A DNA stretch of 64,000 bases, taken from Defluviitaleaceae bacterium. GTDB taxonomy: Bacteria > Bacillota > Clostridia > Lachnospirales > WRAX01. Location of the stretch: positions 21,748-85,747 of the forward strand of contig WRAX01000006.1 of the NCBI GenBank assembly GCA_009779935.1. The letters are read 5' to 3'. A model generated the notes under the pieces. It did no database searches. It saw nothing but the letters and a program-made list of their open reading frames with translations, and had not been told where the DNA came from. This document shows, in pieces, positions 1-64,000 of this stretch. The translations under genes and the position numbers were made by a program. Positions within the stretch are counted from its first letter, which is position 1, and the number at the start of each line of letters is the position of its first letter.

Positions 1-1
1 T

Positions 2-130
2 AAAAAAGCCATAGAGCGTGCCAAAAAGTTGACAGAAGACAAAGCCTTGCATAACCCCGCAAAAGCTAATCCCTGCACATTGATTTATAAAGCAGTGGAA
101 GCCCTAATAGAGAAAGCTAAGAAAAAATAA
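2..130 (+). CDS. 3' end of an unidentified CDS truncated by the window edge
   Basis: The frame is open from the window start to TAA at 128-130 (...KAVEALIEKAKKK*). No family recognised. Confidence 0.3.
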   Translation, partial: KKAIERAKKLTEDKALHNPAKANPCTLIYKAVEALIEKAKKK

Positions 131-140
131 TTTAGCAAGT

Positions 141-169
141 GCATATTTCCGTCCTCCGCCTCATAAATT
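141..169 (+). promoter_or_regulatory. sigmaE-type (mother-cell) promoter candidate for spoIVA
   Basis: GCATATT (141-147), a 14-nt spacer, then CATAAATT (162-169). This resembles the Bacillus sigmaE consensus as I remember it (ATATT-N14-CATACAnT). It lies about 45 nt upstream of the spoIVA ATG. Confidence 0.4.
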
Positions 170-214
170 GGGTGATAGATAATTGTCCAAAAAAAGAGAA
201 GAGGGATAAACTTT

Positions 215-1540
215 ATGGAAAATTTTAATATTTACCGGGATATTGCCGAGCGCACCAGCGGGGACATTTATATGGGGGTGGTGGGCCCTGTGCGCACGGG
301 CAAATCCACATTTATTAAGCGTTTTATGGATTTATTGGTGCTGCCAAATATGGAAAACCCCCATATTAAGGAGCGGGCAAGGGACGAATTGCCCCAATCC
401 GCCGCCGGCAGGGCAATTATGACCACCGAGCCAAAATTTATTCCCAACGAGGCGGTGGCCATAAGCCTTGATGATGTGGTAAATTTCCGTGTGCGGCTTA
501 TTGATTGTGTGGGGTATTTAGTGCCGGGTGCCGTCGGACATATGGACGATGATGCCCCACGCATGGTAAACACACCATGGAGCGAGCAAAAAATGCCCTT
601 CGCCCAAGCGGCAGAAATGGGTACAAAAAAGGTTATTAACGACCATTCTACCATTGGCATTGTAATCACCACCGACGGCAGCATTACCGACATCCCCCGG
701 GAGGATTACGAGGATGCCGAAGCCCGTGTAGTGGAGGAGCTTACAACAATCAACAAGCCTTTTATTATGATTCTAAACTCCACACGCCCATATGCAGGGG
801 AAACGGAGCAGTTGGCAAGCGAGCTTGGTGAAAAATACGGCATACCCGTCCTACCACTTAACTGCGCCCAATTAAAGGCGGAGGATATTACGCAAATTAT
901 GGAGCGGGTGCTGTACGAATTCCCTGTAAAAGAGCTACACATAAACCTTCCCAAATGGATAGAGCCGCTACCCATGAACCACTGGGTTAAACAATCCGTC
1001 ATCACCACCATGCAAGATATGGCACAGGGCATTTTTAAGATACGTGATATTAAAGCACACGCCGTAGCATCAATTGAGGAGAATGAGTTTATACGCAAAG
1101 CGTTTTTGGAGAGTATATCCCTTGGAGAAGGGGCTTGCGAAATCGAAATAAGTGTGGACGCCGCCCTGTTCTACCATGTGCTAAGCGAAGCCACGGGCAT
1201 GGATATTGATGGAGAGCACAAGTTGATTTCCACCATAAAAGTGCTTTCCGCTGCCAAACGGGAGTATGACAAAATCGCCGCCGCCCTTGATGAGGTAAAT
1301 TTCAAAGGTTATGGTATTGTAACCCCATCCATGGACGAAATGACGCTGGATGACCCGGAAATTGTACGCCACGGCAGCCGCTTTGGCGTAAAAATAAAAG
1401 CCAGCGCACCAAGCTTACATATTATCAAGGCCAGCATCGAAACCGAGCTGTTAATGTACAAAATGAAGGTTGCAACAGAATGGAATAAACGAGGAAATAC
1501 AAGCATTGATGTGGAATATGCATTCCGCCTTGTGGCATAA
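215..1540 (+). CDS. spoIVA: stage IV sporulation protein A, 5' portion (codons 1-411), interrupted by a mobile element; the ORF runs on through 31 element-encoded codons to a stop
   Basis: MENFNIYRDIAERTSGDIYMGVVGPVRTGKSTFIKRF (Walker A) through EPEIVRHGSRFGVKIKASAPSLHIIKASIETE is collinear with SpoIVA. Similarity ends at about 1447. A GAGGG RBS lies upstream. Confidence 0.9.
   Translation: MENFNIYRDIAERTSGDIYMGVVGPVRTGKSTFIKRFMDLLVLPNMENPHIKERARDELPQSAAGRAIMTTEPKFIPNEAVAISLDDVVNFRVRLIDCVGYLVPGAVGHMDDDAPRMVNTPWSEQKMPFAQAAEMGTKKVINDHSTIGIVITTDGSITDIPREDYEDAEARVVEELTTINKPFIMILNSTRPYAGETEQLASELGEKYGIPVLPLNCAQLKAEDITQIMERVLYEFPVKELHINLPKWIEPLPMNHWVKQSVITTMQDMAQGIFKIRDIKAHAVASIEENEFIRKAFLESISLGEGACEIEISVDAALFYHVLSEATGMDIDGEHKLISTIKVLSAAKREYDKIAAALDEVNFKGYGIVTPSMDEMTLDDPEIVRHGSRFGVKIKASAPSLHIIKASIETELLMYKMKVATEWNKRGNTSIDVEYAFRLVA
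1440..1446. repeat. junction core AAACCGA (putative attL crossover region)
   Basis: An identical 7-mer occupies the same codon phase at 18629-18635, exactly where SpoIVA similarity breaks and resumes. Confidence 0.6.
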
Positions 1541-1556
1541 ACAAGGCGGTTTTTTC
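1525..1556 (+). terminator. rho-independent terminator
   Basis: Stem ccgccttgt (1525-1533) pairs with acaaggcgg (1541-1549). A T-run follows at 1550-1555, directly after the stop of the truncated spoIVA ORF. Confidence 0.7.
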
Positions 1557-1587
1557 TTGTATACAAAATGAAGGGAGCTGAGAAGCA

Positions 1588-1911
1588 ATGGCGGTTTTTA
1601 GAGTTGAAAAGACGAAAGATTTTACGGTGATGAGCAACCATCATTTTAGAAACAGAGAGCTATCGTTAAAGGCGATGGGGCTTTTATCGTTGATGTTGAA
1701 TTTGCCCGATAATTGGGACTACACTCTTAAAGGGTTATCGACAATATGCGGCGATGGTATTTCAAGTGTCCGTGCTGGGTTGGTGGAATTGGAAACGCAT
1801 GGTTATGTTGTGCGTGTACGGCTACGTGATGAACACGGACGGCTTGCCAATACGGAGTATTCCATTTACGAAGTACCGCCGACAAAGCCGAAAAGCGTAA
1901 AATCTCCATAA
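1588..1911 (+). CDS. helix-turn-helix protein resembling the N-terminal domain of replication-initiator-like proteins of Clostridial mobile elements (short form)
   Basis: The MAVFRVEKTKDFTVMSNHHFRNRELSLKAMGLLSLMLNLPDNWDYTLKGL pattern is typical of this family. Only 107 aa are present, although homologues as I remember them are much longer. A GGGAG RBS is present. Confidence 0.55.
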   Translation: MAVFRVEKTKDFTVMSNHHFRNRELSLKAMGLLSLMLNLPDNWDYTLKGLSTICGDGISSVRAGLVELETHGYVVRVRLRDEHGRLANTEYSIYEVPPTKPKSVKSP

Positions 1912-1974
1912 GCCCAATATGAGCCGTTAGATAGTTCGTTTTTGCACAATGGAGATGCGAAAATCTTATGTACG

Positions 1975-2009
1975 AAAATCCAACATAGGTTTTCCCTATG
2001 TTGGATTTT
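1975..2009 (+). terminator. 15-bp perfect hairpin, possible terminator
   Basis: aaaatccaacatagg (1975-1989), loop ttttc, then cctatgttggatttt (1995-2009). The U-rich 3' arm lies downstream of the 107-aa gene. Confidence 0.4.
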
Positions 2010-2241
2010 AACACGCTATTAAGTATTAAGATATTTAGAATTTACTTATTAAAATCTTTATGAATTAAATACTCACTCTCCCGCCCTTCGGTTGGGTGTG
2101 TGTTTACAACAATGATGACTTGGTTGCAATCTAAAATCTTTAACTGGCTGAAAATGAAAAAAATAAGGCCTTGCGCTTAGGTGCTTCAGCGCGCTACAAT
2201 TATTTTGGGGAGATATAACCAAAAATTAGGAGCGTGATTTT

Positions 2242-2745
2242 ATGAGTAAAGAGTATATTCCAGTTGCCACAATCGACACGGTTTATTATGAGCCGCAGAC
2301 AAAAGAAGAATTTGACAAGTTGATGGAAGTCGTAAAAGTTGGGGATATGGTGTACAGTAAATGGGTATTCAGCGGTTTATGGTATACCGTTGGCCTAAAC
2401 GATATTAACGACCCCACATCAATATGCCTATTCCCCAACATAATCATGGATGAGGAATTACCGCAACTAACACGTTGGGGATTGGCTCGTTACCATTATC
2501 TGAAATCCGAGCGTAAATTCATGGCGGCGGGGTTTGGTACAGTTGGGCTGCATAAACATTGCCTTGAAGTACAAGAACAGGCTGAACAGCGAAAGGCAAA
2601 TATGATGGCTGCTATTCGCAAAGACCCCGCCAACCGTGTGTCGGAACGAGATAAAGCCGAAAACCCAATGGTGTGGGTACAGCGCATGAATCAATTTCAG
2701 GCACAAGTCCACGAAGTTATAAATACCGATTTAATCTTCAGCTAG
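2242..2745 (+). CDS. TnpV-like transposon-associated protein
   Basis: The C-terminal pattern (RYHYLKSERKF...LHKHCLEVQEQAEQRKANMMAAI...WVQRMNQFQAQVHEVINTDLIF) matches the TnpV family of Tn4451-type elements as I remember it. An AGGAG RBS is present. Confidence 0.55.
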   Translation: MSKEYIPVATIDTVYYEPQTKEEFDKLMEVVKVGDMVYSKWVFSGLWYTVGLNDINDPTSICLFPNIIMDEELPQLTRWGLARYHYLKSERKFMAAGFGTVGLHKHCLEVQEQAEQRKANMMAAIRKDPANRVSERDKAENPMVWVQRMNQFQAQVHEVINTDLIFS

Positions 2746-2773
2746 TGCCATTAAAATAGAAAGGAAGTGAAAA

Positions 2774-3121
2774 TTGAGTAAGAAAAGAACACGCAAAAAT
2801 CGCATCGTGTTTTGCTTGGACGACAGCGAATTTGAAATCCTATCACAGCGATTGCAAAAAGTCGGAATGAGAAACCGTGAGGCCTTTGTCCGCAAAATGG
2901 TTTTGGACGGCTACATCATCAACCTCGACATCAGTCCTTCGGTTGAAACAAATCGTTTGATACGAAGCATTTCCAACAACATTAACCAAATTACCAAGCG
3001 ATGTAACGAAACAGGCAGTGCTTACGAAAACGACTTTCGTGAATTACACGCCGAGGTTTGCAAATTGAAGCCGCTTATAATTCAAGCCCAAACCGAAATG
3101 ATAAAACTTTGTAAAATGTAA
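2774..3121 (+). CDS. MobC-like mobilisation (relaxosome accessory) protein
   Basis: TTG start with an AAAGGAAGTG RBS. RKNRIVFCLDDSEFEILSQRLQKVGM-NREAFVRKMVL followed by SISNNINQITKRCN is the typical MobC pattern. No relaxase gene follows. Confidence 0.6.
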   Translation: MSKKRTRKNRIVFCLDDSEFEILSQRLQKVGMRNREAFVRKMVLDGYIINLDISPSVETNRLIRSISNNINQITKRCNETGSAYENDFRELHAEVCKLKPLIIQAQTEMIKLCKM

Positions 3122-3140
3122 TCCAATACAAATTCACTTA

Positions 3141-3181
3141 GCAGCGGAACGCTTAGAAAAAAGCGTTCCGCTGCTTTTTTG
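3141..3181 (+). terminator. rho-independent terminator
   Basis: A 12-bp stem, gcagcggaacgc (3141-3152) with gcgttccgctgc (3163-3174), followed by TTTTTT. Confidence 0.8.
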
Positions 3182-3251
3182 TTTGCAAAACTGTTAAGCA
3201 CAGCGAAACAAATTTTGCAAATGGGGTCGAGGGGAAGCCCCTCGCAAGCGG

Positions 3252-3322
3252 CTGTGTTGCAACACAGACATTGCTTGCCTGTTTACCTGTTTACCTGTTT
3301 ACTCTGAAGCCCTTGTGTTTAC
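3252..3322. repeat. 16-bp perfect palindrome plus 8-bp tandem repeats
   Basis: The palindrome is ctgtgttgcaacacag (3252-3267). ctgtttac occurs three times in perfect tandem (3279-3302), with a further tgtttac at 3316-3322. Confidence 0.6.
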
Positions 3323-3573
3323 TGTGGTTTGGGATTTCGCCTCCAAAATGCACATTTATATGAATACATCTGAAAGGCTGCTTGAACAGCAGTCAATTAA
3401 GTTATCCACAATTTATGTGCAGCGCAAATTTGTAATTGTGCTGGGTCTAAATTTCTGGTATAATGTAAAATGAGGATAAGTGTGCAGATGTGCTTGTCAT
3501 AAATCATCATTTCATTTGCGCCTAATGCCTGCGTACAAGCAATCTTACAAACAGTTTCAGGGGGAACACATAT

Positions 3574-5166
3574 ATGGCAAAGATAAAAGTAAAGACAAAA
3601 ACAACCGAGCAAACATTGGAAACAATTATGATGAATTGCCGCAACGCCCTCCGTGGAACAATTGGCGGTAACGAAAAAAATCGTGATGCGGTTTTGGGAT
3701 TGGTGTTCCTAAAATTTGCAGGTTTCAAATTTGAAAATCGCCGTGCTGAAATTATTGAACAGTATGGTGATGTTCCTGCGTTTTTGGAGAAGAAGTCTTT
3801 TTATCTTTCCGAAAATGTTTTCTTCCTAAACGAAACATCACGCTGGAGTCATATTGAAATCAACGCAAGCGCAAATGATATTGCAGTAATCATTGACACA
3901 GCAATGAGGGATATTGAAGATGGCAACCCTCCGCTTAAAGGTGCGTTACCACAAAATTTTTATGTAACACTCGGCACTCGTCCTGAGCAATTGAAAGCGT
4001 TGATAGATGAGATAAACAAAATTGACGACAAACGTTTTCATGAGAGTGATTTAATTGGGCGTGTTTACGAATATTTTTTACAAGTGTTCGCAATTGATTC
4101 TGGCACAAGCAACGAAAAGGGCGAGTTCTACACTCCAGCCAGTATTGTTCAATTGATTGCTGAATTGATTGAGCCGTATTCGGGTGTGGTGTATGACCCC
4201 TGTTGCGGTTCGGCGGGAATGTTTGTGTCCTCCATCAAATTTGTGGAGCGGCACAATGGCAACCGCTCAAAAATTTCTGTGGTTGGGCAGGAACGCAACC
4301 CCGATACTTGGCGGCTTGCAAAAATGAACCTTGCAATTCGTGGAATTGCCCATAATCTTGGCGAACGGCCAGAATCCACTTTTGCGGAGGATTTGAACAA
4401 AGGCAAAATGGTTGACTTTATCATGGCAAACCCGCCGTTCAATTTGAAATTGGGTGCGCAAGGAGTAGCGCAAGACAATATGAACAGCGACCCCCGTTGG
4501 GATGGCTATACTCCACCACCAGTTTCAAATGCCAACTATGCGTGGATTTTGCATATGTTATCAAAACTGGATGTAACCAACGGCATCGCTGGATTTTTGC
4601 TTGCTAACGGTGCATTAAACGCTGATGGTGTTGAAGGTGAAATTCGCAAAGGATTGATTGAGAATGACAAGATTGAAGCCATTATCGTCCTTCCGCGCGA
4701 AATGTTCTACTCCACTGACATTTCCGTAACCTTTTGGATTTTGAACAACAATAAAAATGCACGTATACTAAATGGACGACAGTTGAGGGATAGGCGTGGC
4801 GAAGTCCTTTTTGTTGACTTGCGCCGTTGGAATGACAATATTTATGAAAAGAAATATGTGCAATTTTCTGACGAGCAGATTGATAACATAAAGAAAATCT
4901 ATACAAGCTGGCAAACAGGGGTTGATTATCAAGATGTGCCTGAATTGTGCCGTTCTGCGACAAAAGATGAAATAAAGGCACAAAAATATTCCCTTGCTCC
5001 CAGCAAGTACATTGAGTTTATAGACCATGATATGGAAATTGACTATGCAAGAGAAATGGCACGTATTCAAAGTGAGATGCGTGAGGTGTTGAGAGCAGAG
5101 AAGAAAGCCCAGTCGATGCTGGAAGTAGCTTTTAGGGGGATTGGATATGGCATTGACCAAAAATAG
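3574..5166 (+). CDS. hsdM: type I restriction-modification system methyltransferase subunit
   Basis: Carries the N6-adenine MTase motifs (VYDPCCGSAGMF, FIMANPPFN) on an HsdM-type N-terminal domain. An AGGGGG RBS is present. Confidence 0.9.
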   Translation: MAKIKVKTKTTEQTLETIMMNCRNALRGTIGGNEKNRDAVLGLVFLKFAGFKFENRRAEIIEQYGDVPAFLEKKSFYLSENVFFLNETSRWSHIEINASANDIAVIIDTAMRDIEDGNPPLKGALPQNFYVTLGTRPEQLKALIDEINKIDDKRFHESDLIGRVYEYFLQVFAIDSGTSNEKGEFYTPASIVQLIAELIEPYSGVVYDPCCGSAGMFVSSIKFVERHNGNRSKISVVGQERNPDTWRLAKMNLAIRGIAHNLGERPESTFAEDLNKGKMVDFIMANPPFNLKLGAQGVAQDNMNSDPRWDGYTPPPVSNANYAWILHMLSKLDVTNGIAGFLLANGALNADGVEGEIRKGLIENDKIEAIIVLPREMFYSTDISVTFWILNNNKNARILNGRQLRDRRGEVLFVDLRRWNDNIYEKKYVQFSDEQIDNIKKIYTSWQTGVDYQDVPELCRSATKDEIKAQKYSLAPSKYIEFIDHDMEIDYAREMARIQSEMREVLRAEKKAQSMLEVAFRGIGYGIDQK

Positions 5167-6280
5167 GTTAGGTAATTATATTGAACGTGTTGAACGCCGA
5201 AATTCAGAGCTGAAGTTCGGTGCGCTTGATGTTCGAGGTATTTCCAACAGTAAAGAAATTCAATCCACAAAAGCTAATATATCCGAGCGTTCATTTTTGC
5301 GATTTCAAATTGTTAATCCGCATGAATTTGTGTTCAATAGACGGACAACACGTATGGGAGAGAAACTAGGGCTTGGGTATAATGATATGGATGAACCCTT
5401 CATCGTTACTGAAGATTATGTTGTTTTTCGAGTCGTTGATGAAAAAATTTTATTGCCAGACTACCTCAATGTGTTTTTTCGACGTCCTGAGTTTGACCGT
5501 TATGCACGCTGGGACTCGTGGGGTAGTGCTACGGAGTTCTTTAACTGGGAGGAAATGTGTGATGTGCCAATTGACATTCCACCGCTGCCAAAGCAACAAA
5601 AATTTGTTGATGTTTATAATGCCATGCTTGCCAATCAGCGTGTTTATGAGGATAGTTTAAGTGACTTGGAAACTGCTATTTCTGCAAGCATTGAAGAATT
5701 TAAACATATCGCCCCTCGAATAGCAGTTGGCAAGCTGCTTGAAGAAGTAGACAATCGAAACCGTGATGACTCATTGTCGAATGTTCAAGGGATTAACATT
5801 AACAAAAAGTTTATGCCCTCGATAGCCAACTTAAGCACAACCGACCTTACGAAATACAAAGTTATACAGAGGGGTCAGTTTGCGTATAGTGCCATGCAAA
5901 CAGGGCGTGATGAGTGTATCCGTATAGCATTATTTCACGAGGATGAACCTGTGATAATTTCTCCTGCGTACTCGGTTTTGCAAGTCAAAACAGGAGTGGA
6001 GCGTCCTGTTCTTGCGGAGTATATAAAACTTTGGTTTAGTCGTAGCGAAAGTGATAGATATGGTTGGTTCATTAGCGATAGCAGTATTCGTGCAAGTTTG
6101 GAGTTGTCGAGGTTTTATGAAATAGAGATACCTCTGCCCTCTTTAGAAAAGCAACAAGCCGTTGTTAATTTTTACAACGCAAAGCACATGATAACCGAAA
6201 ATGTATCAAAAATAAGCAAACTTTTGAAAGAAATTTGCCCCATACTAATAAAAGGCTCGCTCGAAGAAGCCGAAGCGTAA
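5141..6280 (+). CDS. hsdS: type I restriction-modification system specificity subunit
   Basis: The start overlaps the hsdM 3' end. The protein has two target-recognition halves separated by conserved spacers (PPLPKQQKFVDVYNAM... and LPSLEKQQAVVNFYNAK...). Confidence 0.85.
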   Translation: MDMALTKNRLGNYIERVERRNSELKFGALDVRGISNSKEIQSTKANISERSFLRFQIVNPHEFVFNRRTTRMGEKLGLGYNDMDEPFIVTEDYVVFRVVDEKILLPDYLNVFFRRPEFDRYARWDSWGSATEFFNWEEMCDVPIDIPPLPKQQKFVDVYNAMLANQRVYEDSLSDLETAISASIEEFKHIAPRIAVGKLLEEVDNRNRDDSLSNVQGININKKFMPSIANLSTTDLTKYKVIQRGQFAYSAMQTGRDECIRIALFHEDEPVIISPAYSVLQVKTGVERPVLAEYIKLWFSRSESDRYGWFISDSSIRASLELSRFYEIEIPLPSLEKQQAVVNFYNAKHMITENVSKISKLLKEICPILIKGSLEEAEA

Positions 6281-6321
6281 ATTGTGCCAACACTGTCGGC
6301 ACAATTTTAGGAGGTACGAAG

Positions 6322-7350
6322 GTGCTTATAAACAACAACGAGTATTTTGAGATTTTAGAAAGTGTTAAAACGCATATAAACTGTGCCCAACACAAGGCTG
6401 TGATGGGGCTTAATCGTGAGCAGATAATCCTTTATTGGAACATTGGCAGGGTTATTTTGGATAATGCCAAATGGGGTAATAAGTTTGTGGACAACCTTGC
6501 AAAAGACATTAAACTGGAGTTTCCAAACGCAAAGGGTTATTCGGTGCGGAACTTGAAGTATATGCGCAAATTTGCTGAATTTGTGGATGATTTAGAAATT
6601 GTGCAGACACTGTCGGCACAATTGACATGGTCGCATAATAGGCTATTGCTCGACAAAACAAAATCGCTTGGTGAATATTTATGGTATGCGGATAGAACCG
6701 TGCAAGATGGGTTGTCGTTGTCTGGCTTGGAAAACCGCATTGAGCTAAAGAACTACGAGCGACAGGCAACATCAGAAAAAGTTGAAAATTATGGGCGATT
6801 ACTACCAGCACCACAAAACAGCTTAGTGACCGAAACGTTGAAAAGTCCTTATCTTTTCGACTTTATAGAGAAACATGACGATATTATCGAGCGCGAAATA
6901 GAACATGAACTTGTTGCAAATATTGTAAAAACACTCTTGGAACTTGGTACAGGGTTTGCGTTTATTGACAAACAATACACGCTGACCGTGGCGGATGTAG
7001 ATTATCATTGCGATTTGCTTTTTTACAATACACGGTTGCGTTGTTATGTCGTGATTGAGTTAAAGGCGGGCAAGTTTAAGCCCGAATACGCAGGTAAGTT
7101 GAATTTTTATTTATCTGCCGTAGACGATATGTTAAAGCATGAGCATGACAATCCAACTATCGGAATTATTCTATGCAAACATCGTGACAAGCTAACTGCC
7201 GAATACGCACTCAAAGACATTCATAAACCGATAGGCGTTAGCGAATATAAGTTATCTGATTTTGTGCCGGAGGAGCTGGCTGATACCCTGCCATCTGCGG
7301 AGGATATAGAGAAGCGGATAAAGCAGAAATACAAAATCATGGAAGATTAG
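6322..7350 (+). CDS. PDDEXK nuclease-domain protein (DUF1016/YhcG-like) embedded in the type I R-M operon
   Basis: GTG start 7 nt after AGGAGG. Shows the N-terminal pattern ILYWNIGRVI...GYSVRNLKYMRKFAEF and the C-terminal DLLFYNTRLRCYVVIELKAGKFKPEYAGKLNFY (D...ELK nuclease core). Confidence 0.7.
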   Translation: MLINNNEYFEILESVKTHINCAQHKAVMGLNREQIILYWNIGRVILDNAKWGNKFVDNLAKDIKLEFPNAKGYSVRNLKYMRKFAEFVDDLEIVQTLSAQLTWSHNRLLLDKTKSLGEYLWYADRTVQDGLSLSGLENRIELKNYERQATSEKVENYGRLLPAPQNSLVTETLKSPYLFDFIEKHDDIIEREIEHELVANIVKTLLELGTGFAFIDKQYTLTVADVDYHCDLLFYNTRLRCYVVIELKAGKFKPEYAGKLNFYLSAVDDMLKHEHDNPTIGIILCKHRDKLTAEYALKDIHKPIGVSEYKLSDFVPEELADTLPSAEDIEKRIKQKYKIMED

Positions 7351-7366
7351 ACGAGGGGGCTTTGCT

Positions 7367-10300
7367 GTGGATTACAATTTTGTTAGAGGGCAATTTACCG
7401 AAGCAGAGCTTGAAAAGGCTATTATTAGCCTGTTTGAAGCGCAGGACTATACCCATCTTCGTGGCGATGAAATCCATCGCAAACTTGATGAGGTTTTGCT
7501 AAAAGATGATTTGAGAGCATATCTCATGAATCAATACAGCGATTTAACCTCGGCTGAAATCGAAAAGATTGTCAGTCGCTTGGATAATATTCCATCAACA
7601 CCACTCTATCAATGCAACAGGGAAACATTTTTGCTGATAAATGAGGGGTTTAGCTTTTTACGTGACGATGCAAACAAACCATCGATACACATCAACTATA
7701 TAAATTTTGGCGACCAGCAAACGAATGTTTTTAAGGTGGTTAGTCAATTTGCCGTGCAAGGTGAAATCCTACGAAGGCCAGACTTGTTGCTATATATTAA
7801 CGGAATCCCTGTGGCTATTTTCGAGTTTAAGTCTGCAATAAGGGAAGAAGCCGTTATACATGATGCGTGGAAACAAATAACAATCCGCTATAATCGTGAT
7901 ATTCCAAAACTGATGAAATATTGCTTTTTAGCGGTTATAAGCGATGGCGCAAACACCAAAATGGGAAGCATTTTCACTCCATATGAATATTTCTATGCTT
8001 GGAATAAAATCAATGAAAACGAGAAAGCCAGTAACGGCATAGCATCTCTGCTGACGATGGTTAGGGGTGCATTTGCCCAAGACCGTGTTTTAGCAATTAT
8101 GAGGGATTTTGTTTATTATCCTGACGACAGCTCAAAAAGTGAAGCCATTGTTGCTCGATATCCGCAGTTCTTTGCTGCACAAAAAATGTTTGAGAATATC
8201 AAGGCACATATTAAACCGCATGGCGATGGTAAGGGTGGCACTTATTTTGGCGCGACTGGCTGCGGAAAAACATATACAATGCTGTTTCTTGCTCGTCTGC
8301 TCAATCAACATGACAGGGAGATTTTTAGAAACCCGACAATTATCATAATTACAGACCGTGAGGACTTGGATAGACAGACATCGGGTTTATTTGTCGAGTC
8401 AAAACGCTATCTTCGTGACAAAAATGTGCGAAGCATTGAAAATAGAAAGATGTTGCAAGAAGTGTTGGCAGAAAAAGATTCGGGAGCCGCAAGTGGTGGT
8501 GTGTATTTAACTACGATACAGAAATTTTGTGAAGAAACCGGCTTATTGTCTGACCGTGAGAACATCATCTGTATTTCTGACGAAGCCCACCGCACACAAA
8601 CTGGTGTTGGTGCAAAGTTGAAAACCACTGAAAAAGGCGTATTTACTTCGTATGGCTTTGCAAAATATTTGCGTGATAGCTTTCCAAATGCTACATATTG
8701 CGGTTTCACAGGAACGCCAATTGACGAAACAATAGCTGTTTTTGGCGAAGTTGTTGACAGTTATACAATGAAAGAATCAAGTGATGACGGCATTACCGTT
8801 CGCATCGCTTATGAACCACGCTTGGCAAGGGTTATTCTTTCTGACGAGCAGGCAAAAGAAATTCAAAAATACTATGATAGATGCACCGAGGAGGGGTCTA
8901 ATCCTGAGCAAGTAGAGGAAAGCAAAAAGGCCATGAGCCAGATGCGAAAAGTGCTTGGGCATCCTGATAGGCTTAAAAAGTTAGCGTACGACATTGTGCA
9001 TCACTATGAGGCGTTGACGGAGCAAAAGCCCGAAATTGTGCAGAAGGCTATGATTGTGTGTGCAAGCAGGGAAATCGCTTTTGACTTGTGGAAAGAATTA
9101 ACAGCACTTCGCCCAAGTTGGAACGAGCCGAAAAAATCTGAAAATGATTCAGCCTTGTCAAAAGAACAGTTAGAAAAATTAACTCCGCTTGAAAAGATTA
9201 AGCTGGTTGCCACGCGCGGTAAAGATGATGAGCGTGATATGTATAATTTGCTTGGCACAAAAGAATATAGACAAATGCTGGACAAGCAATTCAAGAATGA
9301 CGATTCCAACTTCAAAATTGCAATTGTTGTTGATATGTGGATTACTGGCTTTGATGTGCCGTCACTTGCTGTCATTTATGTAGACAAGCCATTGCAAAAA
9401 CACACGCTGATACAAACAATTTCGCGTGTTAATCGTGTTTTTGACGGCAAAGATATGGGCTTAGTGGTCGATTACATTGGCATAAAGCAAGATATGCTTG
9501 AGGCTATCAAGAAATATAGCAAGCCACAAGAAAGTCCCATTGAGGAAATAACGATTTCGTTGGTGGTTTTTCGAAACCATTTAGCACTCATAAACGAGTT
9601 GATGTATGAATTTGATGCTAAAAACTTCTATGCAGGGGAGCCGCTTGAGCGGCTGCTCTGCTTGGAATATGCCGCTCAATTTGTTCAGATAAAGAAGGAT
9701 AGAGAAAGTAGCTTCATGAGCTTATCTCGTAAGCTCAAAGCGGCGTATGATATTTGCTTTCCGACTGGAGAATTGACAGATACAGAAATCACTCAAGCTC
9801 AATTTTATCTTGCCATTCGTTCAATCATTTATAAGCAAACCAAGGGCGATGCCCCTGATGCAGAGACAATGAATCGAGTAGTTGAGAAAATGGTGCAAGA
9901 TGCTATCACTTGTACAGGTATCGAAAATATCGTAAACGCTGAAAAACCAGAAGATTTGTTCAGCGATGATTTTATGAAGCAACTTGACGAGATAAGCCTA
10001 CCAATTTCCAAATTTAACGCCCTGCTGAAATTGTTGCGAAAAGCTGTATCGGGATACGGCAAAGTAAATAAAGTGAAGGCGTTGGAATTTGATAAACGGC
10101 TTAGAGCCGTTGTTGAAAGCTATAACAATAGAGATAATCTTGTCTTTACAAGTGAAGTTGTCGCAGATTTCATTAACGGGCTATCGGACGAGCTTGTAAA
10201 AATTCTTTGCGATTTACAAGATGATAAAACTTCATTTGAAAGCATGGGCATAACTTACGAAGAAAAGGCGTTTTATGACATTCTTGTGAAAGTGCGTGAT

Positions 10301-10537
10301 GACCACGGATTTAAGTACGAGGATGAAAAATGCCTTGTGCTGGCAAAGAAAATCAAAGAGCTTGTTGATGATAAATCGCAATTTGCTGACTGGGCTGTGC
10401 GTGATGATATTAAGTTTCAGCTAAACAGAGACTTGACTGTGTTGCTTTATGAGAGCGGTTATCCGCCAGAGTGGGATGAAGAAATTTTTGAGAGAGTGTT
10501 GGAACAAGCAGAGAATTTCAAAAAATGGGCGGATTAA
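7367..10537 (+). CDS. hsdR: type I restriction enzyme endonuclease/helicase subunit
   Basis: Has an N-terminal nuclease motif (PDLLLYINGIPVAIFEFKS) and SF2 helicase motifs (GATGCGKTYT, CISDEAHRTQ). 1056 aa. Confidence 0.9.
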   Translation: MDYNFVRGQFTEAELEKAIISLFEAQDYTHLRGDEIHRKLDEVLLKDDLRAYLMNQYSDLTSAEIEKIVSRLDNIPSTPLYQCNRETFLLINEGFSFLRDDANKPSIHINYINFGDQQTNVFKVVSQFAVQGEILRRPDLLLYINGIPVAIFEFKSAIREEAVIHDAWKQITIRYNRDIPKLMKYCFLAVISDGANTKMGSIFTPYEYFYAWNKINENEKASNGIASLLTMVRGAFAQDRVLAIMRDFVYYPDDSSKSEAIVARYPQFFAAQKMFENIKAHIKPHGDGKGGTYFGATGCGKTYTMLFLARLLNQHDREIFRNPTIIIITDREDLDRQTSGLFVESKRYLRDKNVRSIENRKMLQEVLAEKDSGAASGGVYLTTIQKFCEETGLLSDRENIICISDEAHRTQTGVGAKLKTTEKGVFTSYGFAKYLRDSFPNATYCGFTGTPIDETIAVFGEVVDSYTMKESSDDGITVRIAYEPRLARVILSDEQAKEIQKYYDRCTEEGSNPEQVEESKKAMSQMRKVLGHPDRLKKLAYDIVHHYEALTEQKPEIVQKAMIVCASREIAFDLWKELTALRPSWNEPKKSENDSALSKEQLEKLTPLEKIKLVATRGKDDERDMYNLLGTKEYRQMLDKQFKNDDSNFKIAIVVDMWITGFDVPSLAVIYVDKPLQKHTLIQTISRVNRVFDGKDMGLVVDYIGIKQDMLEAIKKYSKPQESPIEEITISLVVFRNHLALINELMYEFDAKNFYAGEPLERLLCLEYAAQFVQIKKDRESSFMSLSRKLKAAYDICFPTGELTDTEITQAQFYLAIRSIIYKQTKGDAPDAETMNRVVEKMVQDAITCTGIENIVNAEKPEDLFSDDFMKQLDEISLPISKFNALLKLLRKAVSGYGKVNKVKALEFDKRLRAVVESYNNRDNLVFTSEVVADFINGLSDELVKILCDLQDDKTSFESMGITYEEKAFYDILVKVRDDHGFKYEDEKCLVLAKKIKELVDDKSQFADWAVRDDIKFQLNRDLTVLLYESGYPPEWDEEIFERVLEQAENFKKWAD

Positions 10538-10571
10538 CGAGTAAATATATAGGCATCGGAGGAAGCGATAA

Positions 10572-12644
10572 ATGGTATTGAAAAAAATAAAGCTGAAGAA
10601 TTTTAGGTGCTTCGGTAGCGATGAAACTACCATTTCTTTTGATGACCTTACAGCATTTATCGGCGCAAACAGTACGGGTAAAACAGCAGCCATGCAAGCT
10701 ATTGTAAAACTCTTTGGTATGAATCAATCTGAGCGCGAGATACGTCGTTCGGATTTTCACTTAACCACAAACAAGTCACCAGATGATGATGAAACAATAA
10801 CTCTTTCGATAGAAGCTGTGTTAGAGTTCCCAGAACTTGAAGATGAAAGTATACCTACAGATGCAGTTGCCCACTTCTTCAAATATTTTGTCGTTGATGA
10901 AAAAGGACAGCCTCCTTATTTGCGAATTTTATTGGAATCAATATATACAAAGGATGGAACAATAGAAGGCGATGTTGATACTCGTTATTATTTTGTCACT
11001 TCCAGCGAAAAGTTAGCTATTGAAGAAACCGATAAGCGACCAACCCGCTACAGTTCTTTTTCGACAATAAGGTGTATTTATGTTCCTGCATTACGTAATA
11101 CAAGCGAACAGTTGAAGAATGTTTCTGGCACAATGTTGTATCGATTGTTAAACAGCATCGATTGGGAGGAAAGCTCGGCTGCGTTGGAAGGTCATATGAA
11201 GAAAGTTAATGACGAGATAGTCAAAGTCCCGGGAGTTAGTGATTTGCAAGATATTTTGCAAGGACAGTGGCACGGATTTCATAATGACGGGCGATACACT
11301 AACACAAAAATTGAGTTTAATTCTACAGACATGGAGAGCGCACTAAAAACGGCATCTATTAAATTTTCTCCTACAGAGATACCGCGCGATTATGAAATTA
11401 ACGAGCTTGGCGATGGTCTTCGTTCATTGTTTTACTTTTCTTTGGTTAATACGCTATTACGAACTGAGCAAAAGATTTTAGAATCCATTGAAAAAGGTGA
11501 TATTCAGGCAAAAGCACCAAAAATTACGCCCCCTGTTCTAACTATATTAGTTGTAGAAGAACCCGAAAATCATATATCGCCACAACTAATGGGTAGGGTT
11601 ATTAAGAACATTAAAGATATTGCTACTATCAACAATGCCCAGACGGTTCTGTCTTCACACACCCCAGCAATAATTAAGCGAATTGAGGCTACGAAAATTC
11701 GCCATTTTGGATATGGTAACGACCAAAAATGCTCAAAAGTAATGAGTGTATTGCTCCCAAAAAATGAGGATGTTGCCTATAAGTATGTGAAAGAAGCCGT
11801 GGAATCTTATCCCGAAGTTTATTTTGCAAGGCTTGTTATATTAGGCGAGGGTGATAGCGAAATGTCGCTACTACCGAAAGTAATTGAAGGTGCAAGTGAA
11901 AATATAGATGTGATGGGTATTTCTGTGGCACCGCTCGGAGGTAGGCACGTTAATCATTTTTGGAGATTACTTAACCAACTTGAAATACCACACATTACGC
12001 TCTTGGATTTAGATAGAGAGCGTAATGGCGGTGGTTGGGGGCGAATTAAATATGTCATTAAACAACTACTGGAAAATGGAATTGATAAAAGCGTATTATT
12101 CAACATAAATTGTAATGACAAACTTACTGACGACTGCTTAGAAAAAATGCACGAACGGGAGCAGTCTCGGGTAACAGATATGGATTCGTGGATTGGCTGT
12201 CTTGAAAAATACAACATATTTTTCTGCGCTCCTCTCGATTTGGATTTTTTAATGCTCGAAAAATATACAGAAACATATAAGGCAACCATCGAGAAAGGTC
12301 ATGGACCTGAAATTAAGGGTGTTGGAAAAGTAAAGGACATTGAACACTGTAAGCCGCCCAAGGAGGAGTATACGAGTCGAATAAAAAGCAGTATAAAGCA
12401 TACCCTTAAACAAGAGGGCGGTGATGGCGAAACGTATTCACATGAGCAACAGAAACTGATGGTTTGGTATGATTATCTTTTTCTAAATCGAAGCAAGCCT
12501 GTTACCCATTTGAAAGCCTTATCTTCTCTGGATTTTGATGATATTGCATTGTATCCAGAGCCATTAAATAAAATCGTGCAATATGTAAAAAAATGCTTAT
12601 TGAGGGAGATTCAAAATGGGGTTGGAGATAATATCACCCAATGA
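10572..12644 (+). CDS. OLD-family ATP-dependent endonuclease (ABC-type ATPase plus Toprim), GajA-like
   Basis: Walker A GANSTGKT, Walker B-like LVVEEPENHISP, and Toprim motifs LVILGEGDSEMSLLP and LLDLDRE. A GGAGG RBS is present. Confidence 0.8.
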   Translation: MVLKKIKLKNFRCFGSDETTISFDDLTAFIGANSTGKTAAMQAIVKLFGMNQSEREIRRSDFHLTTNKSPDDDETITLSIEAVLEFPELEDESIPTDAVAHFFKYFVVDEKGQPPYLRILLESIYTKDGTIEGDVDTRYYFVTSSEKLAIEETDKRPTRYSSFSTIRCIYVPALRNTSEQLKNVSGTMLYRLLNSIDWEESSAALEGHMKKVNDEIVKVPGVSDLQDILQGQWHGFHNDGRYTNTKIEFNSTDMESALKTASIKFSPTEIPRDYEINELGDGLRSLFYFSLVNTLLRTEQKILESIEKGDIQAKAPKITPPVLTILVVEEPENHISPQLMGRVIKNIKDIATINNAQTVLSSHTPAIIKRIEATKIRHFGYGNDQKCSKVMSVLLPKNEDVAYKYVKEAVESYPEVYFARLVILGEGDSEMSLLPKVIEGASENIDVMGISVAPLGGRHVNHFWRLLNQLEIPHITLLDLDRERNGGGWGRIKYVIKQLLENGIDKSVLFNINCNDKLTDDCLEKMHEREQSRVTDMDSWIGCLEKYNIFFCAPLDLDFLMLEKYTETYKATIEKGHGPEIKGVGKVKDIEHCKPPKEEYTSRIKSSIKHTLKQEGGDGETYSHEQQKLMVWYDYLFLNRSKPVTHLKALSSLDFDDIALYPEPLNKIVQYVKKCLLREIQNGVGDNITQ

Positions 12645-14499
12645 GTGGGTGCCTCAAAACATAAAACTGGAAAAGGCAGCTATGGAAGCGGTTGTCAGTT
12701 CATCAAATACGTTGATAATCGCTGGTCCGGGGGCTGGTAAAACTGAAATGCTCAGTCAACGAGCTTGCTTTTTGTTGCAAACAAACACTTGCCCATCACC
12801 CAAGCGTATCCTTGCTTTGTCTTTTAAGAAAGATGCAGCAAGCAATTTATCTGAGCGTGTACTAAAGCGTTGCGGAAAGATGTTAGCCAACAGATTGGAA
12901 TCACTCACTTTTGATGCGTTCGCTAAAGAAATATTGGATAGGTTTTATATGGCATTACCCGAAAATTTTCGTCCTGCAAAGGATTACTTTGTAGACTTGA
13001 GCTCTGAACTGCTGAGAAGGGCGTATGAATTAGCTGGGTTGCCTTACGTTAGAGAGTCTGCGACAGATGATAGAACAAATATCAAAGCTCCTGTTATGAA
13101 AATTTTACTTCACGGAAATAAAAATGCGGATTTCCAGCCTGCACTTACTTTTACGACAATTTCACGTTTAGCAAATTACTTATTGAAAGAAAATCCGCTT
13201 ATAATCAAGGCTTTACAGCTTACTTATAGTCACATTTTTTTAGATGAGTTTCAAGACACTACAACCGTACAATACAATCTTGCCAAAACTTGTTTCTTGT
13301 CAACAAGCTGCATTATAACTGCTGTTGGCGACCAAAAACAACGAATTATGGGTTGGGCTGGAGCAATGTATGATGCCTTTGACAAGTTTCAACACGATTT
13401 TGGAGCTGTTGAAAAAGCTTTAGTCATGAATCATCGTTCGGTGCCTAAGTTGGTCAAAGCCCAGTACCAGTTGTACAATATATTGTCCTCATCTGATTTA
13501 ACGGCTAATGCCAACGTCAGTTTGCACACAAGTGAGGGCTGCATAATGTCACATACGTTCGCATCGCAAATTGATGAATCAAAATACTTGAAAAATGACA
13601 TCAGAATCAAGTTGAAGAACGGAATACAACCACGTGATATTTGCATTTTAACAAAGCGGTCTATTAGCGAATATTGCCATGATTTGTTGGGTGACATAGA
13701 GGGGACGAATTTTGCGATTAGAGATGAAAGCGTTTACCAAGACTTATTAAAAGAAGATTTGGTGAAGGTTTTATACGCTTTTCAATTATGTGGAAAAAAG
13801 AACAGGGGAACAGCAGAAGCCTTTGAGTATCTACAAGAGCTATATTTACAATTTAACTCCGTTGAGATTGATGATGTAGATAAAGTGAATATTTGCTCTG
13901 CACAGTTAAATAAATCAATACATGACATGGGCATGAAAATGGCAAAAATCACTGGGAAAACCCCTGATGAAAAAGATGCGTTTTTGGATATACAAAATGA
14001 AATCATCAGTTTTTTTGACAAAAACAAGTTCATGAAACACTTCCCGCAGTATCAAAACGGTAATTTCTTCAACGAAACATTGCAAAAGTTTATTGACCTG
14101 CTTTGGGCTGAGTTTGAAAAATCTAATGATTGGAAAACAGCACTTTCTACCTTCGAGGGGAACTTATCTGTACCTGTTATGACGATTCATAAAAGTAAAG
14201 GTCTGGAATTTGATTGTGTTTATTTCGTAGGTTTAGAAGATAACTCATTTTTTACCTTCCAACACAATCGTAGCGAAGATATATGTGCCTTTTTTGTCGC
14301 AGTTTCAAGGGCAAAAAACGAACTGCACTTCACAAGATGCCTAAATAGAACTTCACTCAACAACAATTCTGGCGCACAGAGCATAACGACAATTAAAGCG
14401 ATTCATGATGCAATAGAAAGTATTGCCGATATAGAATTTTATGACCATACATCAAATGAAGAATTGAGTAACGACCACATAGCAACAAGCCTTATCTAA
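12616..14499 (+). CDS. UvrD/PcrA-type SF1 helicase, GajB-like
   Basis: Motifs AGPGAGKTE, FLDEFQDTT and MTIHKSKGLEFDCVYFVG. The start overlaps the upstream OLD-family gene by 29 nt. Confidence 0.8.
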   Translation: MGLEIISPNEWVPQNIKLEKAAMEAVVSSSNTLIIAGPGAGKTEMLSQRACFLLQTNTCPSPKRILALSFKKDAASNLSERVLKRCGKMLANRLESLTFDAFAKEILDRFYMALPENFRPAKDYFVDLSSELLRRAYELAGLPYVRESATDDRTNIKAPVMKILLHGNKNADFQPALTFTTISRLANYLLKENPLIIKALQLTYSHIFLDEFQDTTTVQYNLAKTCFLSTSCIITAVGDQKQRIMGWAGAMYDAFDKFQHDFGAVEKALVMNHRSVPKLVKAQYQLYNILSSSDLTANANVSLHTSEGCIMSHTFASQIDESKYLKNDIRIKLKNGIQPRDICILTKRSISEYCHDLLGDIEGTNFAIRDESVYQDLLKEDLVKVLYAFQLCGKKNRGTAEAFEYLQELYLQFNSVEIDDVDKVNICSAQLNKSIHDMGMKMAKITGKTPDEKDAFLDIQNEIISFFDKNKFMKHFPQYQNGNFFNETLQKFIDLLWAEFEKSNDWKTALSTFEGNLSVPVMTIHKSKGLEFDCVYFVGLEDNSFFTFQHNRSEDICAFFVAVSRAKNELHFTRCLNRTSLNNNSGAQSITTIKAIHDAIESIADIEFYDHTSNEELSNDHIATSLI

Positions 14500-14929
14500 A
14501 TTGCGAAATCTAACCGAATTTGCTACCCCATTCCAATGCGCTACATTTATCACAGTGGCAATTTGCCACCGCTCACAAAAATACAAACTGGGTAAAACGT
14601 ATCCATTATCACCACAGTGGAGTGTATGGAAAGGAAGTGATTTCTGCAAAAAGAAACTAAAATTGGCAGAACAACGTACATAATCAACGGAAAATATCAA
14701 GCAGAGGGTGTTGGAGGCTACTCTCTGCTTTGCTTCGTTTGATGGAAAAAGACTTGCCGAAAACAGCAAGTAGCGTTATTGAAATATGTGAAGGCAAGGA
14801 AAAGTCGTGTATCGAAAATAATTTCGATTATTTTCAAAAAACAGCGGCATTTACGCCAAGGGTATGTTATAATAAGAGCATATCTCAAAACGATTTGGTC
14901 TGTTCGCTACAAGCAAAGGAAATTTGATT

Positions 14930-15594
14930 GAAGCTTACGAGCAGCTAATGGACTTCATTTCACGCCACACACTTGACAGATTTTTCCTTGTGGGCAACCA
15001 GCGTGTTAGTGTGTGTCTTGGATTGCGCGTGAGCTCGTGAGCAATATTCTTGTCCATAGGGAATTTAGCAGAGGATATATGGCACGAATCATCATCGAAA
15101 AAGACCGCATACTTGCGGAAAACTGGAACAGGCCGACACGCTCGGGGCGATTGACCCTCGAAGGCTTTAAGCCCGACCCCAAAAATCCATTGCTTGCGCA
15201 TTTTTTTATTCAAATCGGACGGGCTGATGTGCTTGGCTCGGGTGTTCGTAATTTATATAAATACACGCAGATATATTCGGGCGGAGAACCACAGCTTATT
15301 GAAGACGATATTTTTACAACAATCATTCCGTTGAAATCAGAAACAAATGGGAAGATAGAGGAAGTTAGAAAGGAAGTTATAGCGGAAGTAAATTTGTCGC
15401 AAGAAAAACTAAATAACTTGCTTGAATACTGCATTACGCCAAAGAGCAGAAAAGAGATGCAAGATTTTTGCGGTATAAAATCCGACGAACATTTTCGCTC
15501 AACGGTGGTTAAACCAATGCTACACCTCGGTCTAATTAAAATGACAAGCCCAAATAAACCAAAAAGTAGAAGCCAGAAGTATTATAAGGCGTGA
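14930..15594 (+). pseudogene. 5'-truncated, frameshifted remnant of an ATP-binding putative DNA-binding protein (HATPase_c_4 type)
   Basis: EAYEQLMDFISRHTLDRFFLVGNQRVS is in one frame (about 14935-15020). ARELVSNILVHREFSRGYMARIIIEKDRILAENWNRP... continues in another (15013-15594). No N-terminal domain is present upstream. Confidence 0.55.
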
Positions 15595-15618
15595 AAACAA
15601 GCGCAAAGGAGGACACCT

Positions 15619-16089
15619 ATGGGAACCAACTACTATTTTAGAAAAAAAGACGTTGATATGCCTCGGTTATATGCAATCGTCGATGCTTTGAATGCGGAGT
15701 GCAAAGTATTAGTCGCAAAGTATAACGAATTGTTGAATGAAGCGCGGCGTGAAATGGGCATCGGATACAAGCGTGAACTTGAACATTGGAACACTTACAT
15801 CTTGCCTGATGAAGGTGATGATATTGGCGATATTCATGTTGGGAAAATTTCCTATGGCTGGAAGCCGCTGATGAAGGCTGGCGAACATTTTCATTCTATC
15901 GAAACATTGCAGCGATGGTATGAGCAAAACAGGGGTGAGTATATCTTTATTGACGAATACGGCAAAACTAATTTACTTGAGGAATATTTGCTTGAAATCC
16001 GCAAAAGAAACGAGGATGCACAGAACAAAACTCATGATTACCCGATAGGTGCGGACGGATTTGAATGGACGAGCAGAGAGTTTTGTTAA
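15619..16089 (+). CDS. hypothetical protein
   Basis: A 156-aa ORF with a strong AAGGAGG RBS. No family recognised. Confidence 0.6.
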   Translation: MGTNYYFRKKDVDMPRLYAIVDALNAECKVLVAKYNELLNEARREMGIGYKRELEHWNTYILPDEGDDIGDIHVGKISYGWKPLMKAGEHFHSIETLQRWYEQNRGEYIFIDEYGKTNLLEEYLLEIRKRNEDAQNKTHDYPIGADGFEWTSREFC

Positions 16090-16161
16090 GGAAGAAGCTA
16101 ACCACTTTTTAAGCTGAACGTGTGGCGCATAAGTGCGCATTATAAACTTATAGTCATGTGC

Positions 16162-16373
16162 TTTCTAAGTTTTGCCGAAAAGTTTCTAAGTTTTGCCCGA
16201 AACTTTATAATTTTTCCTGTTTTTGATGTGCTACAATATATGTGAGGGGAACTGTGGGAAGGACTTGTTTGCGAGGTGTCTAAGAATTTCTAAAAATGTA
16301 TAAGAAGTGTCTGAGGATGTCTAAGAAAGTATAAGAATTGTCTATGGATTTCTGGTTTTTGCTGTGCTATGAT
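16162..16373 (+). promoter_or_regulatory. repeat-rich control region: direct repeats, iteron-like array and two near-identical extended -10 promoter modules
   Basis: tttctaagttttgcc(c)gaaa occurs twice (16162-16202). TTTTTGaTGTGCTAcAAT (16220-16237) and TTTTTGcTGTGCTAtGAT (16356-16373) are near-identical modules. About seven GT(C/A)TAAGAA-like units at roughly 10-11 nt spacing lie at 16276-16350. Confidence 0.4.
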
Positions 16374-16379
16374 TAAAAT

Positions 16380-16486
16380 GCGGAGGAATGCCGAAGAATT
16401 GATTTGATGTGTAGATTCTCTGCCTTTTTATTTCCCACATAAATTTGTTTTCAACCACCATTCCCTACCGGGTTGGTGGTTTTTTA
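16380..16486 (+). ncRNA. candidate small transcript (second promoter module to intrinsic terminator)
   Basis: The TGcTATGAT element ends at 16373 and a strong terminator lies at 16453-16486. Only tiny ORFs fall between them. Confidence 0.2.
16453..16486 (+). terminator. rho-independent terminator
   Basis: An 8-bp stem, aaccacca (16453-16460) with tggtggtt (16474-16481), running into a T-run. Confidence 0.6.
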
Positions 16487-16563
16487 TTGCCCTCAAAAAT
16501 CTAAATGGGCAAGCGTGACCGTTAGCATTGGCTATAGCGGGCGTTGTGAAAAGGAGATGATTC

Positions 16564-16815
16564 ATGCAAGGAAACGACAAGAAAATGGGTGCTACGAAAA
16601 GAGAGTCAAGCATACCTTTTAACAGGGGTGATGCTATGGTTAAAGTTACCACGCCAATCTGTGGGGCGAATGACCTTGCCTTTGCGCATTGGCAGCAGTA
16701 CGCTAACGAAAAGGCCTATGAGGCGAAATTGATTACAAAAGCGATGTATGAATTTGCACGGGATGAAATACATAAAACTATTGCACTCCTGTCCGAAGTG
16801 CGCTACAATGTATAG
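16564..16815 (+). CDS. small protein immediately upstream of the recombinase; candidate accessory or directionality factor
   Basis: An 83-aa ORF with an AAAGGAG RBS, ending 19 nt before the recombinase start. No family recognised. Confidence 0.5.
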   Translation: MQGNDKKMGATKRESSIPFNRGDAMVKVTTPICGANDLAFAHWQQYANEKAYEAKLITKAMYEFARDEIHKTIALLSEVRYNV

Positions 16816-16833
16816 TAAAGGCAGGTGTGTGTT

Positions 16834-18885
16834 ATGGATTTAATGAAAATGCGTAAGCTACTTGGTCAGGGCAAGTCCATTTACGACTTGCCCCTTAGGG
16901 TGGCGTATTATGCCCGTGTGTCTTCCGATACGGATATGCAACTGAACTCGCTAGACAACCAAATTACATACTTTGATGAGTTCATCAAGTCCAACAAAAA
17001 TTGGACTTTTGCAGGCGGTTATGTTGATGAAGGGTTATCTGGTGCAAGTGTAAAAAAGCGTGATGATTTTAAGAGAATGGTTGCTGATGGTGAATTGGGC
17101 AAGTTTGATTTGCTGATAACTAAGGAAATCAGCCGATTTGCTCGTGATACGCTGGATAGTATTCAATATACACGACAATTGCTTGCAAGCAATGTGGGCG
17201 TGTTTTTTCAAGCGGACAATATTTGTACGCTTTATTCAGATTCGGAATTACGACTAACCATCATGGCTTCTTTGGCGCAGGACGAGCTTCGCCGTTTGTC
17301 CGAGCGTGTGAAGTTTGGCATGAAGCAAGCGCACAAGGCGGGCAAGGTGCTTGGGCAGGATAATATGTACGGATATAAAAAGTCAAAGGGTAAACTTGTT
17401 GTTGATGAAAAGGAGGCGAAGTTTGTTCATGACTTGTATAGCTTGTATGCGGAGGACAAGTATGGTTTCCGTACTTTGGCACGGATTTTGCACGAGAAAG
17501 GCTATCGCAACCAATCGGGGGGTGAAATTAACCCAGGCAGCTTGAAAAGTATTTTGTCTAACCCGAAGTACAAAGGCTTTTACCACGGACATATCACGGA
17601 GAGTAATGACTATCGAGAGCAGAAAAAGGTCAAGACTGCGCTTGAGGATAGAATCCTGTATAAATGTGAAGAAGTCCCCGCAATCGTGTCGGAGGAGCTT
17701 TGGGAGAAGGTTAATGAAATTCTGGCTGTCCGCACATCAAAGTTTGCGAAAAAAGGGCGTGGTACAGTTCCGCAAACGCCTTATAGCGGAAAAGTTATTT
17801 GTGAGGAACACGGAACATTTCACTATCGCAAGATGTGGAAAGACCGTAAAATCCCTGCCGAGAGCTGGTGTTGTAAGGAGTATCTTGCAAAGGGTCGAAA
17901 GTTTTGTGCAACGCCGCATTTGTATACTCGGGATTTAGATGCCATACTTGAACACATAGGCGATGATTTGCTGTCCAACAAAGATAAGTATATGGCAAGC
18001 GTGGATAACCTATTGGCGATGTACGAAAAAGCCGACAACGGCGCATCTGCGGACTACGTAGGCGAAACCGCAAAACTAATGACTGCTATAAAGAAGAATA
18101 AGGCGCGGCAAGCTAAATTGGTGGAGCTATACACTGATGAAATCATTGACCGAAACGAGTTTGATGAGTTAAATACAAATCTCAAAAATGACACAGAACA
18201 ACTCAACATGGAAATTGCACGACTTAAAGAAGAAAAGAAAGCCGTAAACACAACGGCGGCACGGTTGACAAAGGTCAAGGAATTTTTCGCCACACTTTCG
18301 CCTGAGAAAATGCAGGCAACCGCTTCAAGACAAAGCGAAACCCAAATCTCTCCCGCTCTCCATGTCGCACAAGCCATGTTGGAATCTGTCACCATTCTCA
18401 AAGATAGCACTAAAACGGAAATGAAAATCCGCATTGACATGAAATTGGGTGGTACGACCGACTGCACCCTCGCTACTTTCGGCAAGCGGGATGCCACAGA
18501 GCATTTTGTTCTGGATGCTGAGGAAATTGAAAAAATCCTACGCTCAGACCCACCCGATGAATATGCTGAAAACCTTGAAGATGCTGGATTAACTGGCTTT
18601 GACAACAAAAATGTTATAAAGTACAGTCAAACCGAAATAAGCCCCATTGTGGGCAGCGAGCAAGAAAGCCGTGATTTAGTGGACTATTTTAACCGTGAGA
18701 TGGCGGAGCATCCTGATAAGATTTGGGAGCTTAATATGTTTGGCAAATCCATGCACAGCATGGTACGGGACGGATTACAAAACAAGCTGTACCGTATGCC
18801 GGACGATGCCCAGGTTAAAATGCAGGAAGCCTTGCAAAAAATCATAAACGAAGGCAGTGGGGGCATGGTTTGTATCTTGTTGTAA
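16834..18885 (+). CDS. large serine recombinase (SpoIVCA/TnpX-like) whose ORF continues in frame into the 3' 82 codons of spoIVA
   Basis: Resolvase catalytic domain (VAYYARVSSDTDMQLNSLDNQ...ISRFARD), recombinase domain, Cys-rich zinc ribbon and a coiled coil. A DUF4368-like segment (MLESVTILKDSTKTEMKIRIDMKLGG) follows. No stop codon occurs before 18885. Confidence 0.9.
   Translation: MDLMKMRKLLGQGKSIYDLPLRVAYYARVSSDTDMQLNSLDNQITYFDEFIKSNKNWTFAGGYVDEGLSGASVKKRDDFKRMVADGELGKFDLLITKEISRFARDTLDSIQYTRQLLASNVGVFFQADNICTLYSDSELRLTIMASLAQDELRRLSERVKFGMKQAHKAGKVLGQDNMYGYKKSKGKLVVDEKEAKFVHDLYSLYAEDKYGFRTLARILHEKGYRNQSGGEINPGSLKSILSNPKYKGFYHGHITESNDYREQKKVKTALEDRILYKCEEVPAIVSEELWEKVNEILAVRTSKFAKKGRGTVPQTPYSGKVICEEHGTFHYRKMWKDRKIPAESWCCKEYLAKGRKFCATPHLYTRDLDAILEHIGDDLLSNKDKYMASVDNLLAMYEKADNGASADYVGETAKLMTAIKKNKARQAKLVELYTDEIIDRNEFDELNTNLKNDTEQLNMEIARLKEEKKAVNTTAARLTKVKEFFATLSPEKMQATASRQSETQISPALHVAQAMLESVTILKDSTKTEMKIRIDMKLGGTTDCTLATFGKRDATEHFVLDAEEIEKILRSDPPDEYAENLEDAGLTGFDNKNVIKYSQTEISPIVGSEQESRDLVDYFNREMAEHPDKIWELNMFGKSMHSMVRDGLQNKLYRMPDDAQVKMQEALQKIINEGSGGMVCILL
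18629..18635. repeat. junction core AAACCGA (putative attR crossover region)
   Basis: Identical to 1440-1446 and in the same codon phase (cAA ACC GAa versus gAA ACC GAg). Confidence 0.6.
18636..18885 (+). other. spoIVA: spoIVA 3' portion (last 82 codons)
   Basis: ISPIVGSEQESRDLVDYFNREMAEHPDKIWELNMFGKSMHSMVRDGLQNKLYRMPDDAQVKMQEALQKIINEGSGGMVCILL* matches the conserved SpoIVA C-terminus (B. subtilis ...RIINEGSGGLIAIIL, from memory). Confidence 0.9.
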
Positions 18886-18896
18886 TTATAATGTAG

Positions 18897-18922
18897 GGTG
18901 GGGCTTGCCCCCACCTTTTTTT
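18897..18922 (+). terminator. rho-independent terminator (spoIVA side)
   Basis: GC-rich stem ggtgggg/ccccacc with loop cttgc, followed by TTTTTTT. Confidence 0.75.
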
Positions 18923-18949
18923 GCTTGCCCCGCTCATATACGTATACGT

Positions 18950-18975
18950 AAAAAAGTGGGGGCAAGCCCCCACCC
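18950..18975 (-). terminator. rho-independent terminator (rpoC side)
   Basis: The minus strand reads gggtgggggcttgcccccac followed by TTTTTT. It is a near mirror image of the hairpin at 18897-18922. Confidence 0.75.
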
Positions 18976-18977
18976 TA

Positions 18978-21900
18978 CTAGTCTGTTGTACAATCTGCCG
19001 GATGATGGTAGGTGATGGTTTCTGTTGTGGGTTCGTCCGTTTCTTCATTCGTGCCATATTCGGTATATTCTACCACGGCACTTGGCGTTTGGGCATTTAC
19101 CACATCCACATTACGATACATGCGCATACCCGTACCGGCAGGTATAAGTTTTCCGATGATAACATTTTCCTTTAAGCCGATAAGGGGGTCGGTTTTGCCT
19201 TTTATTGCAGCCTCCGTCAACACCCTTGTGGTTTCCTGGAAGCTGGCAGCAGATAGGAATGAGTCTGTAGCAAGGGATGCTTTGGTGATGCCCAAAAGCA
19301 CACGCTGACCCTTTGCAGGCTCTTTACCTTCCCCTTCCAAACGCTCGTTCTCGCCTTCAAAATCCAGCCAGTCAATAAGTGAACCAGGCAGAAAGCCCGA
19401 ATCCCCATTTTCTTCCACACGCACACGTTTTAGCATTTGGCGCACAATAACTTCCACATGCTTGTCATTAATATCCACACCTTGCAGGCGGTAAACCTTT
19501 TGTACTTCTTGCAACATATAATCCTGGACACCACGCAGGCCACGTATGCGCAAAATATCGTGGGGGTATATACTACCTTCGGTAATCTCGTCACCGGCAG
19601 CAATTTGTTGCCCATTATACACGCAAATGGAGGAGCCGTAAGGTATCACATATTCCTTACTGTCACCGGTTTCTTCGTTGGTGACAACAACTTTTTTCGT
19701 ATCATTCATGGCAACTTTGCCGCCAAATTCTGCAATTATAGCAAGGCCTTTGGGTTTGCGTGCCTCAAAAATCTCCTCAACACGGGGTAGACCTTGTGTA
19801 ATATCCACAGAGCTGGCAATGCCGCCCGTATGGAAGTTACGCATAGTAAGCTGTGTGCCCGGCTCGCCGATGGATTGTGCAGCGATGATACCGATAGCCT
19901 CACCTGTACGTACAGGGCGGCCGCTTGCCATGTTTGCGCCATAGCATTTGGTGCAAAGCCCAATTTTGCAACGGCAGGTCAAAATTGTGCGGATGTGCAC
20001 TTCCTCCACCCCTGCCCGTTCTACCGCTTTGGCAGCATCGGGGGAAATCATCGTGTCCGCTTCCACCAGCACCTCGCCCGTTTCAGGGCATTTAATTTGC
20101 TCGATGGACCAACGCCCCTCGATACGCTCCCTTAGCGGCTCGATAATCTCATTGTTATTAGACTTGTCACGGAAAGCGGAAACCCACAAGCCGGGCTTTT
20201 CTGCCCTCTCCCCTACACAGTCATCCTCACGTATAATAATGTCTTGGGAAACATCTACAAGTCGACGGGTAAGATAACCGGAGTCCGCTGTTTTAAGTGC
20301 CGTATCGGACAAAGTTTTTCTTGCGCCGTGGGCGGATAGGAAGTATTCCAAAACCGTCAAACCTTCACGGAAGTTGGATTTAATGGGTAGCTCAATAATA
20401 CTGCCTGATGGGGATGTCATCAAACCACGCATGCCCGCCAGCTGCTTAATTTGTGCCTTGGAGCCACGTGCGCCCGATGTTGCCATCATTTGGATATTAT
20501 TAAACTCACCAAGCCCCTCTACAAGTTGGTCCGCAATGGTATCATTGGCTTTGTTCCAAATATCCACCACATTTTGGTGCCGCTCCCCATCAGTCATCAA
20601 ACCACGACGGAACATTTTGGTAACTTTTTCCACATCCTGCTCGGCGGCGGCAATAATATCGCCCTTCGCCTCCGGCACCACCATGTCAGAAACAGATACG
20701 GTAAGCGCACCACGGGTGGAGAATTTGAAGCCCAAGTCCTTAATTTTATCAAGCACCACAGCGGTATCAGTAAATCCATGGCGGTTTATGCACTGCTGGA
20801 TAATATTTTGCAATTCCTTTTTGCCGCATTTGTAGTTTACCTCATATTCAAAGGCATTGTCCGGGTTTGCTCTGTCCACCAATCCCAAATTTTGGGGTAT
20901 GGCTTCGTTGAAGATGATGCGCCCAACGGTGGTTTCCACCATTTTACGCACACCGTCAATCTCCCTGCGCACCTTGATATTGGCGTGCAAAGTAACCTCA
21001 TCATTATCATAAGCCAGCTGGGCTTCTGCTTCATCCTTAAATACCTTGCCTTCGCCTATATCGCCCGGCTTTGCCATGGTTAGGTAGTATATGCCCAAAA
21101 CCATATCCTGGGATGGCACGGTAATTGGCGCACCATCGGAAGGTTTTAGCAGGTTGTTGGGGGAAAGCAGCAAAAAGCGACATTCTGCCTGCGCTTCCAC
21201 GGACAGGGGCAAGTGGACGGGCATCTGGTCCCCGTCAAAGTCTGCGTTAAAAGCAGAGCAAACAAGGGGGTGGATTTTAAGTGCCTTACCCTCTACCAGC
21301 ACAGGCTCGAAGGCCTGTATGCCCAACCTGTGCAGGGTGGGCGCACGGTTAAGGATAACCGGATGCTCTTTAATAACATCCTCCAAAACATCCCAAACAC
21401 GCTCTTCCAGCCTTTCCACCATGCGCTTGGCGGATTTGATATTGTGCGCTTCGCCCAGTTCCACTAACTTTTTCATTACAAAGGGCTTAAACAGTTCTAT
21501 GGCCATTTCTTTTGGCAGGCCGCATTGGTAAATCTTCAAATTAGGTCCAACCACAATAACCGAACGGCCGGAATAGTCCACACGCTTACCCAGCAGGTTT
21601 TGGCGGAAGCGGCCTTGCTTACCTTTCAATAAATCAGAAAGGGATTTTAGCGGGCGGTTACCGGGGCCTGTTACAGGGCGTCCACGGCGGCCATTGTCAA
21701 TAAGGGCATCCACTGCTTCTTGCAGCATACGTTTTTCGTTGCGCACAATAATTTCGGGTGCACCAAGGTCAAGCAAACGCTTTAAGCGGTTGTTTCTGTT
21801 TATCACACGCCTATATAAGTCATTCAAGTCACTGGTGGCAAAGCGGCCGCCGTCCAGTTGCACCATTGGGCGTAAATCAGGCGGGATAACAGGTACCGCA

Positions 21901-22613
21901 TCCAAAATCATCCACCCCGGTTGGTTGCCGGAAATACGGAAGGATTCGATAACTTCCAATTTTTTCAAAACTTTAATTCGCTTTTGCCCAACGGCGGTTT
22001 TAAGGGATGTGCGAAGCTCGATCCCTTCCTGTTCCAAATTTATGCCATCCAGCAATTCTTTAACAGATTCTGCGCCCATACCTACACGGAAAGCATCTTC
22101 GCCATATTTTTCAATAGAATCGCGATATTCCTTCTCGGATAGCAGTTGTTTGTAGCTAAGCCCTGTTTCCCCTGCATCCAGCACCACATAAGATGCAAAA
22201 TAAAGGATTTTTTCCAAAGCACGGGGGGACATGCCCAAAATCAAACCCATACGGCTGGGTATGCCCCTAAAATACCAAATATGGGAAACGGGTGCAGCAA
22301 GCTCTATATGTCCCATGCGCTCCCTACGCACTTTTTTACGGGTAACTTCCACGCCGCAACGGTCGCAAACCGTGCCTTTATAGCGTATGCGCTTATATTT
22401 ACCGCAATGGCATTCCCAGTCCTTATCGGGGCCAAAAATACGCTCGCAAAAAAGTCCGTCTCTTTCAGGTTTTAAGGTGCGGTAGTTGATGGTTTCGGGC
22501 TTTTTAACCTCTCCCCGGCTCCATTCCCTAATCTTTTCGGGGGAAGCCAAGCCAATTTGTATGGCATCAAAATTTACAGCATTCTCGTTTCGGTTTTCCA
22601 TTAACGCACCCAT
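18978..22613 (-). CDS. rpoC: DNA-directed RNA polymerase subunit beta'
   Basis: 1211 aa. Carries the zinc-binding CHCGKY...CDRCGVEV and the catalytic NADFDGDQM motif. Confidence 0.97.
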
Positions 22614-22682
22614 TTAAGCCCTCCTCGTGTTTTTGTTACATATTCAAATTTTGCCGACCCAAAGGGCGCACACTGTGCGCCG

Positions 22683-25600
22683 CTACATGTCATCGTCATC
22701 GTCATCGTCGGCATTCATCAGCCCCACAGCTTCTTCCATTTCTTCGGGGTCAAGGCTTTCAGTTTCTTGTGCAATGGGGGTTAAATCAAAATCATCATCA
22801 TCGTCTTCGTCCTCATCACCGCCGCCATCAAGATCCACTTCCAAGTCATCTGCCGCCGCAATGGCATTTGCCAAAGCATCAAAGCCGGTGCCTGTGGTTG
22901 CCATTTCCTGATGGTCCGCAAAACTGCGGGAGGACTTTTTAAGGAAGCCGCCAACCTCATCGTCTTTTTCATGCCCCTCGATGTTTACAGGTAAATCTTC
23001 GATATCCTCGCTGGACTCTCTCAAATGAATGGTTTTGCCGCCCTCTTTAATCTGCACATCCAGCCCAAGGGCTTGCAATTCCTTCAACAATACTTTGAAA
23101 GATTCCGGCACGCCGGGCTCCGGGATATTTTCGCCTTTAACAATGGCTTCGTAGGTTTTAACACGCCCCACAATATCATCGGACTTAACTGTAAGGATTT
23201 CTTGAAGGGTATAGGCGGCACCATAAGCCTCCAATGCCCAAACTTCCATCTCTCCAAAACGCTGGCCGCCAAATTGGGCTTTACCGCCCAAGGGCTGTTG
23301 GGTTACAAGGGAATATGGGCCGGTAGAACGGGCATGTATCTTATCATCAACAAGGTGGTGCAGTTTTAGATAGTGCATATATCCAACAGTTACGGGATTG
23401 TCAAAGGCTTCTCCGCTGCGGCCGTCACGTAGTTGTATTTTGCCATCCTCGGTAATCGGCATATCCTTCCACTCTTCACGGTTGTCCTTGTTAGCTTCCA
23501 AGCCGGCAAAAATGTCAGGCTCAAGGATTGGTTTCCATTCCCTCTCAAAATCTTCCCATTCCATTTTTGTATAATCTTCTGCCAATTGCAGGGTGTGCTT
23601 AATCTCCATCTCACTTGCACCGTCAAATACGGGGGTTGCAACCTTCCAACCCAGTGCCTTAGCGGCAAGCCCCAAGTGCACCTCCAAAACCTGCCCAATA
23701 TTCATACGGCTTGGTACGCCAAGGGGGTTAAGTACAATATCCAGCGGGCGGCCGTTGGGCAGGTATGGCATATCCTCCACAGGCAACACACGGGAAATAA
23801 CACCCTTGTTACCATGGCGGCCCGCCATTTTGTCACCCACGCTAATTTTGCGCTTTTGGGCAATATAAACACGCACCACTTGGTTTACGCCCGGCGGCAA
23901 TTCGTCACCATTCTTACGGCTAAACACCTTAACATCCACAATTATGCCGCTTTCGCCATGGGGCACACGCAGGGATGTGTCCCGCACCTCCCTTGCTTTT
24001 TCGCCAAAAATGGCACGCAAAAGCCGCTCTTCTGCGGTAAGTTCGGTTTCGCCCTTTGGGGTAACCTTGCCTACAAGTATATCATTGGGGCGCACCTCTG
24101 CCCCCACACGTATAATGCCGTCCAAACCAAGGTCTTTTAGGGCATCGTCACCCACATTGGGTATATCGCGGGTAATCTCCTCTGGCCCTAATTTGGTGTC
24201 ACGGGCTTCGGATTCGTATTCTTCAATATGCACCGATGTATAAACATCTTCTTGCACCAGCTTTTCGCTTAGCAATATGGCATCTTCGTAGTTATATCCT
24301 TCCCAGGACATAAAGCCGATAAGGGGGTTTTGCCCCAAAGCAAGCTCTCCATTTTGGGTGCTTGGGCCATCTGCAAGTATATCCCCGGCCTTAACCACAT
24401 CCCCAATATTAACAATGGGTTTTTGGTTAATGCAGGTGCCTTGGTTGCTTCTTATAAATTTAACAACTTTATAATGGTCTTTACCCTTATCGGTTTTAAC
24501 TACAATGGAGCTGGCAGAAACCGATTCCACCACCCCGTCACGCCCGGCAATAATGCACACGCCGCTATCTTTGGCGGTTTTATATTCCATGCCAGTGCCA
24601 ACAATGGGGGAATTGGTGCGCATAAGCGGCACGGCTTGCCGCTGCATATTGGAGCCCATCAAAGCACGGGAAACGTCGTCATTCTCCAAAAACGGGATAA
24701 GGGCAGTAGCAACAGAAACGATTTGCTTAGGCGAAACGTCCATCAAATCAATTTCCGCCACGGGAAACTCGTTAATAATCTCCCTATGTCGTCCGGGTAC
24801 ACGGCTTGCCACAAATTCTCCATTTTCATTTAATTCCACATTGGCTTGGGCAACCACAAAGTTTTCTTCTTCATCAGCGGTTACATACACAAATTTATCC
24901 GTAACCCTTGGAGGGGTGGCGGTTTTGTCCACTTTACGGTAAGGGGCTTCGATAAAACCATATTCATTTATCCTTGCATAGGTGGCAAGGGAGTTAATTA
25001 GGCCGATATTTGGCCCCTCGGGCGTTTCGATGGGACACATGCGGCCATAGTGGGAATCATGCACGTCACGCACTTCAAAAGATGCACGGTCACGGGATAA
25101 GCCACCCGGCCCCAGGGCGGAAAGGCGGCGTTTATGGGTCAGCTCACCCAGTGGATTGGTTTGTTCCATAAACTGGGAAAGTTGCGAACTGCCAAAAAAC
25201 TCCTTAACAGCAGCGGTTACAGGGCGGATATTGATTAGGGATTGGGGGGTAAGCCCATCCATTTCCTGAATGGTCATACGCTCCCTAATAACCCTTTCCA
25301 TGCGAGATAAGCCAATGCGGAACTGGTTTTGCAAAAGCTCACCCACCGCACGTATGCGGCGGTTGCCCAAATGGTCAATATCATCCTTGCCGCCAATGCC
25401 GTAATCCAGCCCGATAATGTAGTTTACGCTGGCTATCATATCATCCACGGTAATATGCTTTGGCACAAGTTTGCTTTTGCTGTTTTTTAGGGCATCAATA
25501 AGGGCATTGTCGTCATCATGCTCCATAATCAATTCCATCAAAACAGGTAAATGCACCATTTCTTTAATGCCGGTTACTGCAGGGTCAATACCTCTAAGCT

Positions 25601-26672
25601 CCAAAATCGGGGCAATTGGCACGGTGTTGTTAGTCAAAACCTTGGTTTCGCCCTCCTCATCACCCCTTTGCACTTTAACCCAAACATAACCCACGCCCGT
25701 CGCCTGGATTTTGTCTGCCATATCAAGTGTAATAACATCCCCTGCATTCGCCACAACCTCATCCGTAATAGGGCTTACCACATCACGGGAAAGGGTAAAA
25801 CCACGCACACGGTTGCGCAATTGCAGCTTTTTGTTAAATTTATATCTGCCAACTTTTGCCAAATCGTAACGCTTATTATCAAAAAACATGGAACGTAAAA
25901 GGGATTCGGAAGCTTCCACCGCAGGGGGCTCGCCCGGGCGCAAACGCTTATAAACTTCCAATAAGCCTTCTTCCTTGTTTTTTGCCGCATCTTTTTCAAT
26001 GGATGCGCTAATCTTGGGCTCGTCTCCAAAAAGCTCTAAAATCTCCGCATCCGTACCTACGCCCATGGCTCTTATAAAGCTGGTTACGGGCAATTTACGT
26101 GTTCTGTCCACACGGATGGCAAAAACATCATTACTATCTGTTTCATATTCCAGCCAAGCACCACGGTTAGGGATAACAGTGGATGACATTAGCTGCTTAC
26201 CGGCCTTATCATATTCAATATTATAATAAATGCCAGGAGAGCGGACAAGTTGGGAAACCACAACACGCTCCGCTCCATTTATAATAAATGTTCCATTTTC
26301 GGTCATCAAGGGAAATTCTCCCATGAAAATTTCTTGCTCTTTAATTTCATTAGCTTCTTTATTTCTTAGCCTTGCTTTTATTTTTAGGGGGGCGGCATAT
26401 GTTGCATCCCGCTCTTTACACTCTTCCACGGTGTATTTGGTGTCGTTTTTGTCTAAATAATGGCCTGCAAATTCCAGCACCAATGTTTCGCCAAAGTTTG
26501 TGATGGGGGAAATATCTGTAAAAACCTCATCCAGCCCTTCATCTAAAAACCATTGATAGCTGTCCTTTTGAACTTCTATCAAATTTGGCATCTCCAAAAT
26601 TTCAGCTATTTTAGAGTAGCTCATCCGCTCCGCCTTGCCTTGTTGCAGGCGGGCGATTCTTCCCTTTTCCAT
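22683..26672 (-). CDS. rpoB: DNA-directed RNA polymerase subunit beta, with a long acidic C-terminal extension
   Basis: 1329 aa with conserved RpoB blocks ([23 protein letters not shown], ...). The tail after ...[13 protein letters not shown] is Asp/Glu-rich and ends DDDDDDDM. Confidence 0.97.
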
Positions 26673-26962
26673 TGCACCGACCCCTTTATTATGTGGTTTT
26701 TAATGCGCTGACAAAATTTTTGAAAAAAATCATTGATTTTTTGTTTGTTATGTGATATACTATATCAAGTGGCAAAGTCCGTGGCTTACCATGTCCAATT
26801 TATGGATAGAAAACGTAGAAGATAATTATAACAGCATCTCGGGTGCATGTCAAGGATTTTTTTGCTTTTTTCTCTAAAGTTTTTACAGCAAAAAGTTGAC
26901 AAAATATGTAAAACACCATGGGCGCACAAAACGCCCGTTTTTTATTGCAAGGAGATGGATTA

Positions 26963-28288
26963 ATGGACAAATTTAAGGACATGAAAGTAGCTTTGGTTTC
27001 GTTGGGATGCGACAAAAATACTGTTGATAGTGAAATAATGCTGGGCATTTTGGCACAACAAGGCTTTGTGCTAACCGCCGATACAGCGCAAGCAGAAATC
27101 ATAATAATCAACACCTGCGGCTTTTTGCAGGATGCGGTGGATGAAAGTTATATGGAGATACAAGCGGCAATCGCCCAAAAGCAGGCGGGTGTATGCCGTG
27201 CCATTATCGTAACAGGCTGCGCCGCCGCCCGTTATAAGGAAGAAATCTTGGGCTTGGATGGGGTTGATGGGGTAATGGGCGTGGATGAATACGCCAACCT
27301 TATCCCTGTGGTGCAAAGGGCTTTGGGGCAAAGCGCAACCGTTAAGCCTCTAACTGCCGACCTTGCCATGCTTCGCATTCCTTCCACCCCCAAACATTAT
27401 GCCTACCTACGCATTGCAGAGGGTTGTGATAAAAATTGTACATACTGCACAATACCCGCAATTAGGGGGGCATACACATCCCACCCCATGGAAAATATTT
27501 TGGAAGAAGCCGCACGTTTAGCCGGCCTGGGTGTTAAAGAGCTTATTTTGGTAGCGCAAGACACCACCTTGTATGGAACGGATATATATGAAGAGCAAAA
27601 GCTCCATGTCCTGCTGAACAAGTTGTCGAAAATCGATGGCATACACTGGCTTCGCCTGTTGTATTGCTACCCCGAGCATATTTATGATGATTTGCTGGAA
27701 GAAATGGCGAAAAACCCCAAAATACTGCCCTATATCGACCTGCCAATACAGCATTGCAGCGATAAAATTTTGAAGTTGATGAACCGTAAAAGCACCGAGG
27801 AAAAGTTGCGCAATACCATCGCCCATATCCGCAAAGCAGTGCCGGGCGTTACTTTGCGCACCACCTTAATCACGGGCTTCCCCGGCGAAACTAAGGAAGA
27901 TTTTCAAAACCTTTGTAACTTTATCGAAGATATGAAATTTGACCGCTTGGGAGTTTTCCCTTATTCACGGGAAGAAGGTACCCCCGCCGACAATCTTCCC
28001 AACCATTTGGAAGAAAAAACTAAAATCGCCCGCCATGACCGTTTAATGAAAATACAACAGCGCATTTCTGCGGAAAACTTGGCACTGCGCAAGGGTGATG
28101 TTTATGAAATAGTAGTGGAGGGCATGGAAGAAAACGGCATATACCTCGGCCGCTCCTATGCTGAAGCTCCTGATATTGACGGCATCATCTTTATTTCCAG
28201 TGAAAAGGAATTGGAAATGGGCGGTCTTGTGCAAGTCAAAATAACCGAAACATGGGAGTATGATATGATGGGGGAAGTTTTCGATTAA
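26963..28288 (+). CDS. rimO: ribosomal protein S12 methylthiotransferase
   Basis: MTTase N-domain (VALVSLGCDKN), radical-SAM CxxxCxxC (CDKNCTYCTIP) and a TRAM-like C-terminus. The ATG at 26963 follows an AAGGAG RBS. The ORF-track start at 26918 is less likely. Confidence 0.85.
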   Translation: MDKFKDMKVALVSLGCDKNTVDSEIMLGILAQQGFVLTADTAQAEIIIINTCGFLQDAVDESYMEIQAAIAQKQAGVCRAIIVTGCAAARYKEEILGLDGVDGVMGVDEYANLIPVVQRALGQSATVKPLTADLAMLRIPSTPKHYAYLRIAEGCDKNCTYCTIPAIRGAYTSHPMENILEEAARLAGLGVKELILVAQDTTLYGTDIYEEQKLHVLLNKLSKIDGIHWLRLLYCYPEHIYDDLLEEMAKNPKILPYIDLPIQHCSDKILKLMNRKSTEEKLRNTIAHIRKAVPGVTLRTTLITGFPGETKEDFQNLCNFIEDMKFDRLGVFPYSREEGTPADNLPNHLEEKTKIARHDRLMKIQQRISAENLALRKGDVYEIVVEGMEENGIYLGRSYAEAPDIDGIIFISSEKELEMGGLVQVKITETWEYDMMGEVFD

Positions 28289-28451
28289 TTGCAAAACTTT
28301 CCAAAAAACTATTGACATATAGTGTGTATATATGCTAAAATCATTCTATCAGCATAAACAATTACATGGCAATATGTCAACGAGAGGTTAATACAGCATA
28401 GCCGGAAATATTACAAAGGGAAATTGTACTAATTTTTGGGAGATTTTTTTA

Positions 28452-29027
28452 ATGAAAAATTCGAAACTGAAAGTCGCCTCATTGATAATGGTAATGATAA
28501 TGGCTTTATCATCAATGTCAGTTTTTGCCTTTGCACCCGTTAATGAGAATCTTTTTGAAACAATGTTGCCTATACAGTATCTGGTAGATGAACTTTTAGA
28601 GCAAGGTGTTTATGAAATCAACATCGCAGAAAGCTTTGAGCTGGAAGATGGTCGCACCGCTCACATGCTACATGATGGTAGGATTTTTTACACAAAACCA
28701 ATACCCAATCTTCTTGATACGCTTACTTATTACGAACTAATAGCCCTGGAAGCTTACGGTTATGTTGTCAACGCCAAGGAAGCGGAAATTAAATTTGGCA
28801 CACTTAATGATGGGTCCGTTACATGGGCTTCTGTAATACGTGTATTCGGAAGTAATGAGCCCATTCCTGCCAATTCTTGGGCGACCGATATTGTAAATTT
28901 TAGAGTGTATGCCGGTTGGGTTCCCAGGGCGATTGTGGACATACTTCCGGACGGCGGTGCGCTTATGATGTTTAGAGGTTATATTCCATTTACAGGACAA
29001 TGGGCCGCCGATAAACCTTCACTATAA
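28452..29027 (+). CDS. secreted hypothetical protein (signal peptide)
   Basis: The N-terminus MKNSKLKVASLIMVMIMALSSMSVFAFA is signal-like. No family recognised. Confidence 0.6.
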   Translation: MKNSKLKVASLIMVMIMALSSMSVFAFAPVNENLFETMLPIQYLVDELLEQGVYEINIAESFELEDGRTAHMLHDGRIFYTKPIPNLLDTLTYYELIALEAYGYVVNAKEAEIKFGTLNDGSVTWASVIRVFGSNEPIPANSWATDIVNFRVYAGWVPRAIVDILPDGGALMMFRGYIPFTGQWAADKPSL

Positions 29028-29105
29028 ACTGCGTCTTATCGGCGCAGTTTTTTGTTTTGACTTAATAATGATAATATGGTATAATATTGGTTTGGAGGGG
29101 TTGTT

Positions 29106-29657
29106 ATGAATTTACCAAATAAACTAACAATAGGGCGGGTGTGCATGATACCGCTTTTTGTTGTTTCCCTGCACGGTGCAGGGTGGGGATGGTATGACGA
29201 AATAACCGCCCGCATCATCGCCGCATCCATATTCATCCTTGCTGCCTTAACCGACTTTTTGGATGGCTACCTTGCCCGCAAATTAAACCTTATCAGCGAT
29301 TTTGGTAAGTTTATGGACCCCCTTGCCGATAAGGTGCTGGTAATGGCCGCCATGGTATATTTACTGTGGCTTGGCAGCATCCCCCCTTGGGTTTTGGTTG
29401 TTGTGGAAGGGCGGGAATTTCTTATAGCAGGCCTGCGCATGCTTGCCGCCGGCAAGGGTATTGTAATATCGGCAGGTTTTTTGGGCAAAATTAAAACAAT
29501 AGCCCAAATGGTGATGATACCTGTGGTTTTGGTTAATTTTGATCATCCCGCCGCCTACTGGACGGGTATTGTGCTTATTTATGCCTGTGTTGCCCTTTCA
29601 ATAGTTTCCGCTGTGGACTATATGTGGCGCAACCGCCATATCTTTAAGTCGATTTAA
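29106..29657 (+). CDS. pgsA: CDP-diacylglycerol--glycerol-3-phosphate 3-phosphatidyltransferase
   Basis: CDP-alcohol phosphatidyltransferase motif DFLDGYLARKLNLISDFGKFMDPLADK on a multi-TM protein. GGAGGGG RBS. Confidence 0.9.
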   Translation: MNLPNKLTIGRVCMIPLFVVSLHGAGWGWYDEITARIIAASIFILAALTDFLDGYLARKLNLISDFGKFMDPLADKVLVMAAMVYLLWLGSIPPWVLVVVEGREFLIAGLRMLAAGKGIVISAGFLGKIKTIAQMVMIPVVLVNFDHPAAYWTGIVLIYACVALSIVSAVDYMWRNRHIFKSI

Positions 29658-29688
29658 TTGCATATTTGGCTTTATCGGAGGTAATGTA

Positions 29689-30090
29689 TTGGAAAAACAA
29701 ACTTTTGCCCGGCGCATACTGGCAACCAACACTTTTGTAATTATCAGTGTATTTTTTACCGCCGCCATGGTGGTTAATTTAGCAGCTTCCTTTTTCATCA
29801 GTGATGTGGAAATTACAGAGGGTATTGTGATTTCCCGCCTGCTTGTATCCATTTTTGCAGGGGGCAGCCTTTGGCTTTACAAGCGTTTTGATAATCCCTT
29901 TGCGGCTCTTGCTGTCCACATTATCAGCCTATTAGTGTTTTCTGTGGTGCAATGGTGGATTACAGGTAGCTTGCTAAGCTTACACGAATACAGCATTTGG
30001 AGCGGACTACCCCATGTTCTGATTGGCTATGGTGCGGCGGCGGTTTTGGTGGTTTTTGGAATGTTAATGGCAAAACGCCGCAATGGATAA
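29689..30090 (+). CDS. hypothetical integral membrane protein
   Basis: TTG start after GGAGG. Four hydrophobic segments. The end overlaps the next gene. Confidence 0.55.
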   Translation: MEKQTFARRILATNTFVIISVFFTAAMVVNLAASFFISDVEITEGIVISRLLVSIFAGGSLWLYKRFDNPFAALAVHIISLLVFSVVQWWITGSLLSLHEYSIWSGLPHVLIGYGAAAVLVVFGMLMAKRRNG

Positions 30091-30568
30091 AACAGCAGAA
30101 ATTGTAGCAACCCTCGCCGCCAAAGGGCTGAAAGTTGCCATTGCAGAATCGCTGACAGGCGGGGCGATTGCCGCCGCATTGGTTTCCGTGGCAGGCGCAT
30201 CTGCTGTGCTGGATGAGGCTATGATAACATACAGCAATGCCGCAAAAGTGGCACGGCTTGGGGTTTTGCAAACCACGCTGGATACTTACGGTGCGGTAAG
30301 TCCCCAAACAGCACAGGAAATGGCAGCCGGCATAGCCCGCACTGCAAATGCCCGCATTGGACTTGCCACAACAGGCATAGCAGGCCCGGGCGGCGGCACG
30401 CCCCAAAAGCCCGTAGGGCTGGTATACATCGCCCTGCATGTGGATGGCAATACCACCGCCCGCAAATTTAATTTTTACGGTGATAGACAGGCAATTATCA
30501 ACCAAACAGTTTTCCAAAGCTTGCAGTTGTTAGGGGGGTTTTATGATTGCAACAGAAAAACTAATTAA
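30083..30568 (+). CDS. pncC: CinA-family (C-terminal, PncC-like) nicotinamide-nucleotide amidohydrolase domain protein
   Basis: IAESLTGGAIAAALVSVAGASAVLDEAMITYSNAAK and GIAGPGGGTPQKPVGLVYIAL are hallmark CinA C-domain blocks. The gene sits in the classic position upstream of recA. Confidence 0.8.
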   Translation: MDKTAEIVATLAAKGLKVAIAESLTGGAIAAALVSVAGASAVLDEAMITYSNAAKVARLGVLQTTLDTYGAVSPQTAQEMAAGIARTANARIGLATTGIAGPGGGTPQKPVGLVYIALHVDGNTTARKFNFYGDRQAIINQTVFQSLQLLGGFYDCNRKTN

Positions 30569-30677
30569 CAGGATAGAAACTCTCACACCCGGCAATCGTA
30601 ATCGTGTGATGGAATTTATTGACAAAATCGAAGAAAGGGACTCCATAGAGGATGATGAGGCTTGGGCACATTGGTGT
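30543..30677 (+). CDS. possible 44-aa small protein
   Basis: MIATEKLINRIETLTPGNRNRVMEFIDKIEERDSIEDDEAWAHWC with a GGGGGG RBS, overlapping the cinA-domain gene end. It is below the ORF-track cutoff and remains speculative. Confidence 0.25.
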
Positions 30678-30872
30678 TAGGGACATATGCGACCACACCC
30701 AATATAATCCATCCCCAGGAATTATTTACGATTCAAAAAAAGTCGCATTTTATATGTTGCAGGCAAAATCAGTTCCAGAAAAATCAAAGAAGTGGATATA
30801 TAGCGAACCTACTTCAAAGTCGTGATTGTGCGTTCGATATAGCCTTAATAAAAATTTTGGAGGTAAGCACAA

Positions 30873-32054
30873 ATGAGTGACACAGATAAAAGCAAAAAAG
30901 ATGCCCTAAAAACCGCCCTTGCCAATATTGAAAAAAGTTTTGGTAAGGGTAGCGTGATGAAAATGGGCGAAAAAACAGCAGGCATGAAGATTGCGTGCAT
31001 TCCATCAGGCTCGTTAAGCTTGGATGTAGCTTTGGGGGTGGGAGGTTTTCCCCGTGGGCGGATTATTGAGATTTTTGGACCCGAATCTTCCGGAAAAACA
31101 ACTGTTGCCCTGCACCTAATAGCAGAAGCGCAGAAACTGGGCGGCATTGTGGCGTTTATTGATGCCGAGCATGCTCTGGATCCGGTATATGCCAAAAACC
31201 TTGGCGTCGATATTGATGAACTTTACATATCCCAACCTGATAATGGCGAACAAGCCTTGGATATTGCCGACGAAATGGTGCGCTCGGGTGCAATTGATGT
31301 TATCGTCATAGATTCAGTTGCAGCCCTTGTGCCAAAGGCAGAAATTGAAGGGGATATGGGGGACAGCCACATGGGCTTGCATGCCCGCCTAATGTCCCAA
31401 GCCTTGCGTAAATTAACTGCTTTATCCAACAAAAACAACTGTGTAATACTTTTCACCAACCAGCTGCGGGAAAAAATTGGTGCCTATGGCAACCCAGAAA
31501 CCACCACGGGTGGGCGGGCATTAAAATTTTACGCATCTGTACGCCTTGATATACGCCGTGTAAGCAAAGGCGAGATTAAGGAAGGTGAAAAGCATATCGG
31601 CTTCCGCACCAAGGTTAAGGTGGTTAAAAACAAACTTGCCCCGCCCTTTAAGGTCTGCGAATTTGATATAATCTTCGGTAAGGGCATTGCCAAGGGTAGT
31701 GATATTTTGGATTTGGCAACGGAGCTTGAAATTGTAAAGCGCAGCGGATCTTGGTTTAGTTATGGGGACTTGCGCCTTGGGCAGGGTAAGGACAAATCCA
31801 ACCAATATTTGGACGAAAACCCCGAATTAAAAGCAGAAATAGAACTGGCAGTGCGCAACCACTTTGGCATGGACGATAAACCCAAGGTGTTGGAGCAAAA
31901 AGCCCCGGCAGCAGAGGAAAAACCCGCAAAAAAATCAAGCAAAAAGAGCAAAAAGGCCGATGATGAAATTATAGCAGAAATCGACCTGGACGAGGATGAG
32001 ATAAGCGAAATTATTCAAGAAATGGGACTGGAGGAAGACCCGGAGAATGAGTAA
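30873..32054 (+). CDS. recA: recombinase A with an extended charged C-terminal tail
   Basis: GPESSGKTT Walker A and full RecA core blocks. 393 aa, with a tail [20 protein letters not shown]...EEDPENE. Confidence 0.97.
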
Positions 32055-32583
32055 AGGCAAGCGTGAAGTTTATGCAGAAAACCAGTTGGTGCGGCTGGTG
32101 GAAACCCGCAAAAAAGATGCCCAAGCCGCCTTCGAAAACTGGCAGGACCCAGATACAATAAAAGGCTTTAACGGCCGACACGTGCGTAGCATACAGCAAT
32201 ACCGTGCCAAATTCGAGGATTGGGACAGCGGCAAATGGTTTTTTTACTGCGCCGTACAAGAAGTTGCCACAGGGGAAATTGTGGGCTGCATCAGCGTTTC
32301 TAACGAACCTCATGATTTGGCAATTTGGCTTTTTGCGCCCCACCGTGGTCGTGGGCTTGGTGTTGCCGCCTTTTCCCTTGCCACCAATTATGTAACCGAA
32401 GCCCTTGATGTGGAAAGGCTGTATGCGGGAGCCATGGAGGATAACCTGCGTGCCCAAGCCATGCTTAAAAAATGCGGCTATATCCCCCACCCCGTGGGCA
32501 ACTTCACCACCACCCACTACGAAACCGGTGAGGAGTTTACCGAGCTGGATCATATTTACATTCCGCCCTGGCAACTGCCATGA
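32047..32583 (+). CDS. GNAT-family N-acetyltransferase
   Basis: The [17 protein letters not shown] acetyl-CoA binding pattern. The start overlaps the recA stop by 8 nt and the stop overlaps the recX start (ATGA). Confidence 0.8.
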
Positions 32584-33227
32584 AGATTACCGACATAACC
32601 CAGCAAGCCAAAAACCCCAAGCGGTATTCTATTTTTGTTGATGGCCGCTTTGCTTTTGGTATCCATGGTGTAGATTTGCTTTGTCACGGCTTGGAAATTG
32701 GGGATGTTTTGGATGATGGGCAGCTTGATAAAATCCGCCATGAAGCGGAATTTGCCGCCGCCAGGGATTCGGCTGTAAAATATTTGGGTCGTGGAATCAA
32801 ATCCAACAAACAGGTAAGGGATAATTTGGAAGCTAAGGAATTTTCCCGGGAAAGCATCGATAAGGTGGTGGAAATGCTTACACAGCGTGGTTATTTAGAC
32901 GATATAGCCTATGCTGCGGCCTTTATCGCCCAAAAAACTAAATTGAACAATTTTGGGCGGTATCGTATAGAACAGGAATTGCGGGCAAAAGGCGTATCTG
33001 ATAAAAATATTAAGCTGGCATATGCAAATATGGATGATGAAGGCGAAGAACGGGATGATCTAACCATTGCCAAGTCCGCTTTGGAAAAAAAGTTGCGCCA
33101 CAAGGATATAACCCAAATTGCCCAAAACCCAAAAGATGTGCAAAAGTTAAAAGCCTTTCTTGCACGCCGTGGCTTTGATTTTGAAACAGCGGACAAGGTT
33201 GTGGACATTTTTTTACAAAAAAAATGA
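32580..33227 (+). CDS. recX: recombination regulator RecX
   Basis: Three-helix-repeat RecX pattern (AVKYLGRGIKSNKQVRDNLEAKEF, VVEMLTQRGYLDDIAYAAAFI, RIEQELRAKGVS), downstream of recA. Confidence 0.85.
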   Translation: MKITDITQQAKNPKRYSIFVDGRFAFGIHGVDLLCHGLEIGDVLDDGQLDKIRHEAEFAAARDSAVKYLGRGIKSNKQVRDNLEAKEFSRESIDKVVEMLTQRGYLDDIAYAAAFIAQKTKLNNFGRYRIEQELRAKGVSDKNIKLAYANMDDEGEERDDLTIAKSALEKKLRHKDITQIAQNPKDVQKLKAFLARRGFDFETADKVVDIFLQKK

Positions 33228-33234
33228 AAAAATA

Positions 33235-33263
33235 TTTACAATCCTGTACTCTTGTGTTATAGT
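33235..33263 (+). promoter_or_regulatory. sigmaA-type promoter (extended -10)
   Basis: TTTACA (33235-33240), a 17-nt spacer, then TGtTATAGT (33255-33263). Confidence 0.6.
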
Positions 33264-33282
33264 TTAATTATACAGCAAACGC

Positions 33283-33430
33283 ACTTCAAATTCGTGATTG
33301 TGCGTTCGGGCAAAACCAATCCAAAATGTCTTGCCTTACACTTTCGCTTTGCGAAAACGGCCTTTGGCCGGGTTTGCCCTTAGGGCAAACTGCTGGGTCA
33401 TTTTGGATAGCCCTCCTTCAATCACACTTT
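33283..33430 (+). promoter_or_regulatory. highly structured 5' leader RNA upstream of the carD-like gene
   Basis: Nested long-range helices: 33294-33300 with 33419-33425, 33308-33311 with 33410-33413, and 33319-33328 with 33399-33408. They enclose three perfect hairpins at 33342-33356, 33358-33370 and 33372-33390. Confidence 0.4.
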
Positions 33431-33484
33431 TCAGGTGCATTGCTATACATAGCAACCGCAAACAATATATGAAAGGAGAAATAA

Positions 33485-33979
33485 ATGTACAAAATCGGCG
33501 ATGCCGTGGTGTATCCTATGCACGGTGCCGGCTTTATTGAAGACTTCGAAGTAAAAAACATCGATGGTGTAAGCCGCAATTATTGCATATTGCGCTTTCC
33601 ATTAGGCGACCTTAAAATCATGCTTTGCGAGGATTCCCTTCCCCACATAAACATGCGCCGCATCATGCCGCCCGACGATATTGCGGAAACCCTTACACGT
33701 ATCACCCGCAAAAAACTTGGCGCAGGCAGTGATAATTGGAGCCAGCGTTATAAGGATAACTTGGAAAGAATCAAAACCGGTTTGTTGCAAGAATCCGCCT
33801 CGGTATTTTATGAGTTGCATTGCCGTGAAAGGTTAAAAGGTCTAAGCGGTGCGGAAAAAAAGATTATGATAACCGCCAAAAAAGTTATCCTATCGGAAAT
33901 TATGATTTCCTATAATATCGAAAAAAATATTGCAGAAGAAATTTTAGAAAGTTATTTGGAGCAAAAGGTTGCTATGTAA
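33485..33979 (+). CDS. CarD-family transcriptional regulator
   Basis: The N-terminal MYKIGDAVVYPMHGAGFIEDFEVKNIDG... pattern is the CarD/CdnL/TRCF RNAP-interaction domain. 164 aa. Confidence 0.85.
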   Translation: MYKIGDAVVYPMHGAGFIEDFEVKNIDGVSRNYCILRFPLGDLKIMLCEDSLPHINMRRIMPPDDIAETLTRITRKKLGAGSDNWSQRYKDNLERIKTGLLQESASVFYELHCRERLKGLSGAEKKIMITAKKVILSEIMISYNIEKNIAEEILESYLEQKVAM

Positions 33980-33993
33980 ATTTGCCGTATATG

Positions 33994-34030
33994 AAAAGGG
34001 ATGCCGAGTGTGACAGCATCCCTTTTCGGG
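33994..34030 (+). terminator. hairpin terminator candidate
   Basis: aaaagggatgc (33994-34004) pairs with gcatccctttt (34016-34026). Confidence 0.5.
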
Positions 34031-34155
34031 CGTTTTGGTAAAACGCCGTGCAAGCCTTACAAAATCCAACCCTTTGGGTTAAGGTTATTATCTTACGCAA
34101 TAGCCTTTTTTATACAAGCGGCAAAACTTGGATTTTATTTCCAGTACACAAATTG

Positions 34156-35037
34156 TTATTGAGCAATCATATTGCCATCCAAGCTTCTGCCGTTAAGGTT
34201 GGCATTGCGCAATGTGGTTGCATTGCGGGTTGTGGCGGTTCTTGGGGTGGTGCGTGTGCGCAATGTTGCGCCATCCCTTGCAACACCATCCCTAACATTA
34301 ACACCATCACGGATTGCGGGATTGCGGGTTAAACCGTCTCTATGCGCACCATCTCTCGATACACCATCACGATTGCGTGTTACGCCATCTCTCGATACAC
34401 CATCACTGTTGTGTGTTACGCCATCTCTAAACAAGCCGTCACGGTTATGGGTTGCTCCGTCACGTATCACGCCGTCACGCACATCACCTTCCCGCACAAC
34501 ACCACGGTTGGCGATTTCATCCACACGGCCATTTTGTAAACCTGCTTCGTTTGCAATACGGTCATTACGTAAAGTATTGTTGTGTAGATTGGCGTTGTTG
34601 TTGTGTAGATTAACATTTTCATGCCTCAAACCGTTTGTGCCTTGATGTCCTCTACCATCCACCATACGTGGTTGGCCCGGTGTGGTTGGTCGGGTGTTCC
34701 GGTTTGTTACGCCGTCATTAATACCGTGTAAACCATCTTGTGTTAGGTAGTGGTTTTCCCTAACGGTTCTGTCTACACCTCTGCGTACATTGTAGCGGGT
34801 GTTGTTAAGGTTGTTACCCAGCCGCCTGCCCAATTGGGTATTGGTTGTGTTGCGGTTAAAACCCCTGTGGGTGCGGAAGTTGCGCACAGTGCGCCCTGTT
34901 GGTGTCACTTCTTGCCTTACAATACCATCATTTGCACGGTTTAGCCCGTGGGCGTTGTTGGCAAGGTTTGTACCGCATCCTGTGGCAGCCAGTGCCACCA
35001 AAGCAACGGCCGCAGTTGTTAGGATTCTTCTTTTCAT
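34156..35037 (-). CDS. repeat-rich lipoprotein (Arg/Asn/Asp/Gly/Thr-rich, RDGV-type repeats)
   Basis: Lipobox LAATGC in MKRRILTTAAVALVALAATGCG. The body is low complexity with reiterated (V/L)(T/S)R(D/N)GV units. Confidence 0.7.
   Translation of the reverse strand: MKRRILTTAAVALVALAATGCGTNLANNAHGLNRANDGIVRQEVTPTGRTVRNFRTHRGFNRNTTNTQLGRRLGNNLNNTRYNVRRGVDRTVRENHYLTQDGLHGINDGVTNRNTRPTTPGQPRMVDGRGHQGTNGLRHENVNLHNNNANLHNNTLRNDRIANEAGLQNGRVDEIANRGVVREGDVRDGVIRDGATHNRDGLFRDGVTHNSDGVSRDGVTRNRDGVSRDGAHRDGLTRNPAIRDGVNVRDGVARDGATLRTRTTPRTATTRNATTLRNANLNGRSLDGNMIAQ
34349..34456. repeat. 36-bp tandem coding repeat (two near-perfect copies plus one degenerate)
   Basis: ccatctctcgatacaccatcacgattgcgtgttacg (34349-34384) is repeated at 34385-34420 with 2 changes. 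A third, degenerate copy follows. Confidence 0.7.
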
Positions 35038-35296
35038 TTTGTTACTCCCCCTTTATATTGCAGCAGTTTGCATTTCGTTGACCCCTCTGCTTCGCCGAAA
35101 ACAGTGTGAAGCTTACCGATTTCCGGCTCGCATATGGGCTACTCAAAGTCAAACTGCTGGAAGAGGTCGGTCTTGGATTTGCCGAGCTTTTCGGCATATC
35201 CAACGCCGCCTCGTAATATTATTTTGGCACGGGGGCAAAATTAAATACTGTATAGGTTTTGGATAAGTTTGATTAAAATGACAGGAGGGCGGTTTT

Positions 35297-36682
35297 ATGC
35301 GCACCAGCGGGCTTTTAATGCACATAACATCCCTTTACACAAATTTTGGGATTGGGGATTTAGGTAAAGCGGCCTATGATTTTGTTGATTTTTTGCAGAT
35401 GGGCAAGCAAAGCATTTGGCAGATTTTGCCCATAAACCCCACAGGTTTTGGGGACTCGCCATATCAATGTTTTTCCACATTTGCAGGCAACCCATTGCTT
35501 ATCTGCCCCGATAAAATGGTGGATATGGGCTTGCTTAATAAAAATGATTTGCACCACAACTTTAATTTCCCCAACAATATTGTGGATTATGCCTGCGTTA
35601 CGCAACTTAAAAACAACCTTTTTCGCCGTGCTTATCAGGCTTTTGTGCAATGCAAAAATTTTGCTTCATTTAATAGGGCAAATGCCCATTGGCTGGAAGG
35701 TTACGCCAAATTTATGGCTTTTAAGGCCAACGATGCGGACGAGGCGGATTATCAAAAATTCCTTCAATACATATTTTTTAAGCAGTTTGGTGAATTAAAG
35801 TCATATGCGGGCGGCAAAGGCATCAAAATTATGGGTGACATGCCTATTTTTGTGGCTTTTGACAGTGCTGACCGCTGGGAAAATCCCCATCTGTTTCAAC
35901 TGGACGCAGATGGGCAACCCACGGCCGTTGCGGGCGTACCCCCCGACTATTTTTCGGAAGATGGGCAGCTTTGGGGCAATCCCCTTTACAATTGGAAAGC
36001 CCACAAAGCCGATAATTACACATGGTGGGTAAACCGCCTAAAAAAAGCATTGGAATGTTTTGATATTGTGCGCTTGGACCATTTTAGGGGCTTTGAAAGC
36101 TATTGGGCCATACCCAATGGGGCAAGCACCGCAAAAGAGGGTAAGTGGATGCCCGGGCCCGGCAAAGCTTTTTTTGATGCCATAAAGCAAAAATTAGGGC
36201 AAATACCCCTTGTGGCGGAAGATTTGGGCATTATAACCCCTGCCGTAGAAAAATTGTTGATAAAAACAGGCTTACCGGGGATGCGTGTGCTGCAATTCGC
36301 CTTTGGCGGTAACGCACAAAACACCCACCTGCCCCACAATTTTACATGCAACACAGTGGTATACACAGGCACCCATGATAATGACACAACAGCAGGGTGG
36401 TACGCCGTAGCAGATGAAAAAACCTGTGACCATTTCCGCAGATACCTTAATGTAAACGGCGAAAACCCCGCCCATGATATGATGCGTGCCGCATTTCTAT
36501 CCACCGCCAAAATGGCAATGATCCCCATACAGGACCTGCTTGCACTGGACAAACAACACCGTATGAACACCCCCGGCACCACCCATGGCAACTGGCAATT
36601 TCGCCTTGCTCAAAACCAGCTGCATCCAAATTTGGCGGCTCAACTACAAACCCTGTCCCAATTATCAAACCGCAACTGCTAA
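35297..36682 (+). CDS. malQ: 4-alpha-glucanotransferase (amylomaltase)
   Basis: SGLLMHITSLYTNFGIGDLGKAAYDFVDFL...WQILPINPTGFGDSPYQCFSTFAGNPLLI and the GH77 block VRLDHFRGF. Confidence 0.9.
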   Translation: MRTSGLLMHITSLYTNFGIGDLGKAAYDFVDFLQMGKQSIWQILPINPTGFGDSPYQCFSTFAGNPLLICPDKMVDMGLLNKNDLHHNFNFPNNIVDYACVTQLKNNLFRRAYQAFVQCKNFASFNRANAHWLEGYAKFMAFKANDADEADYQKFLQYIFFKQFGELKSYAGGKGIKIMGDMPIFVAFDSADRWENPHLFQLDADGQPTAVAGVPPDYFSEDGQLWGNPLYNWKAHKADNYTWWVNRLKKALECFDIVRLDHFRGFESYWAIPNGASTAKEGKWMPGPGKAFFDAIKQKLGQIPLVAEDLGIITPAVEKLLIKTGLPGMRVLQFAFGGNAQNTHLPHNFTCNTVVYTGTHDNDTTAGWYAVADEKTCDHFRRYLNVNGENPAHDMMRAAFLSTAKMAMIPIQDLLALDKQHRMNTPGTTHGNWQFRLAQNQLHPNLAAQLQTLSQLSNRNC

Positions 36683-36699
36683 AAATTTTACAAAAAAGC

Positions 36700-36728
36700 T
36701 TGCGTTGGGGTTGGATATGTGATAGAAT
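36700..36728 (+). promoter_or_regulatory. sigmaA-type promoter for rpsO
   Basis: TTGCGT (36700-36705), a 17-nt spacer, then TGaTAGAAT (36720-36728). Confidence 0.5.
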
Positions 36729-36743
36729 ATTTAGGTTGTAAAG

Positions 36744-36789
36744 CCCACACTGGGTTGCCGGTCGCTCCGTCCGCTACTTGGTGTGTGGG
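36744..36789 (+). promoter_or_regulatory. rpsO leader stem-loop (possible S15 autoregulatory structure)
   Basis: cccacac (36744-36750) pairs with gtgtggg (36783-36789), just upstream of the AGGAGG RBS. S15 is known to autoregulate through leader structures. Confidence 0.3.
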
Positions 36790-36814
36790 ATAATTATATT
36801 AGGAGGAAGCAAAA

Positions 36815-37075
36815 ATGACAATTGACAAACAAGCAATTATCGAAAAATTTGGCAGAAAACCCGGGGACACAGGTTCTCCGGAAGTGCAGGTTGCTTTGCT
36901 AACCGCCCGCATCAATAGCCTTACAGAGCATCTTAAAACCCATAAAAAGGATCATCACAGCCGCCGTGGCTTGCTTATGATGGTTGGCCAACGCCGTGGG
37001 CTTTTGGATTATATCATCAAAACCGACATTAACAAATACCGTGATTTGATTGCCGAGTTAGGAATTAGAAAATAA
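36815..37075 (+). CDS. rpsO: 30S ribosomal protein S15
   Basis: [45 protein letters not shown] is canonical S15. Confidence 0.97.
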
Positions 37076-37081
37076 TGCTTG

Positions 37082-37107
37082 GGGGCGGCGTTTTGTCGCC
37101 CTTTTTA
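37082..37107 (+). terminator. rho-independent terminator
   Basis: gggcggc/gtcgccc stem (one mismatch) followed by TTTTT. Confidence 0.6.
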
Positions 37108-37175
37108 TTGTGGGCGATAGAGCAAAGCCCGCTTTGTAAACCGTTACCAAAATTTAACTGATGAAGGAGAACATA

Positions 37176-39392
37176 ATGCACAGAACTTACGAAATGACAC
37201 TGGGTGGAAGCCCGTTTAAGGTAGAAATTGGGCGTGTGGCGGAGCAAGCCGATGGTGCCGCCGTTATCCATTACGGCGAAACCGTTGTGCTTTGCACTGC
37301 CACCATGAGCGAAAAACCACGGGCAGGCATAGACTTTTTCCCCCTTTCATGTGATTATGAAGAGCGTTTATATGCCGTTGGCAAAATCCCCGGCGGGTTT
37401 ATTAAAAGGGAGGGTCGCCCTACCGAGAAGGCGGTTCTCGCATCCCGCTTAATTGACAGGCCTATACGCCCCCTTTTCCCCGAAAACATGCGCAATGACG
37501 TGGCCGTTGTGGCCACCGTGTGGTGTTGTGACCAAACCCACGCCCCCGAAGTTGCCGCAATGATAGGCGCAAACATAGCTTTGGCAATATCCGACATACC
37601 CTTTAATGGTCCTGTTTCCAGTGTAAACATTGGGCTTGTGGATGGCCAGCTTATCGTTTGCCCAAATACAGAGCAAAGGGAAATTAGCCAACTGCACCTT
37701 ACCGTTTCATCCACCAAACATAAGGTGATGATGATAGAGGCCGGAGCTAATGAAGTGGACGAAGATGTAATGTTCAAAGCTATCCAGCTTGCCCATGACG
37801 AAAATGTGAAGATTGTGGAGTTTATCGAGTCCATAGTAGCAAAAGAAGGCAAGCCCAAAAAATCCTTTGAATCTATGGAAATCCCCGCCGAAATTTATTC
37901 TGCCGTTAAAAACTTTATCGGCGCAGGGCGCATGGAAGCCGCTGTTTTCTTCGAGCAAAAACAGTTGCGGGACGAGGCTTTGTCCAAAATTAAAGAAGAA
38001 ACCCTTGCAGCCATAGCCCCCCAGTTTGAGGATGTGGACGGTATCGATGGCTGGATAGGGCAAGCCATATACAAATTTGAAAAAGAAACCGTGCGCAAAA
38101 TGATTTTAGTTGACGGCAAACGCCCTGACGGGCGCAGTGCCAACCAATTACGTGGGTTGCACAGCTCGGTGGATATTTTGCCACGCACCCATGGCTCCGC
38201 CATTTTCTCCCGTGGGCAAACCCAGGTTATGACAGTTACCACACTAAGCTCCATGAGCGATGTGCAAAGGCTTGACGGGCTGGATTTAGGTGAAGAGCAA
38301 AAGCGTTATATGCACCATTACAACTTCCCCAGCTATTCTGTCGGCGAAACCCGCCCCAACCGCGGCCCCGGCCGGCGTGAAATTGGGCATGGTGCATTGG
38401 CCGAAAAAGCCCTAATACCCGTACTGCCCAGTGTGGAAGACTTCCCTTACGCCATCCGTACCGTTTCGGAGGTTGTAAGTTCCAACGGCTCCACATCCCA
38501 GGCGGCGGTTTGCGGCAGCTCTTTATCCCTTATGGCGGCAGGTGTGCCGCTTAAAAAGCCTGTTGCAGGCATTTCTGTGGGTCTTGTAACAGGTAGTGCT
38601 GATGATGATTATATTTTAATTGACGATATCCAAGGCATTGAGGACTTCTTCGGCGATATGGACTTTAAGGTGGCAGGCACAGATGCAGGCATCACCGCCA
38701 TCCAGCTGGATATGAAAATAGAAGGGCTAACCCACGAAATTATCAAAGCCAGCTTGGACCATTGCCGCAAAACCCGCCTGGAAATTTTGGAAAATAGCAT
38801 GAACCCCGCCATAAGCACCCCACGCCCGGCAATTTCCCAATACGCACCAAAAATCGTTATGATACAAATCGACCCCGAGCGTATGGGAGAAGTTATCGGG
38901 CCAAAAGGCAAGGTTATCCACCAAATTATTGATGAATGCGGCGGCAGCAAGCGGGAGCTTGGCGGCATTTCTATCGATACCATGGATGATGGAAAAATTT
39001 ACGTTGTTGGTACAAATATGGACAATATCCAAAAAGCCGTGGCCATGATAAACCTGATTTTAGAAGTGCCGGAAGTAGGCACCGTATTTAACGGAAAGAT
39101 TGTGCGCCTTATGTCCTTCGGTGCTTTTGTGGAAATTGCACCGGGCAAGGATGGGCTTTGCCACATCAGCCAGCTGGCTGTGGAAAGGGTAAATGCCGTG
39201 GAGGATGTTGTTAAAATAGGCGATATGCTTGCCGTGCGCCTTATCGAAATTGATGACACAGGCCGCCTAAACTTCTCCCATAAAGCCACCATCCCCGGTT
39301 ATGAGGACAGCAAACCGCCGGCCAAAAAACCAAGAAGCGATGGCCCACCAAACCGTGGTGGTGGCGGTGACCGCAGGCCGCCAAGGAGATAA
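37176..39392 (+). CDS. pnp: polyribonucleotide nucleotidyltransferase (PNPase)
   Basis: Two RNase PH domains plus KH and S1 domains. The ATG at 37176 follows GAAGGAG. Basic C-terminal tail NRGGGGDRRPPRR. Confidence 0.95.
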   Translation: MHRTYEMTLGGSPFKVEIGRVAEQADGAAVIHYGETVVLCTATMSEKPRAGIDFFPLSCDYEERLYAVGKIPGGFIKREGRPTEKAVLASRLIDRPIRPLFPENMRNDVAVVATVWCCDQTHAPEVAAMIGANIALAISDIPFNGPVSSVNIGLVDGQLIVCPNTEQREISQLHLTVSSTKHKVMMIEAGANEVDEDVMFKAIQLAHDENVKIVEFIESIVAKEGKPKKSFESMEIPAEIYSAVKNFIGAGRMEAAVFFEQKQLRDEALSKIKEETLAAIAPQFEDVDGIDGWIGQAIYKFEKETVRKMILVDGKRPDGRSANQLRGLHSSVDILPRTHGSAIFSRGQTQVMTVTTLSSMSDVQRLDGLDLGEEQKRYMHHYNFPSYSVGETRPNRGPGRREIGHGALAEKALIPVLPSVEDFPYAIRTVSEVVSSNGSTSQAAVCGSSLSLMAAGVPLKKPVAGISVGLVTGSADDDYILIDDIQGIEDFFGDMDFKVAGTDAGITAIQLDMKIEGLTHEIIKASLDHCRKTRLEILENSMNPAISTPRPAISQYAPKIVMIQIDPERMGEVIGPKGKVIHQIIDECGGSKRELGGISIDTMDDGKIYVVGTNMDNIQKAVAMINLILEVPEVGTVFNGKIVRLMSFGAFVEIAPGKDGLCHISQLAVERVNAVEDVVKIGDMLAVRLIEIDDTGRLNFSHKATIPGYEDSKPPAKKPRSDGPPNRGGGGDRRPPRR

Positions 39393-39393
39393 G

Positions 39394-39864
39394 ATGTATT
39401 CCATTGAAACAACAACCTGTATAATGATTCAAAATCCCAAAACGGGTCAAGTTCTTGTCCAGGACCGCAAGAAAAAATATCCGGGCTGGGCATTCCCCGG
39501 CGGGCATTTGGAAGACGGCGAAAGCATGTACAACTGCGCCATTCGTGAAGTTAAGGAAGAAACAGGGCTTGATGTGGAAAATTTAGAGCTTTGTGGCATT
39601 GTACACTGGTTGGACCGTGAAAATGGCGGGCGTTACATGTGCTTTATGTATAAAACCACCCATTTTAGCGGCAACTTAACACCCCAAACTGATGAGTGGG
39701 ATCATTTTTGGATGGATATAAGCGAACTTACATCCGCCCCAAAGGAAAAGTTTTCATCACCCCACTACGCCCTATCGCCCCTATTTCACCAACAAGGCAA
39801 GTATAGCGAAGTTTTTATTAAACACAGCGGCGGCAAACCCCCATGGGAAGTTGAATACATGTAG
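39394..39864 (+). CDS. NUDIX hydrolase
   Basis: Nudix box GGHLEDGESMYNCAIREVKEETGL. The ATG at 39394 sits right after the pnp stop. Confidence 0.8.
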   Translation: MYSIETTTCIMIQNPKTGQVLVQDRKKKYPGWAFPGGHLEDGESMYNCAIREVKEETGLDVENLELCGIVHWLDRENGGRYMCFMYKTTHFSGNLTPQTDEWDHFWMDISELTSAPKEKFSSPHYALSPLFHQQGKYSEVFIKHSGGKPPWEVEYM

Positions 39865-39923
39865 GGCGGGGGCAACGCAGGCGATAGCCAGCTGCCCCCA
39901 CCCTTCGCATGGAGGAGAGCAAG

Positions 39924-40691
39924 ATGCTAAGCAAAAATCTTTTTGAAACATTAAGTGAAAAAGCAAAAGAACTCAAATACTCGTCAATAACCTATATGGA
40001 ATTTGACAACTGCAAAAACGCCGAAATTTTGCATAATTGCGATGATTTAATTCTTCTGAGAGATGGGACAATGCTACACTTCGCAACCAGAAATTTTGAT
40101 ATGCTCATCAAAGAAATTACCAAAATGCCCGGTAAATTGCGCCTGCACTTTGTACCAAAAAAGTTTGCCCAGCAATTAATCGAAATCGGTTTTATTGAAT
40201 GGGCGGAGTTTGCCGATTTTTTTAACACCGTTTTGCCTAAAACGGCAACGCAGCTTGGCGATGTATGCGAAACCGAATTCCTTAACCTAAATGGCTGTGA
40301 TGAGGTTTCCTCCCTGTCAAAACGTTGCACCCTCCAAACCAGAGGTTTTGAAGGTGAAAGTGCGGGGTGGTTTGCAGAATGGCTGGGATGCCCTGACAAC
40401 AAGGTGATAATCCAAACCAAGGATTCCCGAATTGTGGGTTATTGTTGTGTTTCCATTTATAACAACGGCACAAATCTTTGGATTAGGGAAATGGCCGTAT
40501 GCCCAAACCACCAAGGTACAGGGCTTGGCAAAAAACTGATGGAGCAAGCAATAAAATACGGCGTGGAAAATGGAGCCGTAAAAGGCTTTTTAGCAGCCGA
40601 TTTGCTTAATAAAAACGCCATTGCACTTTATAACAAATATGATTTTTATGTTAAAGATGATGAAACCGAGCTTCAAATGATAAAGGAGTAA
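39924..40691 (+). CDS. GNAT-family acetyltransferase (C-terminal GNAT domain)
   Basis: HQGTGLGKKLMEQAIKYG motif. The ATG at 39924 follows GGAGGAG. Confidence 0.7.
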   Translation: MLSKNLFETLSEKAKELKYSSITYMEFDNCKNAEILHNCDDLILLRDGTMLHFATRNFDMLIKEITKMPGKLRLHFVPKKFAQQLIEIGFIEWAEFADFFNTVLPKTATQLGDVCETEFLNLNGCDEVSSLSKRCTLQTRGFEGESAGWFAEWLGCPDNKVIIQTKDSRIVGYCCVSIYNNGTNLWIREMAVCPNHQGTGLGKKLMEQAIKYGVENGAVKGFLAADLLNKNAIALYNKYDFYVKDDETELQMIKE

Positions 40692-40694
40692 AAT

Positions 40695-41174
40695 ATGATA
40701 ACTTTGCGACCAATAACGGACGATAACTATGAAGAAGTCGTGGATACACTGGAAGTGACGGAGGAGCAGCAAGAATTTGTAGCAGATAACATGGATAGCT
40801 TAGCAGAAGCCTATGTATATTGGACCCAAACCGGCTTAAAGCCCATAGCCATGGCCATCTACAGCGATGACGCCCCTGTGGGCTTTGCCCAATTTTGCTA
40901 CGAAACCCCCGAAAGCAACCCGGAAAACATAGGCGAGCCGATATATTTTTTCTGGCGGTTTATGATTGACAAAAACCACCAAGGTAAAGGATATGGAAAA
41001 ACGGCACTTGCCAAAGTGATTGAAATGATACGCACAAAGCCGCTGGGCAAAGCCAATTGGCTTTACACATCGGTTGTGCCGGAAAGCCCTGCACGCCAAC
41101 TTTATCTGAATGCCGGTTTTGTGGAAACAGGTGATGTGGACGAGGGTGAAAATGTAATGCGTATGCCGATTTGA
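40695..41174 (+). CDS. GNAT-family acetyltransferase (diamine/spermidine acetyltransferase-like)
   Basis: FMIDKNHQGKGYGKTALAKVIEMI motif. 159 aa. Confidence 0.8.
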   Translation: MITLRPITDDNYEEVVDTLEVTEEQQEFVADNMDSLAEAYVYWTQTGLKPIAMAIYSDDAPVGFAQFCYETPESNPENIGEPIYFFWRFMIDKNHQGKGYGKTALAKVIEMIRTKPLGKANWLYTSVVPESPARQLYLNAGFVETGDVDEGENVMRMPI

Positions 41175-41184
41175 AGGTGATAAA

Positions 41185-41625
41185 ATGGATTTTTTGATAC
41201 AGCAACTCGACCATGCTAAGGACATACCCCTGCCCGCCTACGAAACGGCAGGTGCTGCGGGTATGGATTTACGTGCCTGTATAGCAGAGCCTATAACCTT
41301 AAAACCCATGGAGCGCAAAGCAATCCCCCTTGGCTTCAAAATGGCGTTGCCGCCGGGTTTTGAAGCCCAAATACGCCCCCGTAGCGGGCTTGGGCTTAAA
41401 CACGGCATATCCATGCCCAACGCCCCCGGCACCATTGATGCGGATTATCGTGGCGAAGTAAGCGTACTTCTAATCAACTTAGGTGGCCGGGATTTCACCA
41501 TAAACCGGGGTGACCGTATAGCACAAATGATAATAGCCCGTGTGGAGCAAGTGCACTTTACCCCCGTAACCATTTTACCCAACAGCCAACGGGGCGATAG
41601 GGGATTTGGATCGACAGGTATATAG
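41185..41625 (+). CDS. dut: dUTP diphosphatase
   Basis: AGAAGMDLRA, RPRSGLGLKHGI, GTIDADYRGE and the C-terminal RGDRGFGSTG motifs. Confidence 0.93.
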   Translation: MDFLIQQLDHAKDIPLPAYETAGAAGMDLRACIAEPITLKPMERKAIPLGFKMALPPGFEAQIRPRSGLGLKHGISMPNAPGTIDADYRGEVSVLLINLGGRDFTINRGDRIAQMIIARVEQVHFTPVTILPNSQRGDRGFGSTGI

Positions 41626-41637
41626 TTTTTCAAAAGT

Positions 41638-41667
41638 AAAAACCCCTGCATTTAAGCGGGGGTTTTT
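41638..41667. terminator. bidirectional hairpin terminator between dut and veg
   Basis: aaaaacccctgc...gcgggggttttt is flanked by an A-run and a T-run. Confidence 0.65.
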
Positions 41668-41690
41668 GAAACTTTTTAAGCTATGAAGTT

Positions 41691-41936
41691 TTAGTGGCTG
41701 AACACCGTGATTTCAACGGATTTTGTCAGCACGTCGGTGTAGCTGTAGGAGACAGTACGGTTGGCTCCCGCTTCCCCATCCAGCATTACGGTGAAGATGG
41801 AGGGATAAACACTCTCAATAGTTCCTGAGCTAACAACAGATTTTTGCCTGCCCTTGTTGGTTTCCAACATAACCTTGGAGCCAACATGCTGAGAAATGTT
41901 TTTTCTAAGCATCGTCACATCGGCACGAGCATACAT
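41691..41936 (-). CDS. veg: Veg (biofilm-formation stimulator) family protein
   Basis: GSKVMLETNKGRQKSVVSSGTIESVYPSIFTVMLD...RTVSYSYTDVLTKSVEI is collinear with B. subtilis Veg. The ATG at 41936 follows GAAGGGG. Confidence 0.8.
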   Translation of the reverse strand: MYARADVTMLRKNISQHVGSKVMLETNKGRQKSVVSSGTIESVYPSIFTVMLDGEAGANRTVSYSYTDVLTKSVEITVFSH

Positions 41937-42024
41937 AAACAACACCCCTTCTTACACTTTTTAATATTAAGTTAACAGGACAGAAACATCCTTGTCATAA
42001 TTATATACCAAATCCCTATTTTTG

Positions 42025-44058
<2,034 letters not shown>

Positions 44059-44059
<1 letters not shown>

Positions 44060-44775
44060 TGCTCCTTACCTTCCTCGCAACCTCTCCCACCACCTGGTCG
44101 GAGAGGTTGAGTTTTGAAATAGAACGTGGGCTTTTGCGGTATGACCGGTGGCAGTCCCTGTTAAACGGGCTTGGTGTAACCTTGCAGGTTGCACTTGGTG
44201 CGGTACTTTTGGGCGTTACCATCGGGCTGTTGCTTGCCCTTATGCGTATTTCCAAATTCAAAATCTTAAAAGCTATTTCTGCCACCTATCTCAGCATAAT
44301 CCGTGGCACCCCCGTAACTTTACAGTTGCTAATTTGGTGGTTTGTGGTTTTTGTGCCTACGGGCTTGTCTCAATTATGGGTTGCTATCATAGCTTTTGGT
44401 GTAAATTCGGGCGCATATGTATGCGAAATTTTTCGTGGCGGCATTTTGGCGGTGGATAAGGGGCAAACGGAGGCGGGCAGGTCGCTGGGGTTGTCCGGCG
44501 GCAAAACTTTGGGTTATATTGTGTTGCCCCAAGCCCTTAAAAATGCCCTGCCCAGCCTTGGTAACGAATTTATTATGCTTATCAAAGAAACATCCATCGT
44601 AGGCTTTATTGGCATGGTGGATTTAACCCGTGCGGCAAATATGATAAACAGCCGCACCTTTGCGCCTTTTGTGCCGCTAATTTCTGCTGGTATTTTGTAT
44701 TGGGGCATTATTACCATCCTAACATGGTTACTTGGATCGCTAGAGAGGAGGTTGCGCAAAAGTGATAATCGTTGA
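44059..44775 (+). CDS. amino-acid ABC transporter permease
   Basis: HisMQ-type permease pattern ([28 protein letters not shown]). The ATG overlaps the upstream stop. Confidence 0.88.
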
Positions 44776-45487
44776 TGGTTTGACAAAATCCTTCGGCAAT
44801 GCGACAATTTTGAACAATATTTCCCAGGAAATATCAGATGGGGAGCGGCTGGTTGTTATCGGGCCATCAGGCAGTGGCAAATCCACATTTTTGCGTTGCC
44901 TTAACTTGCTGGAACAACCCACCGGCGGGCGCATTTTGGTGGATGATGTGGATATTACCGCTAAAAAAACTGATATTAATGCCATACGCCGCAAAATGGG
45001 CATGGTTTTCCAGCACTTTAACCTTTTCCCCCACAAAACAGTGCTTGGCAACCTTACCCTTGCCCCTGTACAAACAGGACTGATGAAAAAGGATGAAGCG
45101 GAAAAAACCGCCATGCAACTGCTAAACCGTGTTGGACTGGCAGACAAGGCAGATGCTTATCCCGTACAATTATCAGGCGGGCAAAAACAGCGTGTTGCCA
45201 TTGCCCGCAGCCTGGCCATGCGCCCCCGCATAATGCTGTTTGACGAGCCCACATCCGCATTGGACCCGGAAATGGTAGGCGAGGTGCTGGATGTTATGCG
45301 GGATTTGGCAAAAGAAGGGATGACCATGGTTGTGGTAACCCACGAAATGCACTTTGCCCGTGATGTGGGCAGCCGTGTACTTTTTATGTGCGACGGTGTT
45401 ATAGCAGAGCAAGGCACGCCGCAAGAAGTATTTGAAAACCCTCAATGCGCCCGCCTGCAACAGTTTTTGAACAGTATCTCGTTTTAG
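44762..45487 (+). CDS. amino-acid ABC transporter ATP-binding protein
   Basis: [25 protein letters not shown] and [11 protein letters not shown]. Confidence 0.92.
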
Positions 45488-45533
45488 CCGCCATGCCAAC
45501 CGCCATGTTGCCAGAAGTGATGGAGGAGTTTAG

Positions 45534-46220
45534 ATGATTAAGTATTTCAAGAAAGACAAGGTTTTGGTGTTTTTTGTAACCTTCATTATGGCTGTAACCA
45601 GTGCATTTTTTGTTTCATATGGTCTTTTTGCAGGGTGGGTTACAAATGCACTTCTTGAAAACGAAGTCGAAGTAATAGTTGGTGTTATTGCCGCCGCCGG
45701 GTTTTTACTCTCATCAATATTAGTGCTATTCATTCAGCAATCACTTTTGAACACCATGGTTGCAAGGATGAGGTTGAGCATACAAAAAGATTTGGCCGAA
45801 AACTTGCTTCGTCAAAAAGAAAGTGTTTCCGGTGTTCTAAATATGTATAACCAAGAAATCGACACGGTATTGAATGGATATATCCGAAATATCCCATTAA
45901 TGTTTAACCTGTTGTTTTCGTTTGCTTTGGCAACCATTTATGCTCTATTTTTATCTTGGCAGATAACGGTTGGTTTGGTAGCGGTTTCAATAGTTTCTGT
46001 TAGCGTCAATCATTTGTACAAAGGAAAGCTATCCTCGGCAATGGAGGATTTTAGAGAGAAAAACCAGCTTATCAATTCAGATGTGAAAGGTTATTTTTCT
46101 AATATAAAAATGATAAATTTTTTCGGGGCAAATAATTTTGTGCTAAAAAAATTCAAAGACACCCTCGACAAATCAAATAAAAGTTCGGAATTATCCCTTG
46201 ACATAGTACATTTTACATGA
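45534..46220 (+). pseudogene. ABC exporter (fused TMD-NBD type), N-terminal transmembrane fragment truncated by an inserted element
   Basis: About 218 aa of ABC exporter TMD. From 46188 the ORF reads into the element inverted repeat and stops. The matching NBD fragment is at 48325-48879. Confidence 0.75.
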
Positions 46221-46362
46221 TATACTTAAAAATTAGTTTACTAAATGCTGTTGGCTAAATAAACAAGCAATAGCACTTGACAAAGACGTGCTGATGGCTT
46301 GTAATGATTATAGCATTGATTGCGGGGTCAGTGAACGCCACAAAACGTGAGGATGATTTAAA

Positions 46363-46920
46363 GTGAAACAAAGATTACAAGGTATGTTAATAGGGTTTTT
46401 GGTAGCAATTATGGCTTTTGGCACAATAACCGTGTTTGCTGCAACCGTCAGCCGAACCATTGAGGTTACATATGGTGTGAGTGTAGTAGTTGATGGCACT
46501 CGTCAAGACTTCGCAGAGGATATGTTGCCATTCGTATCTGATGGCAGAACATTTTTGCCTGTTCGTGGTATTGCTGATGCACTTGGGCTTGATGTGGATT
46601 GGGATGGTGTTACTTCTACCGTGTATTTGACCAGTCCAGTAGTTGTTGCAGACATCCCGCCAACAACAGAGCCGCCTACAACAACTCCAGCTACTACAAA
46701 TCTTGGTGTGACGAGAGCAGCTTACGAACGTATCACTTATGGTATGACTGTTAGCGAGGTTCAAGCTATAATTGGTAGAACACCATTTTCTGATACAACA
46801 GAAACATTTGGGCGAATTACAGCTCGGTCTATTATGTGGTTCGATACAACTGTGAATGCTGGCATTAGTGTAATATTCGCAAACGGACGAGTAGAAGCCA
46901 TTTTGCAAGTTGGACTATAA
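46363..46920 (+). CDS. secreted or membrane-anchored protein with a copper-amine-oxidase-N-terminal-like domain (passenger gene)
   Basis: N-terminal TM or signal sequence. DGRTFLPVRGIADALGLDVDWDG is the typical Cu_amine_oxidN1 repeat. A Pro/Thr linker and a small C-terminal domain follow. Confidence 0.7.
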   Translation: MKQRLQGMLIGFLVAIMAFGTITVFAATVSRTIEVTYGVSVVVDGTRQDFAEDMLPFVSDGRTFLPVRGIADALGLDVDWDGVTSTVYLTSPVVVADIPPTTEPPTTTPATTNLGVTRAAYERITYGMTVSEVQAIIGRTPFSDTTETFGRITARSIMWFDTTVNAGISVIFANGRVEAILQVGL

Positions 46921-46945
46921 ACATAGTCTATACAATATCATTATC

Positions 46946-46972
46946 AAAACCCCTTACCGCAAGGGGTTTTTC
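46946..46972 (+). terminator. rho-independent terminator
   Basis: aaaacccctt (46946-46955) pairs with aaggggtttt (46961-46970), followed by T. Confidence 0.7.
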
Positions 46973-47024
46973 TTGAGCTCCATATCTAACCATGATATAA
47001 TTTGGCTAGAAAGGGGGTGAAATT

Positions 47025-47210
47025 ATGATTAGCAATGAACAACGAGCGCATGATTTAGCACTATTAGTGGTTAAGGTTCAGCTTCAACCAGAAAATAGCA
47101 AATCTATTCCAAAGCAAGTTGATGGCAAAGTTCATGTCAGCATTGATGAAATGTACTTTGAAGCCTATGAAATGGCATTAACTTCAATCAACAAGCGTTT
47201 CGCTGATTGA
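47025..47210 (+). CDS. hypothetical small protein (61 aa)
   Basis: AAGGGGGTGA RBS. No family recognised. Confidence 0.4.
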   Translation: MISNEQRAHDLALLVVKVQLQPENSKSIPKQVDGKVHVSIDEMYFEAYEMALTSINKRFAD

Positions 47211-47327
47211 TTTTCCATCAATTTCAATCACAACATCAGCAACACCTTTTTCAACTTCAAGCCGTTCTTGTACCACCAATACAAGGGCGGCTATTTCTTT
47301 CGGTTCGCCTTTGATGATTACTTCCAT
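47184..47327 (-). CDS. possible 47-aa small protein downstream of the transposase
   Basis: An AAGGAGG RBS lies right after the transposase stop. Sequence MEVIIKGEPKEIAALVLVVQERLEVEKGVADVVIEIDGKSISETLVD. It is below the track cutoff and its 3' end overlaps the 61-aa ORF. Confidence 0.25.
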   Translation of the reverse strand: MEVIIKGEPKEIAALVLVVQERLEVEKGVADVVIEIDGKSISETLVD

Positions 47328-47338
47328 AATTTTCCTCC

Positions 47339-48251
47339 TTAAAATAGTATACTCTGCTTCAAAACCACATCAAACATATCATTCTCACGATTGTTCCACC
47401 TAAAACAGAACTCATCAACATACCTTTGCAAATACTTAACAGATACATGATGATAGATGCCATAGATAGCATGTTTCAATATTGCCCAAAAACTTTCAAC
47501 GCCGTTGGTGTGAATATCACCATCTGAAAATGCCTTGCTGTGGTCTATCCTCAAATGCACAAAGTTGTTTTTGGTCAATGTATCATACCCTCTAAACTCG
47601 TCTGTCATAATTGTGTTGTTGTTTTCTTGCTTGGACACAGTTTTGAGGATTTCAATGAGTTGTTTTGCTGTAAGCCGCTGCCCTTTGTTGTTTGGTGGGG
47701 CAACTTTGGCAAATAACTTGTTTGTTTTCTCTGTCTACAACTCCTACTACTGGTGTTTTCTTTGTGCCACGCCCACGCTTATTTGGCGGTGTCAAGTCAT
47801 CGTCATCATCCTTTCTGTTTTTCTTTCTAGGCTTACCACCTACATAAGTTTCGTCAATCTCAACAATGGTGTCAAAAAACTCTTTGTGTTCTGCATTGCC
47901 CATTGCAATTCGGATTTGTTGAAGCATACGCCATGCGGTTTTGTATGTTACACCAATTTCTCTTTGTAACTGCAAACCTGATATGCCTTTTTTGCCATTT
48001 AGAAATAGGTGTATAGCGTAGAACCATTTACGTAAGTCTGTTGATGACTTTTCAAAGATTGTGTCTTTGAATGGCGAGAATGTAGACATACAGCCATTGC
48101 AACCAAAGACCTTCTTTCGCTTGCTTTCTTGATACACTCTACCAGAACCACAATGGTTACAACTCACCCCATTAGGATAACGGATTTCAAGAAAATGCTT
48201 GATGATTGCATCTTCCGTGGGGAACCTTTTCATAAATTCAAAAAATGTCAT
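47339..48251 (-). pseudogene. IS1595-family transposase, split by a frameshift
   Basis: N-terminal zinc ribbon (CNHCGSGRVY...CNGC) and the start of the DDE domain (VEIDETYVGGK) at 47652-48251. The DDE domain continues (IMTDEFRGY...HTNGVESFW) at 47339-47638. Shifting frame near 47715-47728 gives a continuous ...NKLFAKVAPPNNKGQRLTAKQLIEILKTVSKQENNN. Confidence 0.8.
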
Positions 48252-48324
48252 GATTAGCACCTCATAATTAGTTTATAGTGCTATTATATCATATTTTGAA
48301 TACTATGTCCAGGGATAATTCCGT

Positions 48325-48879
48325 ATAATTTTAAGGGAAATTAGTCCAAGTAGTGGCAGAATTATGTATAAGGATACCCCTTTGGATGAAATTTCGCTAA
48401 ATTCATGGTATAAAAGTGTGGGGTATGTGGATCAAAAGGCAAATATAATCCCCGGAACACTTAGGGAGAATATTGAACTGGGAAACCCCAATGGCAAATA
48501 CAGTTTAACAGAAATTGCCAACACATTCAATTTGCACGATTTAGCAGAATCTATGGATGAGGTATTGCATGAGGATTTGGGAAATTTTTCTGGTGGAGAA
48601 CTTCAAAGAGTAGAGATTGCACGTGCTGTTTATAAAAACAGCGACATAATGCTTTTTGATGAGCCTTTATCAGCACTTGACCCCAAAAACGCCTTTTCTG
48701 TTGAAAGTTATTTGACCAAAATGGAGGGCAAGCTGGTTATAAATGTTTCACATCGCATAAACGAAAGCCTTTTAAGTGCATACGACAAGATAATGTTGTT
48801 AGACAAGGGGCGTGTACTATACTTTGACTCTTATTCCAAAGACCATAAGGGCATCTTAGGTGACTTTATAAAGGGCTAA
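48325..48879 (+). pseudogene. ABC exporter, C-terminal nucleotide-binding fragment
   Basis: The frame is open from the element end (IILREISPSSGRIMYKD...). It carries the signature FSGGELQRVEIARA and the Walker B block MLFDEPLSALD. Walker A and the end of the TMD are missing. Confidence 0.75.
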
Positions 48880-48906
48880 CCAGTAATTCCGCCATTTTAT
48901 TTCCAT

Positions 48907-48946
48907 AAAAAATAACGCCGGCATTTCGAGCCGGCGTTATTTTTTA
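48907..48946. terminator. bidirectional rho-independent terminator
   Basis: A 12-bp stem, aataacgccggc (48911-48922) with gccggcgttatt (48930-48941), flanked by an A-run and a T-run. Confidence 0.75.
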
Positions 48947-48993
48947 TAATATACTCAAATAGCATCTTGACGGGCTTCCTTATGGTATAATTG

Positions 48994-49704
48994 CTAATTT
49001 GCCCTTACATAGCTCCAAGCCATGCCTTCAACTTGCCGGCTTACAATCTCCAAAAATGGTCCGATGATTTCAAATGCCCAAATTTCGTTGTTTATATAGT
49101 TGGGATTGTCAAAACCAGGACCTGCAGTTAGGCGGATATATAAGCGGCCATCTTCTGTGTGCCAGTTAAAATACTCCATAACATCTCCTGGCACACCTCT
49201 ATCACCCGTACCATCTGTATGGAAAACATAACGCCAAATCGTAGCATTTGCCCATGCCCATGTGCCGATTAGGGGACTTTTGGTGGTATCAAGCATTACA
49301 ATGCCATCCTCAAAACCTACATGCACACCCAAGCTTTCAGCTATAAAGCGCAGGGGTACAAAAGTTCTGTCATTAACAATTGTGGGCGGCACATCAAGGG
49401 GGATATTGCGCCCATTACCTATGGCATATTGGTAATTAACCCTCAATACAAATTCCACACCAGCGGGATTGGTGTAGTAAACTTGGCGTAAAGCCCCGTC
49501 CCAACCCACTTGGATGCCCATCATTTGGGCAATGGCATGGAATGGCACCATGGTGCGCCCGTCCTCTATAAACGGCTGGGTCTCAAACTGCACAGGTTGC
49601 CCATCCAGCCTAACTTGTACATTGGCATAGGCCATCACACCGCCCAAAACTACTGCTAAGCCTGTTATCATTAGGCTTGTTAATAATTTCCTAAACATTT
49701 TCAC
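48994..49704 (-). CDS. secreted protein with copper-amine-oxidase-N-terminal-like domains and a lipocalin-like C-terminal domain
   Basis: Signal peptide. IEDGRTMVPFHAIAQMMGIQVGWDG and VNDRTFVPLRFIAESLGVHVGFEDG repeats. Confidence 0.75.
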   Translation of the reverse strand: MKMFRKLLTSLMITGLAVVLGGVMAYANVQVRLDGQPVQFETQPFIEDGRTMVPFHAIAQMMGIQVGWDGALRQVYYTNPAGVEFVLRVNYQYAIGNGRNIPLDVPPTIVNDRTFVPLRFIAESLGVHVGFEDGIVMLDTTKSPLIGTWAWANATIWRYVFHTDGTGDRGVPGDVMEYFNWHTEDGRLYIRLTAGPGFDNPNYINNEIWAFEIIGPFLEIVSRQVEGMAWSYVRAN

Positions 49705-49774
49705 AACTCACCACTCCTTTGTGTATAATAATACGCCACCTGCCCCTGATTGTCAAGGGGTAAGTGGCGTATTA

Positions 49775-49951
49775 TTAGTCCTCACAAAGCATAAGTGCGG
49801 CCATCAAAAGCACCAAGTCGCTTTGGTCGGGTTTGGATGGTGATTTAGTGCTTGGGTAAGGGTTTTGGCTTGGCATTGGTGTTTGGGTCTTTGGTTGGTT
49901 GCTAAAATACCTGTAAAAAGGCTCGGGTATGTTTGCCGTATCGATTTTGGA
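49775..49951 (-). CDS. possible small membrane protein
   Basis: MSKIDTANIPEPFYRYF... with a C-terminal hydrophobic stretch. A hairpin at 49727-49777 follows it. Support is weak. Confidence 0.25.
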   Translation of the reverse strand, partial: SKIDTANIPEPFYRYFSNQPKTQTPMPSQNPYPSTKSPSKPDQSDLVLLMAALMLCED

Positions 49952-50024
49952 CATAATCCACCTCAAAATAACTGTATAACCCATATTATGCGTCCACACA
50001 GGCAGATATTATCGGCACAGATAT

Positions 50025-50636
50025 CTAACTGCCAAAATCCTCCAACGCACGCATAAGTTCTTCATTGCCCGTTACGGATATGCCTTTTTCCAACCTCACC
50101 TGCTCCTCTTGTGCAAGGGTGTGTATTGGTCGGTTTGTCAACTCTTTAATACTGCGTTGGTCATTATCATAAAAAACAGCAACAAAGCCTTCGTGGGCAG
50201 AAATGATGAACTTGCGGTGCTCCAACGCATCATTTTGGCGCAAATGCACCTGCTCGGATGTGAAGGATAGTATGCGCCAGTCCACAAACATGCTTGCCAC
50301 ATCATCCCTGCTTTTACCTAACAGTATGGGGGATGGCACCTCCTCAAAACGCTCAAAGGTGCTGGTTGCGGGGTCATAATATTCATACACCATCACGGTG
50401 GCAAGGGAAATGCGAATTATTCCGTCATCGTCATGGTTTTCATGGTTTAACATCTCGAATTGCGGGACTTGGACGGCTTCTCCCGTTTCGCCATCTTCTT
50501 CTACATCTTCATAAGCGGTATAAGGGTCATAAAATGGGGAATTGCCCGCAACCAGCGAATATGCCAGCACCGATGCCACCCCCACCGATGCCGCAATCAT
50601 GATGATTAATAGGGTGTATGCCACTTTCTTTCTCAT
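50025..50636 (-). CDS. membrane-anchored protein with a BofC-C-terminal-like domain
   Basis: N-terminal TM segment. The C-terminal pattern HEGFVAVFYDNDQRSIKELTNRPIHTLAQEEQVRLEKGISVTGNEELMRALEDFGS resembles BofC-type domains (from memory). The ATG at 50636 follows AGGAAGTGA. Confidence 0.55.
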   Translation of the reverse strand: MRKKVAYTLLIIMIAASVGVASVLAYSLVAGNSPFYDPYTAYEDVEEDGETGEAVQVPQFEMLNHENHDDDGIIRISLATVMVYEYYDPATSTFERFEEVPSPILLGKSRDDVASMFVDWRILSFTSEQVHLRQNDALEHRKFIISAHEGFVAVFYDNDQRSIKELTNRPIHTLAQEEQVRLEKGISVTGNEELMRALEDFGS

Positions 50637-50690
50637 AAAAATCACTTCCTAAATGGGGTTTTTAGGAAGTGTTTCCAGTTTTTGGTGTTG

Positions 50691-51965
50691 TTATACATTT
50701 TCCAATTCATCTAATCCGTCGGACATTGCAGTTGTGCCATGGTTTTTATCAGTTTCGATAAGCTTACCTGCCTTTGCCACATATTCATCCATCATTTGGG
50801 CAATAATTTCCCCATCCTTGCCGGGGCTTCTCTTTAACGCCGTTAGCACATCCCAAATTTGCCCACTTCTTGTATCCAGCCGTTTTAGGCTGGTTTCGAT
50901 AAGCAACTTCTCCTTGGACAAATCCTCGTGAAAGGCCAACTTATCGTCAATATTAAGGGTGGATGCAAATTTTTCTATGCTGGAATAATTCCTGTCCATG
51001 CCCTTATCCCGCAGAAAAAAGTCAATGGCAGCTTCTGTTTGCGTCATAATATCCCTTAGGGAATCCAGACGCTTGGTTAGGAATTTATAGTTATTATAAT
51101 CCTCCAAATTGTTTTCCAGCATTTGGGAATTGCGCACCTTGTACTTGCGGTATTCGTAATTCAGGTAATTGGTGAAATGGGCGTAATTAGCGATTTTTTT
51201 GTTAAGTAGCGTAACCGCTCTTGCTTGTTTTTTAGCATTCATCCTTAACTCATAACGCAATTTTTGGCGCAGGGAGTATAGAAGACCCGCAATTATGATA
51301 ATAAACACCAGCATTCCCGACAAAATTAATATTGTGTTGATATTGTGCACGGCATACAAAAACACCAAAACAAGGCATGCTGCCGCAAAAAACAGCACAA
51401 TGGCAATGGCAAATTTATAAAGAAAGTCGGTGGCGTTGGCCAGCCTTTCTTTGGCGTGCCCCAGCACCATTTTTTCGCCTTCCAAGTAACTGATGTCCTT
51501 TTTGAACATCCTTTGCCGCTCTTCGGCAAACTTAATTTCGGGTACGGCATTTTCAGCGGATTGTTGCAGTTTGTCCAGGTCGCTAAGTCCGGCATCAAAA
51601 TTGGTAACTTGGTATTTTAGGGAATTGCTTTCACGGGACATATTGGTATACCTGTCCAACAAATCCCGCAAATCCTCCACCTCTTCTTTGGAAAGTTTGC
51701 CATAGGCGGCAACCTCCTCCATGCGCCCTTCCACATCTTTTAGGCGGTTTATAAGCACAATGCGGTCGGATACGATGTTTAACGCCTCGTCACACAAAGC
51801 GGCGGCATTTACCGCATTTTCCTGCCTGCCTGCCTGCTCCACAAATTCGCTGAAACTGCTGGGTTTTTCACCCTCCTGCTCCATGCGTTTAAGGGGATAC
51901 AGCTTGTTAATAAAGTCCAAAAAGCGGTTAAATACACCCACCTTGGGCTTTTTCTCCCTAAACAT
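50691..51965 (-). CDS. hypothetical membrane protein with coiled-coil regions
   Basis: 424 aa with two central TM segments flanked by helical, charged regions. GAAGGTGA RBS. Confidence 0.65.
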   Translation of the reverse strand: MFREKKPKVGVFNRFLDFINKLYPLKRMEQEGEKPSSFSEFVEQAGRQENAVNAAALCDEALNIVSDRIVLINRLKDVEGRMEEVAAYGKLSKEEVEDLRDLLDRYTNMSRESNSLKYQVTNFDAGLSDLDKLQQSAENAVPEIKFAEERQRMFKKDISYLEGEKMVLGHAKERLANATDFLYKFAIAIVLFFAAACLVLVFLYAVHNINTILILSGMLVFIIIIAGLLYSLRQKLRYELRMNAKKQARAVTLLNKKIANYAHFTNYLNYEYRKYKVRNSQMLENNLEDYNNYKFLTKRLDSLRDIMTQTEAAIDFFLRDKGMDRNYSSIEKFASTLNIDDKLAFHEDLSKEKLLIETSLKRLDTRSGQIWDVLTALKRSPGKDGEIIAQMMDEYVAKAGKLIETDKNHGTTAMSDGLDELENV

Positions 51966-51991
51966 GGTTCACCTTCTTTCGTATAATTTCA

Positions 51992-53446
51992 TCATTGCCT
52001 TTCTCTAATTGTAATATTACCCCAAAGGTTTAACTGCGCTTCGTAATATGGGTTGGTAACTTCCAAAGTCCATGTAGGTGCCGTTACAGTTAGGCCGTCC
52101 TCGCTTATATAGAGATTATCATAGCACTTCACAGAAAGGCCGGCATTTGGGTAAAATTCGGGACTAATAAAGCCGTTGTTTGTATACAGCCGCCAGTTGG
52201 GGCTGGCACTGACAAATTGACCATAAAACACCAAGAATCTCCCAAGGGGGCCGCCAGCCACCCAAAAGCTTTCGACATGAATTGTATCCTCTATAAAATT
52301 ATCCCCGGTAATGGTCATTCTATCTCCCCGCACAAAAACCTCTGCGGCTTGCTGCATTATTATAAATTCTTCCACCCACGCCCGCTGGCCGGGCGCTATT
52401 TCCCAATAGCCCCAAAGCTCCAAATCCAGCTGGTCAAAAGGTGTTGTTTCTATGCCCAAAGCCTCTTTAAGCAACCCTCCCAAGTCGGTTGCAAAGGTTA
52501 AGTTTTGCCACCATTCCGTGCCGGTATCCCGTAGTAACAGGGCATACATGGCCCCCGTAAAATAAGGAAAGATAGTGTTTAGACCTGTGGTTTCCATTCT
52601 TTCAAGTATCATGGCTTCATATCTGGCAAGAAATTCATCTATATCTTCAAAAACCAAAAATTCCGTAAAAGACGCTAACCCTTCGTTAATCTCCTGGGCA
52701 TTTTCGTTGCGGGCGGCCTGGGGATGGGCGTTTCTGCGATGTTCCCTAATGGACAGGGCATCATGTATAGCCGCCATCCTCTCGCCCCCTTGCGTGCGCA
52801 AAGCTGTTGCCAAAGCCTTAATCTCCATTAACACGGCAATGCGGGCATCCGCCGAATGGTTCATAAAGTCCAAAGATTGGTCGATATTTGGCAACCAGCC
52901 CCCTCTGACAACCTGCGGGTTTTGTATGGCGTGAAAAGCCTCATGCAGCATTAGGATAAGGGCATCCCTATATCCGTCTGCCAAGATTTCATAAAAATCT
53001 GGTTGCCAACTTACCATACCCCATGTACGACCGGCAAAAACCTGGGCGGTGTGGCTGATGAAGACGTTGTCGGGCAAAATGCCCACATAAACATTGCCTT
53101 GCCGTTGAAAGCCTGCGGTGGCCGCCACAGGAGGCCGGTTGGTTACGGCGTGGCGGGTTAAGGGGTCGGCGATCATCAATGGGGCATCAAGCCTAAGGCC
53201 GAATAATTCCCCGTCATCCTCGTCCCAAATGGCTTGTACTTGGGCAAACAAACCGGCTGCCGCATCCAGGGGGATGGATGGCTCAAAATCAAGCACCGCA
53301 TCCTCTGGCTCGGATGTATAGCCCTCCGTAACTTCATCCGCCCCATAGTCATAATCATATTCTTCATAATAATCCACTTGCCCGCCCCAGGCCGCCATAA
53401 AAACCAAGGCAATACCCAATAAAAGCAAGCTTATAATTTTCTTCAT
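51992..53446 (-). CDS. secreted hypothetical protein with an HExxH motif (putative zinc metallopeptidase)
   Basis: Signal peptide MMKKIISLLLLGIALVFMAA. MLHEAFHAIQ with a downstream INEGLASFTEF. The start overlaps the dcd stop. Confidence 0.6.
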   Translation of the reverse strand: MKKIISLLLLGIALVFMAAWGGQVDYYEEYDYDYGADEVTEGYTSEPEDAVLDFEPSIPLDAAAGLFAQVQAIWDEDDGELFGLRLDAPLMIADPLTRHAVTNRPPVAATAGFQRQGNVYVGILPDNVFISHTAQVFAGRTWGMVSWQPDFYEILADGYRDALILMLHEAFHAIQNPQVVRGGWLPNIDQSLDFMNHSADARIAVLMEIKALATALRTQGGERMAAIHDALSIREHRRNAHPQAARNENAQEINEGLASFTEFLVFEDIDEFLARYEAMILERMETTGLNTIFPYFTGAMYALLLRDTGTEWWQNLTFATDLGGLLKEALGIETTPFDQLDLELWGYWEIAPGQRAWVEEFIIMQQAAEVFVRGDRMTITGDNFIEDTIHVESFWVAGGPLGRFLVFYGQFVSASPNWRLYTNNGFISPEFYPNAGLSVKCYDNLYISEDGLTVTAPTWTLEVTNPYYEAQLNLWGNITIRERQ

Positions 53447-53976
53447 CACTTCGCATCCTTATAAATTTGGCTGGCCTGCACCCCTGTGTTTTTTTGATAC
53501 TTGCCTTGATAGGGGATATAGTCCCCTTCGATTTTGTGGTAATAAATCTGGCAAATGCGCTCGTTTGGATAAATTTTAACGGGGTGCAGGGTGTGTATTT
53601 CCAGCGTCCAATACCCCGAAAAGCCCACATCGCCAAAGCCTGCTGTAACATGGATGCTTACCCCAAGGCGGCCGACGGACGAGCGGCCTTCCAGCATTGG
53701 CACATAACCATGGGTTTCGGTAAATTCCACGGTGCTACCTAAATAAAGCTTGCCGGGCTCCAGGATAAAGCCATCCTCCGGGATGACAATTTCTTCTGTG
53801 GGTGTTTCTGTATGCATATCCAAATACCCTACTTTGCTTAGGTCATACACTTGCAAAATATTGTTTAAGCGCAAATCATAGCTGTTTGGCCCTACCCTGC
53901 TGCCATCAAATGGCTTGATTATGATGTCCTTACCTTCCTCGGCAAGGCGTTTTATTTCCAATCCTGATAAAATCAT
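53446..53976 (-). CDS. dcd: dCTP deaminase
   Basis: MILSGLEIKRL...PNSYDLRL...EGRSSVGRLGV pattern. The ATG at 53976 follows GGGGGAAAA. The first 20 codons of the track ORF are unlikely to be translated. Confidence 0.9.
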   Translation of the reverse strand: MILSGLEIKRLAEEGKDIIIKPFDGSRVGPNSYDLRLNNILQVYDLSKVGYLDMHTETPTEEIVIPEDGFILEPGKLYLGSTVEFTETHGYVPMLEGRSSVGRLGVSIHVTAGFGDVGFSGYWTLEIHTLHPVKIYPNERICQIYYHKIEGDYIPYQGKYQKNTGVQASQIYKDAK

Positions 53977-53986
53977 GGTTTTCCCC

Positions 53987-54577
53987 CTAAAAATCAATAT
54001 CTTCAAAAATTTCCCGCACATCCACAACAAAATCATTAAACAGGGAAACTTTGAATGTATATATAATTGCGTCCAGCTCTTCTTGGGTGCGCTCTGCTAA
54101 CCAAGCTTCCTCATGGGAGGTGTAAATGCCTGCCAGGACATATTTTCCATCCACAAGGTGGAACACATCAACAGTGTAGTTGTGAACATCAACAATCCAA
54201 TATTCTTTTACCCCGCACCTTTCGTAAAGATTTTTCTTGTAGTTTTTGTCGTTGGAGGCAGTGGATGGCGACAGTACCTCCACAATAAGGTCGGGTGCGC
54301 CGTGGATGCCGTTTTTCTTGATAATATCCCTATTGCACACTATCATGGCATCCGGGATAACCGTGTCATCTTCTGTTAAGAAAACATCAACCCCATCCCC
54401 AAAAGGTGTGCACGGCTTGCCTTTTAAGTGCCGTTTGAATATGGATGCGATGCTCAAGCTAACCAAACCGTGATAAACACACGCACTGGGAGACATTAGG
54501 TGGATAACCCCATCTAATTTTTCCTTGCGACGGATTTCCTTAAAACCATTTGGAAATTGATGTGCTAAGTTTGACAT
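53987..54577 (-). CDS. Uma2-family (DUF820) endonuclease
   Basis: The PDAMIVC...APDLIVEVLSPST...D...K...Y...GVKEYWIVD core is typical Uma2. AAGGAGGA RBS 12 nt after the uvrA stop. Confidence 0.8.
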   Translation of the reverse strand: MSNLAHQFPNGFKEIRRKEKLDGVIHLMSPSACVYHGLVSLSIASIFKRHLKGKPCTPFGDGVDVFLTEDDTVIPDAMIVCNRDIIKKNGIHGAPDLIVEVLSPSTASNDKNYKKNLYERCGVKEYWIVDVHNYTVDVFHLVDGKYVLAGIYTSHEEAWLAERTQEELDAIIYTFKVSLFNDFVVDVREIFEDIDF

Positions 54578-54589
54578 TTCAAGTCCTCC

Positions 54590-57418
54590 TTACTTCAAAA
54601 CCTTTTTCAAATACTTGCCTGTATAAGACTTGCGGCTTTTCGCCACCTGCTCCGGTGTGCCTTGGGCGATTACCATGCCGCCGCCGCCGCCGCCCTCGGG
54701 GCCTAAGTCAATAATATGGTCGGCAGTTTTAATAACATCCAGGTTATGCTCTATAACAATAACAGAATTCCCTCCATCCGTCAAGGCATGCAGTATATCT
54801 ACCAACTTGTGTACATCAGCCATATGTAGGCCTGTTGTTGGCTCGTCCAGCACATAAATGGTGCGGCCTGTACTGCGGCGGGAAAGCTCTGTTGCCAGCT
54901 TTACCCTTTGGGCCTCTCCCCCCGAAAGGGTTGTGGAGGATTGGCCCAGCTTTACATAGGACAAGCCCACATCCACCAGCGTTTGGATTTTATCCCGCAG
55001 GCGTGGTAGGTTCTCAAAAAAGGCATGGGCTCGCTCTACGGTCATATCAAGCACATCGGCTATGGTTGCGCCTTTATATTTAACTTCCAGCGTCTCCCGG
55101 TTGTAGCGTTTGCCGCCGCAAACCTCGCAGGGCACAAAAATATCAGGCAAAAAGTGCATTTCTATTTTAATTATGCCGTCACCACTGCATGCTTCGCAAC
55201 GCCCACCCTTTACATTAAAAGAGAAGCGGCCTTTTTGGTACCCTCTCACCTTCGCCTCCGGTACTTGTGCAAAAATATCACGGATAAGGTCAAAAAGCCC
55301 TGTGTATGTGGCGGGGTTACTGCGTGGCGTACGCCCGATGGGGCTTTGGTCAATATTTATTACTTTATCAAGATGCTCTTGCCCTGTCAACTCCTCATGC
55401 TTGCCCGGTTTGCCTTTGGCACGGTTTAAGTCCCTTGCAAGGCGCTTGTACAGCACTTGGTTTATAAGTGAACTTTTACCCGAGCCACTAACCCCCGTAA
55501 TTGCCACAAAAAGCCCAAGGGGAATATCCACATCCAATTTCTTCAAATTGTTTTCGGTTGCCCCTGTTATGCACAGTTTTTTATCGGTGGGCTGGCGGCG
55601 TTGCTTTGGCACTTCAATAGCCAATCTGCCGCTCATATACGCCCCTGTAACACTATTTTCGTCCTTTAACATATCCGCAACCGTGCCGGAAAACACAATT
55701 TCGCCGCCGTGGCAGCCTGCGCCCGGGCCAATGTCCACAATATGGTCAGCTTCCCGCATGGTATCCTCGTCATGCTCCACCACAATAAGGGTATTTCCCA
55801 AGTCCCGCAGGTGTTTTAAGGTTTTTAGCAGTTTATCATTATCCCGCTGGTGCAGGCCGATAGATGGCTCGTCCAAAATATAAACAACGCCCACAAGCCC
55901 GGAGCCAATTTGGGTTGCAAGTCGTATGCGCTGGGCTTCGCCCCCGGAAAGCGTTGCCGCCGCCCGTGCCAGTGTCAAATAATCCAAGCCAACATCCACC
56001 AAAAAACCTGCACGGGCTTTGATTTCTTTGAGGATAAGCTCCACAATGGCAGCTTGATGGGGTGTTAGCGACAATTCACGGAAGAATTGAGCTAGCTCTC
56101 CCACAGGCATGGTGGTAATATCTGTAATATTAACCCCGCCGACGGTAACTGCCAAAATCTCCTCCCGCAGGCGTTTGCCACGGCATGCCGGGCATTCGAT
56201 ATTCGTGATAAAGGCTTCGTATTGCTGTTTGGCATATTCGCTGTGGGTATCTTTGTACCGCCGTGCCAAATTGTTCACAAGCCCTTCCCATTGGTGCATA
56301 AAAACACGGGGTTGGCCCCTTGTGTCAGTATATTCTACCGGAAATGTTTCATCCGTGCCGTACAAAATAACACTGCGTGCCTCGATGGGCAGGCTTTTGA
56401 ATGGCACAAGCAGGCTAAACCCAAAATGTTTGGAAAGGTGCAAAAAGGCATTACCACCCCATGTGCCGCTTTTGCTGGCCTGGTTGTAGCCCGGTGCCGT
56501 AATCGCCCCTGCCTGTATGGAAATATCAGGGTTTGGCACAATAAGCTCCGGGTCAAATTCCATCTTAAAGCCAAGGCCGGCGCATTCGCCACAAGCCCCT
56601 TGTGGGTTGTTAAACGAAAACATGCGTGGCTCTATGCTGGACAGGGATATGCCATGGTCGGGACAGGCAAAATTTTGGGAAAAGCTCAAATCCCCCTTGC
56701 CTTCCACATCCACAAGCATTGTACCGTCAGTCAATGCCATCACCGTCTCTACCGACTGGGACAAGCGGGCCTCAATCCCCTCTTTCACCGCAATTCTGTC
56801 CACCACAACCTCGATGTTGTGCCGCTTGTTTTTATCAAGTTTAATTTCATCGGCCAGCTCCATTACTTGACCATTTACACGCACACGGGCATAGCCATTG
56901 CGCTTTGCCTCCTCCAACACCTTTTGGTGCTCGCCTTTGCGGTCCCGCACCACAGGGGCAAGCAGCTGTATGCGGCTGCCTTCCTCCAAATCCAAAATCT
57001 TATCCACAATTTGGTCAATGGTTTGGCGCACAATCTCCTTGCCGCATTTTGGGCAATGGGGCGTGCCAACACGGGCATACAGCAAACGCAAATAATCATA
57101 AATCTCCGTCACCGTACCCACGGTAGAGCGGGGGTTTTGGTTCGTGCTCTTCTGGTCAATGGAAATGGCGGGGGAAAGCCCTTCAATACTGTCCACATCA
57201 GGCTTTTCCATTTGCCCCAGAAACTGGCGGGCATAACTGGACAAGCTCTCCATATACCTGCGCTGCCCCTCAGCATATAGGGTCTCAAAAGCCAAGCTGG
57301 ACTTGCCCGACCCCGAAACCCCTGTAAACACCACCATGGCATCCCTTGGTATCTCCAAATCCACATTTTTTAAGTTGTTTTCTCTTGCACCTTTAATTAT
57401 AATTTTGTTTTTTGACAT
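54590..57418 (-). CDS. uvrA: excinuclease ABC subunit A
   Basis: 942 aa with two ABC modules (GVSGSGKSS twice, LSGGEAQR twice) and zinc fingers. Confidence 0.97.
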
Positions 57419-57728
57419 TTTATCCTCGCTTTATAATTCCTTATGTTCTGTTTGTTGTGAGTATTGCGACCATATTACATCTCCCAATTATGGTCATAGC
57501 AAACAAGGCTTCGGAAGCAAAAACCACCGACGGCAGTTCGCATATATCAACACATTCTTCGCCCATGCGTTCAAAAAACAGGCTTTGCACTCCCACAATG
57601 CTGGTCATAACATGTCACCCCAAGTCATTTCTGCCCAAAATCAAATCTATCAGTCGGCTCTTCCTCCACTTTATCAAAGTACCTAATAACAGTATCATGC
57701 TTTTGCGTTTACCAAGCCCCACACCCCT

Positions 57729-58232
57729 TTAATATCCTATCAGCAAAATCCCCTTTAATGGCAATTGAATCCTACCCGACAAATAGAGGGTTTCCAAAAA
57801 CCTGTACACTTTTTCAAAATCACGTTTTCCAAGATACACATTTCGCACTGCCAAAACAAGATATTCCACACCATGCATCAAACAGGCTTGGAAGATATCT
57901 TTAAGAAAGGCATTGTTGTCCACCGCTCGCCCCGCCTCAACTTCGATAACTATCCTACCGTCCGCACTCCAAGCATCGGCGTTATACTCCATATCAATGC
58001 TATTGTTGCGACCGAACAGTACGGGCACTCTAATTTTCTGGTCAACACTTTTGCCTTTTTCAACACGAAACCCGAGGCCCTCAAAAGACGCTTCCAGAAC
58101 CTTCAAAACACCATCACTTTTTAGGTCGCTTTCCGGCGATTTTATAACATCCTTCACTTCTTCAAAGCATTTCACAATGGATACCAAATCATCAGGCATC
58201 CCTTGTGATCGTGGAAACAGCTGGTAATTCAT
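57729..58232 (-). CDS. hypothetical protein with a restriction-endonuclease-like core (BglII/BamHI-like D...ExE pattern)
   Basis: The NADAWSADGRIVIEVEAGRAVDNNAFLKDIF...VEYLVLAV pattern resembles DxD...VEVQF...NN... of BglII-type enzymes (from memory). AAGGGAG RBS. AT-rich. Confidence 0.6.
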   Translation of the reverse strand: MNYQLFPRSQGMPDDLVSIVKCFEEVKDVIKSPESDLKSDGVLKVLEASFEGLGFRVEKGKSVDQKIRVPVLFGRNNSIDMEYNADAWSADGRIVIEVEAGRAVDNNAFLKDIFQACLMHGVEYLVLAVRNVYLGKRDFEKVYRFLETLYLSGRIQLPLKGILLIGY

Positions 58233-58464
58233 GTCCGCACTCCCTTTTTAACATTAAAGTTCTATCTCGCCACTGCACTACCCGCCCAAAGCGCAAATCC
58301 ACAGCTCAACCTTGCTTCGTGTCTTTTTGCAAAGATTTGATGTGGCTGACAGTCGTCATTTTGCCAAACCACTTTCAACATCGTCAAAATTCAATTTATA
58401 CTTTATTCTATATGTGTTAATCATTAAATTTTCTGTAAGTACTACATTCGCCTTTATTTTCAGG

Positions 58465-58722
58465 TTACTTGGCTTGTTTATGGCTTCTCAACCTATTCTT
58501 GGCTGCACTTATTTGGTAAAACGAGACTTTGACAAGTCGTTGATTGCCTTTATTAAATAGCTCCACAAATTTAATGCCATCAAAATCACTAGGTACAAAG
58601 GGTATATCCAACCTGTCATTTCCGGCATAAATACGAATTTTGCCACATATTATCACAAGGTCATTTTTTACCTTTGTGTGGGCAACAGCCACAGCTCGAC
58701 GGACATCAATCTCTACCGTCAA
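58465..58722 (-). CDS. hypothetical 85-aa ORF (TTG start), possibly the out-of-frame body of a frameshifted gene
   Basis: A strong AAGGGGGA RBS and ATG at about 58751 open a 9-codon ORF (MTTVEVAVV*) in another frame, directly upstream. Confidence 0.3.
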   Translation of the reverse strand: MTVEIDVRRAVAVAHTKVKNDLVIICGKIRIYAGNDRLDIPFVPSDFDGIKFVELFNKGNQRLVKVSFYQISAAKNRLRSHKQAK

Positions 58723-58828
58723 ACTACTGCAACTTCAACTGTTGTCATCTCTATCCCCCTTACAACAATTTCTTGATCTCATTTTCCGCATACAAACTTA
58801 TTATTTCTGACTCGCAACCCCAAGCTCC

Positions 58829-59827
58829 CTAATATCCAATAGTTTTTACGTGAAATTGTGTAAGCGAAATGTCGCTTTTTCGCTCTGTGAAGTCGTTGCT
58901 CTCACCGTTAACTCGCAATTTATAAAGGTTTTCATTGGTGTTCAACCATTCGTCATTTGCGGGTATTATGCCACCATCAACATCAAAAACGTGTATCAAT
59001 TTATTTTTTTCATCGCTTAATAGTAACCAAAAACCTTCAGTTTCAAGTTGTTTTTTGCTTGGGTCGAAGTGATAATTACCGCTGTTTAGCTTGTTTGCGA
59101 ACCTAATTCCTTTGTCGTCAAACTTCATACCGCCTTCTATGCAAATTTGAATTGCGCGCGCCTTTTTCAGTCGGCTGTAATTATTTTGGATAACGCGGCT
59201 TGATATTACGACGGTTCGTGTTGTGACTTCTTTAGCCTGAGTGATTGAAGCTTTTAATGCTTCTTCAATTTCCAATGTATTAAATCTTTCTGAAAAATGT
59301 TTTTTAAGCAAGTCTTTTATCAAATCTGGTGTTGCTTCTTGTTTTATGGTTTCAACATCTTCTAAAAACTGCTTTTCGTGACTTATCCAGCTCGCAACGT
59401 TATAAGTATCAAAGTTGTACTTATTAAAACTTTGAATAAACCCAATCGCACTTCTATTTTCTGCGATAAAAGGTATTTCAAAGCTATAATCATTAGCACG
59501 AATATAAATTCTATCCCCAATCAAAACGCCAATTTTAAGACTCAGAAGTTTCATATAGTCGTTTAGTTGCTTTTTCTCCACTTCTCCAAAAATGTCCTTG
59601 TGGCGTTTTATTTCCACAACAAAATTATCTCCAACAACCATATCAACCCTAACATTCGTATGGGCAACGGAAACATTATATTGCCTTTTTATCTCGCCCA
59701 TTAAAATGCTGTACCCGAAAAGCTCTGCAAAAATCTTCTCCCATGTGGCTTCTATGACACTTTCCTGTTCATCCAGATTCTCTCTGTACTTACTCACTAT
59801 AATTTCCCATTTTACAGCTGGTGTCAT
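58829..59827 (-). CDS. hypothetical protein with an N-terminal PD-(D/E)xK-like (HsdR-N-like) nuclease motif
   Basis: WEKIFAELFGYS...VRVDMVVGDNFVVEIKRHKD fits the D...ExK pattern. The AGGAGGA RBS overlaps the uvrB stop. AT-rich. Confidence 0.65.
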   Translation of the reverse strand: MTPAVKWEIIVSKYRENLDEQESVIEATWEKIFAELFGYSILMGEIKRQYNVSVAHTNVRVDMVVGDNFVVEIKRHKDIFGEVEKKQLNDYMKLLSLKIGVLIGDRIYIRANDYSFEIPFIAENRSAIGFIQSFNKYNFDTYNVASWISHEKQFLEDVETIKQEATPDLIKDLLKKHFSERFNTLEIEEALKASITQAKEVTTRTVVISSRVIQNNYSRLKKARAIQICIEGGMKFDDKGIRFANKLNSGNYHFDPSKKQLETEGFWLLLSDEKNKLIHVFDVDGGIIPANDEWLNTNENLYKLRVNGESNDFTERKSDISLTQFHVKTIGY

Positions 59828-59838
59828 TTTCTATCCTC

Positions 59839-61824
59839 CTACAGCAGTTTTTTGACCTTAAAGATTTTGTCACGAAGCTGCGCCGCCCTCTCAAAATGCA
59901 AATCCATGGCGGCTTGTTTCATGTCTTTTTCCAGGGTTTTGATGTGTACTAACAACTCTTCCCGGTTCATAGATTCGGGGTCTTTGGCCAGCTTTGCGCC
60001 CTTTTGTTTTTTGCCGTCGTCAACGGTGGTGGTGGCTTGTATAATGTCATGCACTTTTTTGACTATTGTTTGGGGGGTTATGCCATGTTGCTCGTTATAG
60101 GCCATTTGGATGTTTCGGCGGCGCATGGTTTCGCTTATGGCATATTCCATGGAGCGTGTTATACGGTCAGCATACATTATTACACGCCCGTGGGAATTAC
60201 GGGCGGCACGGCCAATAGTTTGCACAAGGGGGGTTTCGGAGCGCAAAAAGCCTTCTTTATCCGCATCCAAAATGGCAACCAGGGCCACCTCGGGTATGTC
60301 CAGCCCTTCACGCAATAGGTTTATGCCCACAAGCACGTCAAAAACATCCATACGCAAATCCCTGATAATTTCTAACCTTTCAAGGGTTTTAATGTCGGAG
60401 TGGAGATAGCGCACGCTAATGCCGCTATTTTTCAAGTATTCGGTCAAATCCTCCGCCATGCGCTTGGTTAGGGTAGTTACAAGGGTTTTGAAGCCCGCAT
60501 CTTTGGTTTTGCGTATTTCGGTTATAAGGTCATCAATTTGCCCGTTTATGGGGCGCACGGATATTTCGGGGTCTACAAGCCCTGTGGGGCGGATAATTTG
60601 TTCTGCCAGTAGATTGCTGTTGTCACGCTCATAGGCGGCAGGGGTTGCGGATACAAATAGGGCACGCTGCATTTTCCTTTCAAATTCCTCAAAACGCAGG
60701 GGGCGGTTGTCCAGGGCAGATGGCAGGCGAAAGCCGTAGTTTACCAGTGTTTCCTTCCTTGCCCTATCGCCGTTGTACATGCCCCTAAATTGGGGCAGGG
60801 TTACATGGCTCTCATCCACAATAATCAGAAAGTCATCGGGGAAATAGTCCAGCAGGGTGTGGGGGGTGTCGCCGGGCTTACCGCCGGCCAAATGGCGGGA
60901 ATAGTTCTCAATTCCATTGCAAAAGCCCATTTCCCACATCATTTCAATGTCATATCTTGTGCGCTGTGCAATTCGCTGGGCTTCTATCAGCTTTTCTTCC
61001 TTTTTTAGTAAAGTTATCTGCTCTGCCAGCTCTTCTTCAATATCAACAATTGCCCGTTCCAAATTTTCCTTAGTGGTAACATAGTGGGAGCCGGGGAAGA
61101 TTGAAATATGGGTACGCACACCCAGCACATCCCCCGTAAATGCGTCAATTTCGGAGATTTTTTCAATCTCATCCCCAAAAAATTCCACACGGTAAGCGAT
61201 GCTGTCGCTGGTTGTGGGGAAAATCTCCACCACATCCCCGCGCACCCTAAATGTGCCCCGTTGGAAATTCATATCATTTCGATTATACTGTATGGCAACA
61301 AGTTTGCGCAACATATCATCCCTGTCCCAAATTTTGCCCGGACGCAGGGAAACCACAAGGTTTTTATAATCCACAGGGCTGCCAAGGCCATAAATACAGG
61401 ATACAGAAGCAATTATCACCACATCCCGCCGCTCGGCGATGGCTGCGGTGGCAGAGTGGCGCAGCTTGTCAATTTCATCATTTATAGCAGAATCTTTTTC
61501 GATATATGTGTCGCTGGAAGGCACATAAGCCTCCGGCTGATAATAATCATAATAACTTACAAAATATTCCACGGAATTGTTGGGAAAAAACTCCTTAAAC
61601 TCATTATAAAGCTGGGCGGCAAGGGTTTTGTTATGTGCCATAACAATGGTTGGCATTTGCAGCCGCTGTATAATATTTGCCATGGTAAACGTTTTGCCGC
61701 TGCCCGTTACACCAAGCAAGGTGCCAAAGCGGTTGCCACCCTCAAATGCAGTGGCCAAGGCATCTATGGCCTGTGGCTGGTCACCTGTCGGCTTAAAATT
61801 GGACACTATTTCGAATCTCTCCAC
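59839..61824 (-). CDS. uvrB: excinuclease ABC subunit B
   Basis: [10 protein letters not shown], the DESH box (IVDESHVT), a helicase C domain and a C-terminal UVR domain ([15 protein letters not shown]). Confidence 0.97.
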
Positions 61825-62378
61825 AAAAACCCGCCCTTCATAAAAGTGTTAACCTTCATTGTAACACGAAAATCCAAATACCACAAGCCCTTGCGAAAAA
61901 TCCATCTGGTCTATTTCTTTTTTGTTGACAAAACCAGCAGTATAATGAAATGTTTCTTCGGCAGAATCACGGCAGGGTTTGTGGTTCTTATTTTAATGGT
62001 GGGCATAATATCAAACCTCGGAAGAATGGCACGAAAGACCACATCATACTGGTGTGCACATCAAGCGTGATGGAATATTTTCAAGGATTAATCCAATAGC
62101 AACAATGGTAGCTAATTTGTTGATATATGACCCACAGAATCAGCGTGCATCGTTGCGACCATGAGACCAATTAGTATTTGTTGGTGACATTGATATTGAA
62201 ATGCGACTAATTTTCCCAACTGGCGATTTCGTAGCTTTCCATAGAAGTGCAAGAGGTACGCAAAATCCAAGAAGTCCTTATTTTACTCGGGCAGGTGGTA
62301 ATTCGGTTAACGTTTATACAAGTATAAATGGGGGTTCTATTTTCTAAGGTCATCCAAATGTCCGCAATATAGCGACAA

Positions 62379-63059
62379 GTGGTGCTGCGAACTGAGTTGC
62401 GATCGTTGTTGGTCAAGAAATTACACTTGTATAGATGGCAAGGGACAAATTGGGTTGAGACAACCATTACCGCAGAGCGAGAGGCATTTGAAAGGGGAAG
62501 TGAAGCTCTGCCTTTTTCAACAGAAAGAACTTTTGACAGATATTTTACTTTAAGTATTCCACCACTTTGGCACGGTGCTTTGGCGGAAATAAGAATAGGT
62601 AGCGGAACATTTATGGGAGGGCAACGATTTTGGCAATATGTGATTATTGAGATAGACTCATCAGTGGAAGCAAGTGCCCCAACTGCCCATACCAAACGCC
62701 TTATTGACCGCGGGGCAATCCTTGAAAGCCTAATCGAAGGAGCGGCTACCCTCACCAACAACCAAATTCATACCTTGCTCACAAAAACCATCAACACCGA
62801 CACCGCCCAAAGGATTCTATCCGAAATGCGGAAGCAAAACGCCACGGCACAGGCTGAAAAAGAGAGTACCACATCAACCGCCGCCAACACAACAGCCGTG
62901 AACCCGCAAGAAGGTGAGCGCATCGAAGATGCGGTTTTGCGTAGCAAAACTACTGAGGACTTTTTAGGACAGCTATTACGTCATCCTTTTCGATGGATTG
63001 CTTGCGAATTTCACGAACTTGGGCTTCTAATTCCCTTATACGCTTGGCATCCTTATTAG
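62379..63059 (+). CDS. hypothetical ORF in a degenerate region, possibly a gene fragment
   Basis: A 226-aa ORF with a GTG start and no clear RBS. It overlaps a minus-strand ORF of poorer composition, and upstream frames hold further broken ORF pieces. Confidence 0.3.
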   Translation: MVLRTELRSLLVKKLHLYRWQGTNWVETTITAEREAFERGSEALPFSTERTFDRYFTLSIPPLWHGALAEIRIGSGTFMGGQRFWQYVIIEIDSSVEASAPTAHTKRLIDRGAILESLIEGAATLTNNQIHTLLTKTINTDTAQRILSEMRKQNATAQAEKESTTSTAANTTAVNPQEGERIEDAVLRSKTTEDFLGQLLRHPFRWIACEFHELGLLIPLYAWHPY

Positions 63060-63135
63060 ACCTACCTGCTTCTTTCGGGCTAACGCCCGAAAGTCTTAAC
63101 CAGTCACGCAGGGATGTAACGCTAATTTTTTTATT
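62950..63135 (-). pseudogene. remnant resembling the C-terminal part of an IS3-family OrfA (HTH/leucine-zipper) transposase
   Basis: VTSLRDWLRLSG...DAKRIRELEAQVREIRKQSIEKDDVIAVLK resembles the IS3 OrfA tail. No OrfB or DDE part is nearby. Confidence 0.4.
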
Positions 63136-63160
63136 CCAAATATTCACAAGGAGTGATTGA

Positions 63161-63346
63161 ATGACAAAAACAACAGAAGCACCAACGGCACCACGACCGC
63201 CAGACGGTGCGCTAACAATGCAGGTAGATAACCAAACATTCATCTTGGAAGTGCTCTTTAACCCCAACAGCAAAGAAGCATTCCAAGACAAGCTGATGAG
63301 GGTAATACTTGCCGAGGGCATGAAGGAATTGAAGGAAGCGGAGTAA
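63161..63346 (+). CDS. TnpW-like small transposon protein
   Basis: The TFILEVLFNPNSKEAFQDKLMRVIL pattern matches small TnpW-type proteins of Tn4451-like elements (from memory). Confidence 0.45.
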   Translation: MTKTTEAPTAPRPPDGALTMQVDNQTFILEVLFNPNSKEAFQDKLMRVILAEGMKELKEAE

Positions 63347-63476
63347 TCAGCTTAAACATGAGGACAAGAAAAGCGAGTACCGATATAGGGTATTCGCTTT
63401 TCGCTTAGTATAAGTAACTAATTTCAATACTCACGAGCATAGGTATTTCAAGAGGTTGTACGGCAGTTTGCTTATA

Positions 63477-63989
63477 CTATCCCTCAATATTTGCATTTGT
63501 AAATCCATTTTTCTTATTACCTGACACGTTTATCGAATGCCCCAAAAAAATATCACCATCATTAAACCACAAGCAATATTCGCAAGCACCTTCTTCATCT
63601 TGAAAAAAGGTTATTGCATTTAAGGAAATTCTCTTGATAAAATCTTCTTCGGTAAGCGGTATAAAGTCAGTTTCTTCTTCCCAATCGTCCTCTTGCCATT
63701 GATTTCCCAGTTCTAACAATTTTGTAGCGGCAAAATGGCTTGCTTTTTCAGCAAAGTTACTTGACTTATTGCAAAGGATGTGCAGAAATTCAATGTCTGA
63801 TTCGGTAGAAAGATAAACACGAATTTTTCTACCTTGAAGTTCTACTACTCCCTCAAAATTGCCAAGCCGCCTATCAAATGCAAACTCACCAAATGTATCG
63901 TCAACGATTTTTGCAGGCTGTCTGTAGTCGGTTAGAATTGCATATAGTCCATCGTTATTTACATCTGCCTCAAGCACTTCAACAACCAT
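63477..63989 (-). CDS. DUF2262-like protein (immunity-protein-like)
   Basis: 170 aa. FEGVVELQGRKIRVYL...AATKLLELGNQWQEDDWEEE...ITEEDFIKRISLNAITFF...DGDIFLGHSINV fits the DUF2262 pattern as I remember it. Confidence 0.5.
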   Translation of the reverse strand: MVVEVLEADVNNDGLYAILTDYRQPAKIVDDTFGEFAFDRRLGNFEGVVELQGRKIRVYLSTESDIEFLHILCNKSSNFAEKASHFAATKLLELGNQWQEDDWEEETDFIPLTEEDFIKRISLNAITFFQDEEGACEYCLWFNDGDIFLGHSINVSGNKKNGFTNANIEG

Positions 63990-64000
63990 GAAGCGATTAT

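Follow-up and report, generated by a model that had tools for sequence, protein, structure and literature searches.

The spoIVA gene of the window, by which we mean the whole 64,000-nucleotide stretch of DNA that was analysed, is interrupted by an insert of 17,189 bp (window positions 1447-18635), which the first-pass annotation had put at about 17.2 kb. We consider it probable, at roughly 70%, that this insert is a non-phage mobile defence island whose excision restores the gene in the sporulating mother cell. An intervening element of the skin or SPbeta kind had been suggested earlier, and that reading is supported by the interruption of a mother-cell gene, a recombinase of the element's own beside an att site, a common core at both junctions, an ORF that is restored on rejoining, two intact gene halves, a retained promoter and a family of related elements.

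Codons 1-411 of the gene occupy 215-1447, as had been claimed, and lie within an ORF (215-1540) that matches the Pfam domains SpoIVA_ATPase (1.3e-120) and SpoIVA_middle (1.3e-64) and continues after SpoIVA residue 411 into a foreign tail of 30 amino acids; the product of this 5' fragment is 86.6% identical in amino acid sequence to the intact SpoIVA of a relative, L001. The last 82 codons had been placed at 18636-18885, on the same strand and in the same phase. The location and strand were borne out, with an 82-aa SpoIVA_C domain (Pfam, 6.2e-33) encoded by 18637-18882 and a stop codon at 18883-18885, but the phase was not: the 5' ORF is in window frame 2 and the 3' ORF in frame 1. The length of the insert is 3n+2, so that the two fragments come into phase only once it is precisely excised. 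All other sequence statements of the first-pass annotation hold.

Joining 215-1446 to 18636-18885 gave, on recomputation, the predicted 1482 nt and 493 amino acids. The alignment to uninterrupted SpoIVA that had been proposed as a check was run, and the rejoined product aligned without gaps from end to end with orthologues of 492-494 amino acids, the best intact match having 86% identity at 100% coverage and the junction IETE-ISPIVG being invariant between the rejoined product and intact orthologues. The predicted attB core, ATCGAAACCGAAATAAGCCC, is present in L001 and identical over 20 nt. The insert is evidently a foreign segment, with a GC content of 40.6% against 45.6-47% in the flanks. 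No second spoIVA was found within the 64-kb window, nor any excised attB or attP junction of the window's own element in databases. The host genome is a MAG from an uncultured member of the Defluviitaleaceae.

The presence of AAACCGA at both junctions was confirmed (Table 1). Its GA dinucleotide sits in the middle of the 20 nt that separate the attP arms, in a free relative of the element, L003, as well as in the attP reconstructed for the window. In L003 the arms form a perfect 10-bp inverted repeat (CATTTTGTAT-N20-ATACAAAATG), and those of the window (AAGTAC and GTACAAAATG) have the same spacing and centre; inverted arms, not necessarily perfect, around a non-palindromic central dinucleotide are what characterizes the attP of a large serine recombinase. 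The right arm, GTACAAAATGAAGG at 1456-1469, is a motif held in common with the L003 attP and lies inside the element-encoded tail on the truncated SpoIVA, a tail that becomes the recombinase's own C-terminus after excision. Because attP falls within the 3'-terminal part of the recombinase gene, integration generates two chimeric ORFs, of which one joins SpoIVA(1-411) to the 30-aa recombinase tail, with a terminator behind it, and the other joins the recombinase to the 82-aa SpoIVA C-terminal domain. That terminator has a 9-bp stem with six GC pairs and a T-run, and is kept at L222, L242 and L293. At the level of sequence, the borders of the element, its att architecture and the in silico restoration of the gene can be regarded as demonstrated.

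Table 1. Features of the interrupted spoIVA region, in window coordinates.
Feature	Position	Strand	Basis
sigmaE-like promoter of spoIVA, GCATATT-N14-CATAAATT	141-169	+	consensus match only; presumed function
spoIVA 5' fragment: codons 1-410 and first 2 nt of Glu411	215-1446	+	Pfam SpoIVA_ATPase, SpoIVA_middle
attL common core AAACCGA; putative crossover dinucleotide GA at 1445-1446	1440-1446	+	same 7-mer at both junctions
Element-encoded tail on truncated SpoIVA, LLMYKMKVATEWNKRGNTSIDVEYAFRLVA, then stop	1447-1540	+	near-identical tails at other attL junctions
Intrinsic terminator: truncated spoIVA transcript, or recombinase transcript on circle	1525-1556	+	stem and T-run
HTH_36 protein, 107 aa	1588-1911	+	Pfam HTH_36 2.4e-07; PHROG 4707
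TnpV-family protein	2242-2745	+	Pfam TnpV 7.2e-19
NikA/MobC-like relaxosome accessory protein	2774-3121	+	Pfam NikA-like 2.1e-09, MobC 6.4e-07
Type I restriction-modification system	3574-10537	+	Pfam; PADLOC
hsdM	3574-5166	+	
hsdS	5141-6280	+	
YhcG-like PDDEXK gene, between hsdS and hsdR	6235-7350	+	
hsdR	7367-10537	+	
Gabija system	10572-14499	+	PADLOC; Pfam
gajA	10572-12644	+	
gajB	12616-14499	+	
Truncated AlbA_2/Fic-like_C gene remnant (ORF 15013-15594)	14920-15594	+	Pfam Fic-like_C
Conserved 156-aa protein	15619-16089	+	no Pfam match; in L006 at ~90% nt identity
Small ORF, 83 aa (60 aa from ATG at 16636), candidate recombination directionality factor	16564-16815	+	
Large serine recombinase, 601 aa to crossover; ORF in frame on to 18885	16834-18635	+	Pfam, PHROG, PDB
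attR common core AAACCGA; GA at 18634-18635	18629-18635	+	
spoIVA 3' fragment: last base of codon 411, then 82 codons and stop	18636-18885	+	Pfam SpoIVA_C; colinear with orthologues
spoIVA terminator	18895-18917	+	

The recombinase is found at the right end of the element, its ORF crossing attR into the spoIVA 3' fragment. It matches Resolvase (PF00239, 2.5e-28) and Recombinase (PF07508, 6.7e-19), both above cutoff, and Zn_ribbon_recom (PF13408, 4e-05) at 24.3 bits, slightly below the cutoff of 25.3; it further matches PHROG 95 (integrase, 2.4e-103) and the catalytic domain of PDB 3g13 (6.7e-41), and contains YYARVSS, which fits the serine motif YxRVS(S/T). An AF2 model of a relative, P0190, has the typical large-serine-recombinase architecture, with long helices at residues 365-489 that are compatible with a coiled coil, while the swapped C-terminal region is predicted with low confidence. 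Together these matches and the P0190 model account for the parts expected of a large serine recombinase: a catalytic domain with its serine motif, a recombinase domain, and a zinc ribbon with a coiled coil. The small ORF just upstream has no Pfam or PHROG family. Elements of both class A and class B (see below), as well as the free form L003, retain it beside the recombinase, and it has the conserved motif N.xLY..G.IT.xMY..A...I; in a post hoc comparison, a CATA -10-type motif precedes it at 13 of 17 loci, the frequency in controls being 19%. Its place next to the recombinase recalls that of Skr (PMC6957869) and makes it a candidate directionality factor.

We propose that the element's own large serine recombinase inserted it at the invariant Thr410-Glu411 codons of spoIVA, a point that would correspond to the boundary of the SpoIVA middle and C-terminal domains. 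Recombination of attL with attR, with a 2-bp crossover at GA within AAACCGA, would release a circle and restore an intact spoIVA of 493 codons downstream of its sigmaE-type promoter, and the small upstream protein may help the recombinase in this reaction. We infer the timing and cell type from the example of skin, SPbeta, gin and related elements: excision would occur in the terminally differentiating mother cell, and the forespore chromosome would retain the element.

The cargo includes two defence systems. HsdM, HsdS and HsdR of a type I restriction-modification system are all encoded, the HsdS match being weak (1.6e-07), with the YhcG-like PDDEXK gene among them (PADLOC matches in this region: MTase_I 1.8e-115, REase_I E=0, PDC-S02 6.4e-129), and gajA and gajB of Gabija are adjacent, with overlapping ORFs (PADLOC: GajA 2.7e-239, GajB 1.8e-198; Pfam: AAA_15 and OLD-like TOPRIM, UvrD helicase). 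Of the parts of an integrative mobilisable element, which would have a relaxase (TnpZ/Mob) and an oriT, only the NikA/MobC-like accessory protein and TnpV were found, and Pfam detected no relaxase domain in any ORF of at least 100 aa. The HTH_36 protein matches profile positions 7-106 of 409 in PHROG 4707 (replication initiation protein, 1.1e-24), its resemblance to replication-initiator or DnaD-like proteins being confined to their N-terminal ~100 aa. We rejected a prophage: capsid, tail, terminase and lysis genes are all missing from the 15 ORFs scanned, namely every + strand ORF of at least 100 aa (Pfam) together with the 83-aa ORF, and six proteins compared with PHROGs matched nothing but families of replication initiators, integrases and invertases and two whose function is unknown. 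Parts of the window element are decayed, the AlbA_2 gene being truncated and the Rep-like ORF short; in the related element L006, which lacks Gabija, the AlbA_2/Fic-like_C gene is intact at 470 aa.

Sequence comparison indicates that the targeting of spoIVA is a trait of the family, with relatives at the same spot in many uncultured Clostridia. A SpoIVA_C tail is present in 73 of the 120 closest recombinase clusters, with identities from 100% to ~49%, and in all but one of these (72) exactly 82 tail residues run to the C-terminus, a site specificity that is evident family-wide. In-frame attR junctions occur in L006, L008, L010-L014 and L090-L094. Five further attL junctions come from divergent hosts whose SpoIVA is 56-66% identical to the window's; four have nearly the same tail, three of these also the terminator, and two the next gene as well. 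Between the window and L006, identity is 92% for the recombinase and 56% for the SpoIVA tail, and recombinase and tail identities correlate weakly overall (Spearman 0.41); horizontal transfer of the element between hosts is clear from such comparisons. A class B recombinase lineage, which includes cultured isolates, cuts spoIVA ~8 codons upstream of the class A site, and in silico excision of two complete class B elements rebuilds 492 aa.

In both B. subtilis and C. difficile, spoIVA belongs to the mother-cell genes under sigmaE, and PMC5025042 lists it among the sigmaE targets. The sigmaE-like motif that had been noted upstream of the split copy is present and is the sole strict match in 1-20000; the same motif precedes the intact spoIVA of L001, and similar ones lie upstream of other split copies. 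The dN/dS of spoIVA is 0.043 between the window's split copy and an intact orthologue, and 0.044 between two split hosts at a dS of 1.24. Purifying selection evidently persists on both halves, and the sigmaE-like promoter is retained.

Such constraint (dN/dS ~0.04, also between split hosts) and the conserved promoter speak against plain insertional inactivation, which we consider unlikely. On that account spoIVA would be a safe, widely available landing site, carriers would be asporogenous or becoming so, and any excision would serve horizontal transfer only. Sporulation loss is common in gut Firmicutes, which counts for it, as does a recombinase module without a detectable sporulation promoter: a search ahead of the small ORF and of the recombinase turned up none of sigmaE or sigmaK type, either in the window or in L006, the relative closest to it. 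In L090 just a 4.4-kb remnant is left and the spoIVA 5' part is absent within 10 kb, so some insertions may be dead ends, and another lineage has a decaying spoIVA beside broken gerA genes. Yet all 72 full SpoIVA tails are intact, as is each of the 6 class A 5' fragments examined, and two to three lineages of recombinase have independently come to target one stretch of 10 codons in a mother-cell gene. Moreover, recombinases ~40% identical to the window's adjoin sigK 3' fragments, and a bias towards mother-cell genes is predicted by the developmental model (PMC6957869).

A reversible population-level switch, in which vegetative excision and reintegration, stochastic or driven by stress or growth phase, would toggle sporulation ability in the manner of active lysogeny at comK or of the yin element of yabG, appears distinctly improbable. 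Excised yin is found at every time point (PMC10747680), the elements turn over frequently between hosts, and the conserved native C-terminus and terminator of the recombinase, with the free attP form in L003, imply that the circular state is functional. However, there is no sequence sign of SOS or stress control, and the window element, whose machinery for replication and transfer is incomplete, would be likely to be lost after vegetative excision; nor is a switch at odds with mother-cell excision, for SPbeta does both. A mis-assembled contig or a genuine recombinase-SpoIVA_C fusion protein, as the single 683-aa 'recombinase family protein' of the gene caller and the GenBank annotation might suggest, is effectively refuted, as is a split by chance: the same junction recurs in different samples, on dozens of contigs that were assembled independently with several assemblers. 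The 5' fragment that fits the tail is found 17 kb upstream in the same orientation, the tail follows the host and not the recombinase in its divergence, and matching attL junctions exist.

Excision in the mother cell, the reading we prefer, builds on known biology (Abe 2014, PMC4191935; Suzuki 2019, PMC6957869; Serrano 2016, PMC5025042; Abe 2017, PMC5595907). The skin element interrupts sigK, with a large serine recombinase at one end and skr directly upstream (SpoIVCA/Skr in B. subtilis, CD1231/CD1234 in C. difficile; PMC6957869, PMC5025042). The window element shares with it the interrupted mother-cell sporulation gene, the end-located recombinase with a small ORF immediately 5' and the gene rebuilt by precise excision, but its target, a structural ATPase that belongs to the early sigmaE regulon, is no sigma factor, it carries defence genes where skin has phage remnants, and attP falls within its recombinase ORF, which runs on into the host gene. 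It is closer to gin, a non-prophage element of gerE in B. cereus ATCC 10987 with a serine recombinase, whose target gene is reconstituted during sporulation (PMC5595907), with defence cargo in addition; it differs from gin in target gene and cargo, is 17 kb long and belongs to a family across many uncultured Clostridia. SPbeta in spsM (SprA/SprB), phi3T in kamA, vfbin in spoVFB, vrin in spoVR and yin in yabG likewise split sporulation genes (PMC4191935, PMC6957869, PMC10747680) and follow the attL-rdf-int-attR logic that is proposed here for the window element; unlike the latter, they are prophages or prophage-like. Within the literature searched, where we found no published spoIVA-borne element and no mention of spoIVA in the lists of sporulation-gene intervening elements consulted, spoIVA is a target without an earlier report for this kind of element.

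Developmental excision from terminal-cell-type genes is also a feature of the nifD, fdxN and hupL elements of Anabaena heterocysts (as cited in PMC6957869). It is presumed here for the window element, which differs from them in phylum, recombinase and developmental programme. Tn4451 and Tn4453 (TnpX, TnpV) share with the window element a clostridial large serine recombinase, a TnpV homologue, a Mob-accessory-like gene and, as predicted for its circle, an intermediate that alters expression across the joint, whereas the window element has no TnpZ-type relaxase or resistance gene, bears its recombinase at the opposite end and belongs to a strictly spoIVA-specific family, in contrast to their loose target choice. 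Tn4451 crosses over at a GA dinucleotide, as the window element probably does. In the SSV1-type (Fuselloviridae) integrases, which are archaeal tyrosine recombinases, attP lies inside the int gene and integration splits that gene in two; there as here, an att site within the recombinase ORF means that integration changes the recombinase protein, although the window's recombinase exchanges only its last 30 residues, for 82 of the host protein.

The first-pass annotation had spoIVA of the Defluviitaleaceae host split by an element whose precise excision would rebuild the gene. Translation and domain searches bear this out: the first 411 SpoIVA residues are encoded by an ORF that then runs into 30 unrelated residues and a stop and has no C-terminal SpoIVA domain in Pfam, and that domain instead forms the end of a 686-codon ORF whose remainder is a large serine recombinase. 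The repeat AAACCGA is present at both junctions, and joining 1446 to 18636 does give 1482 nt, or 493 aa. When aligned with orthologues, the joined protein matches intact SpoIVA proteins of 492-494 aa over 100% of its own length (best intact match P0001, 86% identical) with no gap at the junction IETE/ISPIVG (join point at the slash), which is invariant in the alignment. The predicted attB and attP junctions are GGCCAGCATCGAAACCGAAATAAGCCCCATTG and AAGTACAGTCAAACCGAGCTGTTAATGTAC, respectively, and the predicted empty site is identical to ATCGAAACCGAAATAAGCCC in the intact gene of the related locus L001. The two fragments had also been described as lying in the same phase, which is wrong: the insert is 17,189 bp (3n+2), so they are out of absolute phase, and come into phase only once it is excised. 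The 64-kb window holds no second spoIVA; it is part of a 155,770-bp MAG contig from an uncultured host, on which the 441-aa and 683-aa pieces carry the accessions MCL2854588.1 and MCL2854601.1, respectively.

Features of the split spoIVA locus and of its insert, in window order
Feature	Position	Remarks
spoIVA 5' ORF, + strand	215-1540	SpoIVA residues 1-411 (Walker A GPVRTGKST to IKASIETE); Pfam SpoIVA_ATPase 1.3e-120, SpoIVA_middle 1.3e-64
Core AAACCGA, left copy	1440-1446	central GA at 1445-1446
Terminator closing truncated spoIVA		leftmost insert feature
Second copy of attP right-arm motif, ATACAAAATGAAGG	1561-1574	105 nt inside element, just past terminator; overlaps first gene's ribosome-binding site
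HTH_36 / Rep-N-like short ORF		
TnpV		
NikA/MobC-like protein		
Type I R-M system		
YhcG/DUF1016 PDDEXK nuclease gene	6235-7350	between hsdS and hsdR; PADLOC candidate PDC-S02, 6.4e-129
Gabija		GajA 2.7e-239, GajB 1.8e-198
AlbA_2/Fic-like gene, truncated		homology from 14920
156-aa protein		conserved, without assigned function
Repeat-rich spacer		between 156-aa gene and 83-aa ORF
Clustered short direct repeats	16162-16338	in spacer; TTTCTAAGTTTTGCC(C)GAAA x2, TGTCTAAGAA-like units x3-5
83-aa ORF	16564-16815	internal ATG 16636
Recombinase ORF	16825-18885	right end of insert; last 76 residues SpoIVA_C (Pfam 6.2e-33)
Sigma-70-like promoter match, TTGACA-17-TACAGT (10/12)	18599-18627	overlaps attP left arm; points outward
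Core AAACCGA, right copy	18629-18635	central GA at 18634-18635

As is established for serine integrases, strands are exchanged at a central 2-bp crossover flanked by imperfect inverted arms. The free relative P0190, encoded on a phage-like contig (L003) and not adjacent to spoIVA, ends in ...LYSHTE-VSTYKMKV..., which resembles the end predicted for the window's recombinase after excision, ...KYSQTE-LLMYKMKV.... The attP of that contig is CATTTTGTAT-N20-ATACAAAATG with a central GA, and the attP reconstructed for the window, AAGTAC-N20-GTACAAAATG, has the same spacing and the same central GA, which falls within the 7-bp core and makes up bases 1 and 2 of the invariant codon for Glu411. The second copy of the right-arm motif inside the element has a similar counterpart in locus L195 and none in L222 or L293. 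The sigma-70-like promoter at the right junction, a consensus match only, would read into the spoIVA 3' fragment or, on the circle, across the joint.

Among the 120 clusters most similar to the window's recombinase, 73 carry a SpoIVA_C tail, and in 72 of those 73 it is exactly 82 residues long, extends to the C-terminus and is joined after xTE; this in-frame read-through is shared by Defluviitaleaceae and Oscillospiraceae MAG loci from termite gut and human gut. A search of metagenomes for the expected attL pattern turned up another five left junctions, in which SpoIVA N-terminal parts 56-66% identical to the window's pass into related recombinase tails. At four of the five the tail almost matches that of the window (E[LI][IM]YKMKVATEWNKRGNTSIDVEYAFRLVA and stop), with the terminator also present at three of the four loci and the next gene at two.

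The element moves horizontally, because its closest relative, L006, has a recombinase 92% identical to the window's with a SpoIVA tail only 56% identical, because other tails 90-96% identical conversely stand beside recombinases 61-70% identical, and because the two identities are loosely correlated over all pairs (Spearman 0.41). Co-divergence of element and host was considered for dating and rejected, the correlation being so weak that the time since insertion is undatable. Cargo in the relatives includes other restriction or HEPN systems (L008), RHS toxin cassettes (L091), HipA (L090) and phage genes (L003). At L090:7285-11944 a recombinase 80% identical to the window's belongs to a 4.4-kb remnant abutting glycosidase genes, and no spoIVA 5' fragment was found within 10 kb. 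Possible readings are an insertion that was rearranged or has reached a dead end and a composite element of much greater size. Four recombinase clusters (P0142, P0152, P0156 and P0198) have other C-termini past YSxTE, among them a degenerate SpoIVA-like stretch and a 200-aa extension, and could represent alternative integration sites or decayed targets.

A recombinase-profile scan of IMG/VR for free or circular forms gave no locus above 52% identity and none adjoining spoIVA, and a degenerate attP pattern was discarded as a probe for free forms after five chance matches, none with a recombinase. Among characterised phages the best recombinase match, 40.7% identical, lies on an unannotated 7-kb contig. 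A search, with the tail of cluster P0162, for a same-species empty site of a well-sampled carrier returned mostly stand-alone 91-aa fragments of a second lineage and no full-length SpoIVA among the best 120 matches, below which the HMMER length correction may have ranked intact genes.

Is the split gene still used? All 72 full tails and all six 5' fragments of the window's recombinase lineage examined are open reading frames, and the 5' fragment has a dN/dS of 0.043 against the intact orthologue and of 0.044 between two split hosts at dS 1.24. The sigmaE-like promoter reported earlier, GCATATT-N14-CATAAATT, proved to be the sole strict match in the first 20 kb, and the motif recurs with unchanged spacing upstream of the intact orthologue. 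Open frames, a dN/dS near 0.04 and a retained promoter together argue strongly that spoIVA is still used, in which case excision is required in split carriers; the argument is not conclusive, since the age of the insertion cannot be fixed. In another lineage, L298:4135-10423 holds a 140-aa spoIVA remnant close to gerA and gerAC genes, both of them in two pieces; this looks like sporulation-gene decay rather than an intervening element.

Given that attP lies inside the recombinase gene, integration replaces the last 30 residues of the enzyme with the 82-residue SpoIVA C-domain, and the truncated SpoIVA gains the recombinase tail and a terminator. The recombinase tail is partly constrained as DNA, ILY and YKMK being the attP arms; outside them, tails of distant elements retain weak protein-level similarity (..G...NFEIEYAF). 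An AF2 model of the free form P0190 (body mean pLDDT 81) gave no support for a folded native tail, residues 537-570 scoring 31-40 where the alignment has no depth. We saw nothing to indicate that the swap has consequences, and regard it as a by-product; it is improbable that the exchange between a SpoIVA-C-tailed integrated enzyme and a free one with its own ~30-aa tail is functional rather than incidental. Were it so, the element would have an inbuilt means of sensing whether it is integrated: directionality, stability or localisation could differ between the two isoforms, for instance if the C-domain served to tether the enzyme competent for excision or linked it to SpoIVA/SpoVM assembly.

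The insert has a GC content of 40.6%, compared with 47.0% and 45.6% in its flanks. As no phage structural genes and no relaxase were found in it, the insert is a non-phage integrative element, a partly decayed defence island. Gabija appears from gene order to be a secondary insertion that truncated the AlbA_2/Fic-like_C gene, because L006 carries this gene intact (470 aa) directly 3' of hsdR (window 10572-15594 versus L006:303-2327); in the window Gabija stands between the two and only the 3' part of the gene survives. The repeat cluster in the spacer is partly conserved in L090 and could be a binding array or iterons. Rfam gave no matches in window 1-20000.

Fragments of the spoIVA 3' end are also immediately preceded by recombinases of a second lineage, 40-48% identical to the window's (L015, L045, L074, L075, L053, L059, L067, L088 and L295-L297). 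Here spoIVA is interrupted some 8 codons further upstream, at (S/T)IH(M/I)I (core near ATACATAT), without read-through into the spoIVA fragment, and two complete elements (9.4 and 6.9 kb) rebuild 492-aa genes. Cultured carriers are Pseudoflavonifractor capillosus An827, P. intestinihominis CLA-AP-H29, Flavonifractor sp. An306 and Anaerovorax sp. IOR16. The footprint of this lineage, a stand-alone 91-aa SpoIVA_C ORF, is abundant in the protein database; one such ORF, on 24 contigs, has as neighbours a small ORF, a recombinase of 557 aa and polysaccharide genes that vary. At L295-L297 the neighbouring cargo comprises strain-variable glycosyltransferase and polysaccharide genes. Two or three recombinase lineages converge on one 10-codon spoIVA hotspot. 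At L078:877-3718 a recombinase (~43% identical) is convergent with a spoIVA 5' fragment ending at about codon 404, an orientation opposite to all other cases.

In the openly accessible literature searched, the targets of such elements are sigK, spsM, spoVFB, spoVR, gerE, kamA and yabG; no spoIVA-borne element was found there. The mechanism is that of known sporulation-gene intervening elements. What is notable is the early structural target, the defence cargo of a non-phage element, the attP within a recombinase ORF, the hotspot common to at least two recombinase lineages and the wide spread in uncultured Clostridia. SpoIVA, an ATPase, lays down the spore coat's basement layer, and its gene is among the first switched on in the mother cell, so spore formation requires that the element leave early. 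Developmental gene reconstitution would thereby extend from late regulators and enzymes (sigK, gerE, spsM, spoVFB, spoVR, yabG) to an early structural morphogen. Because such elements are common among uncultured Clostridia from gut and termites (Defluviitaleaceae, Oscillospiraceae), belong to at least two recombinase lineages and carry cargo including anti-phage systems, toxin cassettes and polysaccharide genes, they suggest that sporulation genes are heritable parking sites for accessory DNA, an idea that the four cultured carriers allow to be tested directly. Since annotation pipelines name the pieces separately, as a 441-aa SpoIVA and a 683-aa recombinase family protein or as 91-aa SpoIVA_C ORFs, genome-based sporulation predictions may miscount carriers. 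With their attB sites placed in an invariant Thr-Glu codon pair, the recombinases could also serve as tools for genome engineering.

Recombinases about 40% identical to the window's directly precede sigK 3' fragments (NCBIfam SigK, profile positions ~55-231 of 235) at L018:11596-12147, L020, L022:3871-4404, L027, L044:11296-12153 and L055. These loci, in Oscillibacter/Oscillospiraceae MAGs, look like skin-type elements, a recombinase beside a sigK 3' fragment being the classical skin situation. Analogy with known elements, together with the preference of the wider recombinase clade for mother-cell genes, suggests that excision from spoIVA would be under mother-cell control. In both lineages and the free form a small ORF (N.xLY..G.IT.xMY..A...I) always precedes the recombinase, and we propose it as a candidate directionality factor because its position mirrors that of skr upstream of spoIVCA (PMC6957869). 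Regular-expression scans of the window found no sigmaE/sigmaK consensus upstream of the small ORF or recombinase, a sigma-70 scan of the element gave background-level matches only, and CATACCTT, before the internal ATG of the small ORF, was rejected as a promoter motif for being too close to convince. In 13 of 17 loci the small ORF has CATA, which forms the core of the sigmaE/sigmaK -10 element, 15-60 nt ahead of it, versus 19% of control ORF starts (p ~4e-7; ~2e-6 on 14 non-redundant groups). The motif was picked post hoc after sequence inspection and is absent from this position in the window and L006.

In a more distant clade (~42-48% identity; P0203-P0206, P0208, P0218 and others, with loci L017:9983-11695, L019:514-2211 and L049:1786-3522), the recombinase ORFs end in ...EIGISQAQVSRLEKNAIxxMKKYL, a sequence resembling region 4.2 of a sporulation sigma factor of the SigF/SigG type. 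The read-through design may there split a forespore sigma-factor gene, which, if true, would be hard to reconcile with excision in the mother cell only.

Follow-up and report, generated by a model that had tools for sequence, protein, structure and literature searches.

Two overlapping genes in a 64,000-nt stretch (the window) of a metagenome-assembled genome are best explained as a Gabija module of a long-form clade, acting against phages or other foreign DNA and carried, in linkage with a restriction-modification (R-M) system, on a recombinase element inserted in spoIVA. This reading has a probability of roughly 80%. The defense genes themselves are ordinary, whereas their carrier is moderately novel and its insertion site in spoIVA is the less expected part. 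Coordinates are collected in Table 1.

Table 1. Features of the spoIVA element, its cargo, and its boundaries (window coordinates)
Feature	Position	Strand	Details
spoIVA 5' fragment	215..1446	+	SpoIVA residues 1-411; Pfam SpoIVA_ATPase 1.3e-120, SpoIVA_middle 1.3e-64
attL core AAACCGA	1440..1446	+	left element boundary; shared with attR
Terminator-like hairpin	1525..1549	+	just past truncated spoIVA ORF; 9-bp stem, 6 GC pairs, T-run
HTH_36 DNA-binding protein	1588..1911	+	element gene; Pfam HTH_36 2.4e-07
TnpV-like protein	2242..2745	+	Pfam TnpV 7.2e-19
NikA/MobC-like relaxosome accessory protein	2774..3121	+	Pfam NikA-like 2.1e-09, MobC 6.4e-07
hsdM	3574..5166	+	Type I R-M methyltransferase; HsdM_N, N6_Mtase on identical gene in L001
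hsdS	5141..6280	+	Type I R-M specificity subunit; faint Methylase_S in L001; position between hsdM and hsdR
YhcG/DUF1016 PD-(D/E)XK nuclease	6322..7350	+	within R-M operon; Pfam YhcG_C 3.4e-60, DUF1016_N 1.1e-34; start as in L001
hsdR	7367..10537	+	Type I restriction subunit, 1056 aa; HSDR_N, ResIII, SWI2_SNF2, T1RH-like_C in L001
gajA-like gene	10572..12644	+	690 aa; class 2 OLD ABC-ATPase plus Toprim nuclease
gajB-like gene	12616..14499	+	627 aa; UvrD/PcrA/Rep-type SF1 helicase
Terminator-like hairpin	14699..14730	+	12-bp stem; first long-stemmed one on + strand downstream of 3175
Fic-like_C/HATPase_c_4 fragment	15013..15594	+	Pfam Fic-like_C 2e-12, HATPase_c_4 2.7e-04
Small ORF immediately 5' of recombinase	16564..16815	+	conserved part from M25 (16636)
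Large serine recombinase	16834..18628	+	Pfam Resolvase 2.5e-28, Recombinase 6.7e-19, Zn_ribbon_recom 4e-05
attR core AAACCGA	18629..18635	+	right element boundary
spoIVA 3' fragment	18636..18885	+	last 82 codons plus stop; Pfam SpoIVA_C 6.2e-33

Family assignment of the gene pair

The initial annotation had described the two reading frames, their 29-nt overlap (12616-12644), and a set of motifs, all of which were confirmed in the sequence. Shine-Dalgarno-like sequences precede both start codons (GGAGGAAG ahead of the gajA-like ATG at 10572 and GAGGGAG ahead of the gajB-like ATG at 12616), and the homolog alignments open at the same residues.

The GajA-like protein carries GANSTGKT at residue 31, EEPE at 329, GEGDSE at 425, and DLD at 479 and 556. 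Its key residues (K37, E329-E332, H363, E426, D479/D481, D556/D558, and K613) leave the Walker A lysine, Walker B, H-loop histidine, Toprim glutamate, and DxD motifs all intact. Across 53 homologs there is no variation at K37, E426, D479/D481, D556/D558, or K613, and H363 is conserved in at least 90%. Residues K37, H363, and E426 align with K35, H320, and E379 of Bacillus cereus GajA, whose roles have been described (PMC8136825). The PADLOC GajA profile PDLC00090 matches over positions 1-654 of 659 (E=2.7e-239), and Pfam recognizes AAA_15 (2.1e-28) and OLD-like_TOPRIM (7.5e-16). In Foldseek searches with the AlphaFold2 (AF2) model (pLDDT 80.2, pTM 0.78), the best solved structures are those of B. 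cereus GajA (8u7i_A, E=1.4e-19, then 8x5i and 8sm3_A), with the class 1 OLD protein 6p74 and the retron Eco8 OLD effector ranking after them. For the Toprim region, further matches are 6njv (5.2e-08) and 6nk8 (1.3e-07), structures of the Xcc and Bp C-terminal regions.

The GajB-like protein has AGPGAGKTE at residue 36 and DEFQD at 210, followed by the further SF1 motifs GDQKQ at 238, NHRS at 272, HKSKGLE at 525, and VAVSRA at 561; motifs I-VI are intact and invariant among 53 homologs. It is matched by the PADLOC GajB profile PDLC00103 over positions 3-602 of 612 (E=1.8e-198) and by Pfam UvrD-helicase (1.2e-35) and UvrD_C (2.1e-19). The best structural matches of its AF2 model (pLDDT 87) are UvrD, PcrA, and Rep, and B. 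cereus GajB (BcGajB) is absent from the top 50.

Because the PADLOC GajA and GajB profiles cover the two proteins over their full length, the pair is, as judged from sequence, a Gabija or class 2 OLD system and a new member of a known family, although no NCBIfam Gabija model names either protein. By their profile statistics, the motif, Pfam, and PADLOC matches are far beyond chance. The class 2 OLD plus UvrD architecture that had been equated with Gabija from the motifs is thus upheld by full-length PADLOC hits, Pfam domains, the GajA structure match, and conserved pairing, and the GajA, GajB, OLD/Toprim, and UvrD profiles suggested for follow-up all gave significant matches.

The initial annotation had also proposed that the unusual lengths might mark a divergent subtype, which proved half right. 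Divergence from the B. cereus VD045 proteins is strong (phmmer 1.7e-10 to GajA and 3e-7 to GajB, with about 17% identity to GajA in Foldseek alignments), but the pair belongs to a clade that PADLOC recognizes. By sequence comparison the extra length is real, yet it marks a large known clade already covered by the PADLOC profiles (659 and 612 positions). Clustering at 50% identity yields at least 150 clusters for this long-form clade, nearly all of them with GajA-like proteins of 640-720 aa; sizes are about 640-720 aa and 605-634 aa, and members occur in Bacillus, Clostridium, and many metagenomes.

Like the pair described here, the VD045 system consists of two adjacent genes for an ABC-ATPase/Toprim GajA and a UvrD-like SF1 helicase GajB, and the GajA residues K35, H320, and E379 and the DxD motif all have equivalents. 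The VD045 proteins are shorter (578 and 494 aa); by alignment offsets, the ATPase/helical-insert region of the GajA-like protein accounts for about 41 additional residues and its C-terminal helical region for about 65. The helicase is closer to full-length UvrD/PcrA/Rep than to BcGajB. The class 2 OLD nucleases of Burkholderia pseudomallei and Xanthomonas campestris (Schiltz et al. 2019) are likewise ATPase-Toprim proteins whose genes stand in tandem with one for a UvrD/PcrA/Rep-like helicase, but their sequences are distant from the protein here. They have been reported to be non-specific nucleases, and how they relate to Gabija function was not settled (PMC8136825).

With only about 17% identity between this clade and B. 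cereus GajA, the sole GajA with biochemical characterization, we infer mechanistic details from the latter. If the parallel holds, the two proteins would form a hetero-oligomer in which nucleotide binding to the ATPase domain holds the Toprim nuclease off. Depletion of nucleotides by phage replication would then release the nuclease to nick or cleave DNA, and the helicase-like partner might sense the DNA ends so generated and hydrolyze (d)ATP and (d)GTP, amplifying the response. Sequence-specific nicking, nucleotide sensing, and a 4:4 complex are extrapolations, given this low identity and the position of BcGajB outside the top 50 fold matches.

The R-M cassette and alternative roles for the pair

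From hsdM to the gajB-like gene, six genes lie on one strand with gaps of 16-41 nt (34 nt between hsdR and the gajA-like gene) or short overlaps. No long-stemmed terminator was predicted between positions 3175 and 14699, where only stems of 5-7 pairs inside ORFs occur, and the hairpin downstream of the gajB-like gene is the likely end of the transcription unit. On the basis of this absence of predicted terminators, the pair is probably co-transcribed with hsdM, hsdS, the yhcG-like gene, and hsdR as a layered defense cassette. A second recombinase element has the R-M and Gabija cassette too, with about 90% identity. The cassette has been seen in very close relatives only, and its conservation therefore reflects recent shared ancestry.

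Such an arrangement raises the question of whether the pair extends the upstream Type I system into one composite six-gene machine, with Gabija acting, for example, on DNA ends made by HsdR. The compact, terminator-free operon and the recurrence of the whole cassette are compatible with this idea, but it is quite unlikely: B. cereus Gabija works alone (PMC8136825), the cassette is shared only through recent ancestry, and distant homologs of the pair (in L012, in L014, and on Bacillus megaplasmids) have no R-M neighbor. The nuclease-helicase pairing itself is kept in distant homologs, including those of distant taxa; the L014 copy adjoins a Cap4-nuclease gene and prophage genes, and the megaplasmid neighbors are annotated "OLD family endonuclease" and "PcrA helicase". 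Housekeeping DNA repair is a most improbable role. The helicase is nearest to UvrD, PcrA, and Rep in sequence and fold, and a repair role was formerly suggested for OLD-family proteins (see PMC8136825), but NCBIfam equivalog scores for UvrD/PcrA/Rep fall far under the cut-offs (132 versus 965 bits), genuine uvrA and uvrB genes lie elsewhere in the window, and the pair, patchy and plasmid-borne in its distribution, lies here beside R-M genes on a horizontally acquired element of low GC content. Instead of defending the host against phages, the pair might mainly serve the element by excluding or degrading competing plasmids, ICEs, or other integrative elements, or by addiction-like stabilization. 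The founding member of the family, the OLD protein of phage P2, acts in exclusion between phages, and the pair is consistently found on mobile DNA (two recombinase elements and plasmids of Bacillus, Lactobacillus, and Rhizobium). This role is also unlikely, since defense systems commonly ride on mobile elements and the context does not discriminate; moreover, stand-alone chromosomal copies exist, and the PADLOC assignment of the pair is to Gabija, for which anti-phage activity has been demonstrated.

A recombinase element in spoIVA

The element spans 17.19 kb, has the AAACCGA core at both ends, and differs in GC content from its flanks (37-42% versus 47-50%). The 5' spoIVA ORF enters it for 30 more codons and stops at 1540. 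At the other end, the recombinase (100% identical to P0241) lacks a stop codon of its own, and its frame crosses attR and enters the spoIVA 3' fragment, placing SpoIVA_C on the same ORF. Joining the cores in silico yields an in-frame SpoIVA of 493 aa that scores 750.5 bits against TIGR02836 over positions 1-492 of 492. Further terminators lie 3' of the NikA/MobC-like gene (a strong one, 3140-3175) and 3' of the spoIVA 3' fragment (18895-18917). The Fic-like_C/HATPase_c_4 fragment is probably the remnant of a larger regulator gene.

In three other spoIVA elements, the small ORF next to the recombinase has an equally placed counterpart (70%, 64%, and 28% identity). It has no match in Pfam or NCBIfam and is a candidate recombination directionality factor (RDF).

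At least 68 clusters of recombinase/SpoIVA_C fusions (38-100% identity) have their junction at the identical spoIVA codon. Carriers are found among cultured and uncultured Clostridia and include Defluviitaleaceae, Oscillospiraceae, and cultured species; Pseudoflavonifractor capillosus An827 and Ruminiclostridium papyrosolvens C7 are two of them. Many are gut Oscillospiraceae from metagenome-assembled genomes only. There is also a minimal version, about 3 kb in size, that holds little besides the recombinase and small ORFs. No paper on this family of spoIVA-site recombinase elements was found in the literature.

Proposed timing of excision

The pair had initially been viewed as cargo of a sporulation intervening element, and this view is borne out in silico by the precise reconstitution of spoIVA and by the at least 68 recombinase lineages sharing the site. 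We infer that excision would be specific to the mother cell and developmentally timed. The gin element, which splits gerE in B. cereus ATCC 10987, is likewise not a prophage, interrupts a mother-cell sporulation gene, encodes serine recombinases, and carries R-M cargo; it thus provides a precedent for defense genes on such elements. It is 28.6 kb long with three recombinases, and its sporulation-specific excision was shown experimentally (PMC5595907), whereas excision here is predicted, the target is spoIVA, and gin has no Gabija. The skin elements in sigK of B. subtilis, C. difficile, and 12 further species vary in cargo and measure between about 2.6 and 48 kb (PMC5025042; 10.1101/2022.02.25.481979); the minimal spoIVA element parallels the 2.6-kb versions (10.1101/2022.02.25.481979). 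In C. difficile, skin excision requires the small RDF CD1234, which is sigma-E controlled (PMC5025042; 10.1101/2022.02.25.481979). In addition to the different target, the recombinase ORF of the spoIVA elements usually reads in frame into the 3' fragment of the target. In C. difficile, spoIVA is a sigma-E (mother-cell) gene (PMC5025042). Since spoIVA belongs to the early sigma-E genes, excision would have to precede or accompany sigma-E activity, unlike that of skin.

A different possibility is that an ordinary integrative element inactivates spoIVA or excises stochastically, leaving hosts asporogenous or phase-variable for sporulation. Clostridial mobilizable transposons of the Tn4451/Tn4453 type combine a TnpX-like large serine recombinase, TnpV, mobilization accessory genes, and antibiotic resistance cargo. 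The element here shares all but the last of these and its TnpV and NikA/MobC-like genes point to mobilizable-transposon ancestry, although the Tn4451/Tn4453 elements have no tie to a sporulation gene and no relaxase (TnpZ-type) gene was found on this one. Excision by large serine recombinases is always precise, so reconstitution in silico is no proof of developmental control; also in keeping with this possibility, no recognizable sigma-E or sigma-K promoter for excision and no empty-site (attB) contig were found, and many carriers are known as metagenome-assembled genomes only. This explanation is tenable but somewhat doubtful. Both spoIVA halves are intact ORFs, and across at least 68 divergent host backgrounds the conserved residues and the SpoIVA_C match of the 82-aa C-terminal fragment are preserved, which argues for continued selection on spoIVA and hence for regular restoration of the gene. 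Furthermore, the minimal version persists, and the terminal mother cell is the only cell that needs spoIVA, as is the case for every other known target of such elements.

Under developmentally timed excision, the most likely lifestyle would be one in which the recombinase and the small RDF excise the element in the mother cell and restore spoIVA, and the forespore chromosome would retain the element with its defense genes. The excised circle would stay in the mother cell, and removal from the chromosome would therefore not mean loss of defense there.

The gajA/gajB pair and long-form Gabija

The initial annotation described adjacent genes for a 690-aa OLD-family ATPase/Toprim nuclease and a 627-aa UvrD-like helicase. 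Both open reading frames were recovered where it had placed them, with a 29-nt overlap, and every motif that it quoted was found: GANSTGKT (aa 31), EEPE (aa 329), GEGDSE (aa 425) and DLD (aa 479 and 556) in the nuclease, and AGPGAGKTE (aa 36) and DEFQD (aa 210) in the helicase, which also carries the SF1 motifs GDQKQ (aa 238), NHRS (aa 272), HKSKGLE (aa 525) and VAVSRA (aa 561). In the first protein Pfam assigns AAA_15 to aa 1-368 (2.1e-28) and OLD-like_TOPRIM to aa 418-481 (7.5e-16), which is the GajA layout of an N-terminal ABC-type ATPase domain joined to an OLD-type Toprim nuclease domain at the C-terminus; in the second it assigns UvrD-helicase (1.2e-35) and UvrD_C (2.1e-19). The PADLOC and HMM searches that had been proposed as a check thus gave significant OLD/Toprim and UvrD matches, and the PADLOC-DB profiles for GajA (PDLC00090, E=2.7e-239, profile positions 1-654 of 659) and GajB (PDLC00103, E=1.8e-198, positions 3-602 of 612) align end to end. 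Because the genes are adjacent and their products match these profiles, the proposed Gabija-type architecture stands, and the pair falls within the operational definition of Gabija and of the class-2 OLD nucleases, in which an OLD ATPase-Toprim gene likewise lies in tandem with a UvrD/PcrA/Rep-like helicase gene. By every sequence-level criterion tested the pair is Gabija/class-2 OLD; a GajA4:GajB4 complex, sequence-specific nicking that nucleotides inhibit, and protection against phages would be extrapolations from the B. cereus system. NCBIfam has no Gabija-specific model, and the NCBIfam names PtuA, MAD3, retron Eco8, UvrD, PcrA and Rep were rejected, with all scores far under the cut-offs.

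Direct similarity to the characterised Gabija proteins of Bacillus cereus VD045 is weak. Against the sequences of solved structures, the nuclease matched BcGajA at 1.7e-10 over aa 322-490 only, and the helicase matched BcGajB at about 3e-7 over aa 185-257, far less well than it matched Rep, UvrD and PcrA (1e-24 to 1e-22). The alignment nevertheless maps K37, H363 and E426 to BcGajA K35, H320 and E379, which are the Walker A lysine, the H-loop histidine that mediates inhibition by ATP and the catalytic Toprim glutamate, respectively (PMC8136825). Among 53 homologues, no variation is seen at K37, E426, D479/D481, D556/D558 or K613, and H363 is conserved in at least 90%. Judged by position and conservation, D556 and K613 would be the equivalents of BcGajA D511 and K541. 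The Toprim region also matches 6njv and 6nk8, which are structures of class-2 OLD C-terminal regions.

Of the AF2 models, each built on a 53-sequence alignment, that of the helicase is good (pLDDT 86.9, pTM 0.77) and that of the nuclease acceptable (pLDDT 80.2, pTM 0.78); in the latter a helical insert at about aa 177-320 is of low confidence. When the nuclease model was compared with the PDB by Foldseek, BcGajA ranked first (8u7i_A, E=1.4e-19, TMq 0.54, TMt 0.59, 17% identity), the moderate TM-scores reflecting a multidomain protein with flexible parts; it was followed by 8x5i and 8sm3_A, and then by the Thermus scotoductus class-1 OLD protein and the retron Eco8 OLD effector. The helicase model matched full-length UvrD, PcrA and Rep (3.8e-29 downwards), and BcGajB was absent from its top 50 matches. 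Alignment offsets provide an estimate of where the additional length lies: in the nuclease, about 41 residues fall in the ATPase/helical-insert region and about 65 in the helical region at the C-terminus, and in the helicase about 48 precede motif II and about 85 follow it.

This additional length had raised the possibility of a divergent subtype. A long-form clade is indeed real, but it is not new, being populous and already recognised by detection tools. An identical nuclease, named 'MAG: AAA family ATPase [Defluviitaleaceae bacterium]', came up in a word-indexed search. Of the best 120 protein matches, all except one measure 673-718 aa (47-90% identity), and these include proteins of Bacillus wiedmannii and Pseudobacillus. 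When 1.84 billion representatives at 50% identity were searched exhaustively, 302 matched at E<=1e-30, and the best 150 of these are nearly all end-to-end and 640-720 aa in length. A parallel helicase family of 605-634 aa is found in Clostridium perfringens, Clostridioides difficile, Paeniclostridium sordellii and others, and the catalytic and helicase motif residues are invariant or nearly so in the family alignments. Distant homologues keep the nuclease-helicase pairing, as in a stand-alone pair on a rock-porewater contig (L012), in Pseudobacillus wudalianchiensis (L014), where the pair adjoins a Cap4-nuclease gene and prophage genes, and on Bacillus cereus-group megaplasmids, where such pairs are annotated as OLD-family endonuclease and PcrA helicase. 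A third conserved gene was considered and ruled out, as the downstream neighbours differ between L012, L014 and the window.

The pair itself is therefore ordinary, a new instance of a known system that current tools already pick up and one more case of a large, catalogued clade. It also serves as a reminder that nearly all that is known of the Gabija mechanism derives from a single short-form system, with an identity of only about 17%; no biochemical study of any long-form member was apparent in the papers searched.

An element that splits spoIVA

The proposal that the pair is cargo of an element interrupting a sporulation gene was borne out by the two halves of spoIVA, by the core that they share and by restoration of the gene in silico. 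The gene is split after codon 411, its remaining 82 codons form the end of a second open reading frame that encodes the SpoIVA C-terminal domain, and AAACCGA occurs at both junctions (see table). Joining the two cores removes 17,189 bp and restores a 493-aa protein, which scores 750.5 bits against the SpoIVA equivalog TIGR02836 (cut-off 459.9) over positions 1-492 of 492. The element has a GC content of 37-42%, compared with 47-50% in its flanks.

Principal features of the spoIVA element and its cargo, in window coordinates
Feature	Coordinates	Strand	Remarks
spoIVA 5' ORF	215..1540		441 aa: SpoIVA residues 1-411 plus 30 unrelated codons
attL core	1440-1446		AAACCGA
Strong hairpin	3140-3175		terminator scan
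hsdM	3574-5166	+	Type I R-M
hsdS	5141-6280	+	Type I R-M
YhcG/DUF1016 PD-(D/E)XK nuclease gene	6322-7350	+	between hsdS and hsdR
hsdR	7367-10537	+	Type I R-M
gajA-like ORF	10572..12644	+	690 aa; ATG after Shine-Dalgarno-like GGAGGAAG
gajB-like ORF	12616..14499	+	627 aa; ATG after Shine-Dalgarno-like GAGGGAG
Strong hairpin	14699-14730		terminator scan
Small ORF, RDF candidate	16564-16815		conserved part from 16636; directly upstream of recombinase
Large serine recombinase	16834-18628	+	abuts attR; right edge of element
Recombinase frame with last 82 spoIVA codons	16834-18885	+	ends at 18885
attR core	18629-18635		AAACCGA

The recombinase gene lacks its own stop codon, and its frame runs through attR into the 82 final codons of spoIVA. 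The small open reading frame that precedes the recombinase gene is kept at the equivalent position in other spoIVA elements (70%, 64% and 28% identity) and is a candidate recombination directionality factor (RDF). An alignment of three elements revealed a conserved non-coding block, GGTGGTTTTTTAT...TCTAAATGGGCAAGCG, upstream of this frame. Short direct repeats, comprising two copies of TTTCTAAGTTTTGCC and GTCTAAGAA-like units, occupy non-coding sequence at 16150-16340, upstream of both the RDF candidate and the recombinase gene. This cluster includes a 31-nt tandem pair at 16266-16327 and may be a binding array for a regulator.

Related elements and their excision

A search with the recombinase identified at least 68 clusters of proteins that share the Resolvase, Recombinase and SpoIVA_C architecture (38-100% identity), and in all of them the junction falls between ...TE and [IV]SP[ILV]VG..., exactly 82 residues from the end. 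Species-representative genomes were scanned for such recombinase/SpoIVA_C fusions. The named carriers are Anaerovirgula multivorans SCA, Pseudoflavonifractor intestinihominis, P. capillosus An827 and Ruminiclostridium papyrosolvens C7; the fusions also occur in assemblies (MAGs or uncultured isolates) of Anaerotruncus, Dysosmobacter, Oscillibacter, Lawsonibacter and Lachnospiraceae, as well as in numerous MAGs of Oscillospiraceae and Defluviitaleaceae. The minimal element is about 3 kb (L063), and its recombinase is not in frame with the spoIVA 3' fragment. A second recombinase lineage, about 43% identical, is present in another Defluviitaleaceae MAG contig (WRBU01000165.1; locus L047, positions 2300-3718 of the locus), where the gene is oppositely oriented and borders the spoIVA 5' fragment at a junction some 8 codons upstream, after ..APSLHI. 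This insertion suggests an independent colonisation of the same stretch of spoIVA. Overall, recombinase elements appear to target spoIVA repeatedly and site-specifically across Clostridia, cultured strains included. No description of spoIVA as an insertion target was found in the searched literature, which reached few subscription journals. The moderately novel part lies outside the coordinates of the pair, in the carrier: a conserved family of recombinase elements that split spoIVA.

Individual relatives carry HipA, a Type III R-M system with a HEPN/nucleotidyltransferase pair, or RHS toxins. The view that all spoIVA elements are defence islands was considered and rejected, as the recombinase-proximal cargo of 27 elements is mixed: defence-like genes (Type III R-M, the PADLOC candidates PDC-M13 and PDC-M10, dynamin-like and HEPN genes) are found alongside GH53/dockerin, SLH, ABC transporter and chemoreceptor genes. 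Defence is one frequent kind of cargo and not the sole kind.

The product of spoIVA forms the basement layer of the spore coat, and the gene is switched on early in the mother cell. Elements of the skin, gin, vfbin and SPbeta type likewise interrupt a gene used only in the mother cell, and their precise excision restores the full-length gene, as joining the cores does here in silico. In that class excision takes place in the mother cell during sporulation, under an RDF or a sporulation sigma factor. The nearest precedent for defence cargo is gin, a non-phage, recombinase-bearing element in gerE of B. cereus ATCC 10987 that carries an R-M system (PMC5595907).

That the present element is also excised under regulation in the mother cell, as the initial annotation supposed, we infer with somewhat better than even confidence. 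In C. difficile, spoIVA is listed as a target of sigma-E, the mother-cell factor (PMC5025042), and the known targets of such elements (sigK, spsM, spoVFB, spoVR, gerE, cotJC, spoIIID and yabG) are all mother-cell genes, a parallel that favours excision. So do the intactness of both spoIVA halves, the conservation of the C-terminal fragment across many host lineages and the persistence of minimal elements. The conserved small frame before the recombinase and the retention of the split gene in at least 68 lineages are further, indirect indications. Excision should yield the junctions ...ATCGAAACCGAAATAAGC... at the empty site (attB) and ...CAGTCAAACCGAGCTGTT... on the circle (attP). A 26-nt exact pattern for attB had 0 matches in metagenome contigs, a result that is uninformative because strain variation or a lack of element-free relatives could account for it. 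A sigma-70 promoter scan was similarly uninformative (54 sites compared with 42.8 +/- 7.3 in shuffles), and reading 16080-16860 by eye for sigma-E/sigma-K-like -10 elements gave nothing convincing. That neither an empty site nor a sporulation promoter was found, and that the window sequence comes from a MAG, tempers confidence in regulated excision.

A joint reading can be assembled from these observations, to which we assign slightly less than an even chance (about 0.45). Widespread and apparently undescribed elements of Clostridia, carried by Defluviitaleaceae, Oscillospiraceae, Ruminiclostridium, Anaerovirgula and Pseudoflavonifractor, would all insert at one codon of spoIVA, between ...ETE and ISP... 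and 82 codons from its end. A large serine recombinase and a small conserved RDF would excise the element early in the mother cell, and variable cargo would be passed on through the spore germ line; the cargo observed comprises Type I and III R-M systems, Gabija, toxin-antitoxin systems, RHS toxins and PADLOC candidates as well as non-defence genes. The integrated recombinase would usually be made as a fusion to the SpoIVA C-terminal domain, which might affect its localisation or timing. Even then, an excised circle would persist in the mother cell until it lyses. For Gabija, excision would therefore mean inheritance through the spore without a cost to sporulation, and not a loss of defence specific to the mother cell.

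For sporulation and mobile-element biology, the setting matters more than the pair itself. Developmentally timed excision, if it takes place, would carry the 'gene-intervening element' principle over to an early sigma-E gene and would show such elements to be vertically inherited carriers of defence and conflict systems.

The defence cassette and other features of the window

A complete Type I R-M operon (hsdM, hsdS and hsdR), with a yhcG-like gene inserted, precedes the pair, and only 34 nt separate hsdR from gajA. Between the two strong hairpins (3175 to 14699), the terminator scan of the + strand detected only short stems of 5-7 pairs inside open reading frames, which is why the R-M genes and the Gabija pair are probably co-transcribed as one unit. 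The same six-gene cassette is present in another contig, where GajA is 90% identical, the helicase gene is cut to 431 aa, and the cassette adjoins a different large serine recombinase and TnpV. At the loci L010 and L011 the cassette has a split hsdS and a truncated gajB. R-M genes are absent next to more distant homologues of the pair, and R-M and Gabija are therefore probably separate modules that move together. A palindromic 28-mer, AAATTGTGCCAACACTGTCGGCACAATT, occurs in two copies (93% identical), one at the hsdS/yhcG boundary (6279-6306) and one within the yhcG-like gene (6596-6623).

The other genes of the element encode an HTH_36 protein, TnpV, a NikA/MobC-like protein, a Fic-like_C fragment and two proteins of no assigned family. 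The first three lie at the left end (1588-3121), with no relaxase gene present. This end recalls Tn4451-type mobilisable transposons without the Mob protein, which was lost or never there. The open reading frame at 15013-15594 contains C-terminal parts only, Fic-like_C and HATPase_c_4, and is probably what is left of a larger regulator gene; upstream of it, 14500-15012 contains no long open reading frame.

Outside the element, the window consists of core chromosome, with rpoB, rpoC, recA, pnp, tgt, uvrA and uvrB. Between uvrA (54590-57418, - strand) and uvrB (59839-61824, - strand), a low-GC patch at 57000-60000 (0.375-0.45, with strongly negative GC skew) encodes a 332-aa PDDEXK_3-domain protein (58829-59827, - strand) and may be another small insertion.

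Follow-up and report, generated by a model that had tools for sequence, protein, structure and literature searches.

In SSV1-type archaeal integrases and at lambda sib, integration separates parts of the int transcription unit, and the expression or the product of int depends on the state of the element: SSV1 int is split into two non-functional parts, and lambda alters only the 3′ untranslated RNA. The circle joint of Tn4451 forms the tnpX promoter, and the crossover dinucleotide of TnpX and TndX is GA. The closest precedent for the locus described here is IntP/IntX of myxophage Mx8, where attP is part of the integrase coding sequence and the integrated gene acquires a new 3′ end; the prophage-form integrase is described as still active, with altered properties (PMC6070905, citing Tojo 1996 and Magrini 1999). 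In the mycobacteriophages BPs, Brujita, and others, attP likewise lies in a phage ORF and integration alters the C-terminus of the protein; in this integration-dependent immunity, C-terminal tags govern stability, and the tag function has been demonstrated (PMC3694055).

The sporulation intervening elements used for comparison are skin with SpoIVCA (in sigK), SPbeta with SprA-SprB (spsM), gin with GirC-GirX (gerE), yin (yabG), and phi3T (kamA). Sporulation elements carry a constitutively expressed large serine recombinase (LSR) and a sporulation-controlled directionality factor (RDF) (PMC5025042, PMC6957869), and in skr-spoIVCA the RDF gene overlaps the 5′ end of the LSR gene (PMC6957869). Elements that are not prophages are already accepted in this group, as gin illustrates (PMC5595907). 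The split genes in the literature searched are sigK, spoIVFB, spoVR, spsM, gerE, kamA, yabG, and spoVFB, and spoIVA is not among them. The full-text literature searched, of incomplete coverage, contained no element interrupting spoIVA and no LSR with attP inside its ORF, and for skin-type elements we found no description of an LSR ORF that crosses the att site and has two isoforms and a conserved native tail.

The window, a stretch of 64,000 nucleotides from a Defluviitaleaceae bacterium, contains a spoIVA gene split in two pieces by an integrated element of ~17.2 kb (1447-18635; all features described here are on the plus strand). SpoIVA is a universally conserved coat-morphogenesis ATPase, and its gene is sigma-E dependent in the mother cell, as established for Bacillus and C. 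difficile. It is also among the sigma-E targets reported in PMC5025042. The 5′ part (215-1446) encodes the ATPase and middle domains up to the crossover (Pfam SpoIVA_ATPase 1.3e-120, SpoIVA_middle 1.3e-64), and the 3′ part (18636-18885) consists of 82 codons and a stop. When joined in silico, the two parts give a 493-aa SpoIVA without interruption, collinear with intact homologues, and the junction, ...ASIETE followed by ISPIVGSE..., agrees with intact relatives such as P0122 (493 aa, ...ANIETEISPIVGSE...). Precise excision would thus restore the sporulation gene, as for skin-like elements. In the integrated state, SpoIVA ends at residue 411 and continues into a 30-residue tail (441 aa in total; public annotation 'stage IV sporulation protein A', MCL2854588.1), and the recombinase C-terminus is the only form in which the 3′ part is translated.

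The recombinase ORF is open over 16825-18885, contains no stop ahead of the junction, and runs in frame through AAACCGA into the last 82 spoIVA codons, exactly where the original prediction had placed this fusion. The mechanical ORF start is GTG 16825; ATG 16834 agrees with the N-termini of relatives (MDL...) and gives a protein of 683 aa, which carries the public annotation 'recombinase family protein'. Pfam assigns Resolvase, Recombinase, and Zn_ribbon_recom to residues 24-372, and residues 608-683 are a complete SpoIVA_C domain (profile 1-76 of 76, E 6e-33). The LSR body comprises 601 codons up to the crossover (16834-18635). Its catalytic domain (PF00239, E 2.5e-28, residues 24-171) has the motif YYARVSS at the expected position and matches the catalytic domain of PDB 3g13 (E 7e-41); the recombinase domain is PF07508 (E 7e-19), and the zinc ribbon PF13408 (E 4e-5) scores 24.3 bits, slightly below the cut-off of 25.3. 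In the AF2 model, the catalytic domain, recombinase domain, zinc ribbon, and coiled coil are all confident, with strands at 321-347 followed by long helices at 365-487. Joining the element ends in silico produces a different protein, a 631-aa recombinase with a 30-aa tail (1447-1537), followed by a terminator. As read from the DNA, the recombinase gene has two forms: a circle form of 631 aa with its own tail and terminator, and a chromosomal form of 683 aa with SpoIVA_C and the spoIVA terminator.

The 7-bp core AAACCGA is present at 1440-1446 in attL and, as a sequence match, at 18629-18635 in attR. The crossover dinucleotide is likely the GA at 1445-1446, because the dyad read from the reconstructed attP, GTACA-N18-TGTAC, is centered on it; the outer half-sites agree at 8/14 positions. 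The reconstructed attP spans ~50 bp and lies wholly within the 3′ end of the recombinase gene, with the crossover 30 codons ahead of the native stop. Its left half is the last ~25 bp of the recombinase body (to 18635), and its right half is 1447-1470 (TACAAAATGAAGGT), overlapping the tail codons. The predicted attP contains ...ACAGTCAAACCGAGCTGTTAATGTAC... and the predicted attB contains ...CATCGAAACCGAAATAAGCCCC... The sequence TACAAAATGAAGGT is common to the window, the related element L004, and the phage contig L001, synonymous positions included, and none of them was retrieved by that motif. The related element L004/L006 has the shared core ACCGAGGTAT. An exact-pattern scan of viral contigs for the right arm of attP returned chance matches only. 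These observations support an attP within the recombinase coding sequence, with a C-terminus that would be set by the integration state. Since attP lies inside the gene, integration and excision would exchange both the C-terminus and the terminator of the recombinase.

An in-frame junction is expected by chance in 1 of 3 cases, and a 31-codon open stretch alone is unremarkable. The fusion and the tail of this one locus would therefore not go beyond chance by themselves; taken together with the comparative data, they go far beyond it. A recombinase-SpoIVA_C fusion is found in 72 of the 81 best homologue clusters (49-100% identity), and the break occurs at ...(I/F)(L/S)Y(S/G)xTE in all 72 fused clusters. 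None of the 72 has gained a stop before the crossover; a native stop upstream of 18629, which would have contradicted the predicted read-through, is absent from every one of them. We regard an assembly chimera or a sequencing error masking a stop codon as negligible, as the same junction and open frame recur in independent ENA, JGI, NCBI, and Logan assemblies and across the 72 clusters. On the SpoIVA side, about 29% of the closest clusters are split likewise; among the 120 closest, 31 break off at IET(E/D) and continue with the tail pattern xxxYKMKV-x5-K-x-G-x4-D(V/I)EY-xxxA before the stop. Homologous tails are also present at 13 metagenome attL loci. The suggestion that relatives should end with a tail like 1447-1540 is thus borne out by both the 31 cut SpoIVA clusters and the 13 loci.

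A second complete element (L004 plus L006) of ~19.6 kb has other cargo and the same ends. The uninterrupted form of the gene occurs on the phage contig L001, where a contiguous attP-form ORF (protein P0070) reads ...ILYSHTE and continues across the crossover with VSTYKMKVSEKLKGKFLNFEIMCNFTI and a stop codon, with phage genes on either side. No close relative was found among deposited phages. The placement of attP inside the recombinase ORF, as originally predicted, is borne out by the fused clusters, the tails, and this phage contig.

The tail (1447-1540) would form the C-terminus of the recombinase in the circle and is appended to the cut SpoIVA when the element is integrated. The predicted open frame is present; its length is 30 residues rather than 31, as the 31st codon is the stop. 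The intrinsic terminator expected after the tail is also present (1525-1556, with a 9-bp stem at 1525-1549 and a T-run), and its stem is kept in 10 related attL loci. This terminator would end the recombinase mRNA in the circle and the cut spoIVA mRNA in the integrated state, in which the recombinase-fusion mRNA would end at the host spoIVA terminator found by terminator scan (18895-18917). The recombinase is therefore properly terminated not only in the circle, as the original prediction held, but in both states. No Pfam domain covers the last ~100 recombinase residues or the tail. Over the tail codons KRGNTSIDVEY, 10 distinct attL sequences give pS 0.35 and pN 0.008 (pN/pS 0.02), which indicates that the tail is translated and under purifying selection.

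The overlap between attP and the gene could be incidental, a product of a compact recombination module in which the two isoforms are equivalent and both the SpoIVA_C extension and the tail are neutral passengers. TnpX is active without its last ~110 residues, and the C-terminal regions of related LSRs tolerate change. AF2 models of the circle-form protein of the window and of a natural attP-form sister protein (30-sequence alignment) contain the body and a small three-stranded C-terminal domain, and in both models the tail is not confidently folded (pLDDT ~30-55). The elements L174, L183, P0230, and P0238 have short or divergent tails, so the full tail may not be essential. In one sister clade, moreover, the integrated read-through resembles non-coding sequence. 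On the other hand, the ratio over 11 tail codons is 0.02, with plentiful synonymous change, the stop position and the terminal residue of the tail are conserved, no fused cluster has acquired an early stop, and tails are kept within each sister clade. Considering both sides, we hold that a merely incidental overlap is possible, at clearly less than even odds.

The sister clades are three LSR clades from gut phages in which the ORF breaks ~30 codons before the stop. In the pairs L052/L053, L030/L028, and L067/L073, DNA identity is 96-99% before the in-ORF breakpoint and 12-30% after it. These clades contain many natural attP-form proteins, and the tail is conserved within each clade. The family tails and the sister-clade tails align with a probability of 0.8% in hhalign, and we therefore claim only the architecture, and not tail homology, as common across the clades. 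In at least one of them (P0241), no obvious host ORF is read through in the integrated state, which suggests that in-frame fusion to a host domain is not general; a universal in-frame host-gene fusion in these clades was rejected on this ground. No 5′ sigma fragment was found for the sister clade that putatively targets a sigma factor. By sequence comparison, the in-ORF attP architecture is conserved throughout the spoIVA family, with like breaks in the three sister clades.

Selection on the tail might also act through the cut SpoIVA. The tail could serve, for example, as a degradation tag (hydrophobic-x-Ala-COOH, ssrA-like) that removes useless cut SpoIVA made before excision and spares coat assembly, and integration would remove this tag from the recombinase. 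About 80% of family tails end with Ala after hydrophobic residues (LVA, MVA, LIA, ICA, IYA, FCA), with all four Ala codons used among different tail types, and the tail of the sole true phage member, L001, ends with FTI instead. C-terminal degradation tags of Rep and Int that are removed or kept by integration are known from integration-dependent immunity (PMC3694055). However, the last five codons of the tail subtype in the window double as the terminator stem, and sister clades with other target sites also keep conserved tails, which points to a role in the recombinase itself. The window contains no tmRNA gene, and hence no host degradation tag with which to compare the tail. We consider selection for an effect on the cut SpoIVA unlikely.

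The insertion could also be dead, with an immobile element, a spoIVA pseudogene, a non-sporulating host, and the fused ORF as a fossil. The host is represented by a metagenome-assembled genome only, and no excised form was detected by exact look-up; a collection of 15 billion proteins searched in this way contained neither the reconstituted SpoIVA nor the circle-form recombinase as an exact match. Against this, this genome and dozens of diverged hosts have kept the two halves of spoIVA whole and in frame, all recombinase domains are present, the junction is exact, and the tail is under purifying selection. The same split in 29% of the closest SpoIVA clusters argues for an active, spreading family and against a dead insertion, which we judge to be very improbable.

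The element encodes a rep-like HTH protein, TnpV, a MobC/NikA-like protein, a type I R-M system with PDC-S02, Gabija, a small ORF, and the recombinase. Its GC content is 37-44%, compared with 47-50% in the flanks, and we therefore count it as putatively of foreign origin. No virion genes were found in the element, so that its content is not prophage-like. The small ORF (16564-16815, 83 aa) lies directly upstream of the recombinase gene, and a homologue with the core motif MYE(F/Y)ARDE(L/I)xKxIxxL occupies this position in 7/7 family loci in which the region is present, phage L001 included. Its position and size alone mark it as a candidate for a directionality factor or an accessory protein; it had no PHROG match. 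A sigma-A-like promoter for the recombinase (TTGCAC, 17 nt, TACAAT; 16781-16809) lies within the 3′ end of the small ORF, at a position conserved in relatives. In the window, the -35 is weak and the promoter scan did not list this copy; the promoters of relatives are closer to consensus (TTGACA-17-TATAAT in L001 and TTGACA-17-TATACT in L094). We note that an extended -10 is found in relatives and was rejected for the window copy. No convincing sigma-E or sigma-K promoter was recognized upstream of the small ORF.

We think it likely that these features together reflect a defence element inserted in spoIVA by an LSR, with attP in the recombinase gene and a state-dependent tail. The 17.2-kb element would have been placed in spoIVA by its own LSR. 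Excision would rejoin spoIVA in frame, probably in the sporulating mother cell and with the small upstream ORF as directionality factor, and would simultaneously restore the native 3′ end of the recombinase gene. It would follow that the excising enzyme must be the SpoIVA-tailed isoform and the integrating enzyme the native-tailed isoform. Our most likely reading of the swap, held tentatively, is that the native tail benefits the activity or the stability of the enzyme in its free or integrating form, and that the fusion protein is tolerated and remains able to excise the element. This proposed function parallels that of Mx8 IntP/IntX. As suggested speculatively at the outset, the swap might tune the activity, stability, or localisation of the recombinase. 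A further and more doubtful possibility is that isoform switching is a selected regulatory device of a large Clostridia LSR group, in which the native tail would make the enzyme integration-competent or short-lived and loss of the tail would give a stable excision form; in the spoIVA family, it would also tag the cut SpoIVA and couple the recombinase to the sporulation machinery via SpoIVA_C.

Like skin-type elements, the element interrupts a sporulation gene of the mother cell within its coding sequence, has an exact junction, and is predicted to restore the ORF upon excision. The small gene abutting the LSR start resembles skr-spoIVCA (PMC6957869), the sigma-A-type LSR promoter resembles that of CD1231 (PMC5025042), and the non-prophage-like cargo resembles gin (PMC5595907). 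Unlike in those elements, the cargo here is a defence island (Gabija plus type I R-M). As in Mx8, attP lies in the integrase coding sequence, and the gene acquires another 3′ end on integration. Mx8 Int belongs to the tyrosine recombinases, however, and the enzyme of the spoIVA element is a serine recombinase, which makes it an analogue rather than a member of the IntP/IntX type. The new C-terminus also differs from that in Mx8, as it is a complete folded domain of the target protein, in frame. The originally proposed comparison with integration-dependent immunity holds only as an analogy; there attP sits in the repressor gene (PMC3694055), so that the repressor is split and the integrase is a tyrosine enzyme, whereas here the split gene is that of the recombinase itself and the degron role of the tail is conjectural. 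SSV1 and lambda differ in that no host protein domain is appended to the enzyme.

Like Tn4451/Tn4453 (TnpX) and Tn5397 (TndX), the element combines a clostridial LSR with a TnpV homologue and a mobilisation accessory gene, and its probable crossover dinucleotide, deduced here from the attP dyad, is GA as in TnpX and TndX. The best structure match of the recombinase is the catalytic domain of a C. difficile conjugative-transposon recombinase (E 7e-41), and the match to the TnpX N-terminal domain is far weaker (E 2.7e-07). In the Tn4451/Tn4453 type, a TnpX-type LSR is accompanied by TnpV, TnpY, the relaxase TnpZ, and TnpW. The element does not belong to this type: TnpV (E 7e-19) and the MobC/NikA-like protein are present, but no relaxase, including one of the TnpZ type, was found in it. 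The recombinase gene is the last gene of the element and has its own promoter inside it, unlike in Tn4451/Tn4453, and the spoIVA element is site-specific for one gene, unlike Tn4451/Tn4453 and Tn5397. As in Tn4451, recombinase expression would differ between the circle and the integrated element; what changes here is the 3′ end, with its C-terminus and terminator, and in Tn4451 it is the promoter.

An attP inside an integrase gene is already known from Mx8, and what appears to be new is its analogue in an LSR. The findings would add spoIVA to the sporulation genes split by excisable elements, with anti-phage defence genes rather than a prophage as the cargo. Large-scale mining of integrated elements supplies LSRs for genome editing. 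Even if the swap had no regulatory function, LSRs mined from integrated prophages would carry host-derived, non-native C-termini; in such clades, the annotated LSR would be a chimera with host sequence, and the true enzyme would need to be rebuilt across attL and attR. The position of attP inside the gene, in the spoIVA family and, according to the DNA breakpoints, in three sister clades of gut phages, suggests that the integrating and the excising enzymes are different proteins. To our knowledge, current explanations of LSR directionality invoke nothing beyond the coiled coil and the RDF, and a C-terminus set by the integration state would add a further level of control.

The element in this Defluviitaleaceae MAG (MCL2854588.1, MCL2854601.1) splits spoIVA and joins both fragments to foreign codons. 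The truncated spoIVA ORF with its tail (215-1540) carries the ATPase and middle domains of SpoIVA (Pfam E 1e-120 and 1e-64), and past ...ASIETE it runs into 30 unrelated residues, LLMYKMKVATEWNKRGNTSIDVEYAFRLVA, and a stop. At the other end, the ORF of the element's large serine recombinase (LSR) (16825-18885, ATG at 16834, 683 aa) contains Resolvase, Recombinase, and zinc-ribbon domains, followed after ...KYSQTE by a complete SpoIVA_C domain (Pfam profile 1-76 of 76, E 6e-33). The heptamer AAACCGA is found at both switch points (1440-1446 and 18629-18635). When the outer parts are joined in silico, they yield a 493-aa SpoIVA that aligns collinearly with P0122 and other intact relatives, and the inner parts give a 631-aa recombinase; an exact look-up found neither reconstituted protein in the protein collection. 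A terminator with a 9-bp stem and a T-run lies 3′ of the tail (1525-1549), and another lies 3′ of spoIVA (18895-18917). Joined in this way, the DNA shows two forms of the recombinase gene, each ending at a terminator, and SpoIVA(1-411) plus the tail as the reciprocal product of integration. The ORF, Pfam, and junction analyses agree with the original prediction in all details of the ORF, the junction, and the tail, except that the tail is 30 residues and a stop codon instead of 31 residues. The 64-kb window contains no second spoIVA or related recombinase.

The circle-form protein, encoded by the gene with the element ends joined, was used as the query against 5.8 billion protein clusters. Resolvase, Recombinase, and SpoIVA_C were combined in 72 of the 81 best clusters (49-100% identity), which come from MAGs of Defluviitaleaceae, Oscillospiraceae, and other Clostridia, many with names pointing to termite-gut or human-gut samples. 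The recombinase part of every fused cluster ends with (I/F)(L/S)Y(S/G)xTE and is directly followed by SpoIVA (I/V)SP(I/L)VG.... The claim that the recombinase has no native stop upstream of the junction is borne out, as the frame is open through the crossover in all 72 fused clusters. We note an acidic insertion of ~62 residues (recombinase residues ~540-600, window 18450-18628) that separates the small C-terminal beta domain from the junction; it is shared with three close clusters (P0002-P0004), is modelled at very low confidence (AF2 pLDDT ~30), and leaves the frame open in all four.

Among the 120 closest SpoIVA clusters, 35 (29%) are truncated by insertion, so split spoIVA is common in these mostly termite-gut, Defluviitaleaceae-like populations. 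A second class of interruption lies ~8 codons upstream of the IETE site in P0125, P0142, P0156, and P0191, where ...APSLH(M/I) is joined to (F/L/I)(R/W)NKQK(F/L).. and a stop, which points to a second element family with a neighbouring target site. In 31 of the 120 clusters, SpoIVA stops at IET(E/D) and runs into a tail alignable with that of the window, for example ELIYKMKVATQWPKRGNTSIDVEYAFRLVA, VFKYKMKVSLKREKIGIINYDVEYRMVA, VLIYKMTANFKKDKGTTSFDVEYKFCA, and ILPYKMIVSCKREKIGTINYDVEYHIYA. A pattern-based scan of metagenome contigs yielded 13 attL loci, with the 5′ part of spoIVA intact in 12. The remaining locus, L174 (2009-2050, minus strand), is an attL-like remnant with only ~10 spoIVA codons (STHLIRADIETD), preceded by unrelated sequence with a stop and followed by a 9-residue tail (VFTYKMKVA and a stop); imprecise excision that left a scar, or a tandem insertion, may explain it. 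An un-integrated, contiguous recombinase gene, encoding P0070 (570 aa, 53% identical), was found in the middle of phage contig L001, flanked on one side by HNH, dUTPase, and methylase genes and on the other by genes of the tail-fibre-like and peptidase kinds. Past the crossover its ORF continues for 27 codons (...ILYSHTE followed by VSTYKMKVSEKLKGKFLNFEIMCNFTI and a stop). The expectation that relatives end with a tail like 1447-1540 was therefore confirmed by the truncated SpoIVA clusters, the attL loci, and P0070, and the tail is a genuine part of the element.

Within the window's tail subtype (10 distinct sequences), the segment KRGNTSIDVEY has a pS of 0.35, a pN of 0.008, and a pN/pS of 0.02, with synonymous variants at the K, D, V, E, and Y codons and one replacement, while the intervening ATEWN segment varies (pN/pS 0.56). 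The final five codons double as the 5′ arm of the terminator in this subtype and for that reason do not vary; other tail types are without such a hairpin, and their terminal Ala is still kept via GCA, GCT, GCG, and GCC. The third-position variation in the tail frame rules out that the constraint comes from an antisense gene. The synonymous bias, together with this exclusion, indicates that the tail is translated and under purifying selection.

The reconstructed attP reads ...AAAGTACAGTCAAACC GA GCTGTTAATGTACAAAATGAAGGT..., with the inverted pentamers GTACA and TGTAC equidistant from the core GA. GA is within the cores of both complete elements, AAACCGA in the window and ACCGAGGTAT in the second (L004 and L006, two loci on one contig). 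TnpX and TndX, both clostridial LSRs, likewise cross over at GA. Among solved catalytic domains, that of a C. difficile conjugative-transposon recombinase is closest (E 7e-41), and the match to TnpX is much weaker. From the symmetry we infer that the whole ~50-bp attP would lie inside the codons NVIKYSQTE/LLMYKMKV of the circle-form gene. The codons for YKMKV, TACAAAATGAAGGT, are 11-24 bp from the centre, the distance at which an LSR half-site would be expected. The window, L004, and phage L001, all retrieved independently of that motif, agree at every synonymous position of these codons; the attL scan used a pattern that included the motif, and among its loci variation is confined to the third base of the Val codon.

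The integrated DNA encodes only the SpoIVA-tailed enzyme, which must therefore be the excising enzyme, and the native-tailed enzyme, encoded only by the circle or the phage genome, would be the integrating one. One excision event would repair spoIVA and the recombinase gene together, and the terminator at attL would block transcription from the spoIVA promoter from entering the element. By analogy with the known class (PMC6957869, PMC5025042), excision would occur in the mother cell under the control of a recombination directionality factor (RDF), and the element would be inherited via the spore. In the free enzyme, the tail may affect activity, site choice, or stability; the precedent is Mx8, whose integrase stays active in its prophage form but is altered (PMC6070905). 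Alternatively, with or without an effect on the recombinase, it may be a tag on truncated SpoIVA, analogous to the C-terminal degradation tags of integration-dependent immunity (PMC3694055); its conserved hydrophobic-x-Ala end fits this reading but proves nothing. A further candidate is that the tail has no isoform-specific role at all. As for the other tail, SpoIVA of B. subtilis depends on its C-terminal region for localisation, and the domain could conceivably localise the fusion, as originally proposed; it would be conserved in any case, because spoIVA needs it.

A small ORF lies directly upstream of the recombinase, sometimes overlapping it, in all seven family loci that include the region, phage included (window 16564-16815; L006 9792-10010; L094 9777-9995; L096 9744-9995; L093 3419-3574; L092 316-495; L001 3146-3268). 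It has the conserved core (I/V)(I/T)xxMYE(F/Y)ARDE(L/I)xKxIxxLxxxxY, and within its 3′ end is a sigma-A-type promoter whose spacing to the start of the recombinase is constant: TTGACA-17-TATAAT in L001, TTGACA-17-TATACT in L094, and the weaker TTGCAC-17-TACAAT in the window (16781-16809). No sporulation promoter was recognised in the sequence for the recombination module. Judged from its position, size, and conservation, the small ORF is a candidate RDF. The module resembles C. difficile skin, in which a sigma-A promoter drives the LSR constitutively and excision is timed by a small RDF dependent on sigma-E (PMC5025042), in its LSR promoter and small upstream ORF, and resembles skr-spoIVCA, whose RDF gene overlaps the LSR start (PMC6957869), in the small ORF adjoining the LSR.

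The 17.2 kb between the junctions has a GC content of 37-44%, compared with 47-50% outside, and encodes a rep-like HTH protein, TnpV, a MobC/NikA-like protein, a type I restriction-modification system (M, S, R) with an embedded PDC-S02/YhcG nuclease, Gabija (GajA E 3e-239, GajB E 2e-198), two small unknown genes, the small ORF, and the recombinase. The restriction-modification system with its nuclease and Gabija form a defence island at 3574-14499. A 193-aa ORF with a GTG start (15013-15594) matches only C-terminal pieces of larger proteins (Fic-like_C, HATPase_c_4) and is probably a fragment of a gene. Between genes, an array of short direct repeats (16162-16203 and 16277-16338), with two 21-bp copies of TTTCTAAGTTTTGCC(C)GAAA and at least four overlapping TGTCTAAGAA-like units at a period of 10-11 bp, could be an operator or iteron array. 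The second complete element (~19.6 kb) is at the identical spoIVA position and has the same ends (small ORF, recombinase, and tail), with RecQ, a 1578-aa helicase, a methylase, NTase/HEPN, ResIII, and TnpV as cargo. The differing defence cargo suggests that one recombination module shuttles varied cargo.

Reported split sporulation genes are sigK, spoIVFB, spoVR, spoVFB, spsM, gerE, kamA, and yabG; spoIVA is absent among those in these reports (PMC6957869, PMC10747680, PMC5595907, PMC4191935). In skin elements, as here, the recombinase gene occupies the edge of the element, immediately before the 3′ gene fragment (bioRxiv 10.1101/2022.02.25.481979). We rate this class of intervening elements as already known, and spoIVA as a target with defence-island cargo as new. 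Fusions of int and target by integration have been mentioned as an annotation nuisance for tyrosine-integrase satellites (PMC10111431), and attP inside the integrase ORF is classical in Mx8 (PMC6070905). Compared with that known arrangement, we rate the serine recombinase, its conserved native tail, and the appended whole host domain as new. The literature searched, whose coverage is incomplete and does not prove novelty, gave no description of attP inside the ORF of a serine recombinase, and the passages searched in a large LSR mining study (PMC10083194) do not mention it.

Related LSRs (37-46% identity) on viral and genomic contigs share this break pattern. In three near-identical gene pairs, identity is 96-99% as far as a point inside the ORF, beyond which the sequences are unrelated: L052 (mid-phage contig; ...SVNLF, then NPIFTERSTTFYRALRSFPGHKEPVKYTYFFAF and a stop) versus L053 (viral contig edge; ...SVNLF, then KKMIEQQERQMSGSSQNEQY and a stop), L030 versus L028, and L067 versus L073. 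Searching with L067 gave dozens of naturally occurring attP-form proteins whose tail is conserved in that clade, ...FPE(R/Q)HxxFYRK...(E/N)YxYxLAI and a stop. Another sister group ends with ...EIGI, then SQAQVSRLEKNAL.HMKKY and a stop, the C-terminus of a sporulation-type sigma factor (P0083-P0086, P0088, P0098, P0106, P0107, P0111, P0112; loci L021, L102, L134, L151, L160), and phage contig L064 has an attP-form tail in its place. This target presumably resembles SigG most, making SigG a candidate; if so, a forespore-specific gene would be interrupted, which would be unusual. The integrated read-through of P0241 (607 aa, 976 member sequences) is no obvious host ORF. Homology between the tails of different clades was unsupported by a profile-profile test (probability 0.8%). 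These breaks inside the ORF indicate that attP located ~30 codons before the LSR stop is widespread in Clostridia LSRs. In the abundant gut-phage clades (L052/L053, L030/L028, L067/L073), integrated and free forms differ in the last 8-65 residues, and protein databases contain both, so LSRs mined from prophages may bear non-native, host-derived C-termini.

Follow-up and report, generated by a model that had tools for sequence, protein, structure and literature searches.

What are two genes for nuclease-fold proteins doing between uvrB and uvrA, and do they belong together? The question arises in a 64,000-nt stretch of a Defluviitaleaceae genome, referred to here as the window, in which the two excision repair genes are pushed apart by an island encoding a 332-aa and a 167-aa protein. 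An earlier note on this DNA proposed that the pair forms one methylase-less nuclease system, with a role in defence or DNA damage and co-transcribed with nucleotide excision repair. By comparing the junction across relatives, we arrive at a different reading, to which we assign a probability of about 0.58: the slot is a strain-variable cargo site and recombination hotspot holding independently acquired, solitary restriction-type nucleases and wreckage, rather than a cooperating system.

The interrupted uvrB-uvrA junction

The gene layout described in the earlier note was recovered (Table 1), as were its motifs NVRVDMVVGDNFVVEIKR and DAWSADGRIVIEVEAGRAVDNN and the AGGAGGA ribosome-binding site (RBS) of the 332-aa gene, which overlaps the uvrB TAG stop. 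The island spans 2,420 bp and contains the 332-aa gene, a decayed paralogue, a decayed uvrB 3' end, the 167-aa gene, and a 310-nt spacer. It is AT-richer than both of its neighbours, as had been noticed, with 39% GC (0.390) against 48-50% in the two genes (uvrB, 0.478; uvrA, 0.504) and 0.443 in the whole window, although this is only the 8th percentile of equal-sized windows, ~1.6 sd under the mean.

Table 1. Positions of the slot features within the window, listed from uvrB to uvrA
Feature	Coordinates	Strand	Remarks
uvrB	59839..61824	(-)	661 aa; upstream boundary of slot; from ORF list
332-aa ORF	58829..59827	(-)	putative modular nuclease gene
332-family pseudogene remnant	58353..58728	(-)	closest to L014 342-aa gene; found by tblastn
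85-aa ORF	58465..58722	(-)	inside the pseudogene remnant
Decayed uvrB 3'-end duplicate (UVR-domain coding region)	58233..58350	(-)	repeat search and alignment
167-aa ORF	57729..58232	(-)	putative solitary nuclease gene
310-nt spacer	57419..57728	(-)	holds 55-aa ORF; probable debris
55-aa ORF	57441..57608	(-)	within the 310-nt spacer
uvrA	54590..57418	(-)	942 aa; downstream boundary of slot; native RBS GAGGATAAAATG

The flanking genes are readily recognized. The window UvrB is 93% identical to the UvrB of loci L001 and L004, whose counterparts contain the Pfam UvrB domains, and the uvrA product in the window matched UvrA of L001, L004, and L014 by phmmer. In 17 of 19 other same-strand loci, the gap from uvrB to uvrA was between -6 and 167 nt, mostly 15-50 nt; for other Clostridia the spacing is 5-50 nt, in most cases 15-50 nt. 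The comparison supports the reading of the 2.4 kb as an insertion into a normally tight junction. Scans of the island ORFs against Pfam, NCBIfam, and PADLOC detected no methyltransferase, transposase, or integrase, and a C5-methylase HMM found no match anywhere in the 64-kb window translated in six frames, both in line with the earlier note. No terminator-like site was found on the coding (minus) strand, so read-through transcription from uvrB through both nuclease genes and uvrA is likely, as far as the sequence can indicate.

The same note had drawn attention to similar sequences bracketing the island and offered two explanations, a duplicated target or similar RBS contexts. The sequences do exist, and the latter explanation is the one that stands, each being an RBS plus a start codon. 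The uvrA-side copy, GAGGATAAAATGTCA, is the native uvrA RBS and start, found in all four genomes (the window and three relatives with different cargo). We rejected the pair as a target-site duplication because this element is conserved whatever the cargo.

A direct repeat that had been missed lies elsewhere. The last ~110 nt of uvrB (59839-59950) recur within the island as a decayed copy of ~115 nt, 71% identical over 101 nt, with a local alignment score of 82 compared to 17.3 ± 2.9 (maximum 29) in 500 shuffles. We aligned this duplicate with the uvrB 3' ends of the window, L001, L004, and L014; its frame-0 translation, VSHIKSLQKDTKQG*AVDLRFGRVVQWRDR, is comparable to the UvrB stretch. The copy abuts the start codon of the 167-aa gene on its upstream side, a scar which suggests that uvrB and the 167-aa gene were formerly immediate neighbours, in that order.

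Next to this remnant is a second piece of wreckage. A tblastn search with the 342-aa protein of L014 placed its residues 40-143 at 58728-58543 (E 5e-9) and, in a different frame, its residues 291-327 at 58463-58353 (E 7e-8); the 85-aa ORF matched the same protein by phmmer (E 8e-12). This ORF was thus rejected as a component of any system, being a fragment of a decayed 332-family paralogue. The 310-nt spacer on the uvrA side is probably debris as well. It is missing in L001, where the 168-aa gene lies 18 nt from uvrA, and similarity between the window and the downstream flank of L013 starts only ~300 nt past the 167-aa stop. The spacer had no similarity to any fetched locus, no Rfam match, and no RNA structure signal (z = +1.45), and its 55-aa ORF matched no family in Pfam, NCBIfam, or PADLOC.

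Two nuclease folds of different kinds

The 332-aa protein has a nuclease fold, as had been suggested from its motif. Residues ~1-120 form a PD-(D/E)xK head with D62, E72, and K74, followed by a helical region (125-200), a disordered linker (201-216), and an alpha/beta C-terminal domain (217-332) in an AF2 model with a pLDDT of 88.3. Residues 48-103 match Pfam PF13366 (PDDEXK_3; E 5.9e-7, 30.3 bits, cut-off 22), and D62, E72, K74, and Q87 are invariant in the family alignment. Further profile matches were to HSDR_N_2 (E 0.016) and to NCBIfam TIGR04256, the latter at 30.5 bits and under its cut-off of 35; the identical protein at NCBI is named "GxxExxY protein," and some relatives carry PF13588. 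Matches to the fold included Cas4 (SSO0001, Pcal_0546), the DrdV nuclease domain, DUF820, and phage HSDR_N proteins, and the match to PvuRts1I was negligible (rank 35, TM 0.10). The C-terminus varies among family members, and a profile of this domain had no Pfam or PDB sequence match. We also considered the protein as a modification-dependent (type IV) enzyme; the C-terminal profile search recovered no recognizable SRA, EVE, or YTH-like reader. The protein is probably a stand-alone nuclease of modular build, in which an HSDR_N/PDDEXK_3-type cutting head is joined to an exchangeable C-terminal domain, the part that probably selects the target.

Scans against Pfam, NCBIfam, and PADLOC left the 167-aa protein unmatched, and its relationships emerged from structure. 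A Foldseek search of PDB with its AF2 model (pLDDT 91.6) placed OkrAI (3odh), an isoschizomer of BamHI, first, with a modest E-value of 2.7e-3 (prob 1.00, TMq 0.57), followed by several BamHI chains. D86, E97, E99, and K111 are invariant in 42 sequences, which fits a putative D...E-x-E acidic triad, so the "BglII/BamHI-like core" recognized by the earlier note was well founded. Compared to L001, the gene has a dN of 0.09 with saturated dS (dN/dS ~0.03), and by this sequence-based measure it is under strong purifying selection. From fold and context, we infer that the protein would be a catalytically active, Mg-dependent endonuclease with a PD-(D/E)xK core, in the same structural class as OkrAI and BamHI. 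Because its family travels with cytosine-5 methylases of restriction-modification operons, its likeliest identity is that of an orphan type II restriction enzyme, and protection, if needed, would come from a methylase elsewhere in the genome.

Relatives, the wider family, and competing readings

Whether the two nucleases cooperate can be judged from how relatives fill the same slot, for which Defluviitaleaceae show four configurations. L001-L003 and L013 contain the 168-aa gene only, whereas L004-L006 contain a 325-aa gene, a C5 methylase, and an HNH gene without the 167-aa gene. In L014, a 167-aa gene is followed by the 342-aa gene, reversing the order of the window, where the 332-aa gene, the pseudo-342 gene, the pseudo-uvrB 3' end, and the 167-aa gene follow one another. 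Yet another Defluviitaleaceae genome carries the 167-aa gene elsewhere, with an mrp antiporter gene on one side and a MatE gene on the other. Because close relatives fill one slot so differently, we conclude that the two genes are gained and lost independently of each other. The 332-aa and 325-aa proteins are, moreover, only 45% identical, while the flanking UvrB proteins are 93% identical.

Beyond these genomes, only 1 of 80 loci of the 167-aa family had a 332-type neighbour, and this was L014 itself, in the same slot and the same bacterial family (its UvrB C-terminal fragment is 75% identical to that of the window). In the six fetched loci of the 332-aa family, which represent three distinct contexts, no 167-type neighbour was present; the 332-type genes were solitary and their contexts unrelated. 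Thus, among the loci examined, the pair co-occurs nowhere outside the uvr slot, and neither protein has a significant PADLOC match. The idea of one two-component nuclease system, acting in defence or a damage response and co-transcribed with excision repair, could draw on the shared slot in the window and L014, on the fact that both proteins have nuclease folds, and on the lack of a terminator between the genes on the coding strand. Still, some close relatives have only the one gene or only the other of the two, and ~600 nt of pseudogene debris, including the uvrB remnant, separates them here. We therefore regard this idea as highly improbable and as largely refuted by the co-occurrence data. 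The DNA-damage-linked function proposed for the island has its position as its sole basis.

The 167-aa protein belongs to a large family, with 2,592 homologues at 90% clustering (60-84% identity among the matches listed) and 1,107 representative clusters at 50% identity matched by its profile. A C5 methylase, intact or fragmentary, is directly adjacent in 29 of 80 genome loci, and many of these methylases are truncated; the other 51 have no adjoining methylase. Homologues are embedded in GGCC restriction-modification operons in at least 10 loci, with R.NgoPII directly upstream in 8 and R.HaeIII downstream in 1. Intact methylases are immediately adjacent in L052, L068, L074, L083, and L091, and in L068, L074, and L091 they lie upstream at gaps of -14 to +5 nt, measured between heuristically called ORFs. 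In ~20 loci, an always-intact homologue sits beside a truncated or interrupted C5 methylase gene. L090 has its methylase gene split at HMM positions 155/157 by the homologue with both halves kept, L082 has two methylase halves flanking the cassette, and L088 has methylase motif I fused in frame to a small ORF, followed by an N-truncated R.HaeIII. In ~15 loci, the homologue is coupled to a small conserved acidic ORF. Some loci place it beside another complete restriction enzyme (NgoPII, HNH_2). GGCC was depleted around the homologues (median O/E 0.33 vs 0.82 in control loci, p 4e-10), a difference that is confounded by phylogeny; Defluviitaleaceae are depleted in GGCC and GATC with or without the 167-aa gene.

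These contexts allow other readings of the 167-aa gene. It could be a selfish, homing-like mobile cassette that invades tight operon junctions, preferentially one C5-methylase lineage of GGCC operons, in which case its presence at uvr would reflect invasion and persistence and not defence. Put more broadly, the large unnamed family of BamHI-fold nucleases would be, in place of ordinary restriction enzymes, a "methylase-hunting" cassette that enters or partly replaces C5 methylase genes and also enters tight junctions such as uvrB|uvrA, either as a novel type of selfish, homing-like element or as a player in restriction-system conflicts. Its location inside methylase genes (L090, L082, L088), nested 5' truncations of a single methylase lineage downstream of it in several phyla, two different intergenic sites within Defluviitaleaceae, and a patchy spread (394 species genomes out of ~185,000, with 60-70% identity between members from different phyla) are consistent with this. 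However, the junctions in methylase genes vary and often involve deletions, unlike site-specific homing; the gene was absent from phage records and present in only one plasmid record; an Rfam search gave no intron or intein signature; inheritance in the uvr slot appears stable, given the low dN/dS; and the tight, intact pairs of a methylase followed by the homologue resemble ordinary restriction-modification operons. We consider both forms of this reading unlikely, if worth bearing in mind. The truncated methylases beside intact nuclease genes could also be explained by a modification-dependent, type IV-like nuclease that attacks 5-methylcytosine DNA and is incompatible with a cognate methylase, which would suit its solitary, methylase-less state in most loci, including the window. 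Yet five loci have intact adjoining methylases, the protein consists of one compact domain in which no SRA, EVE, or YTH reader is recognizable, and its nearest folds are orthodox type IIP enzymes, all of which leave this explanation very doubtful.

A link to repair was judged improbable. Here, the 167-aa protein would be a DNA-repair endonuclease, either a non-homologous analogue of Vsr that nicks T:G mismatches after 5-methylcytosine deamination or an accessory nuclease of UvrABC. The gene does occupy the usual vsr position, directly after a C5 methylase (L068, L072, L074, L091) or between R and M (L052, L083), and three Defluviitaleaceae lineages have kept it at the uvrB-uvrA junction, where strong purifying selection acts on it. 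L055 has the order DUF4130 - small ORF - 167-aa homologue - x - uvrA, and the high conservation across phyla (51 invariant columns in the family alignment) is as expected with a generic substrate. But similarity to Vsr was lacking (no PF03852 match at E <= 1; hhalign probability of 0.04% for the family alignment against the true Vsr from L076). True vsr genes lie within 1-3 kb of the homologue in at least 7 loci, which would make a second Vsr redundant, and where the neighbouring methylase is truncated or missing, a Vsr analogue would be left without substrate. The close relative L004 does not have the gene, and another relative has it away from uvr.

Returning to the cargo-site reading, the layout suggests an order of events. 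The 167-aa gene would have come first, directly after uvrB, as it still stands in L001 and L014. A block with the 332-aa gene and a 342-like paralogue may then have entered, either by recombination via uvrB homology or by an insertion that duplicated ~115 nt of the uvrB 3' end, after which the paralogue and the duplicated uvrB end would have decayed. Several observations sit uneasily with this account. Without protection in trans, an orphan type II enzyme that is active should kill its host, and no methylase is adjacent here or in 51 of 80 family loci. The complete extra restriction enzymes and the truncated or interrupted methylases (L090, L082, L088, and the unit of R.NgoPII, 167-aa homologue, and truncated methylase) fit a cognate pair poorly, and the GGCC depletion is blurred by phylogeny as described above. 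Retention of the 167-aa gene in the uvr slot as far as L014 may also reflect selection for a tie to excision repair.

If the cargo-site reading is right, uvrB-uvrA, among the most conserved of bacterial operon junctions, can be a landing pad for restriction-type nuclease genes that are swapped between close relatives. The locus keeps a readable scar of this process and could help to explain the spread of defence or selfish genes when recombination uses the homology of core genes, and the expression of uvrA here may depend on read-through of foreign genes. The 167-aa family itself is common, unmatched in Pfam, NCBIfam, and PADLOC, and strikingly tied to cytosine-methylase genes. Targeted invasion or inter-system conflict, if true, would be a new behaviour for restriction-fold nucleases.

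Comparison with known systems

OkrAI and BamHI (PDB 3odh, 1bhm, 2bam) are the closest structural parallels to the 167-aa protein. All are small, single-domain PD-(D/E)xK proteins with an acidic D...E-x-E in place of E-x-K, a putative triad in the 167-aa protein; in BamHI, the catalytic residues are D94/E111/E113. The 167-aa protein differs in having no detectable sequence similarity to these enzymes, in its length (167 vs 194-213 aa), and in having no adjacent methylase here. The methylases that accompany BamHI and OkrAI are N4-cytosine enzymes, whereas the partners of the 167-aa family are C5 methylases. GGCC operons, made up of R.NgoPII or R.HaeIII with C5 methylases and sometimes Vsr, host 167-aa homologues as an extra gene, but the protein is unrelated to Pfam RE_NgoPII and RE_HaeIII, and no other member of such an operon is found in the window. 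The head of the 332-aa protein resembles PDDEXK_3/GxxExxY proteins (PF13366, TIGR04256) and the HsdR N-terminal domain (PF13588). The whole protein amounts to almost three times the 116-117 positions of the model and includes, beyond the GxxExxY architecture, a helical region and a C-terminal domain of 115 aa.

Free-standing homing endonuclease genes include the T4 seg/mob genes, which lie between conserved genes, and PD-(D/E)xK homing enzymes include I-Ssp6803I. A weak match in the 332-aa fold search was to 2ost, which we take to be I-Ssp6803I. Like such genes, those in the slot are lone nucleases between or inside conserved, presumably co-transcribed genes, with a patchy distribution and variable presence (at uvrB|uvrA, the 167-aa gene is in L001, L014, and the window and not in L004). 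By contrast, the junctions of 167-aa genes vary, and the genes are chromosomal rather than phage-borne.

Finally, comparisons of Helicobacter and Pyrococcus genomes by the Kobayashi laboratory reportedly showed restriction-modification genes inserting into operon-like clusters with long target duplication. The window resembles this type of mobility in that a tight operon contains a restriction-type block and that ~115 nt of the target, the uvrB 3' end, are repeated directly at the flank of one inserted block. It departs from it in that the inserted block has no methylase and the repeat copies are only 71% identical, a divergence which suggests either that the event is old or that it was an allelic recombination with a diverged donor.

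The uvrB-uvrA junction in Defluviitaleaceae

Surveying 80 metagenomic loci around UvrB relatives, we found uvrA next on the same strand in 19. In 17 of these, the two genes were −6 to 167 nt apart, most often 15–50 nt, and the other two held 2.6–3.6 kb of unrelated genes between them. Compared with such related junctions, the island at 57419–59838 of the window is an insertion, as the earlier note had proposed. It is also more AT-rich than the genes on either side, with a GC content of 0.390 vs 0.504 in uvrA, 0.478 in uvrB, and 0.443 in the window as a whole. This corresponds to the 8th percentile among equal-sized windows, placing the island well below its flanks without making it an extreme outlier. 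Every gene of the region lies on the minus strand, and the peptide motifs and the AGGAGGA ribosome-binding site overlapping the uvrB stop that had been described were found in the sequence. Because no terminator-like site was found on the coding strand, read-through transcription from uvrB through the island genes to uvrA is plausible.

Genes of the uvr region in the window
Feature	Coordinates	Strand	Basis
uvrB	59839-61824	minus	ORF
332-aa ORF	58829-59827	minus	ORF
85-aa ORF	58465-58722	minus	ORF
167-aa ORF	57729-58232	minus	ORF
55-aa ORF	57441-57608	minus	ORF
uvrA	54590-57418	minus	ORF
Uma2-family gene	53987-54577	minus	Pfam
dcd	53446-54036	minus	Pfam

Within the Defluviitaleaceae, this junction carried four different fillings, including that of the window. 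In four loci (L001–L003 and L013), a 168-aa gene, 83% identical to the 167-aa gene of the window, lay 35 nt after uvrB and 18 nt before uvrA. Three others (L004–L006) lacked this gene and instead held a 325-aa gene, a C5 methylase gene, and an HNH gene, the 325-aa protein being 45% identical to the window's 332-aa protein. The last, L014, carried a 167-aa gene (73% identical) followed by a 342-aa gene whose product is 38% identical to the 332-aa protein. UvrB itself was ~93% identical among the window, L001, and L004, so the cargo changes far more quickly than the genes around it. In one further Defluviitaleaceae, the 167-aa gene (68% identical) occurred elsewhere, flanked by genes for an mrp antiporter and a MatE protein. 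Taken together, we favor, with a probability of about 0.58, a strain-variable slot between core genes, exchanged via flanking homology and holding solitary restriction-type nucleases.

Two further observations concern the surroundings of the uvr genes. Directly after uvrA and overlapping the start of dcd, the window encodes a Uma2/DUF820 “putative restriction endonuclease” (Pfam E = 2e-30), the third PD-(D/E)xK-fold gene in its uvr operon. This gene was present in L001 but not in L004 and is therefore variable cargo too. In L101 (9135–12039), whose UvrB is 72% identical, uvrB was followed not by uvrA but by genes for a 287-aa unknown protein and a HEPN/RES-NTD1 and RES domain protein, another defence-like cargo adjoining uvrB.

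Two independent nuclease genes and the scars between them

The 332-aa protein was confirmed as nuclease-fold. Pfam PDDEXK_3 covers residues 48–103 (E = 5.9e-7, above the gathering score), with a weak match to HSDR_N_2 and a score under the cut-off for TIGR04256 “GxxExxY.” An NCBI entry assigned to a Defluviitaleaceae metagenome-assembled genome is 100% identical to the protein. Single-sequence search returned three relatives and profile search 37, spanning 184–408 aa and mostly 310–380 aa. In their alignment, the N-terminal ~190 residues were conserved, with D62, E72, K74, and Q87 invariant, and were followed by several unrelated C-terminal domains. In the AF2 model (pLDDT 88.3), the nuclease head is joined through a helical region and a disordered linker (201–216) to an alpha/beta C-terminal domain. 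Fold matches covered the head only (Cas4 SSO0001, Pcal_0546, the DrdV nuclease domain, DUF820, and phage HsdR-N-terminal-domain proteins), and the window-type C-terminal domain matched nothing among Pfam or PDB sequence profiles. Elsewhere in the fetched loci, relatives were solitary, in unrelated neighbourhoods, and without methylases. We infer a nuclease that works on its own and is built of modules, namely a constant cutting head and a swappable domain that presumably determines target choice.

Local Pfam, NCBIfam, and PADLOC libraries gave no match to the 167-aa protein, although PF26497 “Halo_RE” is attached to some homologues as a weak precomputed annotation. Its AF2 model was confident (pLDDT 91.6), and a fold search of the PDB placed OkrAI (probability 1.00, E = 2.7e-3, TMq 0.57) and BamHI on top, bearing out an earlier guess of a BglII/BamHI-like core. 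Residues D86, E97, E99, and K111 were invariant among 42 aligned sequences, and comparison with the L001 gene (dN 0.09, dS saturated) indicated purifying selection.

The earlier note had suggested that these genes form a single methylase-less system. The absence it reported was upheld, as Pfam, NCBIfam, and PADLOC detected no methyltransferase, transposase, or integrase, and a C5-methylase HMM had no match in a six-frame translation of the whole window. The two-gene reading is nevertheless unsupported, because the genes occur apart in close relatives, co-occur only in L014 and there in reversed order, are separated here by pseudogene debris, and match no defence-system model in PADLOC. The 332-aa and 167-aa genes are independent cargo.

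The debris itself suggests how the island was assembled. The 85-aa ORF and a stretch in another frame (58353–58463) are pieces of a decayed 332-aa-family gene, nearest to the 342-aa gene of L014 (tblastn E = 5e-9 and 7e-8; phmmer E = 8e-12). Next to them, the final ~115 nt of uvrB recur in degraded form at 58233–58350, directly before the start codon of the 167-aa gene. This copy is 71% identical over 101 nt (alignment score 82, compared with 17.3 ± 2.9 for shuffled sequences), and the UvrB C-terminus can still be made out in its translation. The ribosome-binding site of the 167-aa gene is formed from the former last uvrB codons. The 167-aa gene therefore probably once stood directly after uvrB, as it does in L001 and L014. 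In the order of events that these scars suggest, it would have come first, and a block carrying both the 332-aa gene and its 342-like relative would have arrived later, either duplicating the end of uvrB or recombining with a diverged allele.

Other possible traces of insertion were considered. The sequences bracketing the island, proposed as a possible duplicated target, consist of a ribosome-binding site and start codon; the uvrA copy is native and conserved in all four genomes whatever their cargo, and a target-site duplication was rejected. Remnants of an L004-type C5 methylase or HNH gene were not significant in tblastn of the island (best E = 0.12–0.59), and neither a general C5 HMM nor a lineage-specific methylase HMM found methylase remnants. 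The stretch of 310 nt that separates the 167-aa gene from uvrA has no counterpart in L001; it matched none of the fetched loci and no Rfam family, and showed no excess RNA structure (z = +1.45). No tRNA gene lies near the island, and an Rfam scan of it at E ≤ 1 detected no group I/II intron or other RNA. An Rfam search of six related cassette-bearing loci, that is, loci with a 167-aa-type nuclease gene, returned only a tRNA and a Flavo-1 RNA, and no intron. A phage or plasmid origin was likewise set aside: the 167-aa protein had no phage match and a single plasmid match (Bacillus, 51% identity), the 332-aa protein had no match in phage or plasmid collections, and a PHROGs search gave nothing meaningful.

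The 167-aa family and cytosine methylases

The family of the 167-aa protein is large, with 2,592 clusters at 90% identity and 1,107 at 50%, and members of the latter are nearly all stand-alone proteins of about 165–180 aa. Its spread is patchy (394 matches among ~185,000 species genomes), reaching Poribacteria, Bacteroidota, Acidobacteriota, Verrucomicrobiota, Gammaproteobacteria, and Firmicutes.

Among 80 genome loci surrounding homologues, a C5 methylase gene, intact or fragmentary, directly adjoined the homologue in 29, on the same strand in 28. An intact methylase preceded the nuclease gene in L068, L074, and L091, with a spacing of −14 to +5 nt between heuristically called ORFs, while L052 and L083 had the order R.NgoPII, 167-aa homologue, intact methylase. 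The same order with a 5′-truncated C5 methylase occurred in Glaesserella (L007/L015), an Oscillospiraceae, a Selenomonadaceae, and another contig; as a conserved three-gene unit it spans several phyla (L007/L015, L016, L045, L063, L182). The truncated methylase keeps about 90–160 C-terminal residues, comprising the target-recognition region and motifs IX–X only; fragment lengths in the three-gene unit run from 91 to 158 aa. These fragments belong to the same lineage as the intact L052/L083 methylase, linked here to R.NgoPII, and form a nested truncation series with low dN/dS (e.g., 0.11/2.4).

In other loci, the cassette sat within the methylase gene. In L090 (5329–7324), a small ORF and the nuclease gene cleanly interrupt a C5 methylase whose N-terminal part (motifs I–VI) stops at HMM position 155 and resumes at 157, ~900 nt on; both halves are kept, the downstream one also being frameshifted. 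Two methylase halves flank the cassette in L082, where a Flavo-1 RNA motif (Rfam RF01705, 60.7 bits; 6499–6590) lies directly 3′ of the nuclease gene, before the downstream fragment. In L088, motif I of the methylase forms one reading frame with the small upstream ORF, and an N-truncated R.HaeIII and vsr follow. The acidic small ORF (76–95 aa; e.g., L090 5762–6001, L082 5762–6001, L053 5771–6001) is conserved in about 15 loci with the motif ...S.EA..IDE.IFYFV..., shares 4 nt with the start of the nuclease gene in most of them, and matched no known family in Pfam or PHROG. It may be an inhibitor or controller, and is absent from the window and L001.

The wider neighbourhoods were varied. In three Acidobacteriota loci (L085, L077, and L066; ~6571–7086), a 171-aa homologue of IS200-like Y1 transposases follows the cassette, lying between it and a true vsr in L085, with no vsr detected in L077 and L066. 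The Croceitalea locus L055 (4930–10263) reads DUF4130, small ORF, nuclease, a 174-aa ORF on the opposite strand, and uvrA, and in L090 a uvrA fragment lies 5 kb upstream; such proximity to DNA-repair-type genes could be chance. In three Bacteroidota loci (L064, 6515–8809; L092, 6499–7407; L079, 5097–6158), the nuclease gene is directly followed by other defence genes, namely a prokaryotic Argonaute (Piwi), HamA, and a Schlafen/AlbA_2 protein, and these settings are defence islands.

Palindrome avoidance did not reveal a target specificity. GGCC was depleted in loci of the family (median O/E 0.33 vs 0.82 in uvrB control loci, p = 4e-10), a comparison confounded by phylogeny, as Defluviitaleaceae are depleted in GGCC, and especially GATC, with or without the gene. 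The depletion was milder in loci with the acidic small ORF (median O/E 0.70 vs 0.25 without, p = 9e-5). The window contained 129 GGCC sites (O/E 0.45) and 17 GATC sites vs 183 expected (O/E 0.09), and also strongly avoided CGCG (0.15) and CTAG (0.14). Observed vs expected GATC counts were 0/39 in L001, 0/37 in L004, and 0/10 in L014. Because L004 lacks the gene and shows the same depletion of GATC and GGCC, neither signal can be assigned to the enzyme, and GATC avoidance is not tied to the gene.

Readings of the 167-aa gene and known systems

For the 167-aa enzyme, the simplest reading is that of an orphan type II restriction endonuclease whose family pairs with C5 methylases, several of its loci being GGCC-type operons. 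It could instead be a selfish, homing-like cassette targeting methylase genes, such as the one interrupted in L090, and operon junctions, such as the one occupied here, although we consider this unlikely. A repair nuclease, acting as a Vsr analogue or an excision-repair accessory, is improbable, since true vsr genes reside in some of the same loci and the protein has no similarity to Vsr. Finally, we regard it as very improbable that the enzyme depends on modified DNA and conflicts with the methylase.

We found nothing relevant in the literature on PF26497 “Halo_RE,” Vsr-like analogues, or uvrB/uvrA insertion hotspots. The phenomenon belongs to a kind already known, in which restriction-type genes gained by horizontal transfer occupy a variable slot and their insertion into an operon is accompanied by a long direct repeat. 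New here are the location inside uvrBA, an assembly scar that is still readable, and a smaller enzyme from a big uncharacterised BamHI-fold family that is puzzlingly often found in, or replacing parts of, cytosine-methylase genes. This family-level puzzle is the part most worth following.
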